Program-made: the position numbers and the translations under genes | NCBI GenBank assembly: GCA_001724265.1 | Contig: MEDY01000114.1 | Span: 1 to 64,000 of the forward strand | DNA: 64,000 nt | Source of the DNA: Rhizaria sp. SCN 62-66 | Taxonomy: Eukaryota | Direction: 5' to 3' | Shown: positions 1 to 64,000 of the stretch, in pieces | How the letters are laid out: each line of letters starts with the position of its first letter | Position numbering within the stretch: position 1 is the first letter of the stretch | Notes under the pieces: model-generated | The model's database searches: none | Seen by the model: only the letters and a program-made list of their open reading frames with translations | Told to the model about the DNA's origin: nothing

Positions 1-803
1 GAGGTCGGCGATGTGGCCGTCCATGCTGAAGACGCCGTCGGTGGCGATGAGGCGCATGCGGCAGTCCTGCGTGCGCTGCAGGATCGCCTCCAGGTCCGCT
101 AGGTCCATGTGCTTAAAGCGGTGGCGCTGCGCCTTACAGAGGCGGATGCCGTCGATAATCGAGGCGTGGTTGAGCTCGTCGCTGATGACGGCGTCCTGCT
201 CAGTGAGGATGCCCTCGAAGATGCCCGCGTTGGCGTCGAAGGCGGAGGGGAAGAGGATCGTGTCCTCGGTGCCGTGGAACCGGCTGATCGTGTCCTCCAG
301 CTTCTTGTGAATGTCCTGCGTGCCGCAGATAAAGCGTACGGAGGACATGCCGAGGCCGTGCGAGTCGAGGCCTTTGTGCGCGGCCGCAACGAGCGCCTTG
401 TCGTTGCTGAAGCCAAGGTAGTTGTTGGCGCAGAAGTTCAGCATCGGACGATTAGCAGGCGCGATCGCTACGGACGCAGACTGAGGCGTTGTAATCACGA
501 GCTCGCCCTTGAGCGTACCGGCCTCACGCATGCCCGTCAACAGCGCCTGCATGTGGCCCTCGAGCGCGCGCCCCGCGGGCGTCGCAGTCGCAGCGGGGCC
601 AGCAGTCGCAGCGGGGGACAACGAGGGCCGCGCCGGAGCAGTCGCAACACCCTAGAGAAGATGGCACCAAGACATGAATAAACAACTAGATGAGAAGCCA
701 CAAACTGCTCCGTACAAATCTTAGTAGTCACATTGTGGAGTAGAAGTCGACGTACCATGCACTTCAGGTGGTGCGCGAGACGCCTCTCAGGAGCGGAGCT
801 CAT
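1..803 (-). CDS. GCAT: 2-amino-3-ketobutyrate CoA ligase (glycine C-acetyltransferase); exons 803-756 and 651-<1, runs off window start
   Basis: Manual minus-strand translation gives LNFCANNYLGF, GMSSVRFICGTQDIHKKLE, FDANAGIFE, ISDELNHASIIDGIRLCKA and IATDGVFSMDG, which are KBL/GCAT class II aminotransferase motifs. A phase-0 GT-AG intron at 755-652 joins the ATG exon in frame. Confidence 0.95.
652..755 (-). other. Spliceosomal intron (GCAT), 104 nt
   Basis: GTACGT...ttctctAG, AT-rich, phase 0, joins frames. Confidence 0.85.
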
Positions 804-1160
804 ATCGGAGTGCTAGAGAGGTCAAACGATGACGATGAGAGATATTATAAAAAGGAAATTAGTTAAAATGAGAATTATATTCTATTGTAATCTTCTAAGT
901 AACATTCAATGACCGCAACGCACGTGTGCAAATCGCTAAGTTTAGTCCTCACAAAGTCCTCTCACCCCCAACCCCAACCACAAATGCATGTCACGCGCAA
1001 CAAAAGCGCACACTAACATCTATATCTCACGCACACCATTACAATTGCCGTTAAAGCTTTTGAAAAAGGCCGTATCACTTCAGGCTGTACGCAAGAACAT
1101 ATCAGATAGACTGGCGTGTTAATTGCGATCATATCTATCGCGTCGCATGTGCTGCATGCT

Positions 1161-4136
1161 TCACTGCTGGCCGACACTGGCAGCGGCGAGCGCGTTGCCA
1201 TAGCGTCCCCAGACGGCCTCGAGCGCGGCGCCCTCGTCCTCGACGCGGTCCAGGTCGCGGTACTGCTTCCAGCCACCGCCCGCGAGCGTGGGCGCGTCGG
1301 CCTGCAGCGGCTTGCACCGCGCGCCGGCCGTCGTCGCCGCGCGCGCGTGCTGCGACGACCATCCCCCGCGGCGCCGCGCCAGCCGCTTGCTCTCGCGCAC
1401 GTCCGCGCCCGACGCGCCCGCGCCCGCGCCCGCGCCGGCGTGGAAGACGTCGCGGTCGCTCTCAACTGCACTGCGGCCCGCCTTGGAGCTGTTACCGCTT
1501 GTGTTGTTGCTCCCCAGCTGCGAGGTCTTGGCACTCGCGCTGTCTGCGAAGACGTACCCGCGGTTCTCGAGGTCCAGGTGGCGGAGCACGTTGAACTCGT
1601 CGACGCCGCGGCGGCCGAGCCGCAGCGCGCCCGCGCGCCCCTGTCCCAGCTGGTGCTGCTGCTGCTGGTGAGGCTGCGCGTCGCCGCCCCGGCCGCCGGC
1701 GCCGGCGCCGGCGCCGGCGCTCGCGCCGCCGCGGCCGGCGCCGGCGCTGCTGCTGTGGCGCCAGGCCGTGCGGTGCGAGGCGGCAAAGCTGGTTGCGTTG
1801 GCGGTGTCGAGGTCGGGCGGGGACGAGAAGAGCGCGCGGCGGCCCGGCGGCAGAAGCTCGTTGCTCTGCTAGCCAACGCTTGCTCGTGGGTGTTCCCAGC
1901 CGCCCTCGCGCTCCGCCAGTCCGGCCAGCGCGCTCCACGCCGCGGGCCGCACCAACGACGGGGGCATGTCCAGCGGCGCGCCCGGCGCGCTGCTCAGCCC
2001 GAGCAGCAGCAGGGCCGCGTCCGCTTCGCGCCCCGAGGCCGTGGAGGAGGACGAGGCGGTGACGACGTTGGCCAGAGACTCGCGCAGCGCCAGCGCAGCG
2101 CCCTGTGGGAGCGAGAGAGGATTACAAAGCAGAGCAAATGGAAGGCGAGATATGAGATTATTGATAAAAATCACAACTATATACTGGAAGATGCTTATTT
2201 AAAAGCTAAATTGAGTGTGCTTGTTAAAAATTCCTGAGTCGTACCTGACTTGAAGAGCGGCAGATGACCTGAGTGGCGGGCGGCTCCGTCGAGAGCGACC
2301 CAGCGCCGCCGGCCGCCGCGCCCGCGCCCGCGCCGGCCCCCGCGCCGGCCCCGGCGCCCGTGGCCGTGCTGTCCCTGGCTGCGAGCACGAGCAGGCGCTT
2401 GGCGCGCCGGGCTGCGAGCGCCTCCTGCCGCGACAGTCCGCGGGGACGCACGGGCTGCGAGAGCGGGCCGGGGGGAACGCCGCCGCAGTCGCCGCCGCAG
2501 CCGCCGCTGGCGCTCGCGCCGGCGCCGGAGCCGGAGCCTGCGCTGGCCCCGCTGTGCGGCGCGCTCCACCCGCGCTCGCGGGCCGCTGCGCGGGAGTTGG
2601 GCGCCGCCGACACGCGCAGCGCGGGCGCGCGCACTGCGGTCGACAGCGCCGCAGCCGACACGGCACCGCGCACGTTGCTGCCGCTCGCGTCGCCAGCGCC
2701 GTGTCGGCCGCCGCGGCCGCTGTTGTGGGCGGAGGTCGCCGGCCGCGCCATGGCGCGTACGAGGGCGCCGCGCACGGGGGAGCCGTTGCGTTGCTGTTGT
2801 TGGGTCTGCGCGAGCGGCGCGCCGTGCGCAGCAGTCGCGCGCCTCTGCTTGCTGCCGCCGCTGGGATGATGCACGCTGAGCCCCATGCGCTCCCGCCGGG
2901 CGGCGGCCTCGGCGGCCACGGCCTCGGCGTGCGCGTCGCCCAGCGCGCTGGCCAGCTCCTCGGGCCGCATGCGTACCGCGGCGGCCGCGGGGGGCAGCGC
3001 GGCCGCCAGCGCCGCCGCCGCCGGGAGCGACCAGCGGCCCGCGCCGTGGCCCGCGGCGGCGCCGGACGCGTGGCCGTGGGTGCCCGCGGCCGTGGCGGCG
3101 GCGCCGGCGGCGGCGTCCGCGGCCAGCGCGAGCAGCACGCTCTGCTGCTGCGGCGGCACGGCCGCGGCAGCGTTGTACGCGCCGCCGCCGACCACCGCGG
3201 CCGCCGCACTACTGCTGGTACTACCGCTGCTGTGGCTGCTGCTGCTGTGGGGGCCGTTGGCGGGGTGGTTGGGGTCGCTGAAGTAGGTGCGCAGCGCGGC
3301 CGGGAGGAAGCCGTTGTGCGCGGAGCCGGTGCCGGTGATGCCAAAGGATCCGTTCCACTCGCGGGGCGCCTCGCCGCGGCCGTGTCCGGCCCTTTCAGTG
3401 CCACCAGAAGCGTTGGCGCTGGCGTTGGCGTTGGCGTGCGCGTGTGTGTGAGTGAAATGGGACATGACGCCCCGGCCGGTGGCGGCGTGCGCGGCCGCGG
3501 CGGACGCGGCGTCGGTCGGCCGCTCCAGTTCCAGCTCCAGCGGGTGCCGGCCAATCCCGGCCGCAGCGCCGCCGCATCTGCCACTGCCGCGCACATTGGC
3601 GCTGGCGGTGCGAGGGTTGTTGTGGTGCGCGCTGAGCGCGGCGGCGGCGGCCGCGTCGGCGTAACACGAGGCGGGGGCGAAGAAGGCCGCGGCGACGGCG
3701 GCGGGCGCGGCGGATGGCAGCGTGCGCGCAGTCTGGTGGCGTGTGGGCGGCGGCGGCGGCGCGGAGAGGTCCCGGTCGCCGTTGTCGCCCCCGCCGGCGG
3801 CGACGATGCTGGTGATGCTTGCGTTGGTGTCCGAGGCCAGGTCGGAGAAGTAGTGGCGCCGCGCGGGCGGCAGCACGAGGTTGCGCTCTGAGGGCGAGGC
3901 GGCTGTGGCGTCCCACGCCTTGCCGCCCGCGCCGGCCGCCGCGCTGGCGCTGACGCTCAAGCCGGGGCTGTCGCTGCGGCAGCGGCTGGCGGCGACGGGC
4001 GGACCCAACGCGCAGTCGCGGTGGGACAGCCGCGACGACGGGGGCTACTTCAGGTGCAGCGTCGACGCCGGCCCCGCGGTCTGCGCGCGTGCGTGATGCT
4101 GGCCATGCGCGGGAGGCCGACTGCTGCAGTCGGCGG

Positions 4137-4171
<35 letters not shown>

Positions 4172-4326
4172 TCGGCGTTGGGATGGTCGCGGCCGTAGTG
4201 GTCCTGTTGGAACGAGACGGACCGCGTGTACAAGTGCTGCGGGACTTCATGTGCCGTCACTGGCGCGCCCGAGGAAAACGCGGGCGCGTAGCGGTACTCG
4301 CCGTAGTTCCAAGCATTCTGCTGCAT
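1161..4326 (-). CDS. Hypothetical low-complexity Ala/Gly/Ser-rich protein, ~1,007 aa; exons 4326-2245 and 2102-1161; two internal TAG codons
   Basis: ORFs 4326-4045 and 4008-2224 share a frame separated by one TAG. ORFs 2174-1869 and 1589-1161 likewise. A phase-0 intron joins the halves; ends at TGA 1163-1161. No domain recognised. Confidence 0.7.
1869..1871 (-). other. In-frame TAG, probable sense codon (Gln)
   Basis: GTT GGC TAG CAG AGC AAC GAG (VG*QSNE); frame stays open for ~235 further codons. Confidence 0.7.
2103..2244 (-). other. Spliceosomal intron, 142 nt
   Basis: CAG|GTACGA...ctcccacAG|GGC, AT-rich island within GC-rich coding DNA, phase 0. Confidence 0.85.
4045..4047 (-). other. 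In-frame TAG, probable sense codon (Gln)
   Basis: CTG AAG TAG CCC CCG TCG (LK*PPS); frame continues for 600 codons to the splice donor. Confidence 0.7.
4138..4167. repeat. (GCT)10 microsatellite encoding poly-Ser on the minus strand
   Basis: Ten perfect GCT units read directly. Confidence 0.9.
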
Positions 4327-4816
4327 TGGCTTGGCACTGGAGCGGGTCAGTCGACGGAGTGGGAGAGAAACGTTTCTAGCGCCTTTTTGAAGTGGCTGTT
4401 AGGACGGATTTGGGAAAGCATAGAGAGTGTAGATTTGTATGAATGAGCGATTCAATTAATACCATTCAATTAACGGTGTAACTCGCACACTGACGATAGT
4501 TTGCGCCCAACAGATGTTGTTTCGATGAGGTGACCACAAGAGAGCCTAGAGTGGCCGTTGACCGAAGTTTGAGCTTTCGTTGCGAGTACTTCTCATCAAT
4601 CGGGCATTATCGTCAACATTCGGACATATCATTTGAAGTTAAAACGTTTATTTCAGCATTGCCATTTTGTCACACGTTATAATCGTCTTTTAACGCAGTC
4701 TACTCTACGTTTCTTTGATTCCCCGCAATGCAGCACGCAGTCTCACAATTGCCAATGACCGGCTTAACCGACGCTCCGTTAACGCTGGTGTGTGGGCGCA
4801 CTGCATGATGTTCGCA

Positions 4817-4862
4817 TTAAGTTGCGCATACCACGCTTGCTCTGACTGAGCGCGCAACTTAA
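4817..4862. repeat. 11-bp perfect inverted repeat, 24-nt spacer, intergenic
   Basis: TTAAGTTGCGC (4817-4827) and GCGCAACTTAA (4852-4862). Confidence 0.8.
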
Positions 4863-5209
4863 CGCTGACTGTGCACATGCGCTTTACTTGCCCGATTGTA
4901 CACTCACCCGTTTCAACAAGCGTGCCACGCTATTCTGATTGTACTGTTACCAGCTCGCACCACAATGGTCAGCTCACATTGGCACATCACCCATAGCTAC
5001 CGGGTCTTGGCTATCACTGCTACGAGCCGGGATTACGTTCCTGTCTGTCTGCCGCCAAAGTTGGCCGGTACGCGTACTGGTATCAACGTTTGCTCGAGAT
5101 TGCTGCTGAAATGTCCGGTTGGGGTTATGATTCTATATCATCTGCGGTGTACCGGCACAGAGCGGCGATTACATTGATAACTTTGCTTGTTATGTTGGTT
5201 ACGCTTACT

Positions 5210-5233
5210 TTCGCTAGACAACCGTCTAGCGAA
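5210..5233. repeat. 10-bp perfect hairpin, 4-nt loop, intergenic
   Basis: TTCGCTAGAC-AACC-GTCTAGCGAA. Confidence 0.85.
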
Positions 5234-6050
5234 GGTTCATTGCAATGCAGCTATTAGGGTGTTTTTTTGACATGCGTGTTGACGCGTTGATGTGTAGAGC
5301 ACGCACTTTGGCAAACGCCCGCGCTGCAAAGATTAGCAGGCGCACACCGAATGCTACTTCACCAACTAAACTCTTTAGCTTACTTGTACACGTGCATGCA
5401 AGTCAGCGGGTACAACACGTATCTCGATACTCACGCTTTAGATCACGTTGTTTTAACAATAGTCACAACAATAACAAAAACAGCGACCAATACAAGGACT
5501 ACCGCATTTTTGCATCACAACTTCTGTACTTCCTAGTAAGCTTATATCACATCGTACATATATTAATACCACGTAGGCGACTCGAAGGTGCGAGTACAAC
5601 TTCTTGTTTCTTCTTCTTATGGTGGAGACGCGCATAGGGCCGCCGCGCCAATAAACAGACCGTAGCCACCGACTTTCACGCTCGTGCCGTGAGAACTTAA
5701 GCGTGAAATATGACAGGAACGCTCACATTTATTTCACAAAAAACTAGCTGTTGCTTCGAATGTTTTGTATAGCGAGGATGCGATGTGTTTCAAAGATCAT
5801 CGACGTCTCTGCTTCGCTTGGCCCCTTCCACATCACAGGACATCTTCGTGTTTAGCCTATTTCCGACCCGCTTTAGAAATCTATCAGCGATCTTCTCGGG
5901 CCTATTCTACTTTAGCTTACGACTCTGTTTCTATTTATCGATCTAACCCCCATGCCCCTTTGCGCTTTGCCCTTTCCCGTCCGCCACCACATCACCCTCC
6001 TGGTCCCGTTGTCGTTGCCGCGTCCGTCTCCAGCCAGTCCTTTCGCCCCG

Positions 6051-6926
6051 ATGCAAGGCCAAGGCACCCGCAGCGAGGCAGCTGCGCCCGCCGCCGCTGC
6101 CCTTCCGCGCTCTACGTCCGCGGCGAACAAGGCCCCCGCGCGTCCGTGCGTGAGCGACTGCAAGATCGTCGGCACGCAAACCATCGATGACGCCGTTCAC
6201 TACCTCGTCCAGGTCACCACGGCCGCCGGCGACTCGTGGTGCACGCTCAAGCGCTACTCCCAGTTTGAGGAGTTCCACTACATGCTGCTGGACTGCGTGA
6301 ACGAGCACTCGCTGCCCGCTGGCGCCGAGCTGCCCGGCAAGCGCCTCAAGCTCTGGTACGCCCACAACAGCAAGACTTTCGTCGAGGAGCGCGCGCTGCT
6401 GCTCGAAAACTACCTCAAGAAGCTCATCCAGGTCCCCGCGATTGCGGCGTCGGACCTGCTTGTTGGCTTCCTCGCCGTTTCGCGCGTGGACGTCAAGCCC
6501 CCGCCGCGCGCGACTCCCAAGGAAGCGCTCGCCGCGGCTGAGCTCCCCGATGACGTCGAGGTCACTGGCGTCTCGCTGCCGCAGGTGCGCCTCATGTCGG
6601 ACCACGTGCTGTACCAGGTCGACGTCGTCAACGTGCGCAAGCGCCGCTCGTTCCAGCGCTGGACCGTGCTGAAGCGGTTCGCGCAGTTCATCGAGCTCGA
6701 CGAGGCGCTGCGCGAGGCCTTCGCGCACCGTCCCGACGTGCTCGACGCGCTGCCGCTGACGCCCGAGAAGTACTCGAAGCTGTTGTACAACCACTTGGAC
6801 GACCACTTCGTCGAGCAGCGCCGCGTTGTGCTCGAGAACTACCTGCAGAAGCTCATGCTCGTCACGCCCGTGCTCTACAACCAGCAGTTTCTCACCTTCC
6901 TCGGCTGCTGGTCTTCCTCCAACTAA
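6051..6926 (+). CDS. Tandem PX (phox homology) domain protein, ~291 aa
   Basis: Two PX-like repeats: VHYLVQV...TLKRYSQFEEFHYML...ELPGKRLK...FVEERALLLENYLKKL and VLYQVDV...VLKRFAQFIELDEAL...PLTPEK...FVEQRRVVLENYLQKL; TAA stop. Start at ATG 6051 is inferred from the composition change. Confidence 0.85.
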   Translation: MQGQGTRSEAAAPAAAALPRSTSAANKAPARPCVSDCKIVGTQTIDDAVHYLVQVTTAAGDSWCTLKRYSQFEEFHYMLLDCVNEHSLPAGAELPGKRLKLWYAHNSKTFVEERALLLENYLKKLIQVPAIAASDLLVGFLAVSRVDVKPPPRATPKEALAAAELPDDVEVTGVSLPQVRLMSDHVLYQVDVVNVRKRRSFQRWTVLKRFAQFIELDEALREAFAHRPDVLDALPLTPEKYSKLLYNHLDDHFVEQRRVVLENYLQKLMLVTPVLYNQQFLTFLGCWSSSN

Positions 6927-7604
6927 GCGCGAAGCCACGCATGTAAAGCGTTATGGCCTACAAATAGCATGCTCGTGCACGCTGCGCTATCACAAGCGCC
7001 GCGCATTGCGCTCGTATAAGTCTGCGTTTTGATTTTCCTTTTTTTTCTTCCTTACGTTCATCAAGTTTATTTTTAAAAAGTTCGTTTTGTTCGTAATATT
7101 TACGTAGTTTACTTACACAATTATTCTATGTAAAACAAGTCTACTTTAGCTTCACACACTCGTTGTCATATGTCGTTTCTCCCTCGTTATTGGACGGTTA
7201 GTTCATTCCCCTCCATCCCCTCGTTCGTCGTCTGTTGTCTCAATGTAAGTCTGGGTTTGCCTCAGGTGCTTTACCGAAGACGTTTAGCCCTAGAAAAATT
7301 GTATAGTTCTTCAGCTCATCAATAATTCAACAGCGATATCCTTCATCAACAGCTTCACAATCATCACATCATACACATCCACATCATCTTTCATTTTTCA
7401 ACTGTATCATGCCTTGCACAACGGCACAAATTTGTCAAATTCATTCAGGTGATGTCGAGCCATGCAGAATAAATATGTTGAGAGTATGTATTACAAAATA
7501 AAATACGTTGATGATTTAATTAAGTAAATAACTTTAAAGCAACCGTAACCAGTTATGTGAGGACAAACAGCAAGTGTTGGCCTCAATACGTCCATGAGGT
7601 GTAA

Positions 7605-10600
7605 TTAGACAACATTGTTGCTGAAGACCTCGCGGAAGATCTTAGGCAGCTTGGTTGTGTCTTGGCAAACAAACCCGCGGCCAATGGGCAGTCCCGCAGC
7701 GAGCTTCCCGGCCGTTTCCTCGCCGGCAATGAAGATGGCGAAGGTGCTCACACTGCGCTGCTGGCCCTGACCCTGCTCCTGCTGCTGCGCCGCCGCGGCA
7801 GCGCCATCAACACCGTCGGCGACAAGCTCGCCCTTGCCACCAAGCCGCGGGTCGTCGGACAACACAGCCGCAAGCGTGGCGGGTGCAATGCCGTAACGCT
7901 CGAGGTTCGCGTCCGAGAGCAAGAACACGAAGTAATCGTCCGCTTCCTCCCGGCGCACTTCCTGCATGGCGTGGAACGCGGCCGCGAGCGTCGTATCGCC
8001 GCTGGCGCAGTTGGCAGCGTTCCAGTACATGTGCTCGAGCACCTTCATCTTCTCCTCAACCGTGCGCGGGGGGCGGCCGAAGGGCACGAGCGGAATCCAG
8101 CACGACTCGCCGTCGTGCCCCACCATGCTGTAGTCGTACTTGTGCGCAAAGCCCTGCAGCGCCTCGACCAGCATCAGCACCGTCGCCGCTGTGCGGTCCA
8201 GGCGCCGGTCGTTGCTGTTGAACAGCGCCATCGACTGCGAGATGTCGAGCACAAACCGCAGCCGCTTGGGCTTGCGCTGCACAAGCCCCGCCGTGGGCTC
8301 TTCCAAGCTGCGTCGCTTGTAGATGTTGCGGTCGCCCGTCGCGCCGTCCACGAGCCGGTTCTCGTCCAGCTCGCCGAACGTCTGGTTCTTGAGCCACACG
8401 CGCTCGCGCTCGCGTGCTTCCGCGCCCTCGAGCACGACACGCAGCTGCGCGACCTCGGTCGCCACGGCCGCGTAGAGCCGCTCGTAGACGTCGCGGCCCA
8501 GCGGCGTGCGCTCGTGCGGCGCGAGCGTCTTGGGCACCGCCTGCGCGGCCATGCTGCGTGCCCATGCGACGACGCCGCGGGTGGTCTTGGCGCGCGCCTC
8601 CATGCCCTGCCGCGCAAGGGCAGCCGCGTTCACGGCCGCGGCGGAGCCGGCGCGCGCGGCTGACGACAGCGCGCGCCGCCGCAACGCCAGCAGCGCGGGC
8701 GGCAGGGACTCGTCGTCGTCGTCATCGTTCCCGTCGCCATTGGAGCGCTTGCGGCGGTTGAAACGCATATCGGAGAAGGCAGAGACGGACGCGTTGTTGC
8801 CGCCACCACCACCTCCGCCACCGCCGCCCCCACCGCCGCCGCCGCCGCCGCCGCCGCCACCATCAGCACCTCCGCCGCCACCGCCGCCGCCACCCTCGCC
8901 GCCCGGCCCGTCGCCGGAGTCGGTGCCATACGTGTCGCCGTCGTACTCGCCGCCGCCGCTGCCCGCCGTGTCGTCTGGCGTCGTCGTCGACGCGGACACG
9001 GTGGCCGTGAGCCCCCAGTGGCGCAGCGCGGGGGAGCGCTCCACGTCCTGCGAGAGATTCACGCAGCGCACGAGCCCATCGGGACTGAGCAGCAGCGCGC
9101 GGCCGTCGCGCGTCGGCGCTGCAGCAACAACGCTCGCGGCCGGCAGCGGCGTGACGCCGTCCCAGCCCACCAGCAGCTCGCCCGCGGCGTCGCCGTCGCC
9201 GTCGTTCACGGCGGCGCTGTCGCCGTCCACGGCGCTGTCCTCGGCGTCGCCCGCGGCGAGGTGCGCGGAGATGTGCGGCGGCCGCGTCAGGTACGCCGCG
9301 GGCGCGCGCAGAGGGAACGCGCGCGCGCGGCCAGTCTGCGGCTGCACGAGCTCGAGGAACACCTCGATGCGAGCCTTCTGCGCGCTGTCAGCGGCGATGC
9401 CCGCAGCCGCACTCGCACCGGGATCGCTCGTGGAAGTCGTGTTTTGTGGCTCGTAAGTGAGCAGGTTGGCCCAGAGCCCGGAGTCGCCGGCCCAGATCCC
9501 AGTCTGCCAGAGCGGGCGGCCGCGGGCCACACTGCCAGTCGTGTCCGCGCCAGCCGTCGCAGCCGCTGGAACGATGGAGACGCTGCCCCAGGAGCCGGCG
9601 CCGAGCCCGGAGCCGGGTGCCTGGCCCGCGCGCGGCTGCGAGCCGGGTGCCTGCGCGCCCACGAGCGACTGCGTGAGCGCGTCGGAGGGCGACTGCGCGC
9701 TGGGCGGGGCGCGGGCGGGGCGCGACGTGTTGTACAGGAGCACCGCGGGGGGCTGCGAAAGCACGAGTGCGCCGGCGCCAATCGCCGGCAACTCAGAGCT
9801 CATTTGTGTCTGTGCCTGCGAGGTCTTCGCCTGCGAGGGCAGGTTTGCGTGAGACCGCAACACTGCCAACCGACGTTGCGCAGGAGTCTCGGTGGCGTTG
9901 TCATTCCCATTGGAGCTGTCTGTAAGAAGAAGCGTTGGTGATGCGGGCACTGTGGTAACGCAGACACCAAACACGTCCCCGAGCGAGCCGAAATACCGGA
10001 AGATAGCCGGGTCTGCGACAGCTGCACCGCTATTTGAGCGGCCATTGCTGTCTTTTGCGCTAACTGTGAGCGCAGCACGCGCTGCAGCGACACTTTCAGC
10101 GTTACCACCGTGTGCGCTGTTGGCAGATGCGGACGCGAGCAGAGCCGCGCGCGCGGCGGGCGACAGCGCGGCCGCGCTGGAGCTGGCGGCAAGGCCGGCG
10201 TCGGCAAGCAGTGCGGGTGGCGCAAGCGCGAGAGGCAGCGCCGGCGAGAAAGCCACCGGAGGGTACTGGTAGCTGCCCGTAGACGCGCCGTCGTCGTGGT
10301 AGTCGTTGGCGGCGTTGTTCTTGGCAGGGGTAAGAACAGCCAGAGGCGGGATGACTGTGGTTGCGCATTCGGGGAAGACACGATCCCAGTTGAAGCCGGC
10401 GCCACTGTCTACGCCGTCAGCCGTGGAGGACGAATACAGTCCAGTCAGATTACGCACTGTCTCAATCTCCACACCCGCGCTCGCAACTTGAGTGCTACTG
10501 TCGTCGTTGGAGAGCGCGAGCGTGTAAGGCTCGTCCCTGTCATCGCGCAGCAGCCACAGGGCGCCACTCGCGTCCAGCGGCGCCGCGGACACAAGCCGCA

Positions 10601-13600
10601 AGTGCGCAGGCAGCGGCACATGTGCGCAGCGCGCGGACAGCATCAGCGTCAACGCAGACTCCGACTCTGACTGGTCGTGGGCAGTGAGCTTAGCGTCGAT
10701 CTTAACAAAGGCCAGCGAGGGCGCGCCGCGGGTCACAACAACGGCGACGCCGGGGCAGCGCGCGCGCACCACACGCACGGTGGCTGCGGCGTGTGCACGC
10801 GCGGCGCTGAAGCCCGCGCGCGCTCCCGCGGCTGCGACGGCAGCGCGCGCAGCGGCGGCCCAGGCGTCGGCTGCGGGCGTGCTGTGGTGGTCACACGCGG
10901 AGGACACAAAGGCGCAGGTCTGTGCACGCGCGCGACGGGGCGCGGCGTGCGCAAGAGCGCGTGACAGCGACTGCGCTTGAGAGTGACTGTGAGCAGCAGA
11001 CGCAGTGGCAGCGGGGTGGCTGTGGGTAGCGACGGGGGAGAATGGGAGCGTAAAGGTGGGCACTGGCGCAGCGAGCGGCGAGCTGCTGGTGTTGTTGTTA
11101 TTGTTGTTGCTGCTGTTCGCGTTCAGAGCAGGGCTGACAAACTCCGGCGCGGTGAGCGTGAGCGTCGATGTGAGCGGGTCAAACACAACGGCGATGTTTA
11201 CAGCACCCGCAATCAAAACACTGTTGTCATTATCAACACTGTCCGATGTAGGGGCGTCGGTGGTGTTCTTGCGGTCGATGGTGGCAAGACACGGGAGCAG
11301 TGTGAGAGCGGGGAGGCCGGCGCCAACAGCAAGCATCACAGGATCGACTAAGTGGCTCTCTGACTGACCCTTGGGCAAGACCGAGTGCTCAAACACGGTG
11401 CCTAGCGTCACTGTCGCAGCGACACTGCGCACAGCAGGGCTGGGAGATAATGCGTACGAGTGAGCGTCGTCATTGTGGCAGTTGGTGGCGTCGACAACGG
11501 TCGCAAGCGCGAATGGCAGGCCAGTCGCCAACGCTGCACCCGCCGCCGGAGCCACTACACCGCCCTTGTTGCCGCTAGCAGCGCTGCTGTTAGCGGCGGC
11601 AAGCGCGGCGTCAACGGCGTGGTGCAGCGGTAACACCGACGCGCCAATGCGCTCAGCACTGGTCCCAAAGAAGGGCGCCTCGTACAGCGCGAGTGCAAGC
11701 GGCGCAGTGTGAAGCACGTAAACGAGCCCGTGCACTGCACCCGTGATGCACGAGAAGAAGTCAACCCGCGGACTGACTGCTGTATCGCCCTGGCTGCGGA
11801 TTTCCGGGGGCGCCACGGAGAACACCCCGGAGTCGGCAAACCCGGGCCCGCGGAGGAGGTCCCGCGGCGGCGCGAGCGCGGTGGCGACCAGCCCGACGGC
11901 GCGGCACGCGGGGCGGCGGTACAGGCCCCAGTCGCTAACGCCTAGCCCGGGCCGGCCGGCGAGCGACAGAGCCTGCTGGCCGCCGCCGCCACCGCCGCGG
12001 CCGCTGCTGCCGCTGCTGCTCGCTGCCGTTGTGGAGTCGAGTTTAAAGTCGGCGAGACTGCTAGCACCATCACCAGCGTTGGTATTCGTGTCATTGTTGC
12101 TGCCACTGAGGCTCTCGCTGCTATTGGTGCCAACGCTGTCGCTGTTATTGGCAACCGTGGGCGTAAACGAGGGCGGGTCGAGCAGTGCGGCCGTGGTGGC
12201 CGCGTGCGTGCGGAAGGCGTAGAGCACGAGCGGCTCAGAGTCGACGGCCGCTGTGCGCTCGTCGGAAGTTAAGCCGCGCAGGGTCACCGCGACGGGGGAC
12301 GCCAGTGCAGTGCCCGTTACATCAGTGGCAGCAGGGATGTGCGTGGAGCTAGAGGTAGACGCAGGGCGCAGAGCGCGGGGACGACTAAAAGAAAGAATTA
12401 AAGCGGAACAAATTGAGTGAGCGAGAGCAAAGAAATATGGTCATTCGTAGTCCAGACGATGATGCAGAGTTGTGTTGATATTGTTGCTCAGCCTACCTGT
12501 TGCGTTGCATCTACATGCCGTTGTTGCTGGAGTTAGTGCCGGCAACAGGCGCTGCGCGGAGCACTGTCGGCCCATTGCCTTGCGCGTCGCCGGCAGCGCC
12601 ACCGAGCCTGGCGTTGAGCCTGGGCGCGGGCAGCAGCTCCCCGAAGACGGGCTCCGAGGCCTGCTTGCCCGCCTGCCGCTGCCGGAGCATCATGCGCGCC
12701 GCCGCAGCGGCCTCGCGCTTCGCCGCAGCCTCCTCATCCTCGGCGTCGTCCTGCTCAGCGGCGCCGGCGTCTCCGCGCTGCGCTTTGGCAGCGGCGCGGG
12801 CGGCGCGCGCGGCCGCGACGGGGTCCAGCGCGGCTTCGGCGTCAAAGTCGTGCTCATCAGCCTCCTCCACGCTGCGCGCCGCGATGGCGGGCGGCGGCAG
12901 CGCGATGCCCGCGCCCGCAAAGGCCTCGGCGAGCTTCTGCTGCAACGCGTTGTCGTACGAGTCGAACGACAGAATGCCCTATTCAAAGACAAAGAAAAAC
13001 ACGACGGTACAAACATGAAACATGTTGTTTTAAAATTAAAATTTAATGTACAAGGACAGTTTAGTGATGCAATTTGTGAAGATTAGGGGTTTCTTCATAG
13101 TCGTACCTGAAGCACCGTAGGCAGGGGGTCCAGCGGGTTTGCGTGGAGGTGCCGGGCCGTCTGCACAAGCTCACGCGTGGAGTACGGGTAAGACACAGTG
13201 CCCTGCTCGTTCAGTGCGCGCAGCGCCGCAAAGGCGCGCACGAGGCGGTCGAGCGTATCCTGCGGCAGCGAGGGCGCGTAGGCCTTGAGCAGCGCGGCCT
13301 CGGACGCGGGATCGGGGTTGTCCACGACGTGGCACGCAAAGCAGTCGCCCATCTCGGCGTAGAAGTCGTTGCCCAGGAATGGGTACCCGGGCGGATTGGC
13401 CAGCGCGATCACCTGGAAGCCGCGGTGCACGCGGTACACGCGGCCCGCCGCCGCGTCGCCCGCGGGCGACGACGAGTCGCGGCTGCCCGCGGGCGCCGCG
13501 GCGGCCGTGGGCGCGGCCGCGGCGTCCTCCGCGGTGGCCCAGAGCGGGGAGCGCTCGGTGACAAAGCGGCGGCCGTCGCCGAGCAAGATCTCGCCGTCCT

Positions 13601-16600
13601 CGAGGAGAGACTTGAGCACGCACACGACCTCGGTGGGCGCCTTGTCGACCTCGTCAACCATGAGCACCGAGCCCTGGCGCAGCGCGCGTACGAGCGGCGA
13701 GTCGGCCCACACAACGACGCCGCGGTCCAGCGCGGGCGCGAGCGTGAGCGACTGCACGGTCGAGTCGCGGTGCAGCTGCGTGTACTCGCGCTCGCGCCGC
13801 AGCAGCTGCAGCAACCGATCAGAGAGCTTGTTCTTGCCCACGCCCTGCACGCCGATCAGCAGCAACGGCTCGCGCAGGACGGAGAAGTCTTGCAGCATGT
13901 CGCGCAGTACGGCCACGTGCCGTGGGATGTCGAAGAAGACGACTTCCGGGACTAACTCTGGCTGCGTCGGCCAGTGGCGCCGCGCGCTCACGTCACCGAT
14001 GCTCACTGTGTCCGCCGTCAGAACGATTTTCAGCGGCGCAGTGCTCGTCTTCGCGCCGCTCGCGGACGGCTTAAGTTCAGCGCGTACCACAGCGTCAGGA
14101 CTGACGCTGTCCATAACGCTATTGCCGCTGCTGGCAGCGTCAGCGCTTGCGACTTCGCTCTCGTCGCTGTCCGGCGTGACGCCCAGCCCCGCCAGCGTCG
14201 CCACAAGCAGCTCCCGCTTCGCGGCCGGCGTGAAGCGGAACATGCACACGCGCGCCAGCGTGTCGAACAGCCGCCCCGGAAACGCCGCGGCGCGCTTGGC
14301 GGCGCGCACGAGCTGCCGCAGCGACACTGGGTCCTGCAGCTTCACCAGCGGGTCCGCGGCCAGCTCGTGCACGCGCACGGCGAAGGCCTCAAGCCGCAGC
14401 AGCGTCGCGGGCGGGCAGTGCGGCACGATGGAGCGCAGCAGCGCCGCCACGCGCGGGGGCGCCGCGCCCCACAGCCACGCCGCGCCGGCGTAGCGCGCCG
14501 CCAGCGCGGCGGCCACGGGGTCGGCCTCGGCGTCCTTGCCGGCGGATGCCAGCCCAAGCGCGGCGTTGCGCTCCTTCTCGGCAGCCTGCGTCTGCGCGGC
14601 GATGAGCGCGAGTTCGAGCGCCTCCTCCGACGGCGGTGCAGTGGCCGTGGTGCCGGCGAGCAGCGCGTAGGGCACGAAGGCGAAGTAGCCCGTGACGTCG
14701 TGCGTCAGCCACGGCGCTGTGCGCGACGGCGGGGCCGCCAGCGCGAGCACGCGGAAGCTGGGCGCGATCGCGAACACGCCGCGCGCGTTAAGCTCCGCGG
14801 CCGACACGTCCAGCCGGCGACGGAGCGCGTGGAAGCGGTCCCAGCGCACGAAGCGCGTGCGGTCGAACAGCGCGACCTCGCGGTCCTCCAGCAGTCGGCC
14901 CAGTGCGGCGAGCGTGCCGGGCGACAGGCGGTGCACGCCGTCCAGCACGACGAGGCGGCCGCGGCGCAGCGCGGTAACCAGCGGAGAATCCAGCCAGACG
15001 GTTTCGCCGGCGGGGGACGTGGAGCGGCGCTGCAGCAGGTCGCGCGCGGACATGTCTTTGTACAGGAACATCGTCTCCACGGGCGCGAAGCCCAGCGCGC
15101 GGGCGAAAAGTGCGGCCAGGTAGGACTTGCCCTCGCCCTTGGTGCCAACGAGACAGAGGTCGCGGCCGAGCGCGTGCAGCCGCAGCAGCGACGCGAGCGC
15201 CAGCCGCTGCAGCCGGCCGCCCGCGAGCGACAACGCAGACTGCTGCGGGTCGCGGTCGGCCGACGCGAAGGGCGCAGGCCACGGGGCCGCGGACAGGCCG
15301 GCGCCGGCGAGCGCGGACACCATCACGCTGCCGTGAGCGCTTGACTCTGCTGCAGAGTTGTCGGCGTTCGCGCGGTTGAGAATCGCATTCGCGCTGCCGG
15401 CGCTGTTTTCGTTGAGGTACGCGGGCACAAAGGTGACCGTGAGCACGGTGCCCTCGGTGGCGTCCGTGGACGCAGCCAGCAGCCGGCCCAGTTCGTCCTC
15501 GCCGTCGCAGTCCGCGAGCGCCAGCGGCCCCGCAGACTCGGCGACAGAAGAGGCAGAAGCAGCAGAAGCGGCAGCAGTTGCAGAGTCTTCGGCGGCGGCG
15601 CAGGGCACGATCGGCTGGAAGGCCGGGCAGGCGCCAGCGGTCACGCCCGACAGCGCCAGCTTCCGCCAGCCCTCGACACTCCCGTTAGCCGCACCCACAG
15701 TCGCGGTGGCCGCTGCAGTCGGCGCGGTGACTGAGGGCAGAGCAAGGCGCGGCGGCGCGAAAGTGGCCGCGAGTCCATGTGGCGTGGCGAAAGGCGCTAC
15801 GCTCACACCGACAACGTCATACTGCTCGCAAACAATGCTGGAGCTCACGATCGCCGCGGAATTCCCATTCGCAGTCTTCACATCACTGTGATTGCTCTTC
15901 ACGTTGATATTGTTGGCATTGTCGCGCTGCCACTGCGTCTTGGCGAGCCTTGCGGCCTCGGCCTCGACGACGGCGACGGCCTCGGCATCGGTGACCGTGA
16001 GCGTCCACGGGTATCCGGCGTGCAGCGCCGCGGGCAGCGACAAGCGCGGAAACACGGCGGCGCCCGCGGCCGCAAGCAGCAGCGCGGGCAACGACGGCAG
16101 CGGCAGGTGCGAGTACGCCAAGTGCGACGCCGACACGCCGGCGGCCGTCGCGGCGCGCGCCGTAACCGCCGACAGCGCGCCGACAAAGCGGACCAGCGCC
16201 AGGGCCACCCAGCTCGCGCGCGCGCAGTCGCGGCACGGTGCAGCCGCGGCAGTCGCCGCAGATGGCGGCGGCAACAACAGCAGCGCATGCGGCAGCGGCG
16301 CGCACTTACACACCGTCGTCTCCGCTGTCAAAGTGCGGAGAGCATGCTTGTAGGCCGTGTAGAGCAGCGCGGTGAGCGCGCGTGGGGGCGGGAGGTCGAC
16401 GCGGCGGCCCTGAAAGCGCGACCGCAGCGGCGGGTCCAGCGGGTTGCCCGGGAACGGCGGCGCGGGGGCACCGATGGCGATGACGCGGAAGCGCGGGTGC
16501 GTGGGGACGAGCCGTCCCGCCAGCGCGGCCGCGGCGGCGGCGTCTTCGCTGCTTTCTGCGTCGGTATCGGTATTACTCGCGCTGTTGGCGACAGACAAAC

Positions 16601-17582
16601 CGGCGGCAGAGGCGAGTTTGGCCAGCCGAGTCTGCGCAGCAGCTGTGCTGCTATCGTTGGCCTGAGCCTGGGCTGCGGCTGCCTTGGCCGCGGCCTTACT
16701 CTTCTGCTGCTGCGCGTGGGCTTTGAGAATGCTTTGATAGCGCGCGGGCGCGACGAGGAAGCGGCCATCTTCGAGCTGCATCTCGCGGTTCTCCAGCAGG
16801 TTGTTGAGGATCGGCAGCACGTTGCGCTCAGCGCGCTCCATGCCTTCCAGCACGAGTAGGCGCCCGCGCAGCGCCGCAGCGACAACGGGCGAGTCCGAGA
16901 ACACGGAGCTGCCGCCGGCGACAAGCTCGCGGCGCTGCTTAAGGTCACCCTCGGTGGTGTCGCGCGTCAGCGCCACGTACTCGACCTCGCGGCCGGTAAG
17001 CGCGGCGAAGTGCACGGCGAGCCAGCGGCGCTGCGGGCCCGTGCCCAGCAGGAAGGCGTCGTTGCCCAGCGCGTCCTTCTGCAGCAGCCAGCGCAGGTGC
17101 GCGGCGGCCCACGCATCGTGCGGGGCCGCTGCGGCCAACAGCGCGGCCAGGTCGGGTCGCCGCAGTGTCGCGGTCCTCAGCACTGGGTCCACGACGCGGG
17201 TGACGCGGGTGAGCGCGGCGGGCGAGAAGGCGGCTGCAGGGCACTGGCCCAGCGCCGGGAACGGGACGGAGAAGTGTGAGGTGCGCGGCGCACGAGCCAG
17301 CGCGTCTGCGTCTGCGTCTTCGACAGCGCTAGAGTCGGGCTCGTCGCTGCTGCTACTGCTGGTGCTGTCGTGGATGTGTTGCTGGGCGTTGAGGGCTGCG
17401 AGAGAGCAGAACACAGCGTTCAGGGCGCCAATGGGCACCAGTTCAGGCGCCGCAGGGTGTTCTAGCTGCTGGAAGTCCTGTGATGCAATGGTCGCTTCCT
17501 TCGACGCCGCGGCAGGCGGCGGCGCAGATCCGGACGTCTGTTTTGGAATCACCACCAACTGCCTGGCTGGCTGGGATGACAT
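7605..17582 (-). CDS. VWA8: VWA8 (tandem MoxR/dynein-like AAA+ modules plus C-terminal vWA domain), ~3,245 aa; exons 17582-13107, 12978-12497, 12384-7605
   Basis: EYVALTRDTTEGDLKQRREL, VLEGMERAERNVLPILNNLLENREMQLEDGRFL, Walker A GTKGEGKS and GVQGVGKN, YPYSTRELV, WLKNQTFGELDENRLVDGATG, KPKRLRFVLDISQSM (MIDAS DxSxS), FLLSDANLERYGI. Two frame-preserving introns; TAA stop. Confidence 0.93.
8798..8898 (-). repeat. GGN-rich trinucleotide tract encoding poly-Gly in VWA8
   Basis: Imperfect (CCG/CCA)n on the + strand; translation GEGGGGGGGGGADGGGG... Confidence 0.85.
12385..12496 (-). other. Spliceosomal intron 2 (VWA8), 112 nt
   Basis: AG|GTAGGC...tttcttttAG|T, phase 2, restores the frame of the 12287 ORF. 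An alternative in-phase donor AT|GTAGAT lies at 12514. Confidence 0.7.
12511..12513 (-). other. In-frame TAG in VWA8 exon 2 (ambiguous)
   Basis: GGC ATG TAG ATG CAA CGC (GM*MQR). Exonic if donor 12496 is used, intronic if donor 12514 is used. Confidence 0.5.
12979..13106 (-). other. Spliceosomal intron 1 (VWA8), 128 nt
   Basis: CAG|GTACGA...ctttgaatAG|GGC, phase 0; splice gives VLQ-GILSFDSYD, resembling the VWA8 FDFDSY motif. Confidence 0.9.
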
Positions 17583-18015
17583 TCCTGCGGGTTATGTCAC
17601 AAGTGAAATAAATTTTGTTGAGCTTGTAAAGAAATAAACGGATAATTTACGACACTTGGTTGGAAATACTGTTGACGGTTTGTATGCATCGTAGTTCAAG
17701 TGTGACGAGAAGGGCGAATCGTGCGACTCGTCTCCGCGCCTCGCCCGCTCTCTTCTACGACAGCCTGGCAGAATTTGTGAGAGATATGTCGCACTGTAAT
17801 GATCGTCGTTGCGCCTAAAACCTAGGTATCATTTTTTAGAAGACACATTCTTTATTTAACTCTAATTAAACTAGATACGACACTGTCTAACCCAGCGTAC
17901 ATCTTTCATGTTTGCTCCTCACCACAACACAGGTTCTGAAGCAACAGATTTTCACCTTCGTTGCGATCTCAGGTCGATATCCAAGCTCGGTTCGCCGCCC
18001 CAGCCTTTTTGCACG

Positions 18016-21000
18016 ATGAGTTCCGCAACGTCCTCATCGTCCCAGGCGCTGGGCCGCTTTCACGATCTGATGGTCGCGTACCGCGACACAACTGACGTGA
18101 GTACCGCGCAGAGTGTCCTGCGCACCATCGCCGAAGTGTCGCTCACGCAGCACCCGGCGCTGTTCCGCGACTTGTACCTCACGCATGTTATTTCCGATAG
18201 GCACAGCATTGTTAACACGACGCTGCGCTCCAAGATTGCTATCTCCCCGCTCATCGTTGACGTCACGCGCCTGCTGCTGCGCATCGTCAACGCTTTCACC
18301 GGCGGCTCAGGCAGCGGTTCCGGCTCCAGCAGCGGCAGCAGTACCGGCGCCAACAGCGCCACGGCGGCCGAGCTGCTGCCGTTTCTGCCTCGCCTTGACG
18401 CCTACGCGTCCCAAATCGCGTCCATGAAGCCGTCGTCGTCGACGCAGCGCCAGGACGCGCTGAAGCTGCTCTAGGCCCTGCGCGCCACCGGGCTCAGCTG
18501 GACCCCAGAGGCGCCGCACCTCGCCCCACCAGCGCTGCTCTCGCGCCTGCTGCTGGACCTGGACGCATCGCGCCGGTCCGTGGCCGAGCGCACGACGTGC
18601 GCGGCGCTGTTCCGCGTGATCGGCGCCCTCGCGCGCGCGCACCCAGCGGCCATGGCGCAGGATGGCCGCGCGCAGACCTACTTCGCCACCGCGGTCACTG
18701 AGCTCGTCAACGCGCACAAGCGCGACGCCTCGGGTGTTGGCGAGCGCGCGCTGTTCGAGGGCATCCTGCGCGGCGTCGGCTCGTTTCTAGCCGAATTCCC
18801 TGAAGTGCTGCAAAACACGGCCTCGGTCGACTTGGCCGGCGGCCGCGCCGCGCTTTCGGTCGCCCCGCCGCGCAACTACTCCAACAGCAACCAGAGTAGC
18901 AGCATTGCAGCCCAGCAGCAGCATCAGCGTGACGCGGCGTCCGAGGCTGCGACCGCGGCCGTGGTGACTGCGTTCGTGCAGCTCAACAGCTGCAACCCCG
19001 CTCTGGGCTTCACCATCGACGACGGCTCCTCCGCGGACGCGTCGGCACAGGCGCAGGCGCTGAACCCCGCCGCGGCGGGCACGCGCGTGAACCCCCGCGC
19101 GCTGCTGCTCAAGTCGGCCGCGATGCTCATCCACGTCGTGCGCGTGGGCACGGGCAGCGGCAAGGTGTTCCGCTACGAGCCCATCATCGTGGCCGCCCAA
19201 TTCATCGCGCGCCACGCCGCGCTCATGCCGCAGGAGACTGTCTCGCACTTCTCCGTGCTGACAGGCGAGCTGGAGGAAGTCGTTGTCTGCCGCTACGCGG
19301 ACGCGCGCACCGCGGCCACCATCGCGCTCGAGGCGCTGCTGCACCAGTACTCTCAGTCCGCGCTCGCAGCCTGGACCGCGGCCCGCGGCTCCGGCTTTGG
19401 CTCGAGCTCTAGCGCATCCGCCGCTGCCGCCGCAACCAGCGGCCACGCTGCCGGCGGAAGCGCGGCGTCCGCGAGCGCGGTGCAGGCCGAGGTGGATGCC
19501 AAGGTGCTGCACTACCGCCGCGAGTTGCGCGACGCGACGCGGCGCCTGGCCGAGGGCACCGCGGCGCCCGCACCCTTCGTGCTCACGGCCCCCGCGGCCG
19601 CCGCCGTCTCCGCGGCCGCCACGGCAGGTGCGAGCGCGGTGGCGAGCGCGGCCGCGGCGGCGACATCGTCGAGCGTGCACGCGTCGGTGTCGGAGCTGCT
19701 GCACAGCGCTTCCGTGGCCACACGCGCGCTCGGCCAGCTGGCCAAGGTGCTCGTGGCCATGCGCGGCGCCGCGCTCGGCGAGCTGCTGCTGCAAGACCTC
19801 GAGTCGGCCGCCGAGGCAGTATTCTTCGGCTCGCCGCAGACAGCGGATCTGGCAGCGGGCCACTTCGCTGCGTATTTCCGCGCGTTCTCGCTGGTGTTGC
19901 TGTCGCTGCCCAGCGTGGAGCAGCGCCACTGCGAGTTCGTTGCGCGCCTCGTCTTCCGCTTCGTCACACTGTTCCCCGCCATCACGTCCCTGCGGCGCCG
20001 CGCGGTCGAGTCCCTGCTGGGCCTGCTCGCCGTGCTGGCCGGCAACGAGGCGTTGCTCGCGCTCGTCCTCGACCGCGTGGTCCCCCTCGCTTTCCTGCGC
20101 GCCACCGTCTCGCGCACAGACGCACAGGCCTTGTTCACGCCCGGCGGCGGCGGCGAGTCGCAGGACGCCAACATCATGGCCGCGGGCCTGGGCGGCGCGC
20201 AGCAGGGCGAGGACGGCGCCGTGGTGCCCCGCACGCTGCCCTCCGCGGCCTCGCGCCTCATCTCTGCGCTCACCCGGTCCAGCGCTATCGCGGCCAACGC
20301 CGACGCTAGCGGTGCGGGCGCCGACGGTAGCGACGGGGGCGACCTGGGCGGCGACAGCGGCGGCGGCGTGGCCTCCGCGGCTGCCGCGGCGCTGTGGTTT
20401 GCTCCTGCCGCCTCGGCGGCGTACCGGCGCTTCGTGCCTTACAGCGCCAACACGCGGCCTTACGCGGCGTACGTCGACCTCTGGCTCTCGCTGCTGACTG
20501 GGCGCGACGACCGCGGGTACACGTACCGGTGGTCCGAGGGGCTGATGCTGTCGCCCGAGACGGCGGCGCAGCTGGTGCGGGCCGCGCAGCAGCGTGTGTT
20601 CGATGCCATGCTCTCCGTGTGGACGCAAACGGTGCCCAGTCTCGAGCTCGCCCTCGTGGTGGTCGACGAGGAGAGCCAGGCCACGCTGGAGCTCAGTCAA
20701 GCCGTTGCGGCGCGCGGGGCAGACGGTCAATACCAGCCGGGGTCGACGCAGGGCGCGCTCTCGGCTAGCAGCAGCTTCTCGTTCAACAACGGCAACAACG
20801 GCGCATCGCTCGCCGCCGCAGCCGCTGTATCCACTATCATCACTAACTCCAGCTCCGGCTCAAGCTCTGGTTCAGCCGGCGGGGACTGGGAGGGCGGCGG
20901 GGCTGCGGGCGTCACCGGTGTCGGCGCCGGCAGCGCTGAGGACGTGTCGTGTTTTACTGTTGACCCGCGCAACATCGCGCCACTGTCACCGGCGGACCTG

Positions 21001-24000
21001 TCGATGCTCGCCAATGCGACGGAGTTGCTGTTAGGGCTGCTGCTCGGCGGGCGGCGCGCCGTCGACCGACTCGACGCAGGCACAGCGCGCGCGCCGCAGC
21101 CCGCCGCCGACACCGCGGCCGCCGCGGCCACTGCAATTGCCGACGCCGCCGCCTCCGAGCACCTCGGCAGCGATTGTACCGATGCGAACGGGGAGACCGG
21201 AGCTGTGATGTCTCCACACCGCGCGATGCAGGAGTGGTTCCGGCCGTGGGTGCCGGTTTTCACGGTGCTGCTGGATGGCATGACGCAGCGGCACCCGCTG
21301 CTCGTCGCGCCCCACAGGCTTACTGCGGCGGTGCTCACGGTCGCAGACAGGATCGGCTACTTTAACAGCAACAGCGCCAGTCCCTCTTTAAACAGTCAAC
21401 TGCGCAGCTCGGCCACTGCGCAAAGCCAGCAGCAGCTGGTGCCGCGGGGCGCTGCGCTGATCACCCGCACACAGCCGTCGCTGGCCCCGTCGCCGACGGC
21501 TCTGCTCACAGTCACCGCGTTCGCGCTGCGCTGTCTGCCGCGGCTGCCGCTGCTGTCGCCGCCGCTGCTGTGGGCGCACCTTCTCTCGCTTCTGTCCCTG
21601 CCGCGCGCGGTGGCGGGCCCCGCGGCGCTGCGGCCCGCGGTGGCGGCCGCGCTGGGCCTCGGCCGCACCAAGGCCGCCGCCGCAGTGCTCGCGCTCACGG
21701 TCATCGAGGGCTGGACCGCGCTACCCACCGGCAGCAACGCGCCCGCGGTGTCCACAGCCACGACTGCGGCTGAGCAGGAGGCCGCTGCGGTGACGCTGTC
21801 GTTGCTGCCGCTGTTTCTGCCGTACCTGACGCCCCCGCCCCCGCCGCCGCCCGCCTCGCTGGCGCCGCTGCTGTCCACGCGGCCGCAGTCCGGCTTTACC
21901 ATCCCCGGCGCGCCGCTGCCGGGCGACGACAGCGACGACGACGGCGATGCCACCGCGCTCGCCGACGGCACCGGCGACGGCGGCGGCGCGGACCTCAACG
22001 ACGGCGATGACGATGGCACCGGCGGCTTCGTCCCCGCGCCGCCCGGCACCGCGCCGGGCTCTGCCGCGCTTGCCGCCAGCGCCACCGCCTCAGCCACCGC
22101 GCAATCGACTGTGCGCGCCTCGCTGGCGGAGCGGTACCGCGCCGAAACCGCGCTCTCGCTCGAGGCCGCGGCGCGCGTCGCCGGCGTGGGCTCCGCGGCC
22201 GGCGTCAGCCGCGTCGCTATCGCGCACCGCATGCTCGCCATCATGGGCCGCGCCGGCGCGGGCAGCAGGCTCGTCGTCGCCGGCGCGGGCGCGGGTGCCG
22301 GTGCGACGGGCACGCAAGCGTGGCTGAGCGACGCCGTGGCGGCGCTGTCGGGCGCGGTCACCGCGACCTCCGCCGTCGCCGCGGCGGTTGCGGGCGGCCG
22401 CGGGCTCGTCGCTGGCGCCGGGGGCATGACCGCGGCGGGCGCTGCGGCGGCGGCCGCGCGGTTTGACTCGCTCGCCACGGCGGCCACGGAGCTGCGGCGG
22501 CTGGGCGACGTCACGTTCAACACGGGCGCGGGCGTCGTGCTCGTCGACAACGACGACGACGACGGCAACGCACGCACCCGTGGCGTCGTTATGGACGACG
22601 GAGACGGTGCGGACGCGCACACTGCAGTCGCAGTGCGTGCGCGCATCACTGACATCACTAATCTGAACGAAGACGATGAACACGACGGCGCTGACGACGG
22701 CAATGGTGCTGGCTGCAGCAGTGACGGTCTGCTGGCCGTTGGTTCGCTCGCGGTAGGCGGCCTAACTTTTCTGGGCGGTGGCGGCTTCAACTCTGTCGTC
22801 AACCCCCGCGGAGCCGCTGCAGCCGTTGCCGTCACAAGCGCCGCCGGTGGCGCCGCAGCGACATCTGCAGCTGCAGGCGCAGACGCTGGCGGGGCTGCTG
22901 CGACGGTCCCTGACGCCACGGCTCTCTCTGTGTCGCTGGACGCCGCGGCCGCGCTGTCACCGCGCGTGCCGCTGCCGTTTCCCGCGCACTCGCTGTCTCT
23001 CTCACTGGACGCTGTGACGGGAGCAGTGGCCGCGCTTGCCGAGGCCGCGCCGTCGCGCGCCACGCAGATCGCGGCCGCGGAGGGCCTCCACGCGCTGCTG
23101 CTGCTCGCGCTTGCGCAGGCCGACGCCGCTGAGGCCTCCACCGGGACCGGGCCGAACGCTCCCGTCAAGGGCGCGCGCGCGGCCGCCGTGGCGACGCTGT
23201 TCCCGCTCGCGCTGCGGCTGGCCGTGTCGAGCGAGGGCGTCGTGCGGCAGCTCTTCGCGCCGCTCGTGGGGCAGATCGTGCACTGGGCATGCATCCTCGC
23301 GCTCAGTGTGCAGCCGCGCGGCGCCGCGGCGCAGGCTGCGGCGGCTGCGGCTGCGGCGGAGAGTAGAAGCGAGGGCGGCGCGGGACGGAAGAAGACCAAG
23401 GCCGTCGCGCAGGCGCAGGAGAAGGAGCAGGAGCGGCCGAAGCGCGGGCGCACTGCTGCTGCGGCTGCGCTATCCGCACCTGAAGTCGACGCCACGCACA
23501 GCAACGGCAGCGTGCTCGGTGACGACGAAAACGACGACAACGCCAGCGAATACGACGGCGACGACGACGAGGACGACTACGAAAGCGAGAGTGAGAGTGA
23601 CAGCGACGACGATGACGGCGATAGCAAGCGCGCTGCGAACGGTCAGCGCGGCGCCAACACCGGCGTGCCGCTGTGGGAGCGCGACGCTGTGGACCCCTCG
23701 GCCCCCGGCTTGACCTCCTTCACGCCCGAGCTCACGGTCATCGCTGACGCGTGCTTGGCCGCGCTACTGGCGCCTGCGTCGCCGTCCGCGCTGCGCAGCG
23801 CCGCGGCCGACGCCGTCGCCGAACTCCTGCACTGGGGTTGCGCGCTCACGGCCATTCCCGCCGCCTCCGACGACGCCGACTCCAGCTCAGAGCAACAGCA
23901 ACAGCAGCGCGGGATGCTAGTCGCCGCCGCCACCACCGCGAGCGCGAGCCGTTGCGTGTATTCCCTCTCCGACGCGTTCGCGCCCTACTCGAGCTCGACG

Positions 24001-27000
24001 GCCGCGGACTCCGCCTCGGCCCCCTCGTCCGCAGCCGCGGTCGCGCGGGTACGTAAGCCCGCGCGCGTGGAGCCCATCGCGCGGCTGATGGCGCGCGTGT
24101 TGCCGCTGCTGTCTTCGCCGCTGCCTGGCCCGCGTCTCGCGGCACTCGCTCTGCTGGCCCGCACGCACGCCACGCTCTCGCGCGCTCCCTACTTCCTCTA
24201 CCGCTTTGCGCTGCCGCTGGCGCGCGCGCTCATGGCCGCGCTCGCCCGCGCGCCTGCGGACCCCCCTGCTGCAGGCGCGGCCGCTGGCGCGCGCGCTGCG
24301 CTGCTGCGGCTGGGGCAAGCGCTCGCTACGGCGCCGTCGGAGGTGCTGGCTCTGCTGCTGCCTGTGGCGCGCGCTGAGAGGCGCAAGCGTAAACAGCTTG
24401 AACAGGGAGGCGCGCTGGTGCCAAACAGCGATGACGCGCTCTTCGCGTCGTTTATCGACCTGTTCGAGAACCAAATCCAAACCGCGCCGGATAGCCATAT
24501 CACCCCCGGCACTCCAGGCGACGCGGCTGCGAACAACCTCGCGGCGCTGGCCCTGTCTCAACGCAAGAATCGCGCTGGCGGCGAGCACCAGCACCAGCGT
24601 CTGCGCTTTGGGCTTGAGCTCGGCTCAAGCAGCAACAGCGCAGGCGGCGGCAGCAACGGTGCGAGCGACGGCGCTGCGCAGGGTCAAGGCCAGGGGATCG
24701 GCCAGGGCCTGCTGCTGTCCTCTGCGCGACTGGCGGCGCCGAGCACGCGCTCGCTCTTTGCCTTCGCATCGTGGCTGTTCCCGCTGATTGCGGCGCCGGA
24801 CCCGCTGTTGCGGCAGCAAGCGTTCGTGCTCTTCATCGCAACTGCCCCGCGCTGTCGGCCCGCGCGCACTCTGTTGAACAACAACTGCAGCACTGGCGCA
24901 AGCAGCGAAAGTAGCGGCGAGATGGCTGTGAGCAGCAGTCCACTGGGCCGCGCGCGCGACTGGGTGCAGCGCCTCGCGCTGACCGTGGGCTGGGCACATG
25001 TTGGTGCACTCCTCGAAGCGGCCGTTGGCAGCGGTGCGGCGAGGCCGCGCAGTCGCAAAGCTACGCCGGCCGATGCGAGCACTAGCGGCAACAGCGGTAC
25101 CGTGAATAACGCGAGCAGCACTGACGGCACGAGTTCAAGCACCGGCGCGAATGCACATGCTGTGCTCCGGACGCCGCTCATGCCGCCACTGTGGCTGCTG
25201 CGCGCCTGTGGTTACACTCTGCCCTCCGATCCTCAGAAGCAGGCCAGCTCTGGTGCCCAGTCGCATTCACAGCCGCAGACGCCCGAGGTGCAGTCAGCGA
25301 CCGTGTTCACGCAGTGGCTTTCATCGGTGACCGCGACCGTCGACGCGTACCACGCCCTCATCGCGACGGGCCTCGCGCTGCCCGAGCAACTTTTTGCGCT
25401 TAGTCCATTGCACGCCGCAACTGCGGGCAGTGAACGCATCGCAATGAGTGCGCATATGCCTCTGATGTGGACCGCTGTGTTTGTCGTGCTGCAGCTTGTC
25501 GCGTCGACTGCGACCGCGGCGCGCGACATCACGACTGCACGCTACACTCAAGCTAGTGGAGGTTGTGACAACGGCAGTGACGGGCGGTGGCTGTTGCTGT
25601 TTCCTCCAGCCTCTGCAACCGCGTGTGTTGCAGCTCTGACGCACACTGCAACCGCGGTTGCGCGGCTATTCGCGCGGCTTATGCACGCGCACCCGCAGTT
25701 CTTGCTCTCGGTCATTGACTACACACCGTCGCACGCGCAGCTGGCCAAGGAAACGACTGAGGCGCTTGCTCGTCGCGTGTTCCTTGCAGTGCAGCGCGCG
25801 GCTATCGCGCACGCACAACAGCAACAGAAAGGCCAGGTCGTGAACACTCAGCAGCAACAGGATCAACTGCTCCGGACTGTGCGCGGCGTCCAGGTGTGCA
25901 ACTACGCTGTGTTGCACCGCGTGCTGACTGAGAAGACCCTCTTCTCGGTCCTCCTCACGCTCACCTTGGACCCCTCGCTCGCTTTGTTGCAGGCCCACAT
26001 TGTGCGCCTCCATAGCACGCCTCCGCCGCGCACTGCGGGCGCCTCTGCTGGCTCACGCCGCCAGCAGCAGCGCGCCCAGCGCCAGCGCGCCGAGGGCGTG
26101 CTGCGCGCAGTGCAAGCCGCCTCGGTCGCGCTCAGCCAGCACACCGCCTCGCAGGTGGCTTCACTGCGCCCACCGGCCGCTGCCAGTGCTACCGCGTCTG
26201 GCTCGGGCGCAAGCATGCCGTACGCCGCCGCTGCATCTCGCGCCGCCGCCTCCGCCGCCTCCGCCGCCGCGACGCCCCCCGCGGCCGCGGCCGCGACAGG
26301 CGTGCTGTGGGTTGCGCTCGGCCGCTTCCTGCGCTCGCCGTGGCCCGGCGCGGGCGCGGAGATTATCCGCAGCCGGCTGCGGGCTTCGATGTCGAGCGCG
26401 CTTGCGCAGGCTTGCGCCGCGTACGCGCCCGCACTGCCGCCTCTGGCGTTGCTGACTAACTCTGCCAGCAGCAGCGACAATGCTAGTGATGAGTCCACCG
26501 AGTCTGAACAGAGCGCTGCGCTGCTGCAGCGTCTGCGCCGCACCCGCAGTATCGCTTTCAATGCCTACAGCGGCAGCTCGAGTGTCAGCGTGAGTGCGGT
26601 CGATAGCTCCCCCACGCACTACGCGTCAGTCTCTCCGCTGTTCCCGCCCAGCATGCAAGCCTGCGCGCTGCGCGCGTTGCAGTTGCTGCAGCAGACTGGC
26701 GTGTTGGCCGCCGCCACCGCGCCTGCTGCCACCGCCGCGCTCGCTGTCGGCTGCCTGATTGAGGCCGACGCACTCGCCGCCGCTGCAACTGCCGCTGCTG
26801 CCACTGCTGGACTGTCATCCACAAGCTCTGGCGACCAGCAAGCGCCGCTGCTGCCTGTGCCTGGTGTGAGCCTTGGCGGCGGCGGTGCGCCGCATTTCCG
26901 CGCACTAGGCGGCTGCTACCTGCGGCTGGCGCTGGCGCTTAAGGTTGACCCCCGCGCGCTGCTTGTTCACGCTCTGCCCTTTGCTAGCATGAACAATTTT

Positions 27001-30000
27001 GCTGCTGCGAGCTCAAGCTCGGGTGCCGCGGGCTCGATGTCGCCGCAGGGCTGGTGGTCGTTCCACAGCGTGTTCGTGGAGGAAGTAGCGGCGTGTCTTA
27101 CAGCGAATGTTGATACTCTGGGCAAGGAGCTCTGCTTCGTGGCTTTCGCACCCGAGCACGACATTGCTGCGGCCGCCGCGTTGCCTTTGCTCCAACAGCG
27201 CGCTCCCGAAGCAGTTACTGCTCTGCTGTACACTAATGCGAATAGCGCAAGCGCAAGTGCGAGCACAAGTGTCACCGCGATGGCGCGTGCGCGTGATGAG
27301 GCCGAGAACGCGGTTGCGTTTGCGTGGGCGTCCGCGCTGCAGCGGCCCCGCAGCGCGCTGCCGTGGTCGCCGTCGCCGTCGTTCGCGCTGCTGACCGGCA
27401 TCTGCCGCAGGCTGCTGGCGCGTCTGCGTGGACTTGGCGGCAACATCGCACGCGCGCGCGCCCGCTCTCGCGCAGTCGCATCTGTCGTGGTCGACGACTC
27501 GACCGCGAACGGCTCGAGCGAAGTAGGTGGGAATAACACCGCGAGTGACGAATGGGGTGGCATGGGTGTGACTCAGATGCTGCTCAGCCAGCACGTTGCG
27601 TGGGACGCAACCGCGCCCCTTCCCAACGACACGGTGGACACGACAAGCAGTCCCAGCACCGAGAGTGCGAGCACCTCAAATCGCTCCAAGACAACGGCCG
27701 CTGTGGAGAGTGATGAGGGCGCTGCCCCTCTGGACTCTGCTGCTGCACTCGCTCTCATGTCGTCGTACCGCTCAACACTGGCGACGGCGCGCGCCACCAT
27801 CAGTTCCGTGTCTGCCGCGCTGCCTGCCGCTGTGTGCTACTGGTGCCCTGGCCTATTCCCCGCTCCGCCTGCGCTGCCGCAGTCCCTTTCAGCCGCCACT
27901 GCGACTGTAGCCCGCTCTAAGGCCACTTCGGCCTTCGTGTCCGCCGCGCGCGCCACGCCATACAGCGCCCCGTCGCCGGGCTTCGTGCTCGAGGCATCGT
28001 TGACCGAGCTCTGGGCGCTGTTCCTCGCGCTCGACCGGCGCACCGCGCTCGCGTCGCCTGGCGCGCTGGCGCTCTTCACGCGCGCGCTCGGCACCGCGCT
28101 CTCGCCCAGCGCGCCCACCACCGTCGCCCTCCGCGCCGTCGGTGTGCTGGGCACGGTGCTCGAGGCGCTGGACGTTGCCAAGCGCGACAGTGAGGCCGAA
28201 GCTGCCAACGGCACTCCGAGCGTGATTGACTACGACGCGATTGCGACGGACCTGCTCTCGTGCGCGTCCCGTCTCGTTGACTCGCTGCCGCTTGACACGG
28301 ACGCGCTCCGCGCCTCGGCCTCGGCCACGCGCCCGCTGATCCTGTCACTGCTCGCCGCGTTCGTCACGTCACGGTCGTTCGCGCTGCTCGAGGTGCTGCT
28401 GCCGACTCTGGTCGCCGGCAAGGAAGTCTTCCTTGCGCCCGCAGCTGCCGCGGTCACTGAGGTACTCACGCTCCTTGCTCGTTCACCCGCCCGTGCACTG
28501 CAGAGCTACCCCTGTCCGCTCATTCCCCCGACATCTGCAGCCGCGCCCACTGTGGCCGGCGTGCTGAGCTTTGGTTTCGGCTGTGGCGAGGCGGAGGCGG
28601 TCGAGGCTGCGATGCAGGCCGCGCTGCTGCAGTCTGCCACGCCGCGCTCGCTGACCCAGGTGCTGTGCCACGCCGCCCGCCCGCTCGTCACCGCGGCGCG
28701 CGCTGCCGCTCTCGCAGCCGCGGCCAAGACCGCGGCGGCTGCCGTCAAGGACGCTGGCGCAGGAGCGGGTCCTGTCATGTTAGCGACTGCGGCCGAAACT
28801 GCCGCAGCTGCGACGGCGGCGGCAGACGCGCTGGCAAGCGACCCAGCGCGCGCGGAGCGTGACAACTGGCTGATTTCGCACGTGCTTGTTCCGGGGCTTA
28901 CGCTTTGCGCCGGCGTCGGCGCGGGCGGCGGCGACAGTACCGTGATCACCACGACTAGCAACAGCGGTTCGAGCGCGAGCGCGAGCGCGAGTGCGGGTGC
29001 AGACATGTGTGAGCTGCCGCGCGGGCTGGCCGCGGGCACAGTGTACCAGTTTTTCCGCGTACACGCAGCCGCGCTCGTCGCGCTCTGCACGAGCCACGAC
29101 GCGGTCACCTCCGCACTGCCGCCCCCCGCGCCCGCAGTCACGGCCGCCGCTATCACCACTCCGGCTGCTGCCGCCGCTGCGGCATCTTCTCCTGCTACGA
29201 TCACCGCCGCAACGACAGCCGGTGCTAACGCGCGCCGGCACGCGCAGGCGTTGGCACACACTGCGTCGGCGTATCAGCTGCTGACCCTGATGGCGGTGAA
29301 GATGAGCAAGACTGTGCTTGTGCGCGGCCTCGCTTTCGAATACAAGCTCCTCGCCAAGAAGGCTAGTGAACATGCATTCACGCCCGTATCTGGCGCGCCT
29401 GCTGTCGCTTCAGCTGCGGCCGCAGCCGCTACAGCTGCTGCAGCCGCCGGGCGCGCACTTGCGATGCCCCGTGACGCGCTCTACCAACTGCTGCCGTCTT
29501 CCCCCATGGCGATGGTGGATCACCCCGGGAACGGCGCGGCCGGTGTTGCAAGCGCGCTGCGTGAGTACCAAGCCGCGCAGCTGGCGCTGTCGCGTGCACT
29601 GGGCTCGCTGCCGCTGGGCGCGTTCCACGGCGCGGCGTGGGGCTTCCTCAGCGCGCTGCTGGTGCGCACGCAGGAGAAGTGCGACTCGATCGAGAAGATC
29701 TGCATGAAGGTCGACAAGGCTGCTGAACTCTGGCAAAACCTTGCCAGCGACAGTGCGGGCACCCCGTTCACGTTTGGCTTTGCAGCTAGCATCACCATGT
29801 CGGACGCCAACAGCGCTGGCGCTGGATCGACTGCTTCAGCTGCGGCTGCCGCGGCAGCGGCGGCCGCTGATAAGGACGCGCAGTTACTCGCGAAGGTGCG
29901 TGCCCATGTTGATCGTCAGCAGCAGCAGCTTCAACAGTCGCAGATCTCGTCTCAGCAACAGCAGCAGCACAAGACCGGAACATTCGTGGGTGGAACGTTC

Positions 30001-33000
30001 AACTCTGGTACTTTCACTGCAGGTTCCTTTACCAGTGGCAGCAGCTCGACCACGAGCAAAAACGCACATATAGCGCGGCCCAACGGCGGCGTTGGTCTCA
30101 ACGGTTTGATTTTCGACCCACGCCTCTATCAGGCCTCTGTCGCGGGCGTGGGTTCAGTGCCCGCATCAGTAGCCTTCATCGTGCCCTCGAGCTAGACCAC
30201 CGTAGCCGCACAGTCTGCTGCCCCCGACGCGGTTGTATCTCTGGCTGCCGAGCCCGCGCTGCCGCCGATTGTGGTGTCGTTGCTGCCCGGCGACGCCCCA
30301 CGCGCGCAGGACGCGCCGCTAGACGCGTTGGATCTCAGCACGCTGTTCTCGGATCCCGACGCGCTCAACACCACTGCCGGCGTCGAGGCGGTTACTCGCC
30401 ACGCGACCGCGCTGGCCGCGCTGTACCCCGATGCGTACATGACCAACGCAACGGCGCCTACGCTCCGCGTCGTGCTCGCCGGCCTCAATCTCAACAGCAG
30501 TAGCAACAGCAGTGCGTCTCTGGCGCACCCGCCCGGCGCCGCCCGTGGCGCGCGCTGGCTCGCTGCCAAGACTGTTCTGAACCTGCCGCAGCTGTTTGCA
30601 CCCTTCGCAGCCGAGCTATTCACTCCGCTCGCTCTGCTGCTGGCGGCGCCTGAGAGCGAGACTGGTGCGCGCGGCTTCCACTACTTGCTGCGCGATATTG
30701 TGTTTCTGTTCGTGATCGAGTGGCGCGACTTCGTGCCCAGCCCGGAGCGCCACGGGGCCGCCGCCACGGCCCTGCTGCGCAGGTTAATGGCGTCCGCCGG
30801 CGACTACGACGGCGACCAGCGCACGAGCCGGCTGCGGCAGAACCTGCTGCTGGTCAAGATCTTCACGGAGAAGTTCCGCGCGTGCGTCAAGTACGACGCC
30901 CGCGTGCTGCTCGCGCACATCAGCACGCAGGAGCCGCGCCGCATGGTCGTCCACGCGACGCCCGACAAAAGTAGCGCTCACGGTGTCGGTGTGAACCATG
31001 CTCAGTCAGCTTTGGGCGCGGGCGCGGCTGCCAGTAAGGTCAAGACCGAGCCCGGCACTGCCACAAGCACCGCTCTTAGCAATGTCGTGTACACAGTAAC
31101 TGTGGAGACTGATCCTGAGGTTCTGCGGGATCCTTTCTGGACAGCAAGAAGCAGCGCTCCTAGCAGTAGTGTTAACTTCGTCAACGATGGTTTCGGCGCG
31201 CTTCCCGGTACCCTCTCTGCAGAGATTATGCGCGCGCTGACATTCCCCGTCACCGTATTCCCCGACCGCAACGCCGGCTACTCGCTGTTCAATCTCACTC
31301 AGGCGCTGACGATCTCGCCGCTGACGCCGATGCTGCCGCACTCGTTCCGCCCCGACCGGCCGCCGAAGCCGTTCCCGCCCGTAATCATCCTCTGCGAGAC
31401 GGCGTGCGGCCACCTGTCGTCGACGCTGCGCACTGTTGCCTCCGCTGCGGCTGATGTCCTCGGCCTCGCCATCGCGCGTGCTCATACCGCGTTGCTTGAC
31501 CGCCGCCGCACGCTGCTGCAGCTTATGACCGCACTGGACCGCGAGGGCGGCTTTGCAGCGCGCCTCACCAACGCGCGCGCGCAGGCGCTGACTGAGCGCG
31601 TGGCGGCCGCGCGCGAGGAGCTGGCCGGCGCGATGAACCGGCAGCGCCTGCTCACGGACCGCGTGCGCACAGGCGCGGCGCGCGCGCTGACGACGCTCGG
31701 CCAGGCCGGCGGGCGCGACGGGCTGGGCACTGCGGTGGACACGGTGTGTCGCCTCGCCATGCGCGCCTACGCGCCCACGCTTGCGCGCGGAGACAGGAAC
31801 GCGCCGCCGCTGCTTGTGATCAAGAGCATTGGCAAGGATGGCGCTGTCGACTCCGCCGACGTGGTCGCCACCGCCGATGCCGCGGCGGCCACAGCAGCCA
31901 GCATTGCTGCAACTGCTACCAATAGCGGCAAGCCATGCTCCGTGACTGTGGACGCTGGCGGCTTCACTTTGATCAACGGCGCGCTGTTGATGGAGGTCGC
32001 ATCGCTGCCGCTGACGACGCTGTCACAGGGTGCATTGCGCAAGGTTGTTGCGCTCGTCCGCTACGGCGCTGCCGCGGAGGCCGTGCCGACGACTACTGTG
32101 ACCGCGAGCACGCCCACCGCCGCGGGTCCCGCTGTCGGCGTGAGCACGGCTGCGACCACGAGCTCCCAGGTGTCGATCACGGACCTGCTCGTGATGGTGC
32201 GCAAGCTTATTCCCGTCGCGTTCCCGCCGCCTACGCAGGCTGCGGCGAGTGTGACTGACGCGGACGCGCAGTGCGAGACGCTGCTGTTCCTTCAGGACGT
32301 GCTGCGCCGCCTCACCACCGGCTACTCAGAGTCTGTGGACCAGGGACTCTCGCATTCGTTCCACATGGATGATCACGAGTCTATTGCAGCCGCCCCGGTT
32401 GTCACTGATTTGGCCGCGTACCACGAGGTGCTTTCGCTTTTGTTGTCGTCAGCTGCTCCTGTTTGTGGCGTTCACGTCGACCCACGCCTCCGCACCGCGC
32501 TGTTCGATGTGCTTACGTTCGTGCACAACACGTACCCCGACTTTGCGCCGCTGCGCGAGGCCACGGCGGCTCTCAGTGCGGCGGCCTCTGCAGTGCCGCC
32601 CGCCGTCTCTGCGAACCCGTGGGCTGACGTGTATGCCTTGCGCGCTGCTGCATCGACGGCTGTGGCGCTTGCCAACGCCGCGAAGAATGACGCCATCGCA
32701 GTTGATGCTGACGGTGCGGTTGCGCCTACTGGTGGGATGCGCCACGTCAACAGCAGCGACTCCGGTCCGTTTGCTGCTGCTGCGGCCACTGCTGCGGCTG
32801 CGGCGACTGTCGCAACTGCAGCGGCATCTTTCCTGTGTCAGCCGCCGTCGTCTGCCTCTCAAGACACCGTCACGGCGATCTCGACCACGGCTGCCGGCTT
32901 GTCGCCGCTGTGGCTGGAGCCCTTCCCGCAGCTGCTACGCGCGGCCGCATGTGTGGCCAACTCCCCCGTGGTAAACGCTGTCACTGGCCAACTCTTTGCC

Positions 33001-36000
33001 GCGCTCGCCGACTCAGACCCAGGACTGCGTGCGCGCGCGCTCGCCTTCTGGGGCGCGCCCGCACGCACCCCGCGTAACTTCCTCGATCTATTCCTGTTCC
33101 TTGGCACCGTCGTCGCCGCGCCTGCGACACCCGCGGCGCGCATGAAGGCCGCCGCTGGCTACTGGCCGCGTGCCGTCCAGCGCGGCAGCGCGAGCACTGC
33201 GGCCGCTCTGGGCGCCACGCCGCCGGGCTTCACGCTGCCCGAGGACAGCGTTGGCGGCCGCTGGCTGCCATCCGCCGTCGTGCTGCTTGCCTCCGCGTCG
33301 ACGTCGAATCGCAGCAACGCCGGCGGCGACGAGGTCGTGCTCGGCCGGCCGCTGCTGGTCGACAGCCGGTTCGTCGACTACCACCTCGACCCCCGCGCCG
33401 GCGCCGCCCACGGCCACGTCGGCGCCGGCTTCGGCGTCGCCGGCAGCGGGTCGCTGCTCACGAGCGGCCGCGAAGGCTTCGGTACTCTCGCGGCGCTGCT
33501 ACAGGGCCGCGGTGGCACGCTAGCAGGTTCTGTGCGCTCGTCGTCGCTGCGCACCTCTGCCACGTGGGGCGGCTCGATGCTCACGGGCTTCTCGCTGGGC
33601 TCCCTCGGCGGCGGCGCGGTGTGGGGCGGCAGCGTGGCTGTGGGCGGCACTCACGGCCAGAACCAGGACAGCGGTGCGAACCAAAGTCAAGCTGCATCCT
33701 GGGTCTCTGCCAGCATCAACCCGGTCATCGCAGGGGCGGCGCTTGGCGGTCGGAATAGGGCGCGCGGCATGCCGAACTCGTACTCGCTCGACCCCAACGC
33801 GCCCTTCGCAGCCGCAACGTCGGACGACAGCGAGACGGCCGCACGGGATGGCGATGGGGACGTTGACGACGACGACAATGCTTCTGTGCAGACTAGTGGA
33901 ACCAGCACCAGCACAAGCACGAAGAGGCAAGCTGCGCACACAGCGTTCCCAACCGCTCATGCTGCTGCAAACAGCAGTCGTGCACTTTCTGCCCGCAGTC
34001 AGCAGCAGCAAGCGGCTCGCGCCGCTTTCATTCGCGCGACCGACTCGACTTCTATCGAGCTTGGCCTGACTGCCACCGCGGCACCTTTGCCTGACCCTTC
34101 GTCCGCGTCCGGTGCGTCTGCGCTGACTGCCGCCACGGCCGCCGCCGCCTCGTACCGCCCCACAGCGCTCGCGCGCCGCCTCGCGGTCACGGGCGACGCG
34201 GGCGCCGCTCTCGCTCAGCGCGCCGGCTTCATCGCCGCACAGCGCAGGGACAAGGCCTCCGTGACGGCGCAGGCCCGCTCGCGCGCAGCGGCTGCTGCCG
34301 GCGGCCGCGCGCGGCTCCTGCGGCGATACCGCGCCGGCGACGTGCCCGACACGGAGGTCTCGCTGCGGGACGTGGTCGCGCCCCTGCTTTCTCTCGCGGG
34401 ATCGGAGGCCGGCGTTGCGAAGGGCGTGTTTGGCGCGCTGACCGCTGCGGCAGTCGCCGCGCTTGCACCCAGCAGTGGCGCCGACGGGGCCGTGACTATG
34501 GGCGGACGCGCTGTGGCGTCCGACGAGGACAAGGCTGCCGCGCTGTTCATGGTTGTGACGGCAGTCATGTCGCTGCTGCGCCAGTGCAGTTCATCGCACA
34601 CCAGCAACGCGGGCGCTGCGAACAGCGCCAATAGCGGTGTTAGTGACAGTGTCGGTGCCGCTGATCTGTCGACCGTGGCGACTGTGCCTGCTCCTGTGAG
34701 CGCGACGATCGAGGCGCTGCACACGCTGCTGCTGTTGTGTCTGACGGCGAACCCCCGTGCATGCGCACTTGCGCTGTCGCCAGCGGATGTTTCCGTCGTA
34801 GCCGCCACCGCAGCTGCCGCGCGCCGTGCCCCCGCAGCCGTGGCCCTGCTCGAGACGCTGTTATTGCATGCCTCGACGAACGGCGGCCTCACTCTGTCCT
34901 CAGACCCAACGAACGAGTCGGCGCATGACGAGGGCAGTACCACCGCTGTTGCTGCAGCGGCTGGCCGCAAGAGGCGGCGCCAGAGGGACAACGCCGATGA
35001 CGACAACTACGGTGATGACGGTGACGGCGACGCCGCGGCGGCGACAGAGGCTGCGCTGGAGTTCGCAGCCGCGCCGCTGCAACTGCCAGTGCTGCGCCGC
35101 GACCGCCCCCGCGCGAGCCGCCGGCTGACCTCGGTCCTGACGCCACTCGCCGCGCGCGCCGCCGCCGCGCTGGCCTCGCTGCAGGTCCCGGCGCTGCTGG
35201 GCGACCCCGCCGTCGCGCTATCGCTGCGTGCGCAGCTGTCGCGGCACCCGGTCTCCGGCGCCGTGGCGGCCGCGGTCAGCGCCGGCGGCCACCGCACCGC
35301 GCTAATGCGGTGCAACGACGTGCAGCGCGAGTTCGACGAGCAGGAGCAGCAGGGCGACGCCGGCGGCGCCTGGGGTGCGGCGGCCGTCTCAGTCTCTGGC
35401 TCCGGCGCGCACGGCCAGGCGCGCGCGGCTGTGGGACGCGAGGAGCAGGACTGGTGGGAGGACACGCGTCTGTCGTGTCTGGCGAGCCTCGGCGAGTGGG
35501 ACAACCTCAGCGCCAACATGAAGGCCGAGTACGGCGACGACTACGCCGCTGTGTGGGTCACCGGCGCCACTAGTGTCGCTGCGAACGCGAGCAACGCGTT
35601 GACGTCTGTCTCGCGCGCTTTGCAGCGCGGCGGCGGCCGCCGTGGTGGCGCCAGTGCGGGAGCTGCGAGCGTCAACGCTGGGCTGAGCCAGCAGCGCAGC
35701 ACTGCTCTGTCGCTCATTATCACTGCAGGCCTTGCCACGCCCGCGGCACGCGCAGAGCTGATGAGCTTCGTGCAGCGTGCCTTCGCTGACTCCAACTCCA
35801 CCTCGAATAGCAGCTCTTTTAGCAACGCGCCGGCACAAATCCAACCGTCCGGCACTGCTGCTGCCGTGTCTGCGGCGTCGATGGCAACGGTGCTGGACAA
35901 GCGCGCTTTGCTCGAGGCGCGCTTCCCTCTGGAGCTCGCCACTCTCTTCGCGCTCACGCCCGCCTCTGCGGCGGTCGCGCACAACCACACGGTCCCGGTC

Positions 36001-39000
36001 GCCAACAACCACATCGTGCTGGCCAGCGGCGGCGATTTCACTGCGTCCCGTCTCTACCTCCAGGGCTACTACAGCAGGTTCATCGACCTCTGGGCCGGTG
36101 CGCCGCTGCCGCTGCCCGCCGCGCTCGCCGCCGCGTTCGCCACGCTGCCGTCGCCTGCGCGGCTTCTCACGCAGCAAAGCAACGGCACGTCAGGCACAGG
36201 CGCGACGGACACTGGCGCTAATGCCAGTGGCGCCGCTGCGCTGGCCCCGTTCTACGCAGCCCTCGCACAGGCCGCGCCGCCGCGCGTGGCGTTAACGCAG
36301 CCGCTGCAGCTGGCGACCGAAGTCAACGAGTACATCGACACCGTCGCTCCGCTGCGCACGGCGGTCGCCACCGTCGCCGCGAGCGCAACCACCGCGGCGC
36401 CGGTGTCCGCGACCGCGGCCGCGCAGCAGGGCGCCGCTGAGGTCGCGCTGGCCCTGTTCCGCGCGGTCGCCCGCGTCACCGCCGTGCCTGCCGCGCCGTC
36501 CGCGGCGGCTCGCGAGCTGTGGCGCGGCTGGGAGGCCTCGTGCTCCGCGCTGGCGGCCACGGCGTCGCGCTGGCGCTCGCGCTTCCCCGCGCAGACCGAC
36601 TCCCTCGCGCTGTGGGATCGTGTCGCGCGCGCGCGCCGCGGGTACGCGGGACAGGCGCTGGCGTCGCTGGCCGTCGTGCTCAACGCTGCCGTTGCGTGCT
36701 GCAACGGATTGGCGCAACAACTGCACACGAGCCTCCTGGAGCAGCAACAGCTGCAGCAACAGGGGGGCGCTGGTGACCTGCAGCGGATTGATTATCCGCC
36801 GTCATTGTCGCCCTCGCGGCTCAACTTCCTGCGCGAACGCCTCTTCTCATCGGCCTCAGCCGCCCGCACCGCAGTGCGCGTGACGTTCACGCGCGCTGCG
36901 GCGACCGCGATGAGCGGCGCGGCGGCAGGACGCGACCCGTTGACGGCGGCGCGCGTCGTTGACGACGGCGCTGAGGCCGCTGCTGAAGTCACCGCAGTCA
37001 TGTCCACAGTCGCTGCGGTTGCGCCGTACGCCTTTGCTGTTGAGCAGCTGCTGCGGGACTCGCGCAGGCAGAAGCAGGAGCAAGGCGTCGAAGAGAAGGA
37101 TGCAGACGATGCTGACGAGCAATACGACTATGCTGGCGGCAATGCGGGCTCAATTCCACTTTCTATCTCGGCGCCCATGACCGACACACCCGCTGCCACG
37201 GCGGCCGCTGCAGCCGCCGCGGCTGCCGCTGCTGCCGCCACGACGACGACCGCGGCCGATGCCTTCACGGCCGTTGCGATCGAGTGGGACCTGGACGCAT
37301 GTCTGGCCACGTGCCAGGAACTCGAGATTCAGACGCAGCTCTGCCTGGGCAACCTCAGCGACTGGACCGACGACGCCTCCGCGGCCGCAGCGCAGGCCGC
37401 GCGCACCGCCCCGCCCGGCGCGGCCCCTCGCGTGCCGCGCGAAGTCGGCGCGGCGCTGGCGACGCGTCTGCTGGAGCTGCTGCAGCGGCTGGAGACCGAG
37501 TCGACGCGCGCCGTCACTGTGCAGGCCGACTGGCACCGCGCGACGCAGTCGTTCAAGGTCATTGTGCAGCAGCAACAGCAGCAGGGGCAGGGACAGGGAC
37601 AACAGCCGTTCCGGTACCTGTCACCCCGCGAGATCGCGCTGCTGTCCTCTGCAGCCGCGACGGGCACTGCGCTGTCGCACTCAGTCACGCACCCTGGCAG
37701 TGCCGCTGACGCTGGGAACGACAACACCGCGCGAAACTCGCCCACGGCTCGTGTACTGGCACGTCTGCCTCCCGCGCTGCGCGCGCACTGGGGTCTGTTT
37801 TCGCACGAAGTCTGGTCACGGCTTAACTTCCACACCGCTTCGCTCCTCGCACAGCGTGTGTTGGTGCAGAAGGCTCTCCTCGCCGCGCTCTCCACTCCCG
37901 TTGCCATCAGCACCGGCCTTAGCGCGAGTCCTAGTTCCGCCCACGCCGCGAGCGGTGCGAGTGATGCCAGTGCTTTTTTCAGCAGCAGCTCCAGCAGCGG
38001 CAGCCACGGCGCCGGCTCAGACTGGTCTCCTGCCGCGACGACCGCAGCCGTGCGCGCTGTGCCAGCGGTGCTTGCGTTCATCCGTAGCAACCGCGTCGCG
38101 CTGGTCCGCAGCACGCGCGCGCTCGCGGACTCGGCCCGCCGCTCGTTCGGCAAGGCCGCCGACCTCTCTGCGCGCGCGCTGGGCCTCACTCGGCCCGCTC
38201 CACGTGCCGGTGTGAGTACCCTCGACGGCGACGTTGATGGGGTGTCGTTATACCCTCGTTCGACGATATATAGCTACGCGAGTGCACAACAGAAGCAGTC
38301 GAGTGCGCCTCTTTCGTCCTCGTCCTCGACTGCATCGAGCACGTACTCCGCTAACGCTGCGTCGGCGGATCACCTTCTGTCGATGAGCAGCGCGTGCCAC
38401 GCCGAGGCGCGTGAAGTGTGCTCACGGTCCCTACTCGTTCTCGCTGCCTTCTGTGACTCTATTATCGGCGAGGACGAAGACGCCAAGGAAGCGGCTGCAC
38501 GCGCCGCGTCGAGAGACCGTGAGCAGCAGCTGGCGCAGAGCCGGCAGCATGGCGCGCACGAGAGGCAGGAGCGCGAGCGCGCTGACCGCGACCGTCTGCG
38601 CCGCGCCAAGGGGCTTGCTGCTGCTGCAGCCGCGGCTGGTGGGTCTCTCGCGCAGTCACTTGTGGTCATTGACATGAATGATGATGACGACAACACGGCG
38701 GCCTCCTCTGGGCGCACCACAAAGGGTGGCCGCACTGCCAGTGCGAATAGTCGCAACACCGCTGCTGCTACTGCTGCTGCTGCTAGTGATCCCGCGAATA
38801 CTGACAGCGACGCCATTCCTGCGGTGCTCACCACAGCCTGGTTTCTCTCTCCTCCCAACGCCACTGGAGCCAGTGCTGGTGCCACGGGCTCGAGCAGCGA
38901 GGAGGACACTGCTTCGTGCACGCGCGCGCTCGTTGCATCGTACGTGTCCTCAGTGCTGCGCGCGATGGCGCTCAACAGCGCCCCCGCGCGCGCTTTGTTC

Positions 39001-42000
39001 CCGCGTGCGCTCGCTCTTGCGCACGCCGCCGGACCGGGGTCTGCCGCGCACATGGCGCTGCTCGCCGCCACTACGAACACAGCAGACGTCGGCGACGACA
39101 ACGGCGAGTTTGGGGGCGCGCGCCAGAGCTCTGACCAAAGCGAGCCTCTCAAGCGTCTTCCCCCGCTGCCGTCGTTCCGGCCTCTGACCGGCGCAGCCGG
39201 CGGCAGCAGCGCGAGCGACACGAGCGCCGCGGCGCTGCTGGGCTTCGCGAGCCCGTTCACGGGCAGCGTAGAGGCGTTCCCGGCCATCCCGCCGTGGATG
39301 TTGCTGCGCTGGGCGCCGCAGCTGCTCGGCCACCTCACCACGCCCTGCGCGCCCCTCGTGCTGCCCGCGCTGCTCTCGCTTGCGCGCGCGTACCCGCAGG
39401 CTCTGCTCGCGCCCTTCAGGGTCTCGCTTGAGCACCGCGCCACGCTCGCTGTGCCCGCACACGCGCGTGCCATTGTGCTGGGACAGACGCCGCTGCCCGC
39501 CACACCGCTGAACCCCGGCAGCAACAGCAACACGAACCTCGCCAACCGCGCAGGGTCAGGCCCATTTGGAGGCTTAACTTTAAACCCGGCCAGTCTTGCG
39601 CTGGTGCCCGGGTTTGCAGAGACGGAGGCCCTTGCGCCCCTGCTGCGGCACCCGCTCGCGGACCGCCTTGCACAGGAGCTATTAGTGCTGCAGGATCCGA
39701 CCGCGCGGCTTAAGGATGCGTGCAGCCATTTTAGCCACACCTTTGTGGCCGCGCTCAATGCGGCCACTGCGGCGGCTAACATGAACTCGAGCAGCGGTAA
39801 GCGCAGTGTCGTGAGCGTGGAGGCTGCTACAGCGGCGGCGGCGTACTGCGCGCTTCAGCCGTTTTACGCGCAGCTCTGGTCTCGCTCAATCCTTCCCCAC
39901 ACCCAGCAGCAGCCCCCGCCTGCGGCGAGCGCCGGCCCGAGCTCAAACTCCAACGCACCAGCAACCATGGCCAAGGAAATTGCAGCAGACCCCAACGCGA
40001 AGTGGAGTGTTCGCAACCGGCTCGACCTGCCGGCGCCATTTGCGCGCTTCGCACGACCACATCTTGAGGCACTGCTTGGTGATCCCGCCAGCGCTAAGTT
40101 TGCAGCGGTCTTTAAGGACAAACAATCCTTAAAGAATTGCTTGTCGGTGATGCGTGTGATTGCGCCATCCGCCTCTGGCGGTGTGCCCACTGTCACCAGC
40201 GTAAGCGACTACTCGCCGTGGCTTGCGCGGTGGCCGAATCACCTCGCGTCCTCGCTGCGCAATTACAACGCGCACACTCTCCGCAACGGCGGCAATGGCT
40301 CTGGCGCGTTCGCTCAGCCCGGTGCACACGGCCACTTTGCGTGGGGCGTGGAGGTGCCTGGCCAGTACGACCACGACCGGTGTCCGTCGCCCGCGGCGCA
40401 CCTCTTCATCACCGGTTTTAGCGCGACTGTGAGCAGCATGATGTCGATGCGCCGCCCGCGCAGGATTGGCATCTTCGTCGACACTGCGCCCACACTGAAT
40501 GCGCTCACAGCGCTTGCCACGCAACAGAGCAGCGCGACCGCCGGTGGCGGCGCTGCGAGCGCGAGCACCGCGGGCGTAAACGCGGCCGCGAGCGGCTCGA
40601 TGTTGATGTTCCTGCTTAAGGCCGGTGAAGACTTGCGGCTCGACGTGCGCGTGCAACAGGCACTGTCCACCGTCGCAGGCGTGCTCGCGGCCAACCCTGC
40701 CACGGCTGCGGTGCCGGGGCTCGCGCTCAAGACGTACGGCGTGTTCCCACTGTCGACCAAGGTCGGCCTCATCCAGTGGCTCTCCGGCACAGTTCCGCTC
40801 AAGGAGCTCGTGCTGGACCGCAAAAACCCCGCGTTCGGCAACGCATTTTACGACGCGGCGTGTCCGCTGCAGACGAAGCTCCCTCCCAAGGCCGCTCAAC
40901 AGCCACAGCAACAGCAGCCTCAACAGCAGCAGCGCGGGCAGCGCGGTGGTGCCGCGGCGCGCGCGCGGGTGGGGGGCCGCGAAGACTATGAGGATGACGA
41001 TGCTGCCGACGCTGGTGTCGGCATCGGCTTGACCACGGCGGGCGTGTTTGATATCGACAAGGCCGCTATCGATATGGGCACTCGCACGCGCGATTTGATC
41101 ATCAGGGTTCACAAGGTGATGCCCGATCTCGGCCCGAACAGGTCTTGGTTCGAAAGCGTTTTACCGCTAGCACTGACCAGCGCCAGCAACAACGCCAATA
41201 GCGGCGGTGGTAGCTCTGCATCTATTGCGAGGACGAGCAGCAAGGCTCGTCAGAAGGCCACCGCGGGCGACGACGATCACAACCATAATGACGGTGACGC
41301 TGCTGACCCGTTCACTGCAGCTGCGACAAGCGCACTTCACAGCGCCGATACAGCGATGACGGAGCTCTACGCGCTGCAGCGGCCCGATAACATGCGGCGC
41401 TGGCTAATGCAGCAGGCTGCCGACAACGCGCGCATGAGCAACACACTACTCGATACACTCTCGCTCGGAGATCCTTACAGTCCCAGTGCGAACAGCCTTA
41501 GCGTCAGCAATAGTGCCCGTGGTGGCGGGGGCGGCGGCGGCGTGGAGCAGTTTATCACGCTGCGCAGCACGCTGGGCCGGTCTTACGCGTCGCTGTCGAT
41601 CGCGAGCTACATCCTTGGTATCGGCGACCGTCACTTGGAGAACATCATGATTGACACAGCTACGGGCCAGGCAGTCGCCATCGACTTCGGCCACGCGTTC
41701 GGCAATGCGACGATCGTGCTGCCGATCCCCGAGCTCGTGCCGTTCCGCTTTACGCGCCAGACGGAGCACATGTGGGCGCCCTACGACTCGAACGCGCTGA
41801 TGCGCGGTGACATGGCACGCGTTCTCTCCGCCATGATCCGCGAAAAGGACGTGCTCATGTCCGTGCTTTCCGTCTTTGTGTCTGACCCGCATAGTGAGTG
41901 GGTTGTTGCAGCGTCCAACGTGCAAAACCAACGCTCCGCACAGGTTGACGAGGAGGGCGATACGGGAGCGAATGCCGCAGTGGCGTGGTGGCCGCGCCGC

Positions 42001-42747
42001 AGGCTCGGGCTTGCCAGGTACGTGATAAAAAATAACTAAATCTATTATATTCCTCTTCTTCTCATGACTCGAATATCGCATTGCACTTTACTTTCTCTGA
42101 ACATACCGCTTTATAAAATATTTTGCAACACACCACGATTGATATGTAACACAACCGCTCACATCCAACTCAACCGCTCTTTCTATGATTTCTCCATTTG
42201 TCCCCTCAGGGCGAAACTCGAAGGCGCTGATCCCGTGTGGATCGTGCGCCACGACATCCAAGACAGCACGCCCTGCCGCCAGTTTACGCCCCACCCCAGC
42301 TACCGTCTCCCGGCCCACGCGATCCCTGCCCTGACGCAGTCCGCCGCACAGTTCGGGCTGCTGCGCTCGGCGGGCGGCGCGGCTGCGAACGCGAACGTGG
42401 CGCTGGGCCCCGAGCTGGCGGTGCGCGGCGTCGTGCGCCTGCTCTCAGCCGCGGCGCATCCGGAGCGGCTCGGCCAGCCGGGCGCATACCTTGCCAGCAC
42501 GGGCCGCAGCGCCGCCGTCCCCGCGGGCGCCACCACGGCCGGCGCGGCCGTCGCAGGCGCGGGCCACACGGCCGGCGCGGGCGACGGAATCCGGTTCGCG
42601 GACCGTGCTGCCGCGGTGATCGACTGGGCCTTCGCGCCGCAACCACCGCGGCTGGGCGTGCGGCAGCAGATTGACGCGCTTGTCAACATGGCCAAGGACA
42701 CACAGGTGCTCGCCAGGGCCTACGCCGGGTGGGCGCCGGCGGCCTAA
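18016..42747 (+). CDS. PRKDC: DNA-dependent protein kinase catalytic subunit (PIKK), ~8,179 aa; exons 18016-42017 and 42210-42747; internal TAG at 18472 and 30193
   Basis: LLRRYRAGDVPD, VEVPGQYD, SMRRPRRI, FLLKAGEDLRLDVRVQQ, YILGIGDRHLENIMID...AIDFGHAFGNATIVLPIPELVPFRFTRQ, spliced ARAKLEGADP, FATC QQIDALVNMAKDTQVLARAYAGWAP. These are DNA-PKcs-type rather than ATM/ATR/TOR. ORFs 17908, 18580 and 30271 share one frame separated only by single TAGs; TAA stop. Confidence 0.92.
18472..18474 (+). other. In-frame TAG in PRKDC, probable sense codon (Gln)
   Basis: AAG CTG CTC TAG GCC CTG CGC (DALKLL*ALR); frame continues for ~3,900 codons. Confidence 0.75.
30193..30195 (+). other. In-frame TAG in PRKDC, probable sense codon (Gln)
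   Basis: CCC TCG AGC TAG ACC ACC GTA (PSS*TTV); no AT-rich gap or pyrimidine tract; frame continues ~3,940 codons into the kinase domain. Confidence 0.8.
42018..42209 (+). other. Spliceosomal intron (PRKDC), 192 nt
   Basis: AG|GTACGT...tcccctcAG|G, phase 2, AT-rich. Confidence 0.9.
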
Positions 42748-42957
42748 GTGAGATGGACTCAGAAGGGAGTGGTATGATATGTTTAAAGATAGTACCGTTC
42801 AATAGTACATCCGAATTTAATAATTGTAGAAAGAAATAAACAAGTTTTCTTTATTATCGTACTTTTACAAATATACTATCATACTTCAAACATTTTAACA
42901 ACTGAATTGAACATCAAAATACTAAACCCGTACATGCGCAGCGAACACACAGAGCGC

Positions 42958-43918
42958 TTACTCGCGCGCGAGCGCCTGGAGCGCAGCGCGCGCCTGCTTG
43001 AGCTCGCCCAGCAGCACGGCAAACCCCTCTGCGGAGGCCTCGAAGGCGACAGCGCGGCCGCCCTGGCTGAGCCCGCCCGCGCTCTCGCGCCAGCCCTCGA
43101 CGGGCTTGTCCGTGGTGAGCTTGACGCGCACCGAGGGCTCCTCGATCACGGCCGCCTCGGAGCTGCGCAGCGTGTAGTCCACGCGCCACTGCGTCTGCGT
43201 CACGCGCGGTAGCGCCAGCACACGCGCGCGGAAGACGGACTGCAGCTCAGGGTGCGACACGAACCACGTCTTGCACACGGCCTTGCAGATGTCCTGGGGG
43301 ATTGGTTGAGAGACACAGTAATATAGCAGATGTAGAGGAGAAAGCGTTAGATTATAGCTATGTAATAATAGTACAGCGCAATAAGTAGATAAGGCATGCC
43401 TTCGTTCGTTTATCTCCCGTGAAGATATCTCGATATTTAGTTGAATGAGGTTGTTCAGATAAGTTCAGCAACGTACCTGGGGCAGACCAAGCTGCTCGAG
43501 CTCAGCGACGAGGACCTCGGGAGCAACGCTGTGGCGCGTGGCGCTGCTGACAATAAACTGCAGCGCGGCAAGCATGGCCTTGACGTCCTGCGGCGAGAAC
43601 TGCATGCGCGCCGACGTGGTGTACATGTCAATCTTGTCGTACGCAATGCCGAGACCGAGCAGAGAAGAGATGACCTGCTTGGTGATGAGCTTCACGCGCA
43701 CAGAGGACATGCGCGACAGCACGGCAACCTCGGCCAAAAGCCAGTCGGGGCAGTCAAGCTCGCCACAGAAACGGAATTTCTGTCGCAGACGAGAGGTAAA
43801 GCGAGAGGGTGAAGAGCATGGTGAGCAAGCAGAGGTTTGAGAGGAGGGTGGTTGTAAGATCTTAGGATTGATATTACAAGAGATATCGTCGCGGATTTGT
43901 AGATATTAGTCGTACCAT
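42958..43918 (-). CDS. COMMD4: COMM domain-containing protein 4 (Commander/CCC complex), 213 aa; exons 43918-43916 (ATG only), 43779-43477, 43293-42958
   Basis: Spliced product MKFRFCGELDCPDWLLAEVAVLSRMSSVRVKL...ELEQLGLPQ...QWRVDYTLRSS...EEPSVRVKL matches the COMMD4 N-terminus and COMM domain; TAA stop. Confidence 0.95.
43294..43476 (-). other. Spliceosomal intron 2 (COMMD4), 183 nt
   Basis: CAG|GTACGT...atcccccAG|GAC, phase 0. Confidence 0.9.
43780..43915 (-). other. Spliceosomal intron 1 (COMMD4), 136 nt, directly after the start codon
   Basis: ATG|GTACGA...tctgcgacAG|AAA TTC CGT. Confidence 0.9.
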
Positions 43919-44543
43919 TGTGTGATAAAAGTGCGCTGGGCAGTAAAGGTGCGCAAGGGCAGGATGTTAAGAGTCGGAAAGACAGGGCTACGTAGACTGT
44001 TCCTGTGTGGCAGAGACTGCGACTGGAAATAAGCCGGGGGTGACCTAGACAAGCCAAATTAGTTATACAAATGTAAAGATAGTTAGTTTTTCGTCCCGCA
44101 CTATACATATTCCGCCCACAAATGAATACAATGGACTTTAGTGACCGAGCCCGATGGCACGAATCTCGCTCGACTCAAGTCCCTCTACGCCACCACACAC
44201 AGAGGAGCACCGACGAAGTAATCCTTTTAGTTCGGTTGATGGTCGCTGACTGACCTGATTCAAAATTCGAACTAAATCAAGCTCTCATTATCTCTACCCT
44301 CCGTTAATAGAAACGCTGCTCGTATGTATTAAACTTTGTGACGCTTTAGCAGTAACCTTCCTATTATATATCTCATAACGTGTATATACACTCTTCTCTA
44401 GCACTCCGAGGTCCAGGCCCCAATCAGAGCTGCAGCTGCGAATACCTTTCCTCCCACGAACGCTCTCTCGCTAGCTTCACTCTCCCATCCTTGCGCATCC
44501 CTCTGCCGAGGCATTCCCGCCTCTTCTGTAACGCTTGCTCTTT

Positions 44544-47500
44544 ATGCGTGCCCCGCCTGCCCCGGCTGCGGTGCCCCGTCGCGGCCGCTCGGCCGCCGCC
44601 GCCGCAGCGGGCGCGAACGCAAACGCGGACGCGGCTGACGCAGACCTCGACCAGCTCCCGCCCCCGTTTGGCCCCAACAACGCCGACGTCGCCGCTGATG
44701 CAGAGTATCAAGAGCAAGAGCTTGAGCAGGGCCAGGAGCAGGAGCAGGACCAAGAGCAGCCTCAGGACGAAGAGGAGGACTACGGCGACGACCCGTTCGG
44801 CCTCGGCATCGCCCCCGACAACAACAACCAGCAGCAGCAACACCAGCAACAGCAGGCTGCCAGCTAGGACGAAGACGAGGACGATGACGGTCCTGCTTAC
44901 ACCAACCCCAACGACGTGACCGACAGCGAGGACCGCGCCGCGCCACTGCCTCGCGCTCCCGCCCGCGGCCGCGCCGCGCCCCGCCCACGGGCCTCCTTCG
45001 GCGCGCTCTCGCCGGTGCCCGCGCCCGCCGTCAGCCCGCGCGGCAACCGCGACCACAGGAACCTCAGCGACCCCAACGCACCGGGGAGCGGCCTCACGCC
45101 CGCTGCCGGTGTGAGCAGTGGGATCTTCACGCCCCCCGGCGCACATGCGGCCACAGCGGGCGTCGGCGCCGCGCTGGGCGGCGTGCGGGGCTTCTCACCC
45201 TTCCCTCAGCAACAACAACAGCAACTCCAGCAGCTCCAGCAACAACACCAGCAGGCGACGGCTAGTGCTGGGCTTGGTGGCCACGGTCAGGCGGCCGCGG
45301 CGTCCGCCTCCGGCTTCGCGACCGTGAGCGCCGCCGGCGTCAGCGCTGCCGCGGGCTCCGGGCGCGAGTTCGCTGTCTACGCCTCCGACAGCCCCGCCCA
45401 CGGTCACCCTGCCCACGGTCACAGTCACTCGGCGTACGGTCGCGCGCGTGCCGGCCCCATAGGTGCCGCAGGCGTACCCGCAGGTTCTGGTGCGATGATG
45501 TTCGCGTCCCCGTCGTCGTCGGTGGCCACGTCGGTCGACCTGAGCCGCATGCAGTCGCCGCCGGAGACCCCCTTAGACGCGCCCGGCGGCTACTTACATT
45601 TCTCCCAACAACAACTGCTGCAGCAGCGACAGCTGCACGCGCCGCTGACGCAGCAGCAGCTGCTGCAGATGCAGTACACGCAGCCACGCGTTCCGGGCCT
45701 CGGCGCGCTGGGCCCTGGGCACGGCGCGCAGGGACTCGACCACAGTTTGCAGCTCAGTATGCAGCAGGCGGGGGGCAGCGAGGCCAAGGAGCACTTACAC
45801 CGGGATCTAAGCGCCTCGTTCTCGTTCGCGGCCGAGACACCGCCACACCCGCCTGCTCCCGCCCACAGCCACTTTTTACAACAACAACTGCAGCAGCAGC
45901 AACAGCAACAGCAGCAGAGGTCCGGCTCGAGTGCGAGCGCTGCAACCCCCGGCGTCAATGTCAATCTCAACTTCAGCACTGCCAGCAGCAGCAGCAGCAG
46001 CTACAGTCTGCGCAGGCAGCAGATGCCCTCCGTGTACGACGTCGTGGCCGCCGCATTCGCGCCGGTCACCTCCCCCGCCTCGTCCTCGGCCTCGGCATCA
46101 GCATCAGCTTCTGGCGCTGGCTCTGGTGCTGGGGCGGCTGCGGCGATGCAGCGTGAGGCCGAGGCTGACGCGGACGCGGCGGCCGAGGCAGCTGCTGCGG
46201 CCGCCGTGGCGCACCATAACCGCGCTCGCAGCCGCTCCTCTGCCCAAGGTCTCTTGGTCGCCCACGGTCACTCGGCTGCCCACGGTCACAGTCCCCGGCC
46301 AGTGACGCCCCCGCTCGGCACCCCGCCCACGGTCCCCGCCGCCGGGGCTGGGGCTGCTCACGGTCACTACTCGGCTCACGGTCACCCTGCCCACGGTCAC
46401 CCGGCGCGGGGCGGGCGCGGCGCCGGCGGCAGCACTCGCCGTGCAGCGAACCCCCATAACAACAGCAACAGCGATGGGTACAATGACCAGCAGCTGTTGT
46501 ACCGCCGCCCGAGCCCGCCCCTCGACAGCGCTGACCGCAACCGCGACCGCAGCCGTGGCCGTGACCGCATGCAGGGTGACCGTGGGCTGGACCGCAGCCG
46601 CAACGTGGCGATGGCGCTCGACGCGAACGACACCGCAGTGGACAGCTCGACCGGCGGCTTCGGCGGCGGCGGCTTCGGCGGTGGCGGCGGCGGGGGGCTG
46701 GGTCGGCTGTCGTTTGGTAGCGACGTGTTCAGCCACAACGGGGACGGCCGCGGCGCGCAGGCACACGGACATGAGGAGGAAGAGGAGGAGGGGGAGGGCG
46801 GCGCGTTTGCCCCCGCTCACGGTCACTCCGCCGGCGCTGCCCACGGTCCCCAGTTCGTCGCTAGATTCACCCCGTCGAGCGGGTTCGCCACTCAGGCACG
46901 CCGCCCTGGCGCCCACGGTCCCTCTGTCGCTGCCCACAGTCACGCTGCGTCGGACCTGTCGCCCGCCACGCCCCCCGCCGTCGCCGCGGCCGCTCACGGT
47001 CACTCTGCTGCTCACGGTCCTCACAGCGCCTACGGTCACGCCCACGGTCGCGGTCCGGGCGCCCACAGCCGCGGCCGGACTGCCGCGGTGCCCGCCAGCG
47101 CCGCCAGCAGCGCGGGCGGCGGCCTTAGCAACCACGGTGGCAGCGCGGCGGTGTACGACAGTCCGGCGCTGTCGCCCGTGGCGCGCCCCCGCCTCTTCAC
47201 TATGGGCAGCAGCGGGTCGTCCTCGGCGGGCTCGGCGGCGTCCCCGGCGGCGGTCACCCCGCCCGTCGCGAGCGCGGCTGCCGCCGCAGCCAACGCGCAT
47301 GACATGAGCGGCGTCAGCTTCGGCGCCGGCAGCGTGCTCGGCAGCGGCGGCTTCAGGCCGTCCCGGCTGCGGCTCTCGCTCGCCGGCGACAGCAGCTTCG
47401 TCAGCAACAACAGCAGCGGCAGCAGTCTCAACTCGAGCGGCGGCCTCAACAACAGCGGAAACACGATCGGCGTCGGCAGCGCCAGCGTCAGCGGGATGGG

Positions 47501-50500
47501 CATGGTGACGCCGTCCGCCCGCCTCGTCACTATGGGCGCGGGCGACTTCCCCCGCCTCGTTGCTATGGAGCCCGGGGACTTGCCGTCGCCCTCGCACCTC
47601 ACCGCGCGCGCCCGCCCGCGCTCACGTCAACAACAACAACCGCAACAAAGCTCTGCTGCTGCTGCTGCTGCTGCTGTTGCTGGTGTCGGCGCAGACGCTG
47701 CATCGCCCCCCTCGCCGTCGATGTCCGGCGGGGGCGTCACGCCGCGCCGCCGCCGGCCTCCCACCGCCACAAACGCCGCCACGAGCGCCGCCGCCAGTGC
47801 CGGGCCTAACGCCGGCGCCAACGCCAGCGCAAATGCACTCGTGAGTGCAAATGCGAATGCGAGCGGGCGGGGCCGGGGGCGCGCGTTCATGTTCGGCGCC
47901 GAAGACACCCCGCAGACCGCGGCTCAGCCGCGCGGCCGCGCCGGGAACGCGGCTGTGCACGTCAACGAGAGTGTGGCTGTGAACGCGCAGCGGCAGCTAA
48001 ACCTGAGCGCGGCGAGTGACGGCAGCAGCGACGGTTACAGCTTCGCCATGGCGACGCCCGTGGCCGCCGCCGCCGTTGCCAGCGCCGCGGCGCAGTCAGC
48101 GAGAGCGGCGCCGGCGACTGGAGCCGGAGCCGGTGGCGCTGCTGCGGCTGCTGCTGCTCACGGCCACTCTGCGGCGGCGTCCCCATCGTTTTCGCACGTG
48201 TTCACGCTCGACTTCGCAGACTCGGCGCCGTCGACCCCCGCGTTCGCCGCGGCCGGCGGTCACGGCGTGGCCGCTGCGGGGGCTGGAGCTGGGGCGGCGA
48301 GAGCTGCCACGACAGCTGCAGTGCCTGCGTCAGGCATCACGCCCTCGAGCAGCAGAGGCAGTGGCAGTGCAGGCGTCGGTGCCAGGGCGAGCGCAGGCAT
48401 GGTTGACTTGCCCCTGCCCACGGTGACGCCGTACCGCCCCTTCAACAGCAACAACACCACGGCCGACTTGGACACAGAGGCCGGCGCAGAGGCGGAGGCA
48501 GATGTTGCGGTTGTGGGTGATGAGGGCGACGGCGGCTTAGCTTCGGTCGTGGCGCTATGTCTGGCGACGCTCGCGGGCCACCACCCGCGCTTCGACCCGT
48601 CTAGGTACCCCCTTAGCGGCGGCGCGGACGCGGGGGCGCCCGAGTACGCGTACACGGCGCAGCAGCAGCGCGCGCACACGCTGGAGCAGCGACGCTCGCT
48701 CAAGCGACAGCTTAAGCAGCAGCTGCGCGAACAGCTTGCGCAGCAGCAGAAAGAACAACAACAGCAGCAGCAGAGTCAGAGTCAGGCTAGCAGTGAGCGC
48801 GAGCTAGAGCTGGAGCTAGAGCAGCAGGTCGAGGCTGAGCTCGCGAGCCAGTGGCCGCAGCAGCTGCAGCAGCTGCAGGAGCAGGAGCAGGACGCCGCAC
48901 ACGAGCAGCAGGAGCGACTGCAGGAGCAGGAGCAGCTGCAAAAGCTGGGGCTCGACCAGCCGGGCGAGGCCGGAGGCTGGTGGCCCTTACACGCGCTCCA
49001 GGAGCACGTAGACCAGCTCGGCTACGCCGACGACGGCGCAGATGACGCGGCTAGACTTCGGCGCGCGCACGCGGTTTCACTGCTGCACTCGGTGATCAAC
49101 AGCCCCCTCGCGCGCGCGCACCGCCGCCACCGCGGCTTCCTGCTCTCGTGGCGCGGCGAGCTCCTCGGGGCCATGGCGGCGCTGCGCGCGCACGGACTCT
49201 CCCGCGCCGCCGCCGCGCTGGCCTCGCTCGTTGCCGACTGCGAGCAGGGTATCGAGCGCTCCTTCGACTGGGTCGGGCCCGCGGACGCCGACTGCGAGCG
49301 GCAGAGTGACTGTGAGCGACAGCTGCTGCAGCAGCGATGGGCGCCCGGGGAGCTGGAGGCATGGGGCGAGAAGGAGCTCGAGGAAGAGACCAAAATCGGT
49401 ACGATTGACTGACATATGCACGACCAAAAACCCCCCTTCATCATGATGTTCAGAATGACTTTCTTGTATTTATTCTGTTTTGATGCAAAAAGTTCTCTCC
49501 CATAAGACTCTTATCTGCCTCTTATTCTCACTATATTTCTCTATGTTGCTGTCTTTTTCTCACTCTTCACAGCGGCCCGCGCCCCGCGCACGTCCCCCGC
49601 GCTGTGCGAGGCGCTGTCTCGGCTTGACTGCGAACCCCGCCGCGCGGCGTGGCTTTTGTCCTCCGCGCTCGCGCACTCGCACAGCCAAACGAACGCACAT
49701 CACGCTAACGCAAACACAAGTGTTGACAGCGCCCACAACGTGAACGGCTTCGCTGGCGGCGAGAGCGAGACGAAGGAGGAGGACTTGGAGGGCGACTCGC
49801 TGGCGGCCTTACTTCGAAGCATCGAGGTGACCGTGGTCGAGGACGAGTCCCTTGCCGAGTCGTCACCGGCCGCGTCTAACAGCGGCGCCGGCAGCAAGTC
49901 GGGCTCACGTGGACTGAAGCGCGGCCGCAACAGCAACGGCAAGGGCAGCAGCAGCGCGAAGGCGAGCACGAGCGGCAGCGGCAGCGGTAGTCCTCTGTAC
50001 GCCTCGCAGTCGCCCTACTCGGACGCCGACGCAGAGCCCGCTGGCGCTCTGACTAGGGACGCCACTGAGGCTGAAACTGAGACTGTGGCTGAGACTGCCG
50101 AGCAGCGTGAGCAGCGTGACACGGAGGCGTTCGTGCTGCTGTTCGCGCAGTTCATGTGCGGCGAGGCCGCGCGGACCAAGGGCGTGCTCACGCAGCTGTC
50201 GCAGAGGGGCGCCGAGGTCCGTACACGATCGATATCCGATATCAACAAACATATTTACCGTCGCTCTGCACGATGACGATTTGAAACCTAAATCTTGATT
50301 ATCGTCGCTGATTTCTTGCTTGTTCTCACCTTTTACATGTTTCTCTTATTCCTATCTTGTTCACTCCCCCTCAGCCGTGGAACCCTGAGTTGCCTAGCCT
50401 GACCCACCGCCTGTGCCTCCTCACCCGCACGTCCCCTTCCGCCCTCACTGAGGACGCCCACTCCAGAGACAGCGGCCTTGACCGTAGCAACAACAGCGGC

Positions 50501-53500
50501 AGCGACAGCTCGTCCGACTCGCCGTTCCTGCTGTACCTGCTCGCGCTGTGCCTCGCCGCCCGCGGCCTGCGCGCCCCCGCGCGCCGCCTGCTGTGCCGCT
50601 CGCTGACGCTCTTCCCGCTTAATCTTTCGGCCTGGCACCTGCTGCTCGCGCTCGCCGACCCGCCCCCGCTGGCCTCCCGCTCCCCCGCCCCGCCCCATAG
50701 TAGCCCTAACAGCGGACTCACGGCCGACCCGGCGACGGGCTTCGCCGCGGCGCCGCTGGCGGTGCCGGCGCACTGGGCGCTGCTACTGGCGCTGGCGCAG
50801 CACGTCGGCCGCGGGCTCGCGGTCCCGCCGCTGGCCGCCGCGGTGGCGGGCAGCGCCGTGCCGCTGCCGCTGCTCTCGATGCTCACGGGCGCCACTGCAG
50901 ACGAGCTCCTCGTCCCCGCCACCGGGGATAACGACGATGCCGACGGTGCAAACGGCGGCAAGGGGGCGGTGCGCGCGGACGCCTGGCCGTATCTCACTGC
51001 GCCGGGTGCGCTGCAGGCGGTGCTGCAGTGCATGGCCGCGCCCGCGCCCGACGAGAGCGTGCTCGCGCCCAACAACAGTACGTATATCTTGCACTTAATC
51101 AAAGACTCACTCAAATAGCAATTAACTTGGCGTCGCTCAATTCGCATCGTTGTATGCAATCGCTTGATTACCTGTATTCTGTTTTCTAACATGCTTCTCG
51201 CAATTCCGCTTACTTTCTTGCACTTCTTCAACAGAGCGCTGCCCGCTGTGGGGCGCATTCACCTCGGCACCGCCGCAGCTGCCGCGCGCGAGCCCCGCGG
51301 CGCTGCTGCCGGTGCCGCAGCACCACCCAGCCTCCGCGCTGCTGTCGTGCTGGGTCGCGCTGCTGCCCTGGTCGCTGCCGGCCCGCGCGCTGCGCCTGTG
51401 GCTCACTCTGCGCGGCGCAGACACGGACCCCGCGACGCTGGCGCCCATCCAGGACGGCGTCGCGCTCGCCGACCGCTCGACCTCGAAGTTTAGCCGCGTC
51501 GCCGAGCAGAAGCTAAGCCGCGGCGGTAACAAGCTAGGCGGTCACCGCGCTCGCGTGCCGCTGTCGTCGCTGCCGCTCGCCCCCGCCACGGTGCCGTTTT
51601 TCCCCGCCCCGCATCTGCCGCAGTACGTGCAGTCACTGCTCGCCGCCCACAGTCCCTCCATCGCCGGCGCCGCCGCTGCCCACGGTCACTCTGCGGGCGC
51701 GAGCGGCGTGGGCGGCGCGACGACGCTGTGCGCCGTGGCGCTGGCCGCAGTAAGCGCGACGCCGCTGCTGCTGCACCTGCACTCGCGCGCGCTGTCGACG
51801 GCGACCGTGGGCCGGCTCGACGACGCGGGGCTCGCCGCTGCGGTCACCGATGCCGCCGCCGCCGCCGCGGAGGCCGTCGCTGAGGCCGCCGAGGCCGCGC
51901 GCGCTCAGCTGCAGCAGACAGAGGCCGACGCTAACGCCGCCGCTAGCTCTGCAGAATATGCGCAGGCGCATGCACAGGCGCTGGTTGAGGATGCGCGGGA
52001 GGACGTTGCGGTAAGTGAGCGTGCGCTGCAGATTGTGACGGCCGCCGAGAACACCAAGAACGTCGGCTTCGGCGCCGGTGCCGCTGCGGGCGCGTCTAAG
52101 GGAGAGACTGTGGCCATGGACCCGGCCCTTACACTGGACACTTACAGCAACATCGGGCCTAGTACCTCGGGTGACAACAGCAGCAATGCCCTGAGTGTAA
52201 GTGCCTTCGCGACCGTGACGTACCCCTTAGACGGCCCCTCCGCGCTGAGCCTGTGTCCGCTCACGGCGCCCCTTGTCGCCCAGCAGGCCCTCAGCGGCCC
52301 CGTGCCAGCACCGCAGGTGGTGACCGAGCCGGTGTACCGCGCGGCCGCCGCGGGCGCCGGCGTGGGCGCGGCTGCGGGCGGCGAGCTGGACTGGCAATGG
52401 GGCGCTGCGCGCTGGGGCCGCGCCGTCGTTGACGTTGTCGCCGAACACATGGCGCGCACAAACCCCATCAGGTACGGCAACGCAAATGTTAGTTCTCTCT
52501 ATCGATGTAACGAACCTATCAATTTTACGTGCGTCTGTTTGCGCTGAATTACTGACTCAATCTTTGTTATTTTCTTGCCTGTTTGTTTGTTTGTTTATTT
52601 ATTTCGTGCTTGCAGCCCCGAGGGCCACTTAGCCGCAGCGCTACAGTCGCTCCTGGCGTCGCCGCTGCTGCCGCAGCGCCTGCCGCGCGTGCACTCGGCC
52701 GCGGCGGCCGCGCTGGAGCTGGGCCTGGGCTCGGCCTTGTCGTGGCGTCTGCTCGCGCTGTCAATCGACGATGCCGCCGCGCCCGTGCTCGAGGCCTACG
52801 CCAAGGCCGCGCAGTGCGCGCCGCTAGACTACGGGTACGCTCCACTACGAAACACCTTGAAAACATGCTGCGACTGTGTATCACGCGCACTCTGAGATGT
52901 TGCTTTGTTTGTCTTGTCACAGCATTTTGAAGACATCACTCATCTAGCTATTTGTTCTGTTTTGCTTTGTTTTTCTCAGTGCGCACCTGGCCGCGTCGGC
53001 CTTCTGCGCCGCGCTGACCATGTGGCCGCGCGCGCTGTACCACGCGCGCTCCGCCGCCGCGCTTGCGCCCTACGAGTCGGAGGTCTGGCTCAGCGTCGCG
53101 CACTGCGTCAGCGGGATGCGGTACGTAACAACAAATGCATTGCTTTACTGCATGGCTTATATCCTATTGTTAGCCTAGCCTCTGAATCGCGATATGTTTC
53201 ATCAATTCTATTTCCTCACCCTTCTTCTTCGAACACATGTTGCCCCCACCACGACCTCCCCCCGCAGCGGCCCCGCGGCTTCGGTGCCGTTCCTGACGCG
53301 CGGCCTGCAGCTGGGCGACCGCTCGCTGGCGCTGTCGTCGGCGCTACTCACGGCGGCGCGATGCTCGCTCTCGAGTGCCGCCGTGCTCGACGCCGTGCAG
53401 CGCGTCGAGGCGCGCTTCCCGTCCTGGCCCGCGCTGCTGGCGCACCCCGTTGGCCGCCGCGCCTTTGCGCTGCACTGCGCCTACGCGCTTCAGTCCGGGG

Positions 53501-53757
53501 ATGCGACCACGGCCGCCGAGCTCGCCGCCGCGCTCGCCGCAGACGCCGCGGGCGCGTACGCCGGCGTCGGCCGCGACCTGGCCCCCGCGGCGGTGGCCAT
53601 GGCGCTCGTGCAGCAGCGCGCCGCGCGCAAGCAGGAGTTGCTGCAGCAACAGGAGCAAGAACAGGAACAAGACCAGCAAGTCGCTGAGAACGGTGACGCT
53701 GAAGCCGCTGGCGACGGGGATGGGGATGGCGAAGAGGGCGACGGGATGTTCTTTTAA
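44544..53757 (+). CDS. CDC23: Divergent APC8/CDC23-like TPR protein with ~1,500-aa low-complexity N-terminal extension, ~2,762 aa; exons 44544-49398, 49573-50216, 50375-51077, 51235-52471, 52616-52834, 52980-53120, 53268-53757; internal TAG at 44865
   Basis: Six GT-AG introns chain in frame. Segments resemble APC8 in the right order: LRAHGLSRAAAALASL; EPRRAAWLL; FVLLFAQFMCGE; NPELPSL; DSPFLLYLLALCL...SLTLFPLNLSAWHLL; VLEAYAKAAQCAPLDYGA; ALYHARSAAALAPYESEVWLSVAHC. TAA stop. Similarity judged by eye. Confidence 0.7.
44865..44867 (+). other. In-frame TAG in CDC23-like gene, probable sense codon (Gln)
   Basis: QQQQHQQQQAAS*DEDEDD; the acidic/Gln-rich composition is the same on both sides and the frame continues for ~1,510 codons. 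Confidence 0.75.
45396..47050 (+). repeat. Cluster of GCYCACRGTCAC copies encoding AHGH/AHSH repeats
   Basis: Perfect copies at 45396, 45411, 46260, 46278, 46356, 46374, 46389, 46815, 46932, 46992, plus an antisense copy at 46576. Confidence 0.85.
49399..49572 (+). other. Intron 1 (CDC23-like), 174 nt
   Basis: G|GTACGA...ctcttcacAG|CG, phase 1. Confidence 0.85.
50217..50374 (+). other. Intron 2 (CDC23-like), 158 nt
   Basis: GAG|GTCCGT...ctccccctcAG|CCG, phase 0. Confidence 0.75.
51078..51234 (+). other. Intron 3 (CDC23-like), 157 nt
   Basis: A|GTACGT...cttcttcaacAG|AG, phase 1. Confidence 0.8.
52472..52615 (+). other. Intron 4 (CDC23-like), 144 nt
   Basis: AG|GTACGG...gtgcttgcAG|C, phase 2. 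Confidence 0.85.
52835..52979 (+). other. Intron 5 (CDC23-like), 145 nt
   Basis: GG|GTACGC...ttttctcAG|T, phase 2. Confidence 0.85.
53121..53267 (+). other. Intron 6 (CDC23-like), 147 nt
   Basis: CG|GTACGT...cccccgcAG|C, phase 2. Confidence 0.85.
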
Positions 53758-54245
53758 CGCGGCTTAACTGTGCTGATTTGGATTTAAATATAAGATTGAT
53801 ACTTGTATCGCTACATTAGATTGATATCTTCTACGAAAAGGCAATACACTTTCGTATTTCATGCTGAATAAAGCTGAATGTTAGTTGCTGTGGTACAAAT
53901 GGTGTATTATTTATGTTTTTGAAAAGCAGCGTGACACTCACTCCTGCTACTAATAAAACAGCATTGGGTAATGCATGTCGGCACAGCATCAATAGTGTTC
54001 AATGATCATTTGCAAACGGACAAAAGAAACTACTGAGTCTTGAGACGTGACCATCCAAGTCAATACTTGACTGTCCTTTGAAAGAAAACAACAGGGCAAT
54101 GTGAAGTGAAATCAGCATAAACAACTACTAAAAAAAACAATATTTCTAGAAAACGTCTTGAAAGCGACGGAGTGGACAAAATCAAGTAAGATGTGTAAAC
54201 AAAGGAAACGCGAACGCTTGAGTTCAGCGGCGTCGGCGTCTCGCT

Positions 54246-55052
54246 TTACCGGGACTGCTTGAACTCGCGGCGCGCGTAGTGGGTGAACATGCTGCCGGCA
54301 GGCTTGACGAGCTGCGCTGGGTAGGGGTCGTTGACGAGCGGCGCCGTGCGCGCGGCGTCGAAGCGCGTGGCACCGCGGTTCACGACGGGCGAATGCGAAA
54401 CAAGCGCGGGCGTCTGGGGGCGGAAGTCGGTCGCGTCGGCCAGCACCTCGGGGCCCAGATACTGCCCGTTCGAGTGCGACTTGTACTCGCGAAAGCGCTG
54501 CGTGCTGCCCGTTGGCGGCGCGACCGTGGGCGGCACGATGCGCACGGTGAAGGGCGCGGGCTTGCCGCCCTCGGTCGACGGCGACTGATGGTATGCCCAC
54601 GGCGCGCGGCCGGAGGACCAGGTCGCCTCGGAGTGGCGGGTAATCGTATTCTGGTGCAGGTTCGGGAAGCGGTAGTTGAGCCCCGGGACGCCGCGGTAAG
54701 AGTTGTAGTCGGGCACGGAGTAGTCGGGGCCGGGCTTGGTGTAGTACTGCTCGACGAACTGGTCGCGGCGCGCGGGGCGGCTCCACGACGCGGACGCAGG
54801 CAGCGCAGCGGCGGAGCCCGACGCGGACATCGCGGCGGGCGCCAACGCGCTCGCCGCGGCGGGCGCGGGCACGCCGTGCGACGCGTAGTACGCGTTCAGA
54901 GACTGGGTCGCGAAGGCGTTGTTGGCGGGGGCGGTGCTGGGCCGCGCGCCGGCGGTGGCCGAGAACGAGGACGAAGACGACGTCGCAGAGCGCTGGGTGG
55001 AGGCGAACTGCTGCGTGGCCACAAAGGGCGCAGCAACGGCGTAGGCTGACAT
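54246..55052 (-). CDS. Hypothetical protein, 268 aa, Tyr/Pro/Ser-rich
   Basis: GC-rich single-exon ORF with strong C/G third positions, flanked by AT-rich DNA; ATG 55052, TAA stop; no domain recognised. Confidence 0.8.
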   Translation of the reverse strand: MSAYAVAAPFVATQQFASTQRSATSSSSSFSATAGARPSTAPANNAFATQSLNAYYASHGVPAPAAASALAPAAMSASGSAAALPASASWSRPARRDQFVEQYYTKPGPDYSVPDYNSYRGVPGLNYRFPNLHQNTITRHSEATWSSGRAPWAYHQSPSTEGGKPAPFTVRIVPPTVAPPTGSTQRFREYKSHSNGQYLGPEVLADATDFRPQTPALVSHSPVVNRGATRFDAARTAPLVNDPYPAQLVKPAGSMFTHYARREFKQSR

Positions 55053-55849
55053 TGTGCTGTGAGTCGGAATACGGCAGAGAGAGTGGAAAATGTGGGGCGA
55101 AAAGGGAAAGATCACATGGTGAGGAGTGAGAGGGATACGGTTGTGAGATATGCATACTGAGCAGGTATTAACATGTTAATAAATGAGACAAGTGTAAAAA
55201 AGACTTAATTGTGCGCTGAATACAGCACAACACTTCCATCCACGGTCGTTACACAGCAAGAACGAAGGAAACAATATGGGTGCGTTTCAGCAGTTTCGTC
55301 TTGATTGCTGTAGGGTGTCTCAGGTCGATCACTTTTTGGTCACTCTTCGGTCTCTGGTCCGATATGACCGTGAGCAGGGTTTTGGCCCAGCAAAATTAAG
55401 CCGCACTTGTCTGCGAGCATTTTTTCTCAGGAGGCTTTTGTGTGGTGTGCAATAGGGTAATACGATCATGAATATCTTTTATATTTTGTCGAGTGTTATG
55501 TCTATATTGCCATCTGCGTCCCACGTTGAGCAGACCTTTGTAGACGCCGCTGCAGCCTTAAACAGTCGCGCCCAGGTGGTTCGGTAGCCAACTCACCTGG
55601 TCACACTTTGAGTGCATCCACGGCCCTGCTGTTGCAAGTGTTAACAATTTAGCCAACGTTCATCGATGGCTTGTTGGTTATTCTATGCGCCTGTATTGGT
55701 CCTGCTTCAAACACATTTACCTGCGATCTGTGGCCGCTTGCAATAGCCGCTCCCCCAACAACGTGCCAAGCAATCACCTTTCCCTTTGCTTATTATCTCT
55801 TCCTACTCGCTTTACTGTCTCATTCTGCTGTTGTGTTGCTGCTGCGTAG

Positions 55850-56572
55850 ATGCTTGCTCGTACCCTCAAGCGCGTCTCCACCGCTGTCCCCGCGGTGTCG
55901 TCCGTCGCTGCGCGCACCTTCGCCTCCGGCGGCCACCCTTCGATCAAGACCAACTACGCTGACCCCAAGCTCCAGGACTACTACGCGCAGACCGCGAAGC
56001 TCGGCGGTGTTGACCAGTACAACACCACTGACGGCCTTCTCGAGAAGAACATGCTCGACTCGTCCTACCCCGACACCCGCCCCATGCACTACATCGCCCT
56101 GAACTCCACCAAGGCCATGTACGCCGGCCTCGCCCGCGCCGGTGTGTGCAAGCTCGTCGCCCAGATGTCCGCCTCGGCCGACGTCCTCGCGCTCGCCTCG
56201 ATCGAGGTCAACATCTCCGGCTTTGCCGAGGGCACTAACACCACGGTCAAGTGGCGCGGCAAGCCCATCTTCATCAAGCACCGCACTCCCGCCGAGATCG
56301 CGCGCGCTAAGGAGGACGACAAGGCCGTGCTCCGCGACCAGGAGGCCGACTCTGCCCGCGTCGTCGACGACAAGTGGCTCATCGTCATCGGCATCTGCAC
56401 CCACCTCGGCTGCGTCCCCATCCCCGGCGCCGGCGAGTACCCCGGTGGCTTCTTCTGCCCCTGCCACGGCTCCCACTACGACTCCTCGGGCCGCATCCGC
56501 AAGGGCCCCGCCCCGCTCAACCTCGAGGTCCCCGCCTACAAGATGAACGGCGACATGCTCACTATCGGCTAA
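55850..56572 (+). CDS. UQCRFS1: Cytochrome bc1 complex Rieske iron-sulfur subunit, mitochondrial, 240 aa
   Basis: Arg/Ser/Ala-rich presequence, [11 protein letters not shown] hinge, [21 protein letters not shown] and CPCHGSHYD 2Fe-2S boxes, [18 protein letters not shown] stop. Confidence 0.98.
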
Positions 56573-56995
56573 GCAGTGTGCGACTTGCGGACATGCGCCG
56601 CAGTACAGCAAGCATGATAGCGCAGCTCAGCAGACGACTACTTCAGTCCGTATGGCTGATGCTGTGTCAAGGGGATTGGGGAGCAACAAACGCGCGAGCG
56701 CAGTCTTTCTCGAAAATCAGCGACAGAAAGCTTGTGTTTGCGTGTCTGTTGCAAACACTTGAATGACGACGATGACGACGACCCTGTAGCGCCTAAAGCT
56801 GCGGAGGTGGACGGAAAGAGTCATATTTAAACAGTACGTGCGTATACAATATGTATGTCTACGCATGTACTGTCACCATTCTCGCGACGAAATCACGACG
56901 CGCAACGAAACAACACTCAACACAACGCAAACGCACCACGACACAGACCTATCGAAGCACACAGTCACTTAATTTGTTTTTCCCTTCCCCTCGTC

Positions 56996-57145
56996 GGTCG
57001 GTCGGTGCCCATCACGGGCACAGCTGCTCAATCGCGCCCGCCGCGCGCCCGCCCCGTTTGGGCGCGCGCGGCCTGGCCCGGCACGGCGGCCACGCTGCTC
57101 TGTGGCGGCGCCGACTGCGCTCGGCGCTGCCGGGGCTGCGACTGT
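56996..57145. other. GC-rich self-complementary island (candidate structured RNA or alternative terminal exon)
   Basis: Five perfect stems of 5-9 bp within ~130 nt, in an otherwise AT-richer intergenic region. Confidence 0.35.
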
Positions 57146-57554
57146 GTCCCGCTCTCTGTGGCGCTGTGTGTTGTTGTGCACATGTGTGTGACAATGAATG
57201 TTGTTGTCGGCGTGGGAATGGCAACTAAAACAGTATAACAACAAAAACACAATAATATTCAATAAATATTCTTTCTTTTTATCAACACTAACGTCTCAAT
57301 ACCGTTAATATCAACCGCTTGCATCTTATGTCTGCCTCCCTTGTTTTCAAATTCTGCAATTTGTGTAGTCAATGTTCTGTAATGACATGTATTGATTGAT
57401 TAAATAGAAGCATATAATATTATATTTTGATATGTTTTCTTGTTTGTGGAATATCTTTTAACCTCCAACCTCAGCCACATTCTAAATAGATGGCGTTCCT
57501 AACACGTTCTAACCGGTTGGTTGATACTTAAACTACTCGACTGTGCTGAGATGC

Positions 57555-58422
57555 TTACGCGGTCTCGTCGGCAGCCTTGACACGCGGAGCGGTGAGCGTG
57601 GCGCGCAGCTCGGCGGCGAAGAGCTCGGGCAGCGACGCAACGAGCGCGTCCTGGTCCTTGATGTCGCCGGGGGGCAGCGCAACGGTGCCCTTCTTGGTGA
57701 GGGTGAGCAGCGTGCGCACGGGCGGCGCCAGGGCGGGCATCTCGGGCGTGGGGAACTGCTCCGCGGCCTCCTTGCCCTGCGCAGTAGCGATGAGCTTGGC
57801 GTAGATCTCGCTCGAGTCGAGCTTGGCAGTGTGCAGGACGGCGTTGGTGCCATCCGAGAAGATGGCGTTGATGCTCGACACGGCGTCGGGCGTCGACGTG
57901 CGCGTGACCTCGAACTCGGCAGTGGGGTTGTAGTACTTGAACGACGGGAGACGGTTGCTTGTGAAGTGGCTGTGTGCCAGTGACGGGATGGAAGGAGAGC
58001 AAGGGAAGAGAATGCAGAATGCGATGTGGTGATGGGGTGAGAGGATGGTTTGTGCAAGTGGCGTAGAAGCGGGAGATGAAGCATGATGACAGCAAGAGTT
58101 TAAAAATCGGTAGAGAACATCGCACGGTTCAACAGCATAGTGCATGCATCGCGCTTCGTTGCTTGGCGAAGCTCACAGCGCTGGCGAGCGAGAGTAAAGG
58201 GAAGAGAGCGTACCGGAGGCCAGCGTGGTCCATGCCGTGCTTGGTGGTGGTGTTGATCTCGAACTTGATGACCTTGGGACAAATGGGCTCGAACATCTTC
58301 ATGTGGGCAATGGTCAGGCCGCGGGACGCATTGAGGTTGAGCACGTTGCAGGGGTTACCGCGGACCTTGGCGACCTTCTTGGCGGCCACCTTGCCGGACT
58401 TCTTGATCACCTTGGCGGACAT
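57555..58422 (-). CDS. Mitochondrial ribosomal protein of the L51/S25/CI-B8 family (mS25/mL61-like), 207 aa; exons 58422-58214 and 57969-57555
   Basis: Spliced HAGLRHFTSNRLPSFKYYNPTAEFEV resembles the G(A/L)RxF...(I/L)P...YxNP signature; Lys-rich N-terminus; TAA stop. Confidence 0.7.
57970..58213 (-). other. Spliceosomal intron, 244 nt
   Basis: CG|GTACGC...gcacacAG|C, phase 2; splicing creates the family motif. Confidence 0.85.
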
Positions 58423-59108
58423 GGTTCTCGACAGGGAAGAACGAGTAGTGTGTGCGTGTGCGCGGAAAGCGGGCTGGAAGGAGTGAACAGTGCAAGGCTG
58501 CGGGGGAAACGCGCGCAGACCAGACTAAAGGGTGGTAGGGGGGCGGAAGCGGCGACTGTAGCGAGAGTATGTGACACGGTGCGAGGGGGGCGAATTTAAG
58601 TAGGCAAAGGTCGGGGGTGAACGAACGAAGCGCAACAAATGAAAAATAATAAGATAGAATACCACAATTTGATTATGGACTTAGAGTTTAAAGTCCTAAA
58701 CACTGAGTGTGTGTCGAGATATTCCCGCTGCAAGTTGCCGCTATTTTCCCTCTGTCTCTGGCCTGCTTGACTGCTGTCGTCGGTGACTGTGTCCGGCTTT
58801 ATTTTCGGCCCACCACAAAAGCAAATTTGACCAGCCCTCTTGGCTGGCCAACGGTTAGAAGAAGGGTTTGACTGGGAGGTGCAAAAGACGATTCGCCCTA
58901 GAGTATAATCACCGTTAATGAGAATAAGAGCGTGCGCATATGAATTATATGAGTGTTTTAGTTGTGTTATTTCAAATCAATTTCTATCGCGTCTCACCTT
59001 GCCCCTTGTGCGCTCCATGTCCGTTTCTCCCACAGCCGCTCGCGTTCTTTACTCTCAGTTCCACCGTTTCGCTCCCAGCTCGACCCCGCGACACTCTGCG
59101 CCGCCGCG

Positions 59109-62100
59109 ATGAGCTACCCGCACACGCAGCCGAGCCTTGCGTCGGCGATGAACACGTCTACCTCGTTTGAGCTGGACCCCAGCAACCGCGTGCGCTTCGC
59201 CCCCACGGACCAGGTCTACCCCATCCCGTCCGCGCTCAACGCCTCCTCCGTCAGCAACTCCAGCTTCAGCGGTGGCGGCGGCGGCGCGTACGGGGTAAAC
59301 GCGAGTTACGGCGCCGCTGCGCTTCCCGTGCCGACCGGCGCGCTTGCTCAGCAGCAGCAGCAGCCACAGGGCTACTACCCCGCCCCGCGTCCCCCGCTCC
59401 CTCTGTCCAACTCTGCGGCGACCGCGGGTATGCCGCCGGCGCTGACGCGGCCGCAGACTGGGCTGCTGCCGGTGCCCATCGGCATCATGGCGGCACCCTT
59501 TGCGCTCCCGGGCGCGGGACCGGTCCCCAACCCCGCCAAGGCGCCCCTGGCCTCGACCACGTACAACGCCAACGCAAACGCCAACTACAACAACTACAAC
59601 ATGCAGCCGCAGCCTCAGCCTCAGGCGCAGTATTACTACAACCAGGCGCAGCCGCAGTATCCGCAGCAACAGCAGTATCCGTAGCACCAGCAGCCGCAGC
59701 TGCTGCCCCAGCCCTCCGTCCCCGCGCCCCCCTCTGGCGGCAGTGGGGTGGTTGTCATGGGGGGGCGCCTCGTGCGAGTGCCGGTGCCCGCAGGGGCAGT
59801 GGCGCTGCAGCAACAGCAGCAGCAGCAGCAGCAACAGGCGATGGCTCAACAGCAAATGATGTGGCAACAGCAGCAGCAGCAACAACAACAACAACAACAG
59901 CTTCAACAACAGCAGCTGCAGCAGCAGCAGCAGCAGCAGCAGCAGTACTTACAGAATGTAAGTGACGTGTCTTTCATCGCCCCCGCCCCGGCCTCCGCGC
60001 CATGGGAGGCCGACGCCGCCGCGCCCAACGCCTTTGCTGACTCAGCCGCCGCCGCGGCTCACGGTCACTCTGCTGCAAAGCAGCAGGCGCACTACGTGGG
60101 GCCGGACGGGGCAGCGCTGTATAACGACAACAACCACGGCAACACTAGCAGCGGAAACGACCCCGAGAATGAACCCACCGCCGGCGCCACCCGCGCCGTC
60201 TCCCTCTTCTCCAAACCTCAGGCGCAGTCGCACGCTCCGTCGAAACCGCCACCGCCGCCCGCATCCCGGACGGGCAACCCGTTCCACTCGCTGCACCAGG
60301 CGCTGCGCCCCGCGCTCACCGCGGTCGCGCCGATGCGGCTGCCGGCCGCGGCTATGGCGTTTCTGCGCCGCGCAGCCGCGCGCGCATTGCTGCCCGCGCC
60401 TTCCTTCGCCGCCGACGCCGCTACTATGGGCGGGGCGGGGGCCGCGGGCGCGCTCACGCCCTACTACCTGCACATTGACGCTGTGACCGGGCTGCGGCTC
60501 TTCAGCGCGATGCTCCGCGCCTCAGCCGCCACGGCAGCGACCAACTCCACTGCCGCGGGCGGCGCCGGCGCCACCGCCGCTGCGGCCGCGGCGGCGGGGG
60601 CGCTGCGGGGCACCCTTAAGCCGGAGTTTCTGTACTGGCGGCTTAACTTGTCGCTCTACTCACAACGGCACCGCACCTTTTTCGGGCGCACCTGGGAGAG
60701 CGACGAGTACTGCGTCGCCACTTACCCAGAGGTGCTTACATCCCCGTCCCACACTGCAAGCCCTTACCCTGCGGTTGGCGGCCAGTTCGGCGCGGATGTA
60801 GGTACCCCCGGCGGCGATGTAAGCGCCCCGCCGCACACGGCGCGCCTCCCGCCGATCGGCGTCTACTACTACAGCGACATCCACTCGTCGCAGTGCTTCG
60901 CCGTCGCCGAGGTCGTGCTCACGGTCCGCCTCCCCGGCGCTGCCCCCGCCAGCGTCGCGCTGGGCTGGGCCCCGCTGGCCGCCTTCGCACCCGTCGGCGG
61001 GCACGCCGGCGCCGGCCCCGCCACCGCGCTCCCGGGCGGCGCGCAGGCGGGCGGCTTCCCTTCAATGAGCGCCGGCGCTGGCGCTGAGGACCCCAACGCG
61101 AGCGCGCTGCTCGCCAACGCCGCGGGGGGCGCCGGGGGCGCGTTCGTGGGGTTCGGCGCGCTGCCTGACGTCGCTGACCACCTAGACACGATCTCTTACG
61201 CCGGCAACCGCGCCGCCGCCGCCTTCTCGGCCCTCAGCAGCAACGGCAACGCGAACGCGAGCCTGGACATGTCTTTCAACACCGGCGCGGCCGCGGGCGG
61301 TGGCGGCTTGGCTTCCGCGCCGCCGCGCATGACGACTGTGCCCCTGTACCGCGGCTCTCCTCGCGCGTTGCTCTTCGCGCACAACCCGGTCCCGCGCGCG
61401 CTCAACTCGGGCGGCGGCGCGAACTTGGGCAGCTCCGCTCACCCCGTCGACGCCTACGGCAACCCCCTCCCGGGCGCCGGCGAGGTCATCGCCCTCAACA
61501 GCAACGGCGGCGGCGCGGCGCAGTCCGGCGCCGGCGGGGTGACTCTGGCGCAGCACGCGTCGTGGGACACGACGTTCCTGCACGCGCACGACATGCGGCT
61601 CAGCTTCCGCGTCTTCCGCTGCTCGGCGCTGCTGCGGGTTGCCCATCTGTTTCGGCCCAACGAGTTTGTCGCCGCCGACGGCTCCGCGCGGCTCGCGGGC
61701 CTGCCCCCCGTGCTCCAGCTCCACGCCCCCGCCCCCGCCCATAGCACTGAGGCGGGGGACGCCACCGCCGCCGCGTCTGCGCTGTCGCTGCTGCCTGGTG
61801 TGCTGCCGCCGCCGACGCACCTGGCGGCATTCGCGCGCGCCGTGCCGCTCACCCACCTGCGCGTGCGCGCGCCGCGGCTGGCGCTGCCGGCGCAGCTCGA
61901 GCCGCGGCTGCTGGCGGTGCTGCACCACCACCGCGCGCTGTTCGTCACCGCGCCCTCTGCGCGCGAGCGGCCCGTCGTCGTGGCGCGCGCGCTGCGCCTG
62001 GGGCTGCACAACGGCCGCCGCTTCGTGCACCTCCCCGCGCGCCTCCCGCTGACCGTGGCCGCGGCCAGCAGCGGCGACGTCGCGGGCACCGGCGCAGCCG

Positions 62101-63638
62101 CCTGGGACCCCGTGACCGTGAGCGCCGCGCGCAGCCGCGGAGACATCACGGCCCGCGGTAACGGACAGCAACAGGGACGGCTTAACTTCGAGAGCGAGCT
62201 CGCCAACGCGAATAACAACTTCAACAGCGGCGGCAGCGGCGGCATGGCGACTGCGCGCGGTCTGCGCGGCCCCGGCTCCGGCCTCGACAACCTCGCCGCT
62301 CTCGCGAGCGCTGCCGGCGCTAGCGCGGCCGGCGCCGCTGGTGCAGGCGCTGGCGCACTGCCAGTGGAGGACGGCGGCGTGGTCGCCGCTGCCGGCGCGT
62401 CCACATCGTTCCCTGCCTCGTACACCAATAGCGGGAACAGCAGCAATGGCGGGGGCGGCAGCATGGCGGACGGCAACTATTACGCCGACTCGCCCGCGCT
62501 CGACTTCAACACCGGCACGAACAATCCCTTGAATGGCCACGCTGTGACCGCGGCGGGCGGCGGGTTCACGGTGCTGCAGTGCGAGGGCGTCAACGCCGTG
62601 GTCGAGGGCGTGCGCTGCTCGCTGGCCGAGCCCGAGGCCGTGGCGCTCGTCGCCGAGCTTCAGTACGACGTCGCCTGGGTCGCCGAGGCCGCCGAGGTGA
62701 GCACTTACACGTCAAAGTACGGCGGCGCCGCGGGCGGCGCGGGCAACTCCAACGCGCTCATGGCCGCGGCGGCCGCGGGCGGGGCCTTAGGTGCCAGCGC
62801 CGCTCTGGCCGGCGGCGGCGGCGGCGGCGGCGAGGGCGAGACCGCGGGGGGCTACCCGGTAACGACCATCACGATCGCCTGGGGCATCCAGCTCATCACC
62901 ACGCGCAACATGAATGCCAACACCAACCCTGGCTCTGGCGCGAGCTCTGGCGCTAGTTCTGGCGGTGTCAAGACGGGAGCCGGCCCGGTGTGCGTGGCGC
63001 TGCCGCTGGACGACTCTGTGGTCGACATCCCACTGCACCGCGGGCCCTGCCGCTCGCTGTCGGGCGCGCGCACCTACGGCTACTCGACGCTGTTCGAGGC
63101 GCTGCACCCGCTCGTCCGCCGCGGCGTTGTGCTGCGCGCAGCGTTTCAGTCGCCCGCGCACGCCGCCATCGCCGCCGCCGCCGCCGGGGAGCTGCCCGCG
63201 CCCGCGGCCGGCGCCGCTGCGACGCGTGACAGCGGCGATGGCGGCGACGGGGTGCCTGTGGGCAGCGAGGGTGCGTGGCAGGGCGCCGACGCCGACGGGC
63301 AGTACCGTGGCATTGCCGCGCTGCGCAAGCCCAACAGCGCGGGCGACGACAACAACAACAACAACAACAAGAACAGCACTGTTGACAGTGCTCGGGCCAG
63401 TGGCAGTACTGGCGGTGTGTTGAAGGCTGCCGAGGTCGAGGTGGGCGCTGCGGCCGCGGCCGCACGCGCTCAGGCCGTTAGCGCTGCCCACGGCCACGGG
63501 TTGCAAATCGCGCTTGGCCCCGCCGCCGCGGCCGGGAACGGCGGCACGGTCACGCACGCGGCGAATAACAACGCTGCGAACGCGCTCGGGGCCAAGAGTG
63601 TCACGAAGACGCAGCGGCGCCGTCAACCGCAGGCACAG

Positions 63639-63670
<32 letters not shown>

Positions 63671-64000
63671 ACAACAGCCGATGCAGCGGGGCGTGAGACT
63701 TGATGCCGGTAACAGCGGCAACAGCGGCGACGGCGGCGTGAACGACAGCATGCTGGGCGGCAATCTTTCTGGCATCTACCCCAATGTGCACAACAGCTAC
63801 AGCAACGACAACAACTCGCTGCAGCTCTCCGCTGACAACAACCGCAACCAACAGCAGCAGCAGCAGCAGCAGCAGCAGAACGCCAACAGCAGCAACCTGT
63901 GGCCCACGCCCAACACCAGCAGCGCCAACAACAACAACAACAACGCCGCCGCCGCCGCTCCAGCCCCGATGGCTGCGCCCGCGTACTCGCACGTCCCCGT
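59109..64000 (+). CDS. NPHP4: Nephrocystin-4 (ciliary transition zone), 5' part, runs off window end; internal TAG at 59682
   Basis: Manual translation beyond the TAG: WRLNLSLYSQRHRTFFGRTWES, YYYSDIHSSQCFAVAEVVL, PLYRGSPRALL, HLFRPNEFV, ARALRLGLHNGRRFV. These match the NPHP4 motifs FFGRTW, LYxGxPRALL and LRxGxHNG. Confidence 0.88.
59682..59684 (+). other. In-frame TAG in NPHP4, probable sense codon (Gln)
   Basis: CAG TAT CCG CAG CAA CAG CAG TAT CCG TAG CAC CAG CAG CCG CAG; TAG occupies the CAG position of a local repeat. Confidence 0.85.
59808..59945 (+). repeat. CAG/CAA poly-Gln tracts in the NPHP4 N-terminus
   Basis: Q10 tract, then a 27-codon tract interrupted by two Leu codons. Confidence 0.9.

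Follow-up and report, generated by a model that had tools for sequence, protein, structure and literature searches.

UAG is probably decoded as an amino acid in the uncultured protist from which the window (the whole 64-kb stretch of DNA analysed, ~68% GC) derives, with UAA, mainly, and UGA remaining terminators. Six UAGs occupy four long reading frames that are otherwise intact and apparently transcribed. Specifically, eight spliced gene models, four bearing TAG and four free of it, comprise 17,616 codons, and these contain six in-frame TAGs, all in the former four genes, no TAA and no TGA, and require no frameshift. All ten introns of these models are GT-AG and AT-rich (128-192 nt, 31-46% GC, eight starting with GTACG), and every exon joint keeps the frame. 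The nine gene ends in the window are TAA in eight cases, TGA in one and TAG in none. An earlier note on this DNA, which proposed that UAG specifies an amino acid, likely Gln, had reported the same absence of in-frame TAA, TGA and frameshifts and the same nine ends. The proposal itself is the best-supported reading, given the six in-frame TAGs, except for the identity of the residue, as none of the TAGs lies in a conserved block.

In-frame TAG codons and the genes that carry them

The longest of the TAG-bearing genes encodes a DNA-PKcs (18016-42747, plus strand; 8,179 codons). It consists of an exon at 18016-42017, an intron at 42018-42209 (GTACGT...CTCAG, itself holding a TAA) and an exon encoding the FATC domain at 42210-42747 that ends in TAA. 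One TAG is codon 153 (18472-18474) and the other is codon 4060 (30193-30195), between the CC1-2 and CC3 regions. TAG 30193 interrupts one single DNA-PKcs orthologue: the Pfam families are in order around it, with DNA-PKcs_N and CC1-2 upstream and CC3, CC5, the PI3/PI4 kinase domain and FATC downstream, and the open reading frames on its two sides match residues 896-995 (E=6e-6) and 3895-4044 (E=4e-52) of human DNA-PKcs, respectively. The 8,179-codon frame has stayed open although stops make up ~1.6-2% of codons in the other frames, indicating selection on the whole frame. A relative, L003 (see below), has no homologue of the flanking DNA-PKcs.

Genes AB, IJ and N hold the other four TAGs. Gene AB (1161-4326, minus strand; exons 4326-2245 and 2102-1161, intron 2103-2244 with GTACGA...CACAG, TGA end) encodes a low-complexity protein for which a Pfam search returned no family, and has TAGs at codon 94 (4045-4047, with a downstream GC3 of 0.96) and at codon 772 of 1007 (1869-1871). 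Gene IJ (44544-53757, plus strand), with seven exons, six AT-rich introns, 2,762 codons and a TAA end, has a TAG at codon 108 (44865-44867). Gene N (59109-63998, plus strand; 1,630 codons, low complexity) is partial, continuing past the window edge, and its TAG is codon 192 (59682-59684), within a Q-rich tract.

The earlier note had listed a seventh in-frame TAG, at 12511-12513 on the minus strand, and thereby five interrupted genes. TAG is present at all seven positions; however, only the six described above are confirmed as in frame, and the seventh overlaps a candidate splice donor (G/TAGAT) in a gene encoding a VWA8-like protein with three AAA_5 domains (7605-17582, minus strand; Pfam AAA_5 E=3.9e-79). 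A second TAG follows five codons on, and the AT-rich stretch after it has a non-coding score in all frames. With a GT-AG intron at 12385-12514 (donor GTAGAT), the gene becomes a three-exon, 3,239-codon coding sequence that lacks TAG 12511 and any other in-frame stop and ends in TAA. Judged from the sequence, TAG 12511 is probably spliced out, and reading it as sense is unnecessary; note that it would stay in frame if splicing used another donor, 18 nt downstream. With the candidate intron, the interrupted genes number four, not five. The relative L003 shares 57-61% identity with the VWA8-like protein across its conserved parts. The AAA_5 protein is VWA8-like and not a dynein; nothing in the window supports the flagellated organism that the earlier note envisaged.

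Identical TAGs are found in other assemblies. A DNA contig from runs X2/X3, which represent a different sample and year, corresponds to 16609-20055 and spans TAG 18472 with no differences, and TAG 30193 is likewise unchanged in DNA contigs of X2/X3. Furthermore, a contig from the polyA RNA library X5, which belongs to another study, spans TAG 30193 collinearly (30104-30506) with no differences and no gap. X5 depth falls to zero in only one of 30 bins, the one holding the intergenic gap 17583-18015, which is the behaviour expected of RNA. Of the checks in DNA and RNA reads that the earlier note had called for, these data cover two of the six sites at the level of assembled contigs: 18472 in DNA, and 30193 in DNA and in the RNA library. 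No variant was reported at either site across four runs, as seen in assembled contigs, which lose rare variants.

Coding signal, codon usage and alternative readings

The coding signal passes through all six TAGs. GC3 in the TAG's own frame was 0.63-0.96 on both flanks of every site, and a codon-usage log-odds score trained on the TAG-free genes gave +0.15 to +0.45 bits per codon in that frame on both flanks, whereas the other two forward frames and both intergenic controls were negative and no reverse frame exceeded +0.18. The frame and GC-rich coding composition had been said to continue past every TAG, and by these two measures they do so at the six sites but not at 12511, where AT-rich non-coding sequence follows. 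As read from the translations, the next in-frame ATG lies ~190 codons downstream of TAG 4045 in gene AB and ~214 codons downstream of TAG 44865 in gene IJ, and the coding signal extends across both intervals, indicating that a downstream restart cannot explain these two TAGs. The codons after the six TAGs are CAG, CCC, GCC, ACC, GAC and CAC, as listed in the earlier note. Programmed stop-codon readthrough finds no support in these codons, which have no motif in common.

On the other hand, TAG is very rare in frame. Its six occurrences compare with 19 for AAA, 22 for TAT and 26 for TTA, the rarest ordinary codons, so that TAG is 3-5 times rarer than these, and 6-12 times rarer than in the two off-frames (35 and 75). 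Free synonymy of TAG with CAG would, by analogy with TTG/CTG (106/744), predict ~80 occurrences, and if TAG encodes Gln it makes up 0.8% of Gln codons (6/725). Four of the six TAGs fall among the first 200 codons of their genes (post hoc P=0.0009), two lie in or beside poly-Q tracts, and none lies inside the conserved genes, domains and blocks of the window. The statistical arguments put forward earlier are correct in their counts but weaker than claimed: with the given codon usage, 66-68% of single-base nonsense changes are expected to be TAG, so that the all-TAG spectrum (6/6, P ~0.08-0.10) is only weakly informative, and the absence of TAG from nine gene ends, a small sample, may reflect a lineage habit of UAA ends, as in Guttulinopsis vulgaris, which presumably uses the standard code and in which nearly all genes end in UAA according to the account in PMC5304391.

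The rarity of UAG, its absence from conserved domains and its concentration in the first 200 codons suggest that decoding is recent or inefficient, and that UAG is tolerated chiefly in the early, unconstrained and probably disordered regions of long proteins. By analogy with known systems, a tRNA with anticodon CUA would decode UAG, pairing with UAG but not UAA, and eRF1 would recognise UAG poorly; neither a tRNA gene nor an eRF1 gene was found within the 64-kb window. As for the inserted residue, our rough weighting favours Gln at somewhat below an even chance, Leu less so, and any other residue a little less again. The earlier "likely Gln" is unsupported, with no TAG in a conserved block and no orthologue found to span a TAG site; what the database searches for such orthologues yielded was fragments of the window itself plus one marginal, unrelated match elsewhere in the query.

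The same rarity and the restriction to non-conserved regions would also suit leaky termination, in which a lineage that ends its genes in UAA recognises UAG poorly, though it is formally a stop, and near-cognate tRNAs (e.g., Gln-CUG, Tyr, Trp) read through it often enough for dispensable genes of low expression. The position of four TAGs within the first 200 codons, where early stops cost least, points the same way, as does the fact that tRNA(CUA) was not seen, though in a window that has no tRNA genes at all. However, DNA-PKcs has two TAGs in one open frame, and hardly any full-length protein would be made if readthrough were low at both. In addition, the bases at +4 (C, C, G, A, G and C) and the codons they begin offer no shared readthrough context, and no gene ends in TAG. 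We therefore consider leaky termination without reassignment unlikely. True premature stops, whether recent nonsense mutations, decaying genes or alleles segregating in a metagenome consensus, appear more improbable still. TAG would indeed dominate among nonsense changes, CAG being its chief precursor; the poly-Q sites accord with this, the TAG-bearing genes are long, of low complexity and perhaps dispensable, and the 5' skew is also expected of tolerated early nonsense changes. But six nonsense changes would then have arisen with no frameshift, TAA or TGA in the same codons, frames of 1,007-8,179 codons have remained open against the off-frame stop density, and the letters are identical in the X2/X3 contigs at both sites examined and in the X5 contig at 30193.

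It is very improbable that the TAGs never reach the ribosome, whether spliced out within short, GC-rich introns of an unconventional type or altered by RNA editing. The host does splice, and TAG 12511 is probably removed in this way. However, the known introns are AT-rich and mostly start with GTACG, and none of the six TAGs has a GTA[CAT]G donor in the 250 nt upstream of it; local GC around them is 0.47-0.97, which is exon-like, and the RNA-library contig crosses 30193, one of the six sites, unchanged and without a gap. Decoding of UAG as sense therefore remains our preferred reading.

Placement of the host and relation to known codes

The gene for the mitochondrial Rieske iron-sulfur protein (55850-56572, plus strand, TAA end) was used to place the host. 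In the resulting single-gene tree, which does not settle the host's position inside the clade, the host groups with the sainouroid cercozoan Guttulinopsis vulgaris and a protein labelled Lygus hesperus (UFboot 100, SH-aLRT 98). PMC5304391 describes the sainouroid "rhizarian exLh" from the Lygus transcriptome, and the Lygus-labelled Rieske protein is probably an exLh sequence. The host thus appears, on the Rieske sequence, to be a sainouroid relative from the same broad lineage as exLh, so that the present case may belong to, or adjoin, an already reassigned lineage. The earlier suggestion of an independent reassignment fitting no known case is unsupported in view of this clade. The host turns up repeatedly in public runs from wastewater and bioreactors; sainouroids are described as abundant in wastewater plants in the relevant part of PMC8827150, which agrees with the run labels of the host contigs.

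In exLh (Sainouroidea, Cercozoa), UAG encodes Leu and UAA and UGA are stops; the account of Panek et al. 2017 (PMC5304391) gives 384 in-frame UAGs in 71 genes, with UAA as the stop in 56 cases and UGA in 15. As in the window, UAG alone is found in frame there, genes end in UAA and much less often in UGA, and UAG is described as avoided in conserved or highly expressed genes. In contrast, UAG is a major Leu codon in exLh, whereas it accounts for 6 of 17,616 codons here, none of them in a conserved block, so that frequent UAGs at conserved Leu positions were not observed. The host also differs in composition from what is known of the group, ~68% GC here versus 37.7% in Rosculus vilicus, given in PMC10770858 as the only published sainouroid genome.

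Iotanema spirale (Fornicata) likewise reads UAG alone as sense (Gln, with UAA and UGA as stops) and at low frequency, but the figure summarized in PMC5304391 is ~8% of its Gln codons, well above the share found here if UAG is Gln, and it is an unrelated anaerobic metamonad, whereas our host has a mitochondrial Rieske protein. Further UAG-only reassignments, as compiled in PMC11687900, include phyllopharyngeans (Leu, Gln), Protocruzia tuzeti (Gln) and Scotinosphaera (Ser). In these ciliates and green algae the meanings of UAG and UAA are split as here; however, the lineages differ, and in those organisms many conserved sites served to establish the residue. The ambiguous codes of Condylostoma, karyorelicts and Blastocrithidia (UAA), as they have been described, also place a stop codon as sense inside genes, and the 5' skew of the TAGs makes a positional effect conceivable here; but there the codon read as sense also terminates genes, whereas here TAG ends none of nine genes and neither TAA nor TGA is found in frame.

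Significance of a probably uncoupled UAG

The host is a probable further case of a known kind of UAG-only code, one already published in an apparently related lineage. Nuclear codes that split UAG from UAA are rare outside ciliates, the examples in the survey of PMC11687900 being an uncultured rhizarian, Iotanema and Scotinosphaera. A practical consequence is that standard-code gene callers already split such genes; for example, public gene calls cut the N-terminus of DNA-PKcs at TAG 18472 and file it as separate proteins of 152 aa and 3871 aa. Furthermore, the authors of the exLh study state in PMC5304391 that discovery of the tRNA awaits a genome. As the window is genomic DNA of a possible exLh relative that recurs in public runs, the full contig set could yield both tRNA(CUA) and eRF1.

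We also put forward, tentatively, an early-stage code change in a GC-rich relative of the sainouroids, a group in which nearly all genes already end in UAA. UAG may have fallen from use as a stop before a new tRNA(CUA) captured it, independently of exLh or with another residue such as Gln, and so far only in unconstrained, 5'-proximal parts of long genes. The low frequency of UAG together with the 5' skew could illustrate how a reassignment appears while it is early or inefficient. If such an early code change is true, this organism would let the codon-capture route be seen in nature while under way.

In-frame TAG codons and the gene models

We constructed eight gene models in the window, a 64 kb eukaryotic nuclear contig of ~68% GC with zero N, whose sequence recurs across public bioreactor, wastewater and activated-sludge runs. 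The models comprise gene AB (1161-4326, minus strand), which encodes a low-complexity protein without a Pfam family, a double-PX protein gene, a VWA8-like AAA_5 protein gene (7605-17582, minus), a DNA-PKcs gene (18016-42747, plus), the seven-exon gene IJ (44544-53757, plus), which has no assigned function, the orphan gene K, a mitochondrial Rieske protein gene (55850-56572, plus) and gene N (59109-63998, plus), which is a partial model. For a COMM-domain gene and for an NDUFA2-like one, only ORFs were detected. Ten introns were predicted, all of them GT-AG, AT-rich (31-46% GC, exons being ~70% GC) and 128-192 nt long, and the frame was kept across every predicted joint.

The donor GTACG was unusually uniform, being shared by 8 of the 10 introns (2103-2244, 12979-13106, 42018-42209, 49399-49572, 51078-51234, 52472-52615, 52835-52979 and 53121-53267), and the remaining two start with GTCCGT and GTAGAT. 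The 11-mer CTCACGGTCAC occurs in 8 copies in the window versus 0.05 expected, at 15433, 15991, 46357, 46375, 46816, 46993, 60058 and 62112 on both strands, and none of 100 shuffles reached 8. In coding frames it gives the peptide AHGHS, which recurs in two unrelated proteins, IJ and N, and it may represent either a short dispersed DNA element or a hotspot of mutation.

The earlier note had proposed that UAG is read as an amino acid while UAA and UGA remain stops, citing seven in-frame TAGs and nine gene ends. All seven TAG codons and all nine end codons were found where it had placed them, and six of the TAGs are in frame (1869 and 4045, minus; 18472, 30193, 44865 and 59682, plus); for the seventh, at 12511 (minus), the in-frame reading did not hold. 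The sequence past this TAG is AT-rich and non-coding with the next TAG five codons later. TAG 12511 itself overlaps the donor, GTAGAT, of a candidate GT-AG intron (12385-12514) that leads to an open VWA8-like coding sequence of 3,239 codons. Because an alternative donor 18 nt downstream would leave the TAG in frame, TAG 12511 is ambiguous and does not count as evidence for sense UAG. TAGs 17872 and 58959, also present in ORFs read through TAG, are located in AT-rich 5' non-coding sequence.

The final gene models, 17,616 codons in all, contained 6 TAG, 0 TAA and 0 TGA in frame. At all six sites GC3 was high in the TAG's own frame on both flanks. A codon-usage log-odds score, for which only TAG-free conserved genes served as the training set, was likewise positive in that frame on both flanks at 6/6 sites; the other two forward frames and two intergenic controls scored negative, and a reverse frame reached at most +0.18.

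Continuity and transcription of the interrupted genes

Pfam placed DNA-PKcs_N and CC1-2 before TAG 30193 and, after it, CC3, CC5 and the PI3/PI4 kinase domain, with FATC in the last exon. Among solved structures, the sole family match of the upstream ORF was human DNA-PKcs residues 896-995 (E=6e-6), and the downstream ORF matched human DNA-PKcs residues 3895-4044 (E=4e-52). Judged from this homology, TAG 30193 clearly interrupts a single gene, DNA-PKcs. A division into two proteins at the TAG was rejected, as the two parts have zero spacer between them and a common frame, and no ATG follows for ~80 codons. The coding signal past the TAG extends over ~190 codons in AB and ~214 codons in IJ before the first in-frame ATG, so that a downstream restart would be unable to rescue these two genes. 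The DNA-PKcs gene has 8,179 codons, ~2 times the 4,128 residues of the human protein, and is enlarged by Ala/Ser/Gly/Gln low-complexity inserts separating the recognisable domains. In public gene calls its N-terminus appears as two proteins, of 152 aa (18016-18471) and 3,871 aa (18583 onward), split at TAG 18472, indicating that standard-code annotation of this organism is fragmented.

We compared four runs over 12200-32199 as assembled contigs, not raw reads; this stretch covers two of the six sites (18472 and 30193), and sites 1869, 4045, 44865 and 59682 lie outside it. Contigs of the DNA runs X2 and X3 span both sites with no difference; these runs are on file under different studies and years, yet have the same contig pieces and depths and were thus taken as one data set. 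In X5, a polyA metatranscriptome from a separate study, the contig 30104-30506 spans TAG 30193 with no difference and no gap. The depth of X5 was zero in 1 of 30 bins, namely the bin with the intergenic gap that separates the VWA8-like gene from the divergent DNA-PKcs gene, as fits genuine RNA. Over the same stretch, the four runs listed no RNA joints at predicted introns and reported no variants at TAGs. That the TAGs are taken out by unconventional splicing or altered by editing seems very improbable.

Reading frames that are transcribed and under selection thus retain in-frame UAG, and they contain neither UAA nor UGA. We consider it improbable that the TAGs are true nonsense alleles or mark decaying genes, since frames of 1,007-8,179 codons are open despite off-frame stops at ~1.6-2% of codons, indicating selection on the frames and arguing against decay. 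The codon statistics temper the case: 66-68% of single-base nonsense changes from the observed codon usage give TAG, with CAG as the main source, the probability of 6/6 TAG under random nonsense change is about 0.08-0.10, and the terminator sample of nine gene ends is small. Moreover, the 6 in-frame TAGs are far below any ordinary codon (AAA 19, TAT 22, TTA 26) and fewer than those in the off-frames (35 and 75); ~80 would be predicted from the TTG/CTG ratio if TAG were freely synonymous with CAG. Leaky readthrough of UAG without a dedicated tRNA is unlikely, though less so than nonsense alleles or decay.

Phylogenetic placement of the organism

The best matches of the Rieske protein were metagenome proteins with 81% and 69% identity. 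A single-gene ML tree of 36 sequences, with which a quick 120-row tree was concordant, placed it in a 16-member clade (UFboot 100 / SH-aLRT 98), without fixing its position inside that clade, together with Guttulinopsis vulgaris (EukProt) and a protein that UniRef labels Lygus hesperus. Panek et al. 2017 (PMC5304391) traced contamination of the Lygus transcriptome to 'rhizarian exLh', which is a sainouroid cercozoan, and from its tree position the Lygus-labelled protein probably belongs to exLh. In exLh, UAG means Leu, with 384 in-frame UAGs and the stops UAA (56) and UGA (15), and the sampled transcripts of G. vulgaris have a UAA terminator in all but one (PMC5304391). Activity of sainouroids in wastewater plants has been reported (PMC8827150). 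Rosculus vilicus, the one sainouroid with a published genome, has 37.7% GC (PMC10770858), a composition very different from the ~68% of the window organism. Protein Atlas gave no taxonomic lead for the AAA protein or the orphan protein K. A kinetoplastid origin was rejected in view of the common spliceosomal introns and the Rieske grouping elsewhere, and a bacterial PKS-like origin in view of the introns and the DNA-PKcs, COMM and PX domains.

Codes in which only UAG is a sense codon have been described from a rhizarian (Leu), Iotanema (Gln), Scotinosphaera (Ser) and several ciliates (PMC11687900), and among these the window organism appears to be related to the rhizarian case. In the main texts of the literature, the 2017 paper was the only report found, with no second rhizarian and no stramenopile UAG reassignment.

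Possible meaning and proposed decoding of UAG

The earlier note had favoured Gln. In our judgement, which is not a measurement, UAG may mean Gln, with a probability somewhat short of even; Leu is a doubtful candidate and any other amino acid slightly more doubtful. Two of the six TAGs lie inside or beside Q tracts, which fits a CAG origin and is expected equally under a Gln meaning and under nonsense mutation. Neither word-index nor HMMER searches found relatives spanning any TAG. Word-index searches with the DNA-PKcs N-terminus and the TAG 30193 region gave no matches, and both blanks carry little weight, the second search having missed even the window's own protein. An exhaustive HMMER search returned only the two fragments from the window itself and a marginal match of 213 aa away from the TAG.

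A metagenome scan with the VWA8-like protein yielded L001 and L004, short contigs of the window organism that are identical to each other, and a distant relative (L002, identical to L003) of 53% GC, 57-61% identical to the window in VWA8-like blocks. No in-frame TAG occurs in the 6,452 codons of this relative's three long ORFs, whose terminators are TGA or TAA. The gene adjoining its VWA8-like gene is divergent and not DNA-PKcs, synteny being lost, and L003 is uninformative on the window's TAG sites. Its VWA8-like gene (L003:9761-17839, identical in L002) is one uninterrupted 2,693-codon ORF ending in TGA; the window gene has two introns.

UAG would be decoded by a tRNA(CUA), because no other anticodon reads UAG without UAA, as argued in PMC5304391, and eRF1 would recognise UAG more weakly. 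In exLh, eRF1 is changed at the residue that corresponds to human Leu69 (PMC5304391). A long variable arm marks a tRNA as one for Leu. tRNA and Rfam scans of the 64-kb window gave no matches at all, a tRNA gene included, and the eRF1 gene is absent from it. None of the six TAGs is within a conserved block, and four, at codons 94 (AB), 153 (DNA-PKcs), 108 (IJ) and 192 (N), fall within codons 1-200 of their genes, a stretch that accounts for 9.1% of modelled codons (post hoc binomial P=0.0009). Together with the rarity of TAG, this avoidance of conserved regions and 5' skew suggest that UAG decoding is inefficient or recent; termination would cost little near the start of a gene and much near its end. 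The organism is of value for a genomic route to the putative tRNA and eRF1, and for a UAG usage that is unusually low and 5'-skewed.

Follow-up and report, generated by a model that had tools for sequence, protein, structure and literature searches.

The window analysed, 64,000 nucleotides long, is the first part of a contig (C114:1-64000) of a eukaryotic assembly of 34.9 Mb in 714 contigs. Towards its end lies an NPHP4-like reading frame (59109-63998, + strand) that starts with an ATG at 59109 and is still open at the end of the window. The N-terminus is of low complexity and contains an in-frame TAG (59682-59684, +) at codon 192 counted from this ATG, with C2-type domains encoded downstream of it. 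The TAG ends the second of two four-codon units within a Gln/Pro/Tyr tract (59655-59684, +). Both units of the repeat reported for 59641-59700 in a preliminary description of this DNA were present, CAG-TAT-CCG-CAG at 59655-59666 and CAG-TAT-CCG-TAG at 59673-59684, but they stand two codons apart rather than adjacent. NPHP4 is a plausible name for the predicted product: ESM Atlas leads for the frame ranged from 0.86 to 0.90 and included a 'putative Nephrocystin 4' (0.89) and, at second rank, a 'nephrocystin-4-like' protein (0.90), and the label came partly from what we take to be NPHP4 motifs; Pfam and PDB, however, returned no NPHP4 match for the part of the frame inside the window, the 3' part of the gene running beyond it. 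It had been argued that a true stop would leave a domainless peptide of ~190 aa. All NPHP4-like motifs do lie downstream of the TAG, but an in-frame Met at codon 217, after the TAG, also precedes every one of them, and the 59682 site alone is therefore no proof of readthrough. Among the contig pieces listed from aligned runs, none bridges 59682.

Three other TAGs cited earlier (1869, 12511 and 44865) were all confirmed to be in frame and three more were found in the window (18472, 30193 and, on the minus strand, 4047). The TAG at 44865-44867 (+), in a 1600-aa low-complexity protein, has a Gln tract on one side and an acidic tract on the other. A single contig of run X3, a possible source of the assembly, covers the site with 0 differences. 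The TAG at 12511-12513 (-) belongs to an AAA_5 gene, presumably VWA8-like, in which it occupies an internal exon 15 nt ahead of a GT-AG intron; the exon ends at this 112-nt intron and then rejoins the downstream frame. Of those at 1869-1871 (-), in an unnamed GC-rich frame, and 4045-4047 (-), in an unnamed low-complexity frame, the former failed the filter for coding-like sequence on both sides and the latter had a weak downstream coding score. Two TAGs fall in a DNA-PKcs-like gene, one near the N-terminus (18472-18474, +) and a second at 30193-30195 (+), and this gene ends in a TAA (42745-42747, +), an example of UAA kept as a stop, as does the Rieske iron-sulfur protein gene (56570-56572, +). 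The DNA-PKcs-like gene (18016-42747, +) is about 8000-8200 codons long with one apparent intron, inflated by low-complexity Ala/Ser/Gly insertions to what we take to be roughly twice the size of the animal protein.

The window was scored together with 183 further loci of the same genome, a set that covers about 1.03 Mb including overlaps, or ~3% of the assembly, and in which loci for kinases, dyneins, helicases and tRNAs are over-represented. The coding model used had been trained on long frames free of stops in these same sequences. One locus (L186) with long repetitive frames of odd composition was excluded from training. Stops with coding-like sequence on both sides comprised 33 TAG (one false by eye), 2 TAA and 4 TGA, and a stricter cut left 26 TAG and no TAA or TGA. 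Where coding-like sequence ran up to a stop, non-coding-like sequence came next for 70 of 77 TAA and 43 of 45 TGA compared with 6 of 34 TAG, and inspection placed one of these six TAGs within an intron, four as internal and one as ambiguous, leaving no clear terminal TAG. TAA was the commonest terminal stop and was essentially absent internally. In-frame TAG was found within conserved coding sequence of eRF1, UBE2J1, kinases, an ASCC3/Brr2-type helicase and the DNA-PKcs-like gene. TAG is almost certainly a sense codon in this genome, while UAA and UGA, judged by the same patterns, are still terminators of translation.

Under the standard code these TAGs would have to stem from misassembly, from nonsense changes in genes undergoing decay, from the ends of introns or from RNA editing, which we consider very improbable. 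Many TAGs flagged within domain matches did prove to be 3' splice sites, and decay is possible at one kinase locus (L124), where a TAA also occurs in frame ahead of a Gln tract; this locus belongs with L125 and L126 to a related kinase family rich in in-frame TAG, two of them with SEL1-like repeats nearby. Errors or nonsense changes would, however, give rise to TAA and TGA as well, against the 26, 0 and 0 observed. The TAG in eRF1 is also present in a DNA contig (L136) of 100% identity that was assembled separately, although contigs of this kind may themselves derive from the source samples; TAG is gone from gene ends, and a cognate tRNA exists. A-to-I editing as the general reading is excluded, the conserved columns being Glu and not Trp.

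TAG is very rare. It made up 26 of 208,400 coding-tile codons after eight intron-edge cases were dropped, equal to about 0.27-0.3% of Glu codons, and none of the 58,440 codons of the dynein loci was TAG against about 10 expected (P about 4e-5). This rarity suggests that UAG may be decoded inefficiently. Dynein genes, considered as a source of conserved TAG sites, contained none internally, those seen being intron ends. Searches with kinesin, DEAD, ABC and a second kinase family gave no new internal TAG among the sites inspected, two of which were splice sites, and added one new kinase match (contig C208). The standard code truncates genes of this wastewater protist, as with P0300, which starts after a TAG.

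A gene for a tRNA with a CUA anticodon was found at C84:76008-76080 on the minus strand (L034:1489-1561), with GC-rich coding regions on either side; kinase and kinesin genes are found on the same contig. The tRNA scored 58 bits against the Rfam tRNA model, with a cloverleaf, a 4-nt variable loop and a T run downstream, and was one of two matches to a generic CUA-anticodon tRNA pattern, the only one of the two that is a tRNA. Thermodynamic folding was unremarkable (z -1.5) and its identity as a tRNA is carried by Rfam and ARAGORN. Outside the D-loop the tRNA(CUA) agrees with the organism's own tRNA-Glu(CUC) at 43 of 64 positions (acceptor stem 11 of 14) and has the same T-stem, compared with 28 of 64 (acceptor stem 2 of 14) for its own tRNA-Gln(CUG). 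The margin was smaller in a plain global alignment (47/73 with both Glu tRNAs, 46 with Met and 41 with Gln(CUG)). By these positions the tRNA(CUA) is of the tRNA-Glu type. At least eight pattern matches were obtained for tRNA-Glu(CUC) against one copy of the tRNA(CUA). No tRNA with a UUA anticodon was seen among the 30 of 43 tRNA-pattern matches scanned, a set that intron-bearing or unassembled genes could escape, and an early tRNA-Gln-like pattern that gave no match was too specific to be informative. The anticodon loop of the tRNA(CUA) has A37-A38 where the own tRNA-Glu has A37-C38. A38 improves amber suppression.

Conserved alignment columns also pointed to Glu. Motif searches for TAG at invariant residues were uneven, with eight Glu patterns, three Gln patterns and one for both residues, and yielded a single genuine match. 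Among the Glu patterns, four had 0 matches, one had nine (three inspected, all spurious), one had three (all spurious) and a further one had 12 against 12 in the control, while the three matches to the APE-type pattern were one genuine, one of low complexity and one with an in-frame TGA. The first Gln pattern gave nine matches against 13 in the control (two inspected, both in the wrong frame or strand), the second three, all spurious, and the third 36, two of them with TAG and neither RCC1-like by eye; the pattern for both residues gave 10 DTAGQE motifs, none with TAG. No genuine invariant-Gln site with TAG was thus present among the four patterns covering Gln.

The genuine match is in an NEK-like kinase on contig C182 that reads GTPLYYAP*LC (asterisk, TAG), with the TAG at the APE glutamate. 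Alignments to fetched kinases place E in this column in 114 of 117 cases and Q in 0 of 117, and own kinases have E there in 23 of 23; the kinase itself could be inactive. In eRF1 the TAG aligns to human Glu107, a column with E in 106, D in 10, V in one and Q in none of 117 homologues. The single Val belongs to the closest relative, P0004 (84% identical eRF1), and the site is therefore relaxed in this lineage; Guttulinopsis eRF1 has E there in the supplementary alignment (PMC5304391, supplement 4). The UBE2J1 column is mixed (D57, S14, E13, N9, T9, H6, G5 and Q0 of 113 residues, with 7 gaps among 120), a TAG in a kinase hinge faces Asp in both close paralogues, and the helicase column is variable. 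Summed over six columns, the log-odds were +6.6 to +6.7 for Glu, -4.2 to -8.2 for Gln and -6.9 to -10.6 for Leu, and without the motif-selected APE site they were +4.0 for Glu and -1.6 to -4.1 for Gln. The 4-nt variable loop of the tRNA(CUA) also goes against Leu. Leu, Tyr and Trp were all far below Glu at the aligned columns, which bears out the preliminary description in its argument against these three residues. The same columns, together with the tRNA-Glu type of the decoder, speak against the rest of that argument, which had spoken against Glu and named Gln: at the two best-conserved positions, in eRF1 and at APE, TAG aligned to Glu.

The case for Gln came from local context. About six TAGs, 59682 among them, are in or beside Gln tracts, and a neighbour-residue test over 32 sites put Gln about 13 log units ahead of Glu overall. 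Nearly all of this lead came from three to five poly-Gln sites; taken singly, 20 of the 32 sites leaned to Glu and 12 to Gln. The base before TAG was slightly more CAG-like (-39.9) than GAG-like (-43.8), with all T-starting codons at -41.3. One kinase column leans to Gln (Q6, K4, V2 and E1 among 17 close homologues), and in paralogue pairs TAG stands opposite Gln in one and opposite Asp in another. Glu-like local contexts include EP*PELESENE, DDDD*GD and AAS*DEDEDDD, the 44865 site, offered earlier as support for Gln, being itself Glu-like in the neighbour test. UAG could accordingly be a synonym of CAG, read either by a tRNA of Gln type that the assembly lacks or by a Gln-charged tRNA(CUA), and UAG=Gln with UAA as a stop is known from Iotanema and several ciliates in the available text of two studies (PMC5304391, PMC11687900). 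We regard this reading as decidedly unlikely here. The acceptor stem of the tRNA(CUA) is of Glu type; an intronless own tRNA-Gln with CUA would, by inspection, fit the CUA pattern and none was found; Gln occurs at 0 of 117 eRF1, 0 of 113 UBE2J1 and 0 of 117 APE positions; and the four Gln-covering patterns gave no genuine site.

A CAG-to-TAG change is a single transition and Gln-to-Glu is tolerated in linkers, so local context would record codon ancestry, while invariant columns and the tRNA would record meaning. A local repeat would then reveal the codon from which a TAG mutated (CAG, by one C-to-T) and not how it is read, and local repeats can thus misname a reassigned codon. We infer that the TAG at 59682 is read as Glu and probably arose from CAG. 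A real recoding was noticed first in this tract, and the amino acid named for it was probably wrong.

One eRF1 gene was found in the assembly and it carries the in-frame TAG at C63:103463-103465 (L001:1594-1596, -), so that synthesis of the release factor depends on UAG decoding. The protein has T32S and G57S, substitutions of residues kept by 117 of 117 homologues, as well as T58K, with L69 unchanged. As described in the available text of PMC5304391, Thr32 bonds the G of UAG and Iotanema has T32G, and the alignment there has G57S with T58K in Tetrahymena and T58K also in standard-code ciliates. The P0004 eRF1 shares T58K and keeps T32 and G57, and P0004 may represent the state before the code change. 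Negative feedback through the TAG in eRF1 is a speculation, and chance placement of this codon is not unlikely.

We consider it probable that the nuclear code of this organism reads UAG as Glu and keeps UAA and UGA as stops. In the proposed mechanism a copy of a tRNA-Glu gene would have changed C36 to A and would still be charged with Glu, and the resulting tRNA-Glu(CUA) would outcompete an eRF1 that binds UAG weakly through T32S, with G57S and T58K. Slow or leaky decoding of UAG would keep TAG rare, and the TAGs in poly-Gln, including the one in NPHP4, would be tolerated Gln-to-Glu substitutions that arose by CAG-to-TAG mutation. Alternatively, UAG might be read ambiguously as Glu and Gln, perhaps partly terminating, as an intermediate stage of code change, with a Glu-type tRNA(CUA) partly mischarged by glutaminyl-tRNA synthetase or in competition with a near-cognate tRNA-Gln(CUG). 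TAG occurs in Glu columns as well as in poly-Gln tracts, its scarcity and its absence from the dynein loci fit such a state, as does the single tRNA(CUA) beside the tRNA-Glu(CUC) matches, and E. coli tRNA-Glu amber suppressors insert some Gln. Ambiguous reading is nonetheless unlikely in our judgement: the lack of a clear terminal TAG among the six candidates means that UAG is no working stop, TAG sits in eRF1, for which one gene was found, and the poly-Gln sites are explicable without dual reading, GAG being present 111 times in Gln-rich contexts.

The organism is likely to be a divergent cercozoan, perhaps a sainouroid. The best named homologues of its eIF4AIII were from the rhizarians Plasmodiophora, Amorphochlora, Paulinella and Gymnochlora, but a quick tree, in which no named sainouroid was included, put the query among unnamed rows, on a long branch. 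At least six rare eRF1 residues (V34, V38, F85, E99, V114 and M126, by eye) are common to the query and Guttulinopsis where most homologues differ. Four group I introns interrupt the very divergent, AT-rich 18S rRNA gene (L135:1501-5945), and the first insertion, a long one, may contain an open frame, for instance for a homing endonuclease. The organism is set apart from the ciliates and trypanosomatids with UAG=Glu by its ordinary GT-AG introns and its terminal TAA. Runs with matching DNA were wastewater and bioreactor metagenomes, the three best of which may be the source of the assembly. In part of the Rieske gene (55927-56224, +), many differences, most of them spaced by three bases, separate the window from contigs of runs X4 and X6, which suggests that these samples contain a related species.

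It is rare for a nuclear code to treat UAG differently from UAA. The literature searched, mostly open-access, contained no case of UAG=Glu in which both UAA and UGA are stops. In the available text of PMC11687900, the reassignments listed for UAG alone are to Leu, Gln and Ser, and UAG=Glu appears solely in combination with UAA=Glu, as in peritrichs, or UAA=Lys, as in Oligohymenophorea sp. PL0344 (PMC10553269). As described in the accessible part of that report, PL0344 likewise reads UAG as Glu, with tRNA-Sup(CUA) genes most similar to tRNA-Glu, but this ciliate has UAA=Lys, UGA as its sole stop and 10 tRNA(CUA) genes (PMC10553269), in contrast to the predominance of UAA among stops and the single tRNA(CUA) found here. 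Blastocrithidia is similar in UAG=Glu and in a tRNA-Glu(CUA) derived from tRNA-Glu (PMC12153298). It differs, as do peritrichs (PMC11687900), in that UAA is also Glu, internal TAA being absent here at the strict cut, and its change is tied to GC loss in the available portion of PMC12153298, whereas the coding DNA here is GC-rich.

Among the UAG-only cases in the accessible parts of PMC5304391 and PMC11687900, Iotanema spirale, Hartmannula, Trochilia and Protocruzia tuzeti read UAG as Gln, the TARA phyllopharyngean MAGs as Leu and Scotinosphaera as Ser, unlike the Glu proposed here. Iotanema also alters eRF1 at Thr32, by T32G compared with T32S here (PMC5304391). UAG accounts for about 8% of Gln codons in Iotanema and occurs in 78-91% of phyllopharyngean genes, in contrast to its rarity in our data (PMC5304391, PMC11687900). 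A likeness in stop usage is also seen in exLh, a rhizarian of the Sainouroidea and possibly of the same clade, in which UAG alone is reassigned and UAA and UGA are stops; there, however, UAG is Leu and eRF1 carries L69A, compared with Glu, an unchanged L69 and T32S, G57S and T58K here (PMC5304391, as far as its available text extends).

If the Glu reading is true, the pairing of UAG=Glu with a UAA stop would constitute a new code, and the GC-rich genome that uses it would not fit the route through GC loss suggested for Blastocrithidia. The rarity of TAG means that the genome may show reassignment at or near an intermediate stage, and ambiguous-intermediate and codon-capture models are therefore testable here. 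If the sainouroid placement also holds, one small clade would have changed UAG twice, to different residues. A fuller scenario, quite unlikely in all its parts taken together, is a second, independent UAG reassignment in sainouroid cercozoans (Glu as against the Leu of exLh) caught early, with one tRNA-Glu(CUA) in competition with an eRF1 that retains some recognition of UAG, and with the TAG in eRF1 closing a negative feedback loop.

Within the window, a short AHGH(S/P)A-type peptide is repeated many times in two unrelated low-complexity proteins, encoded at 44544-49412 and 59109-63998.
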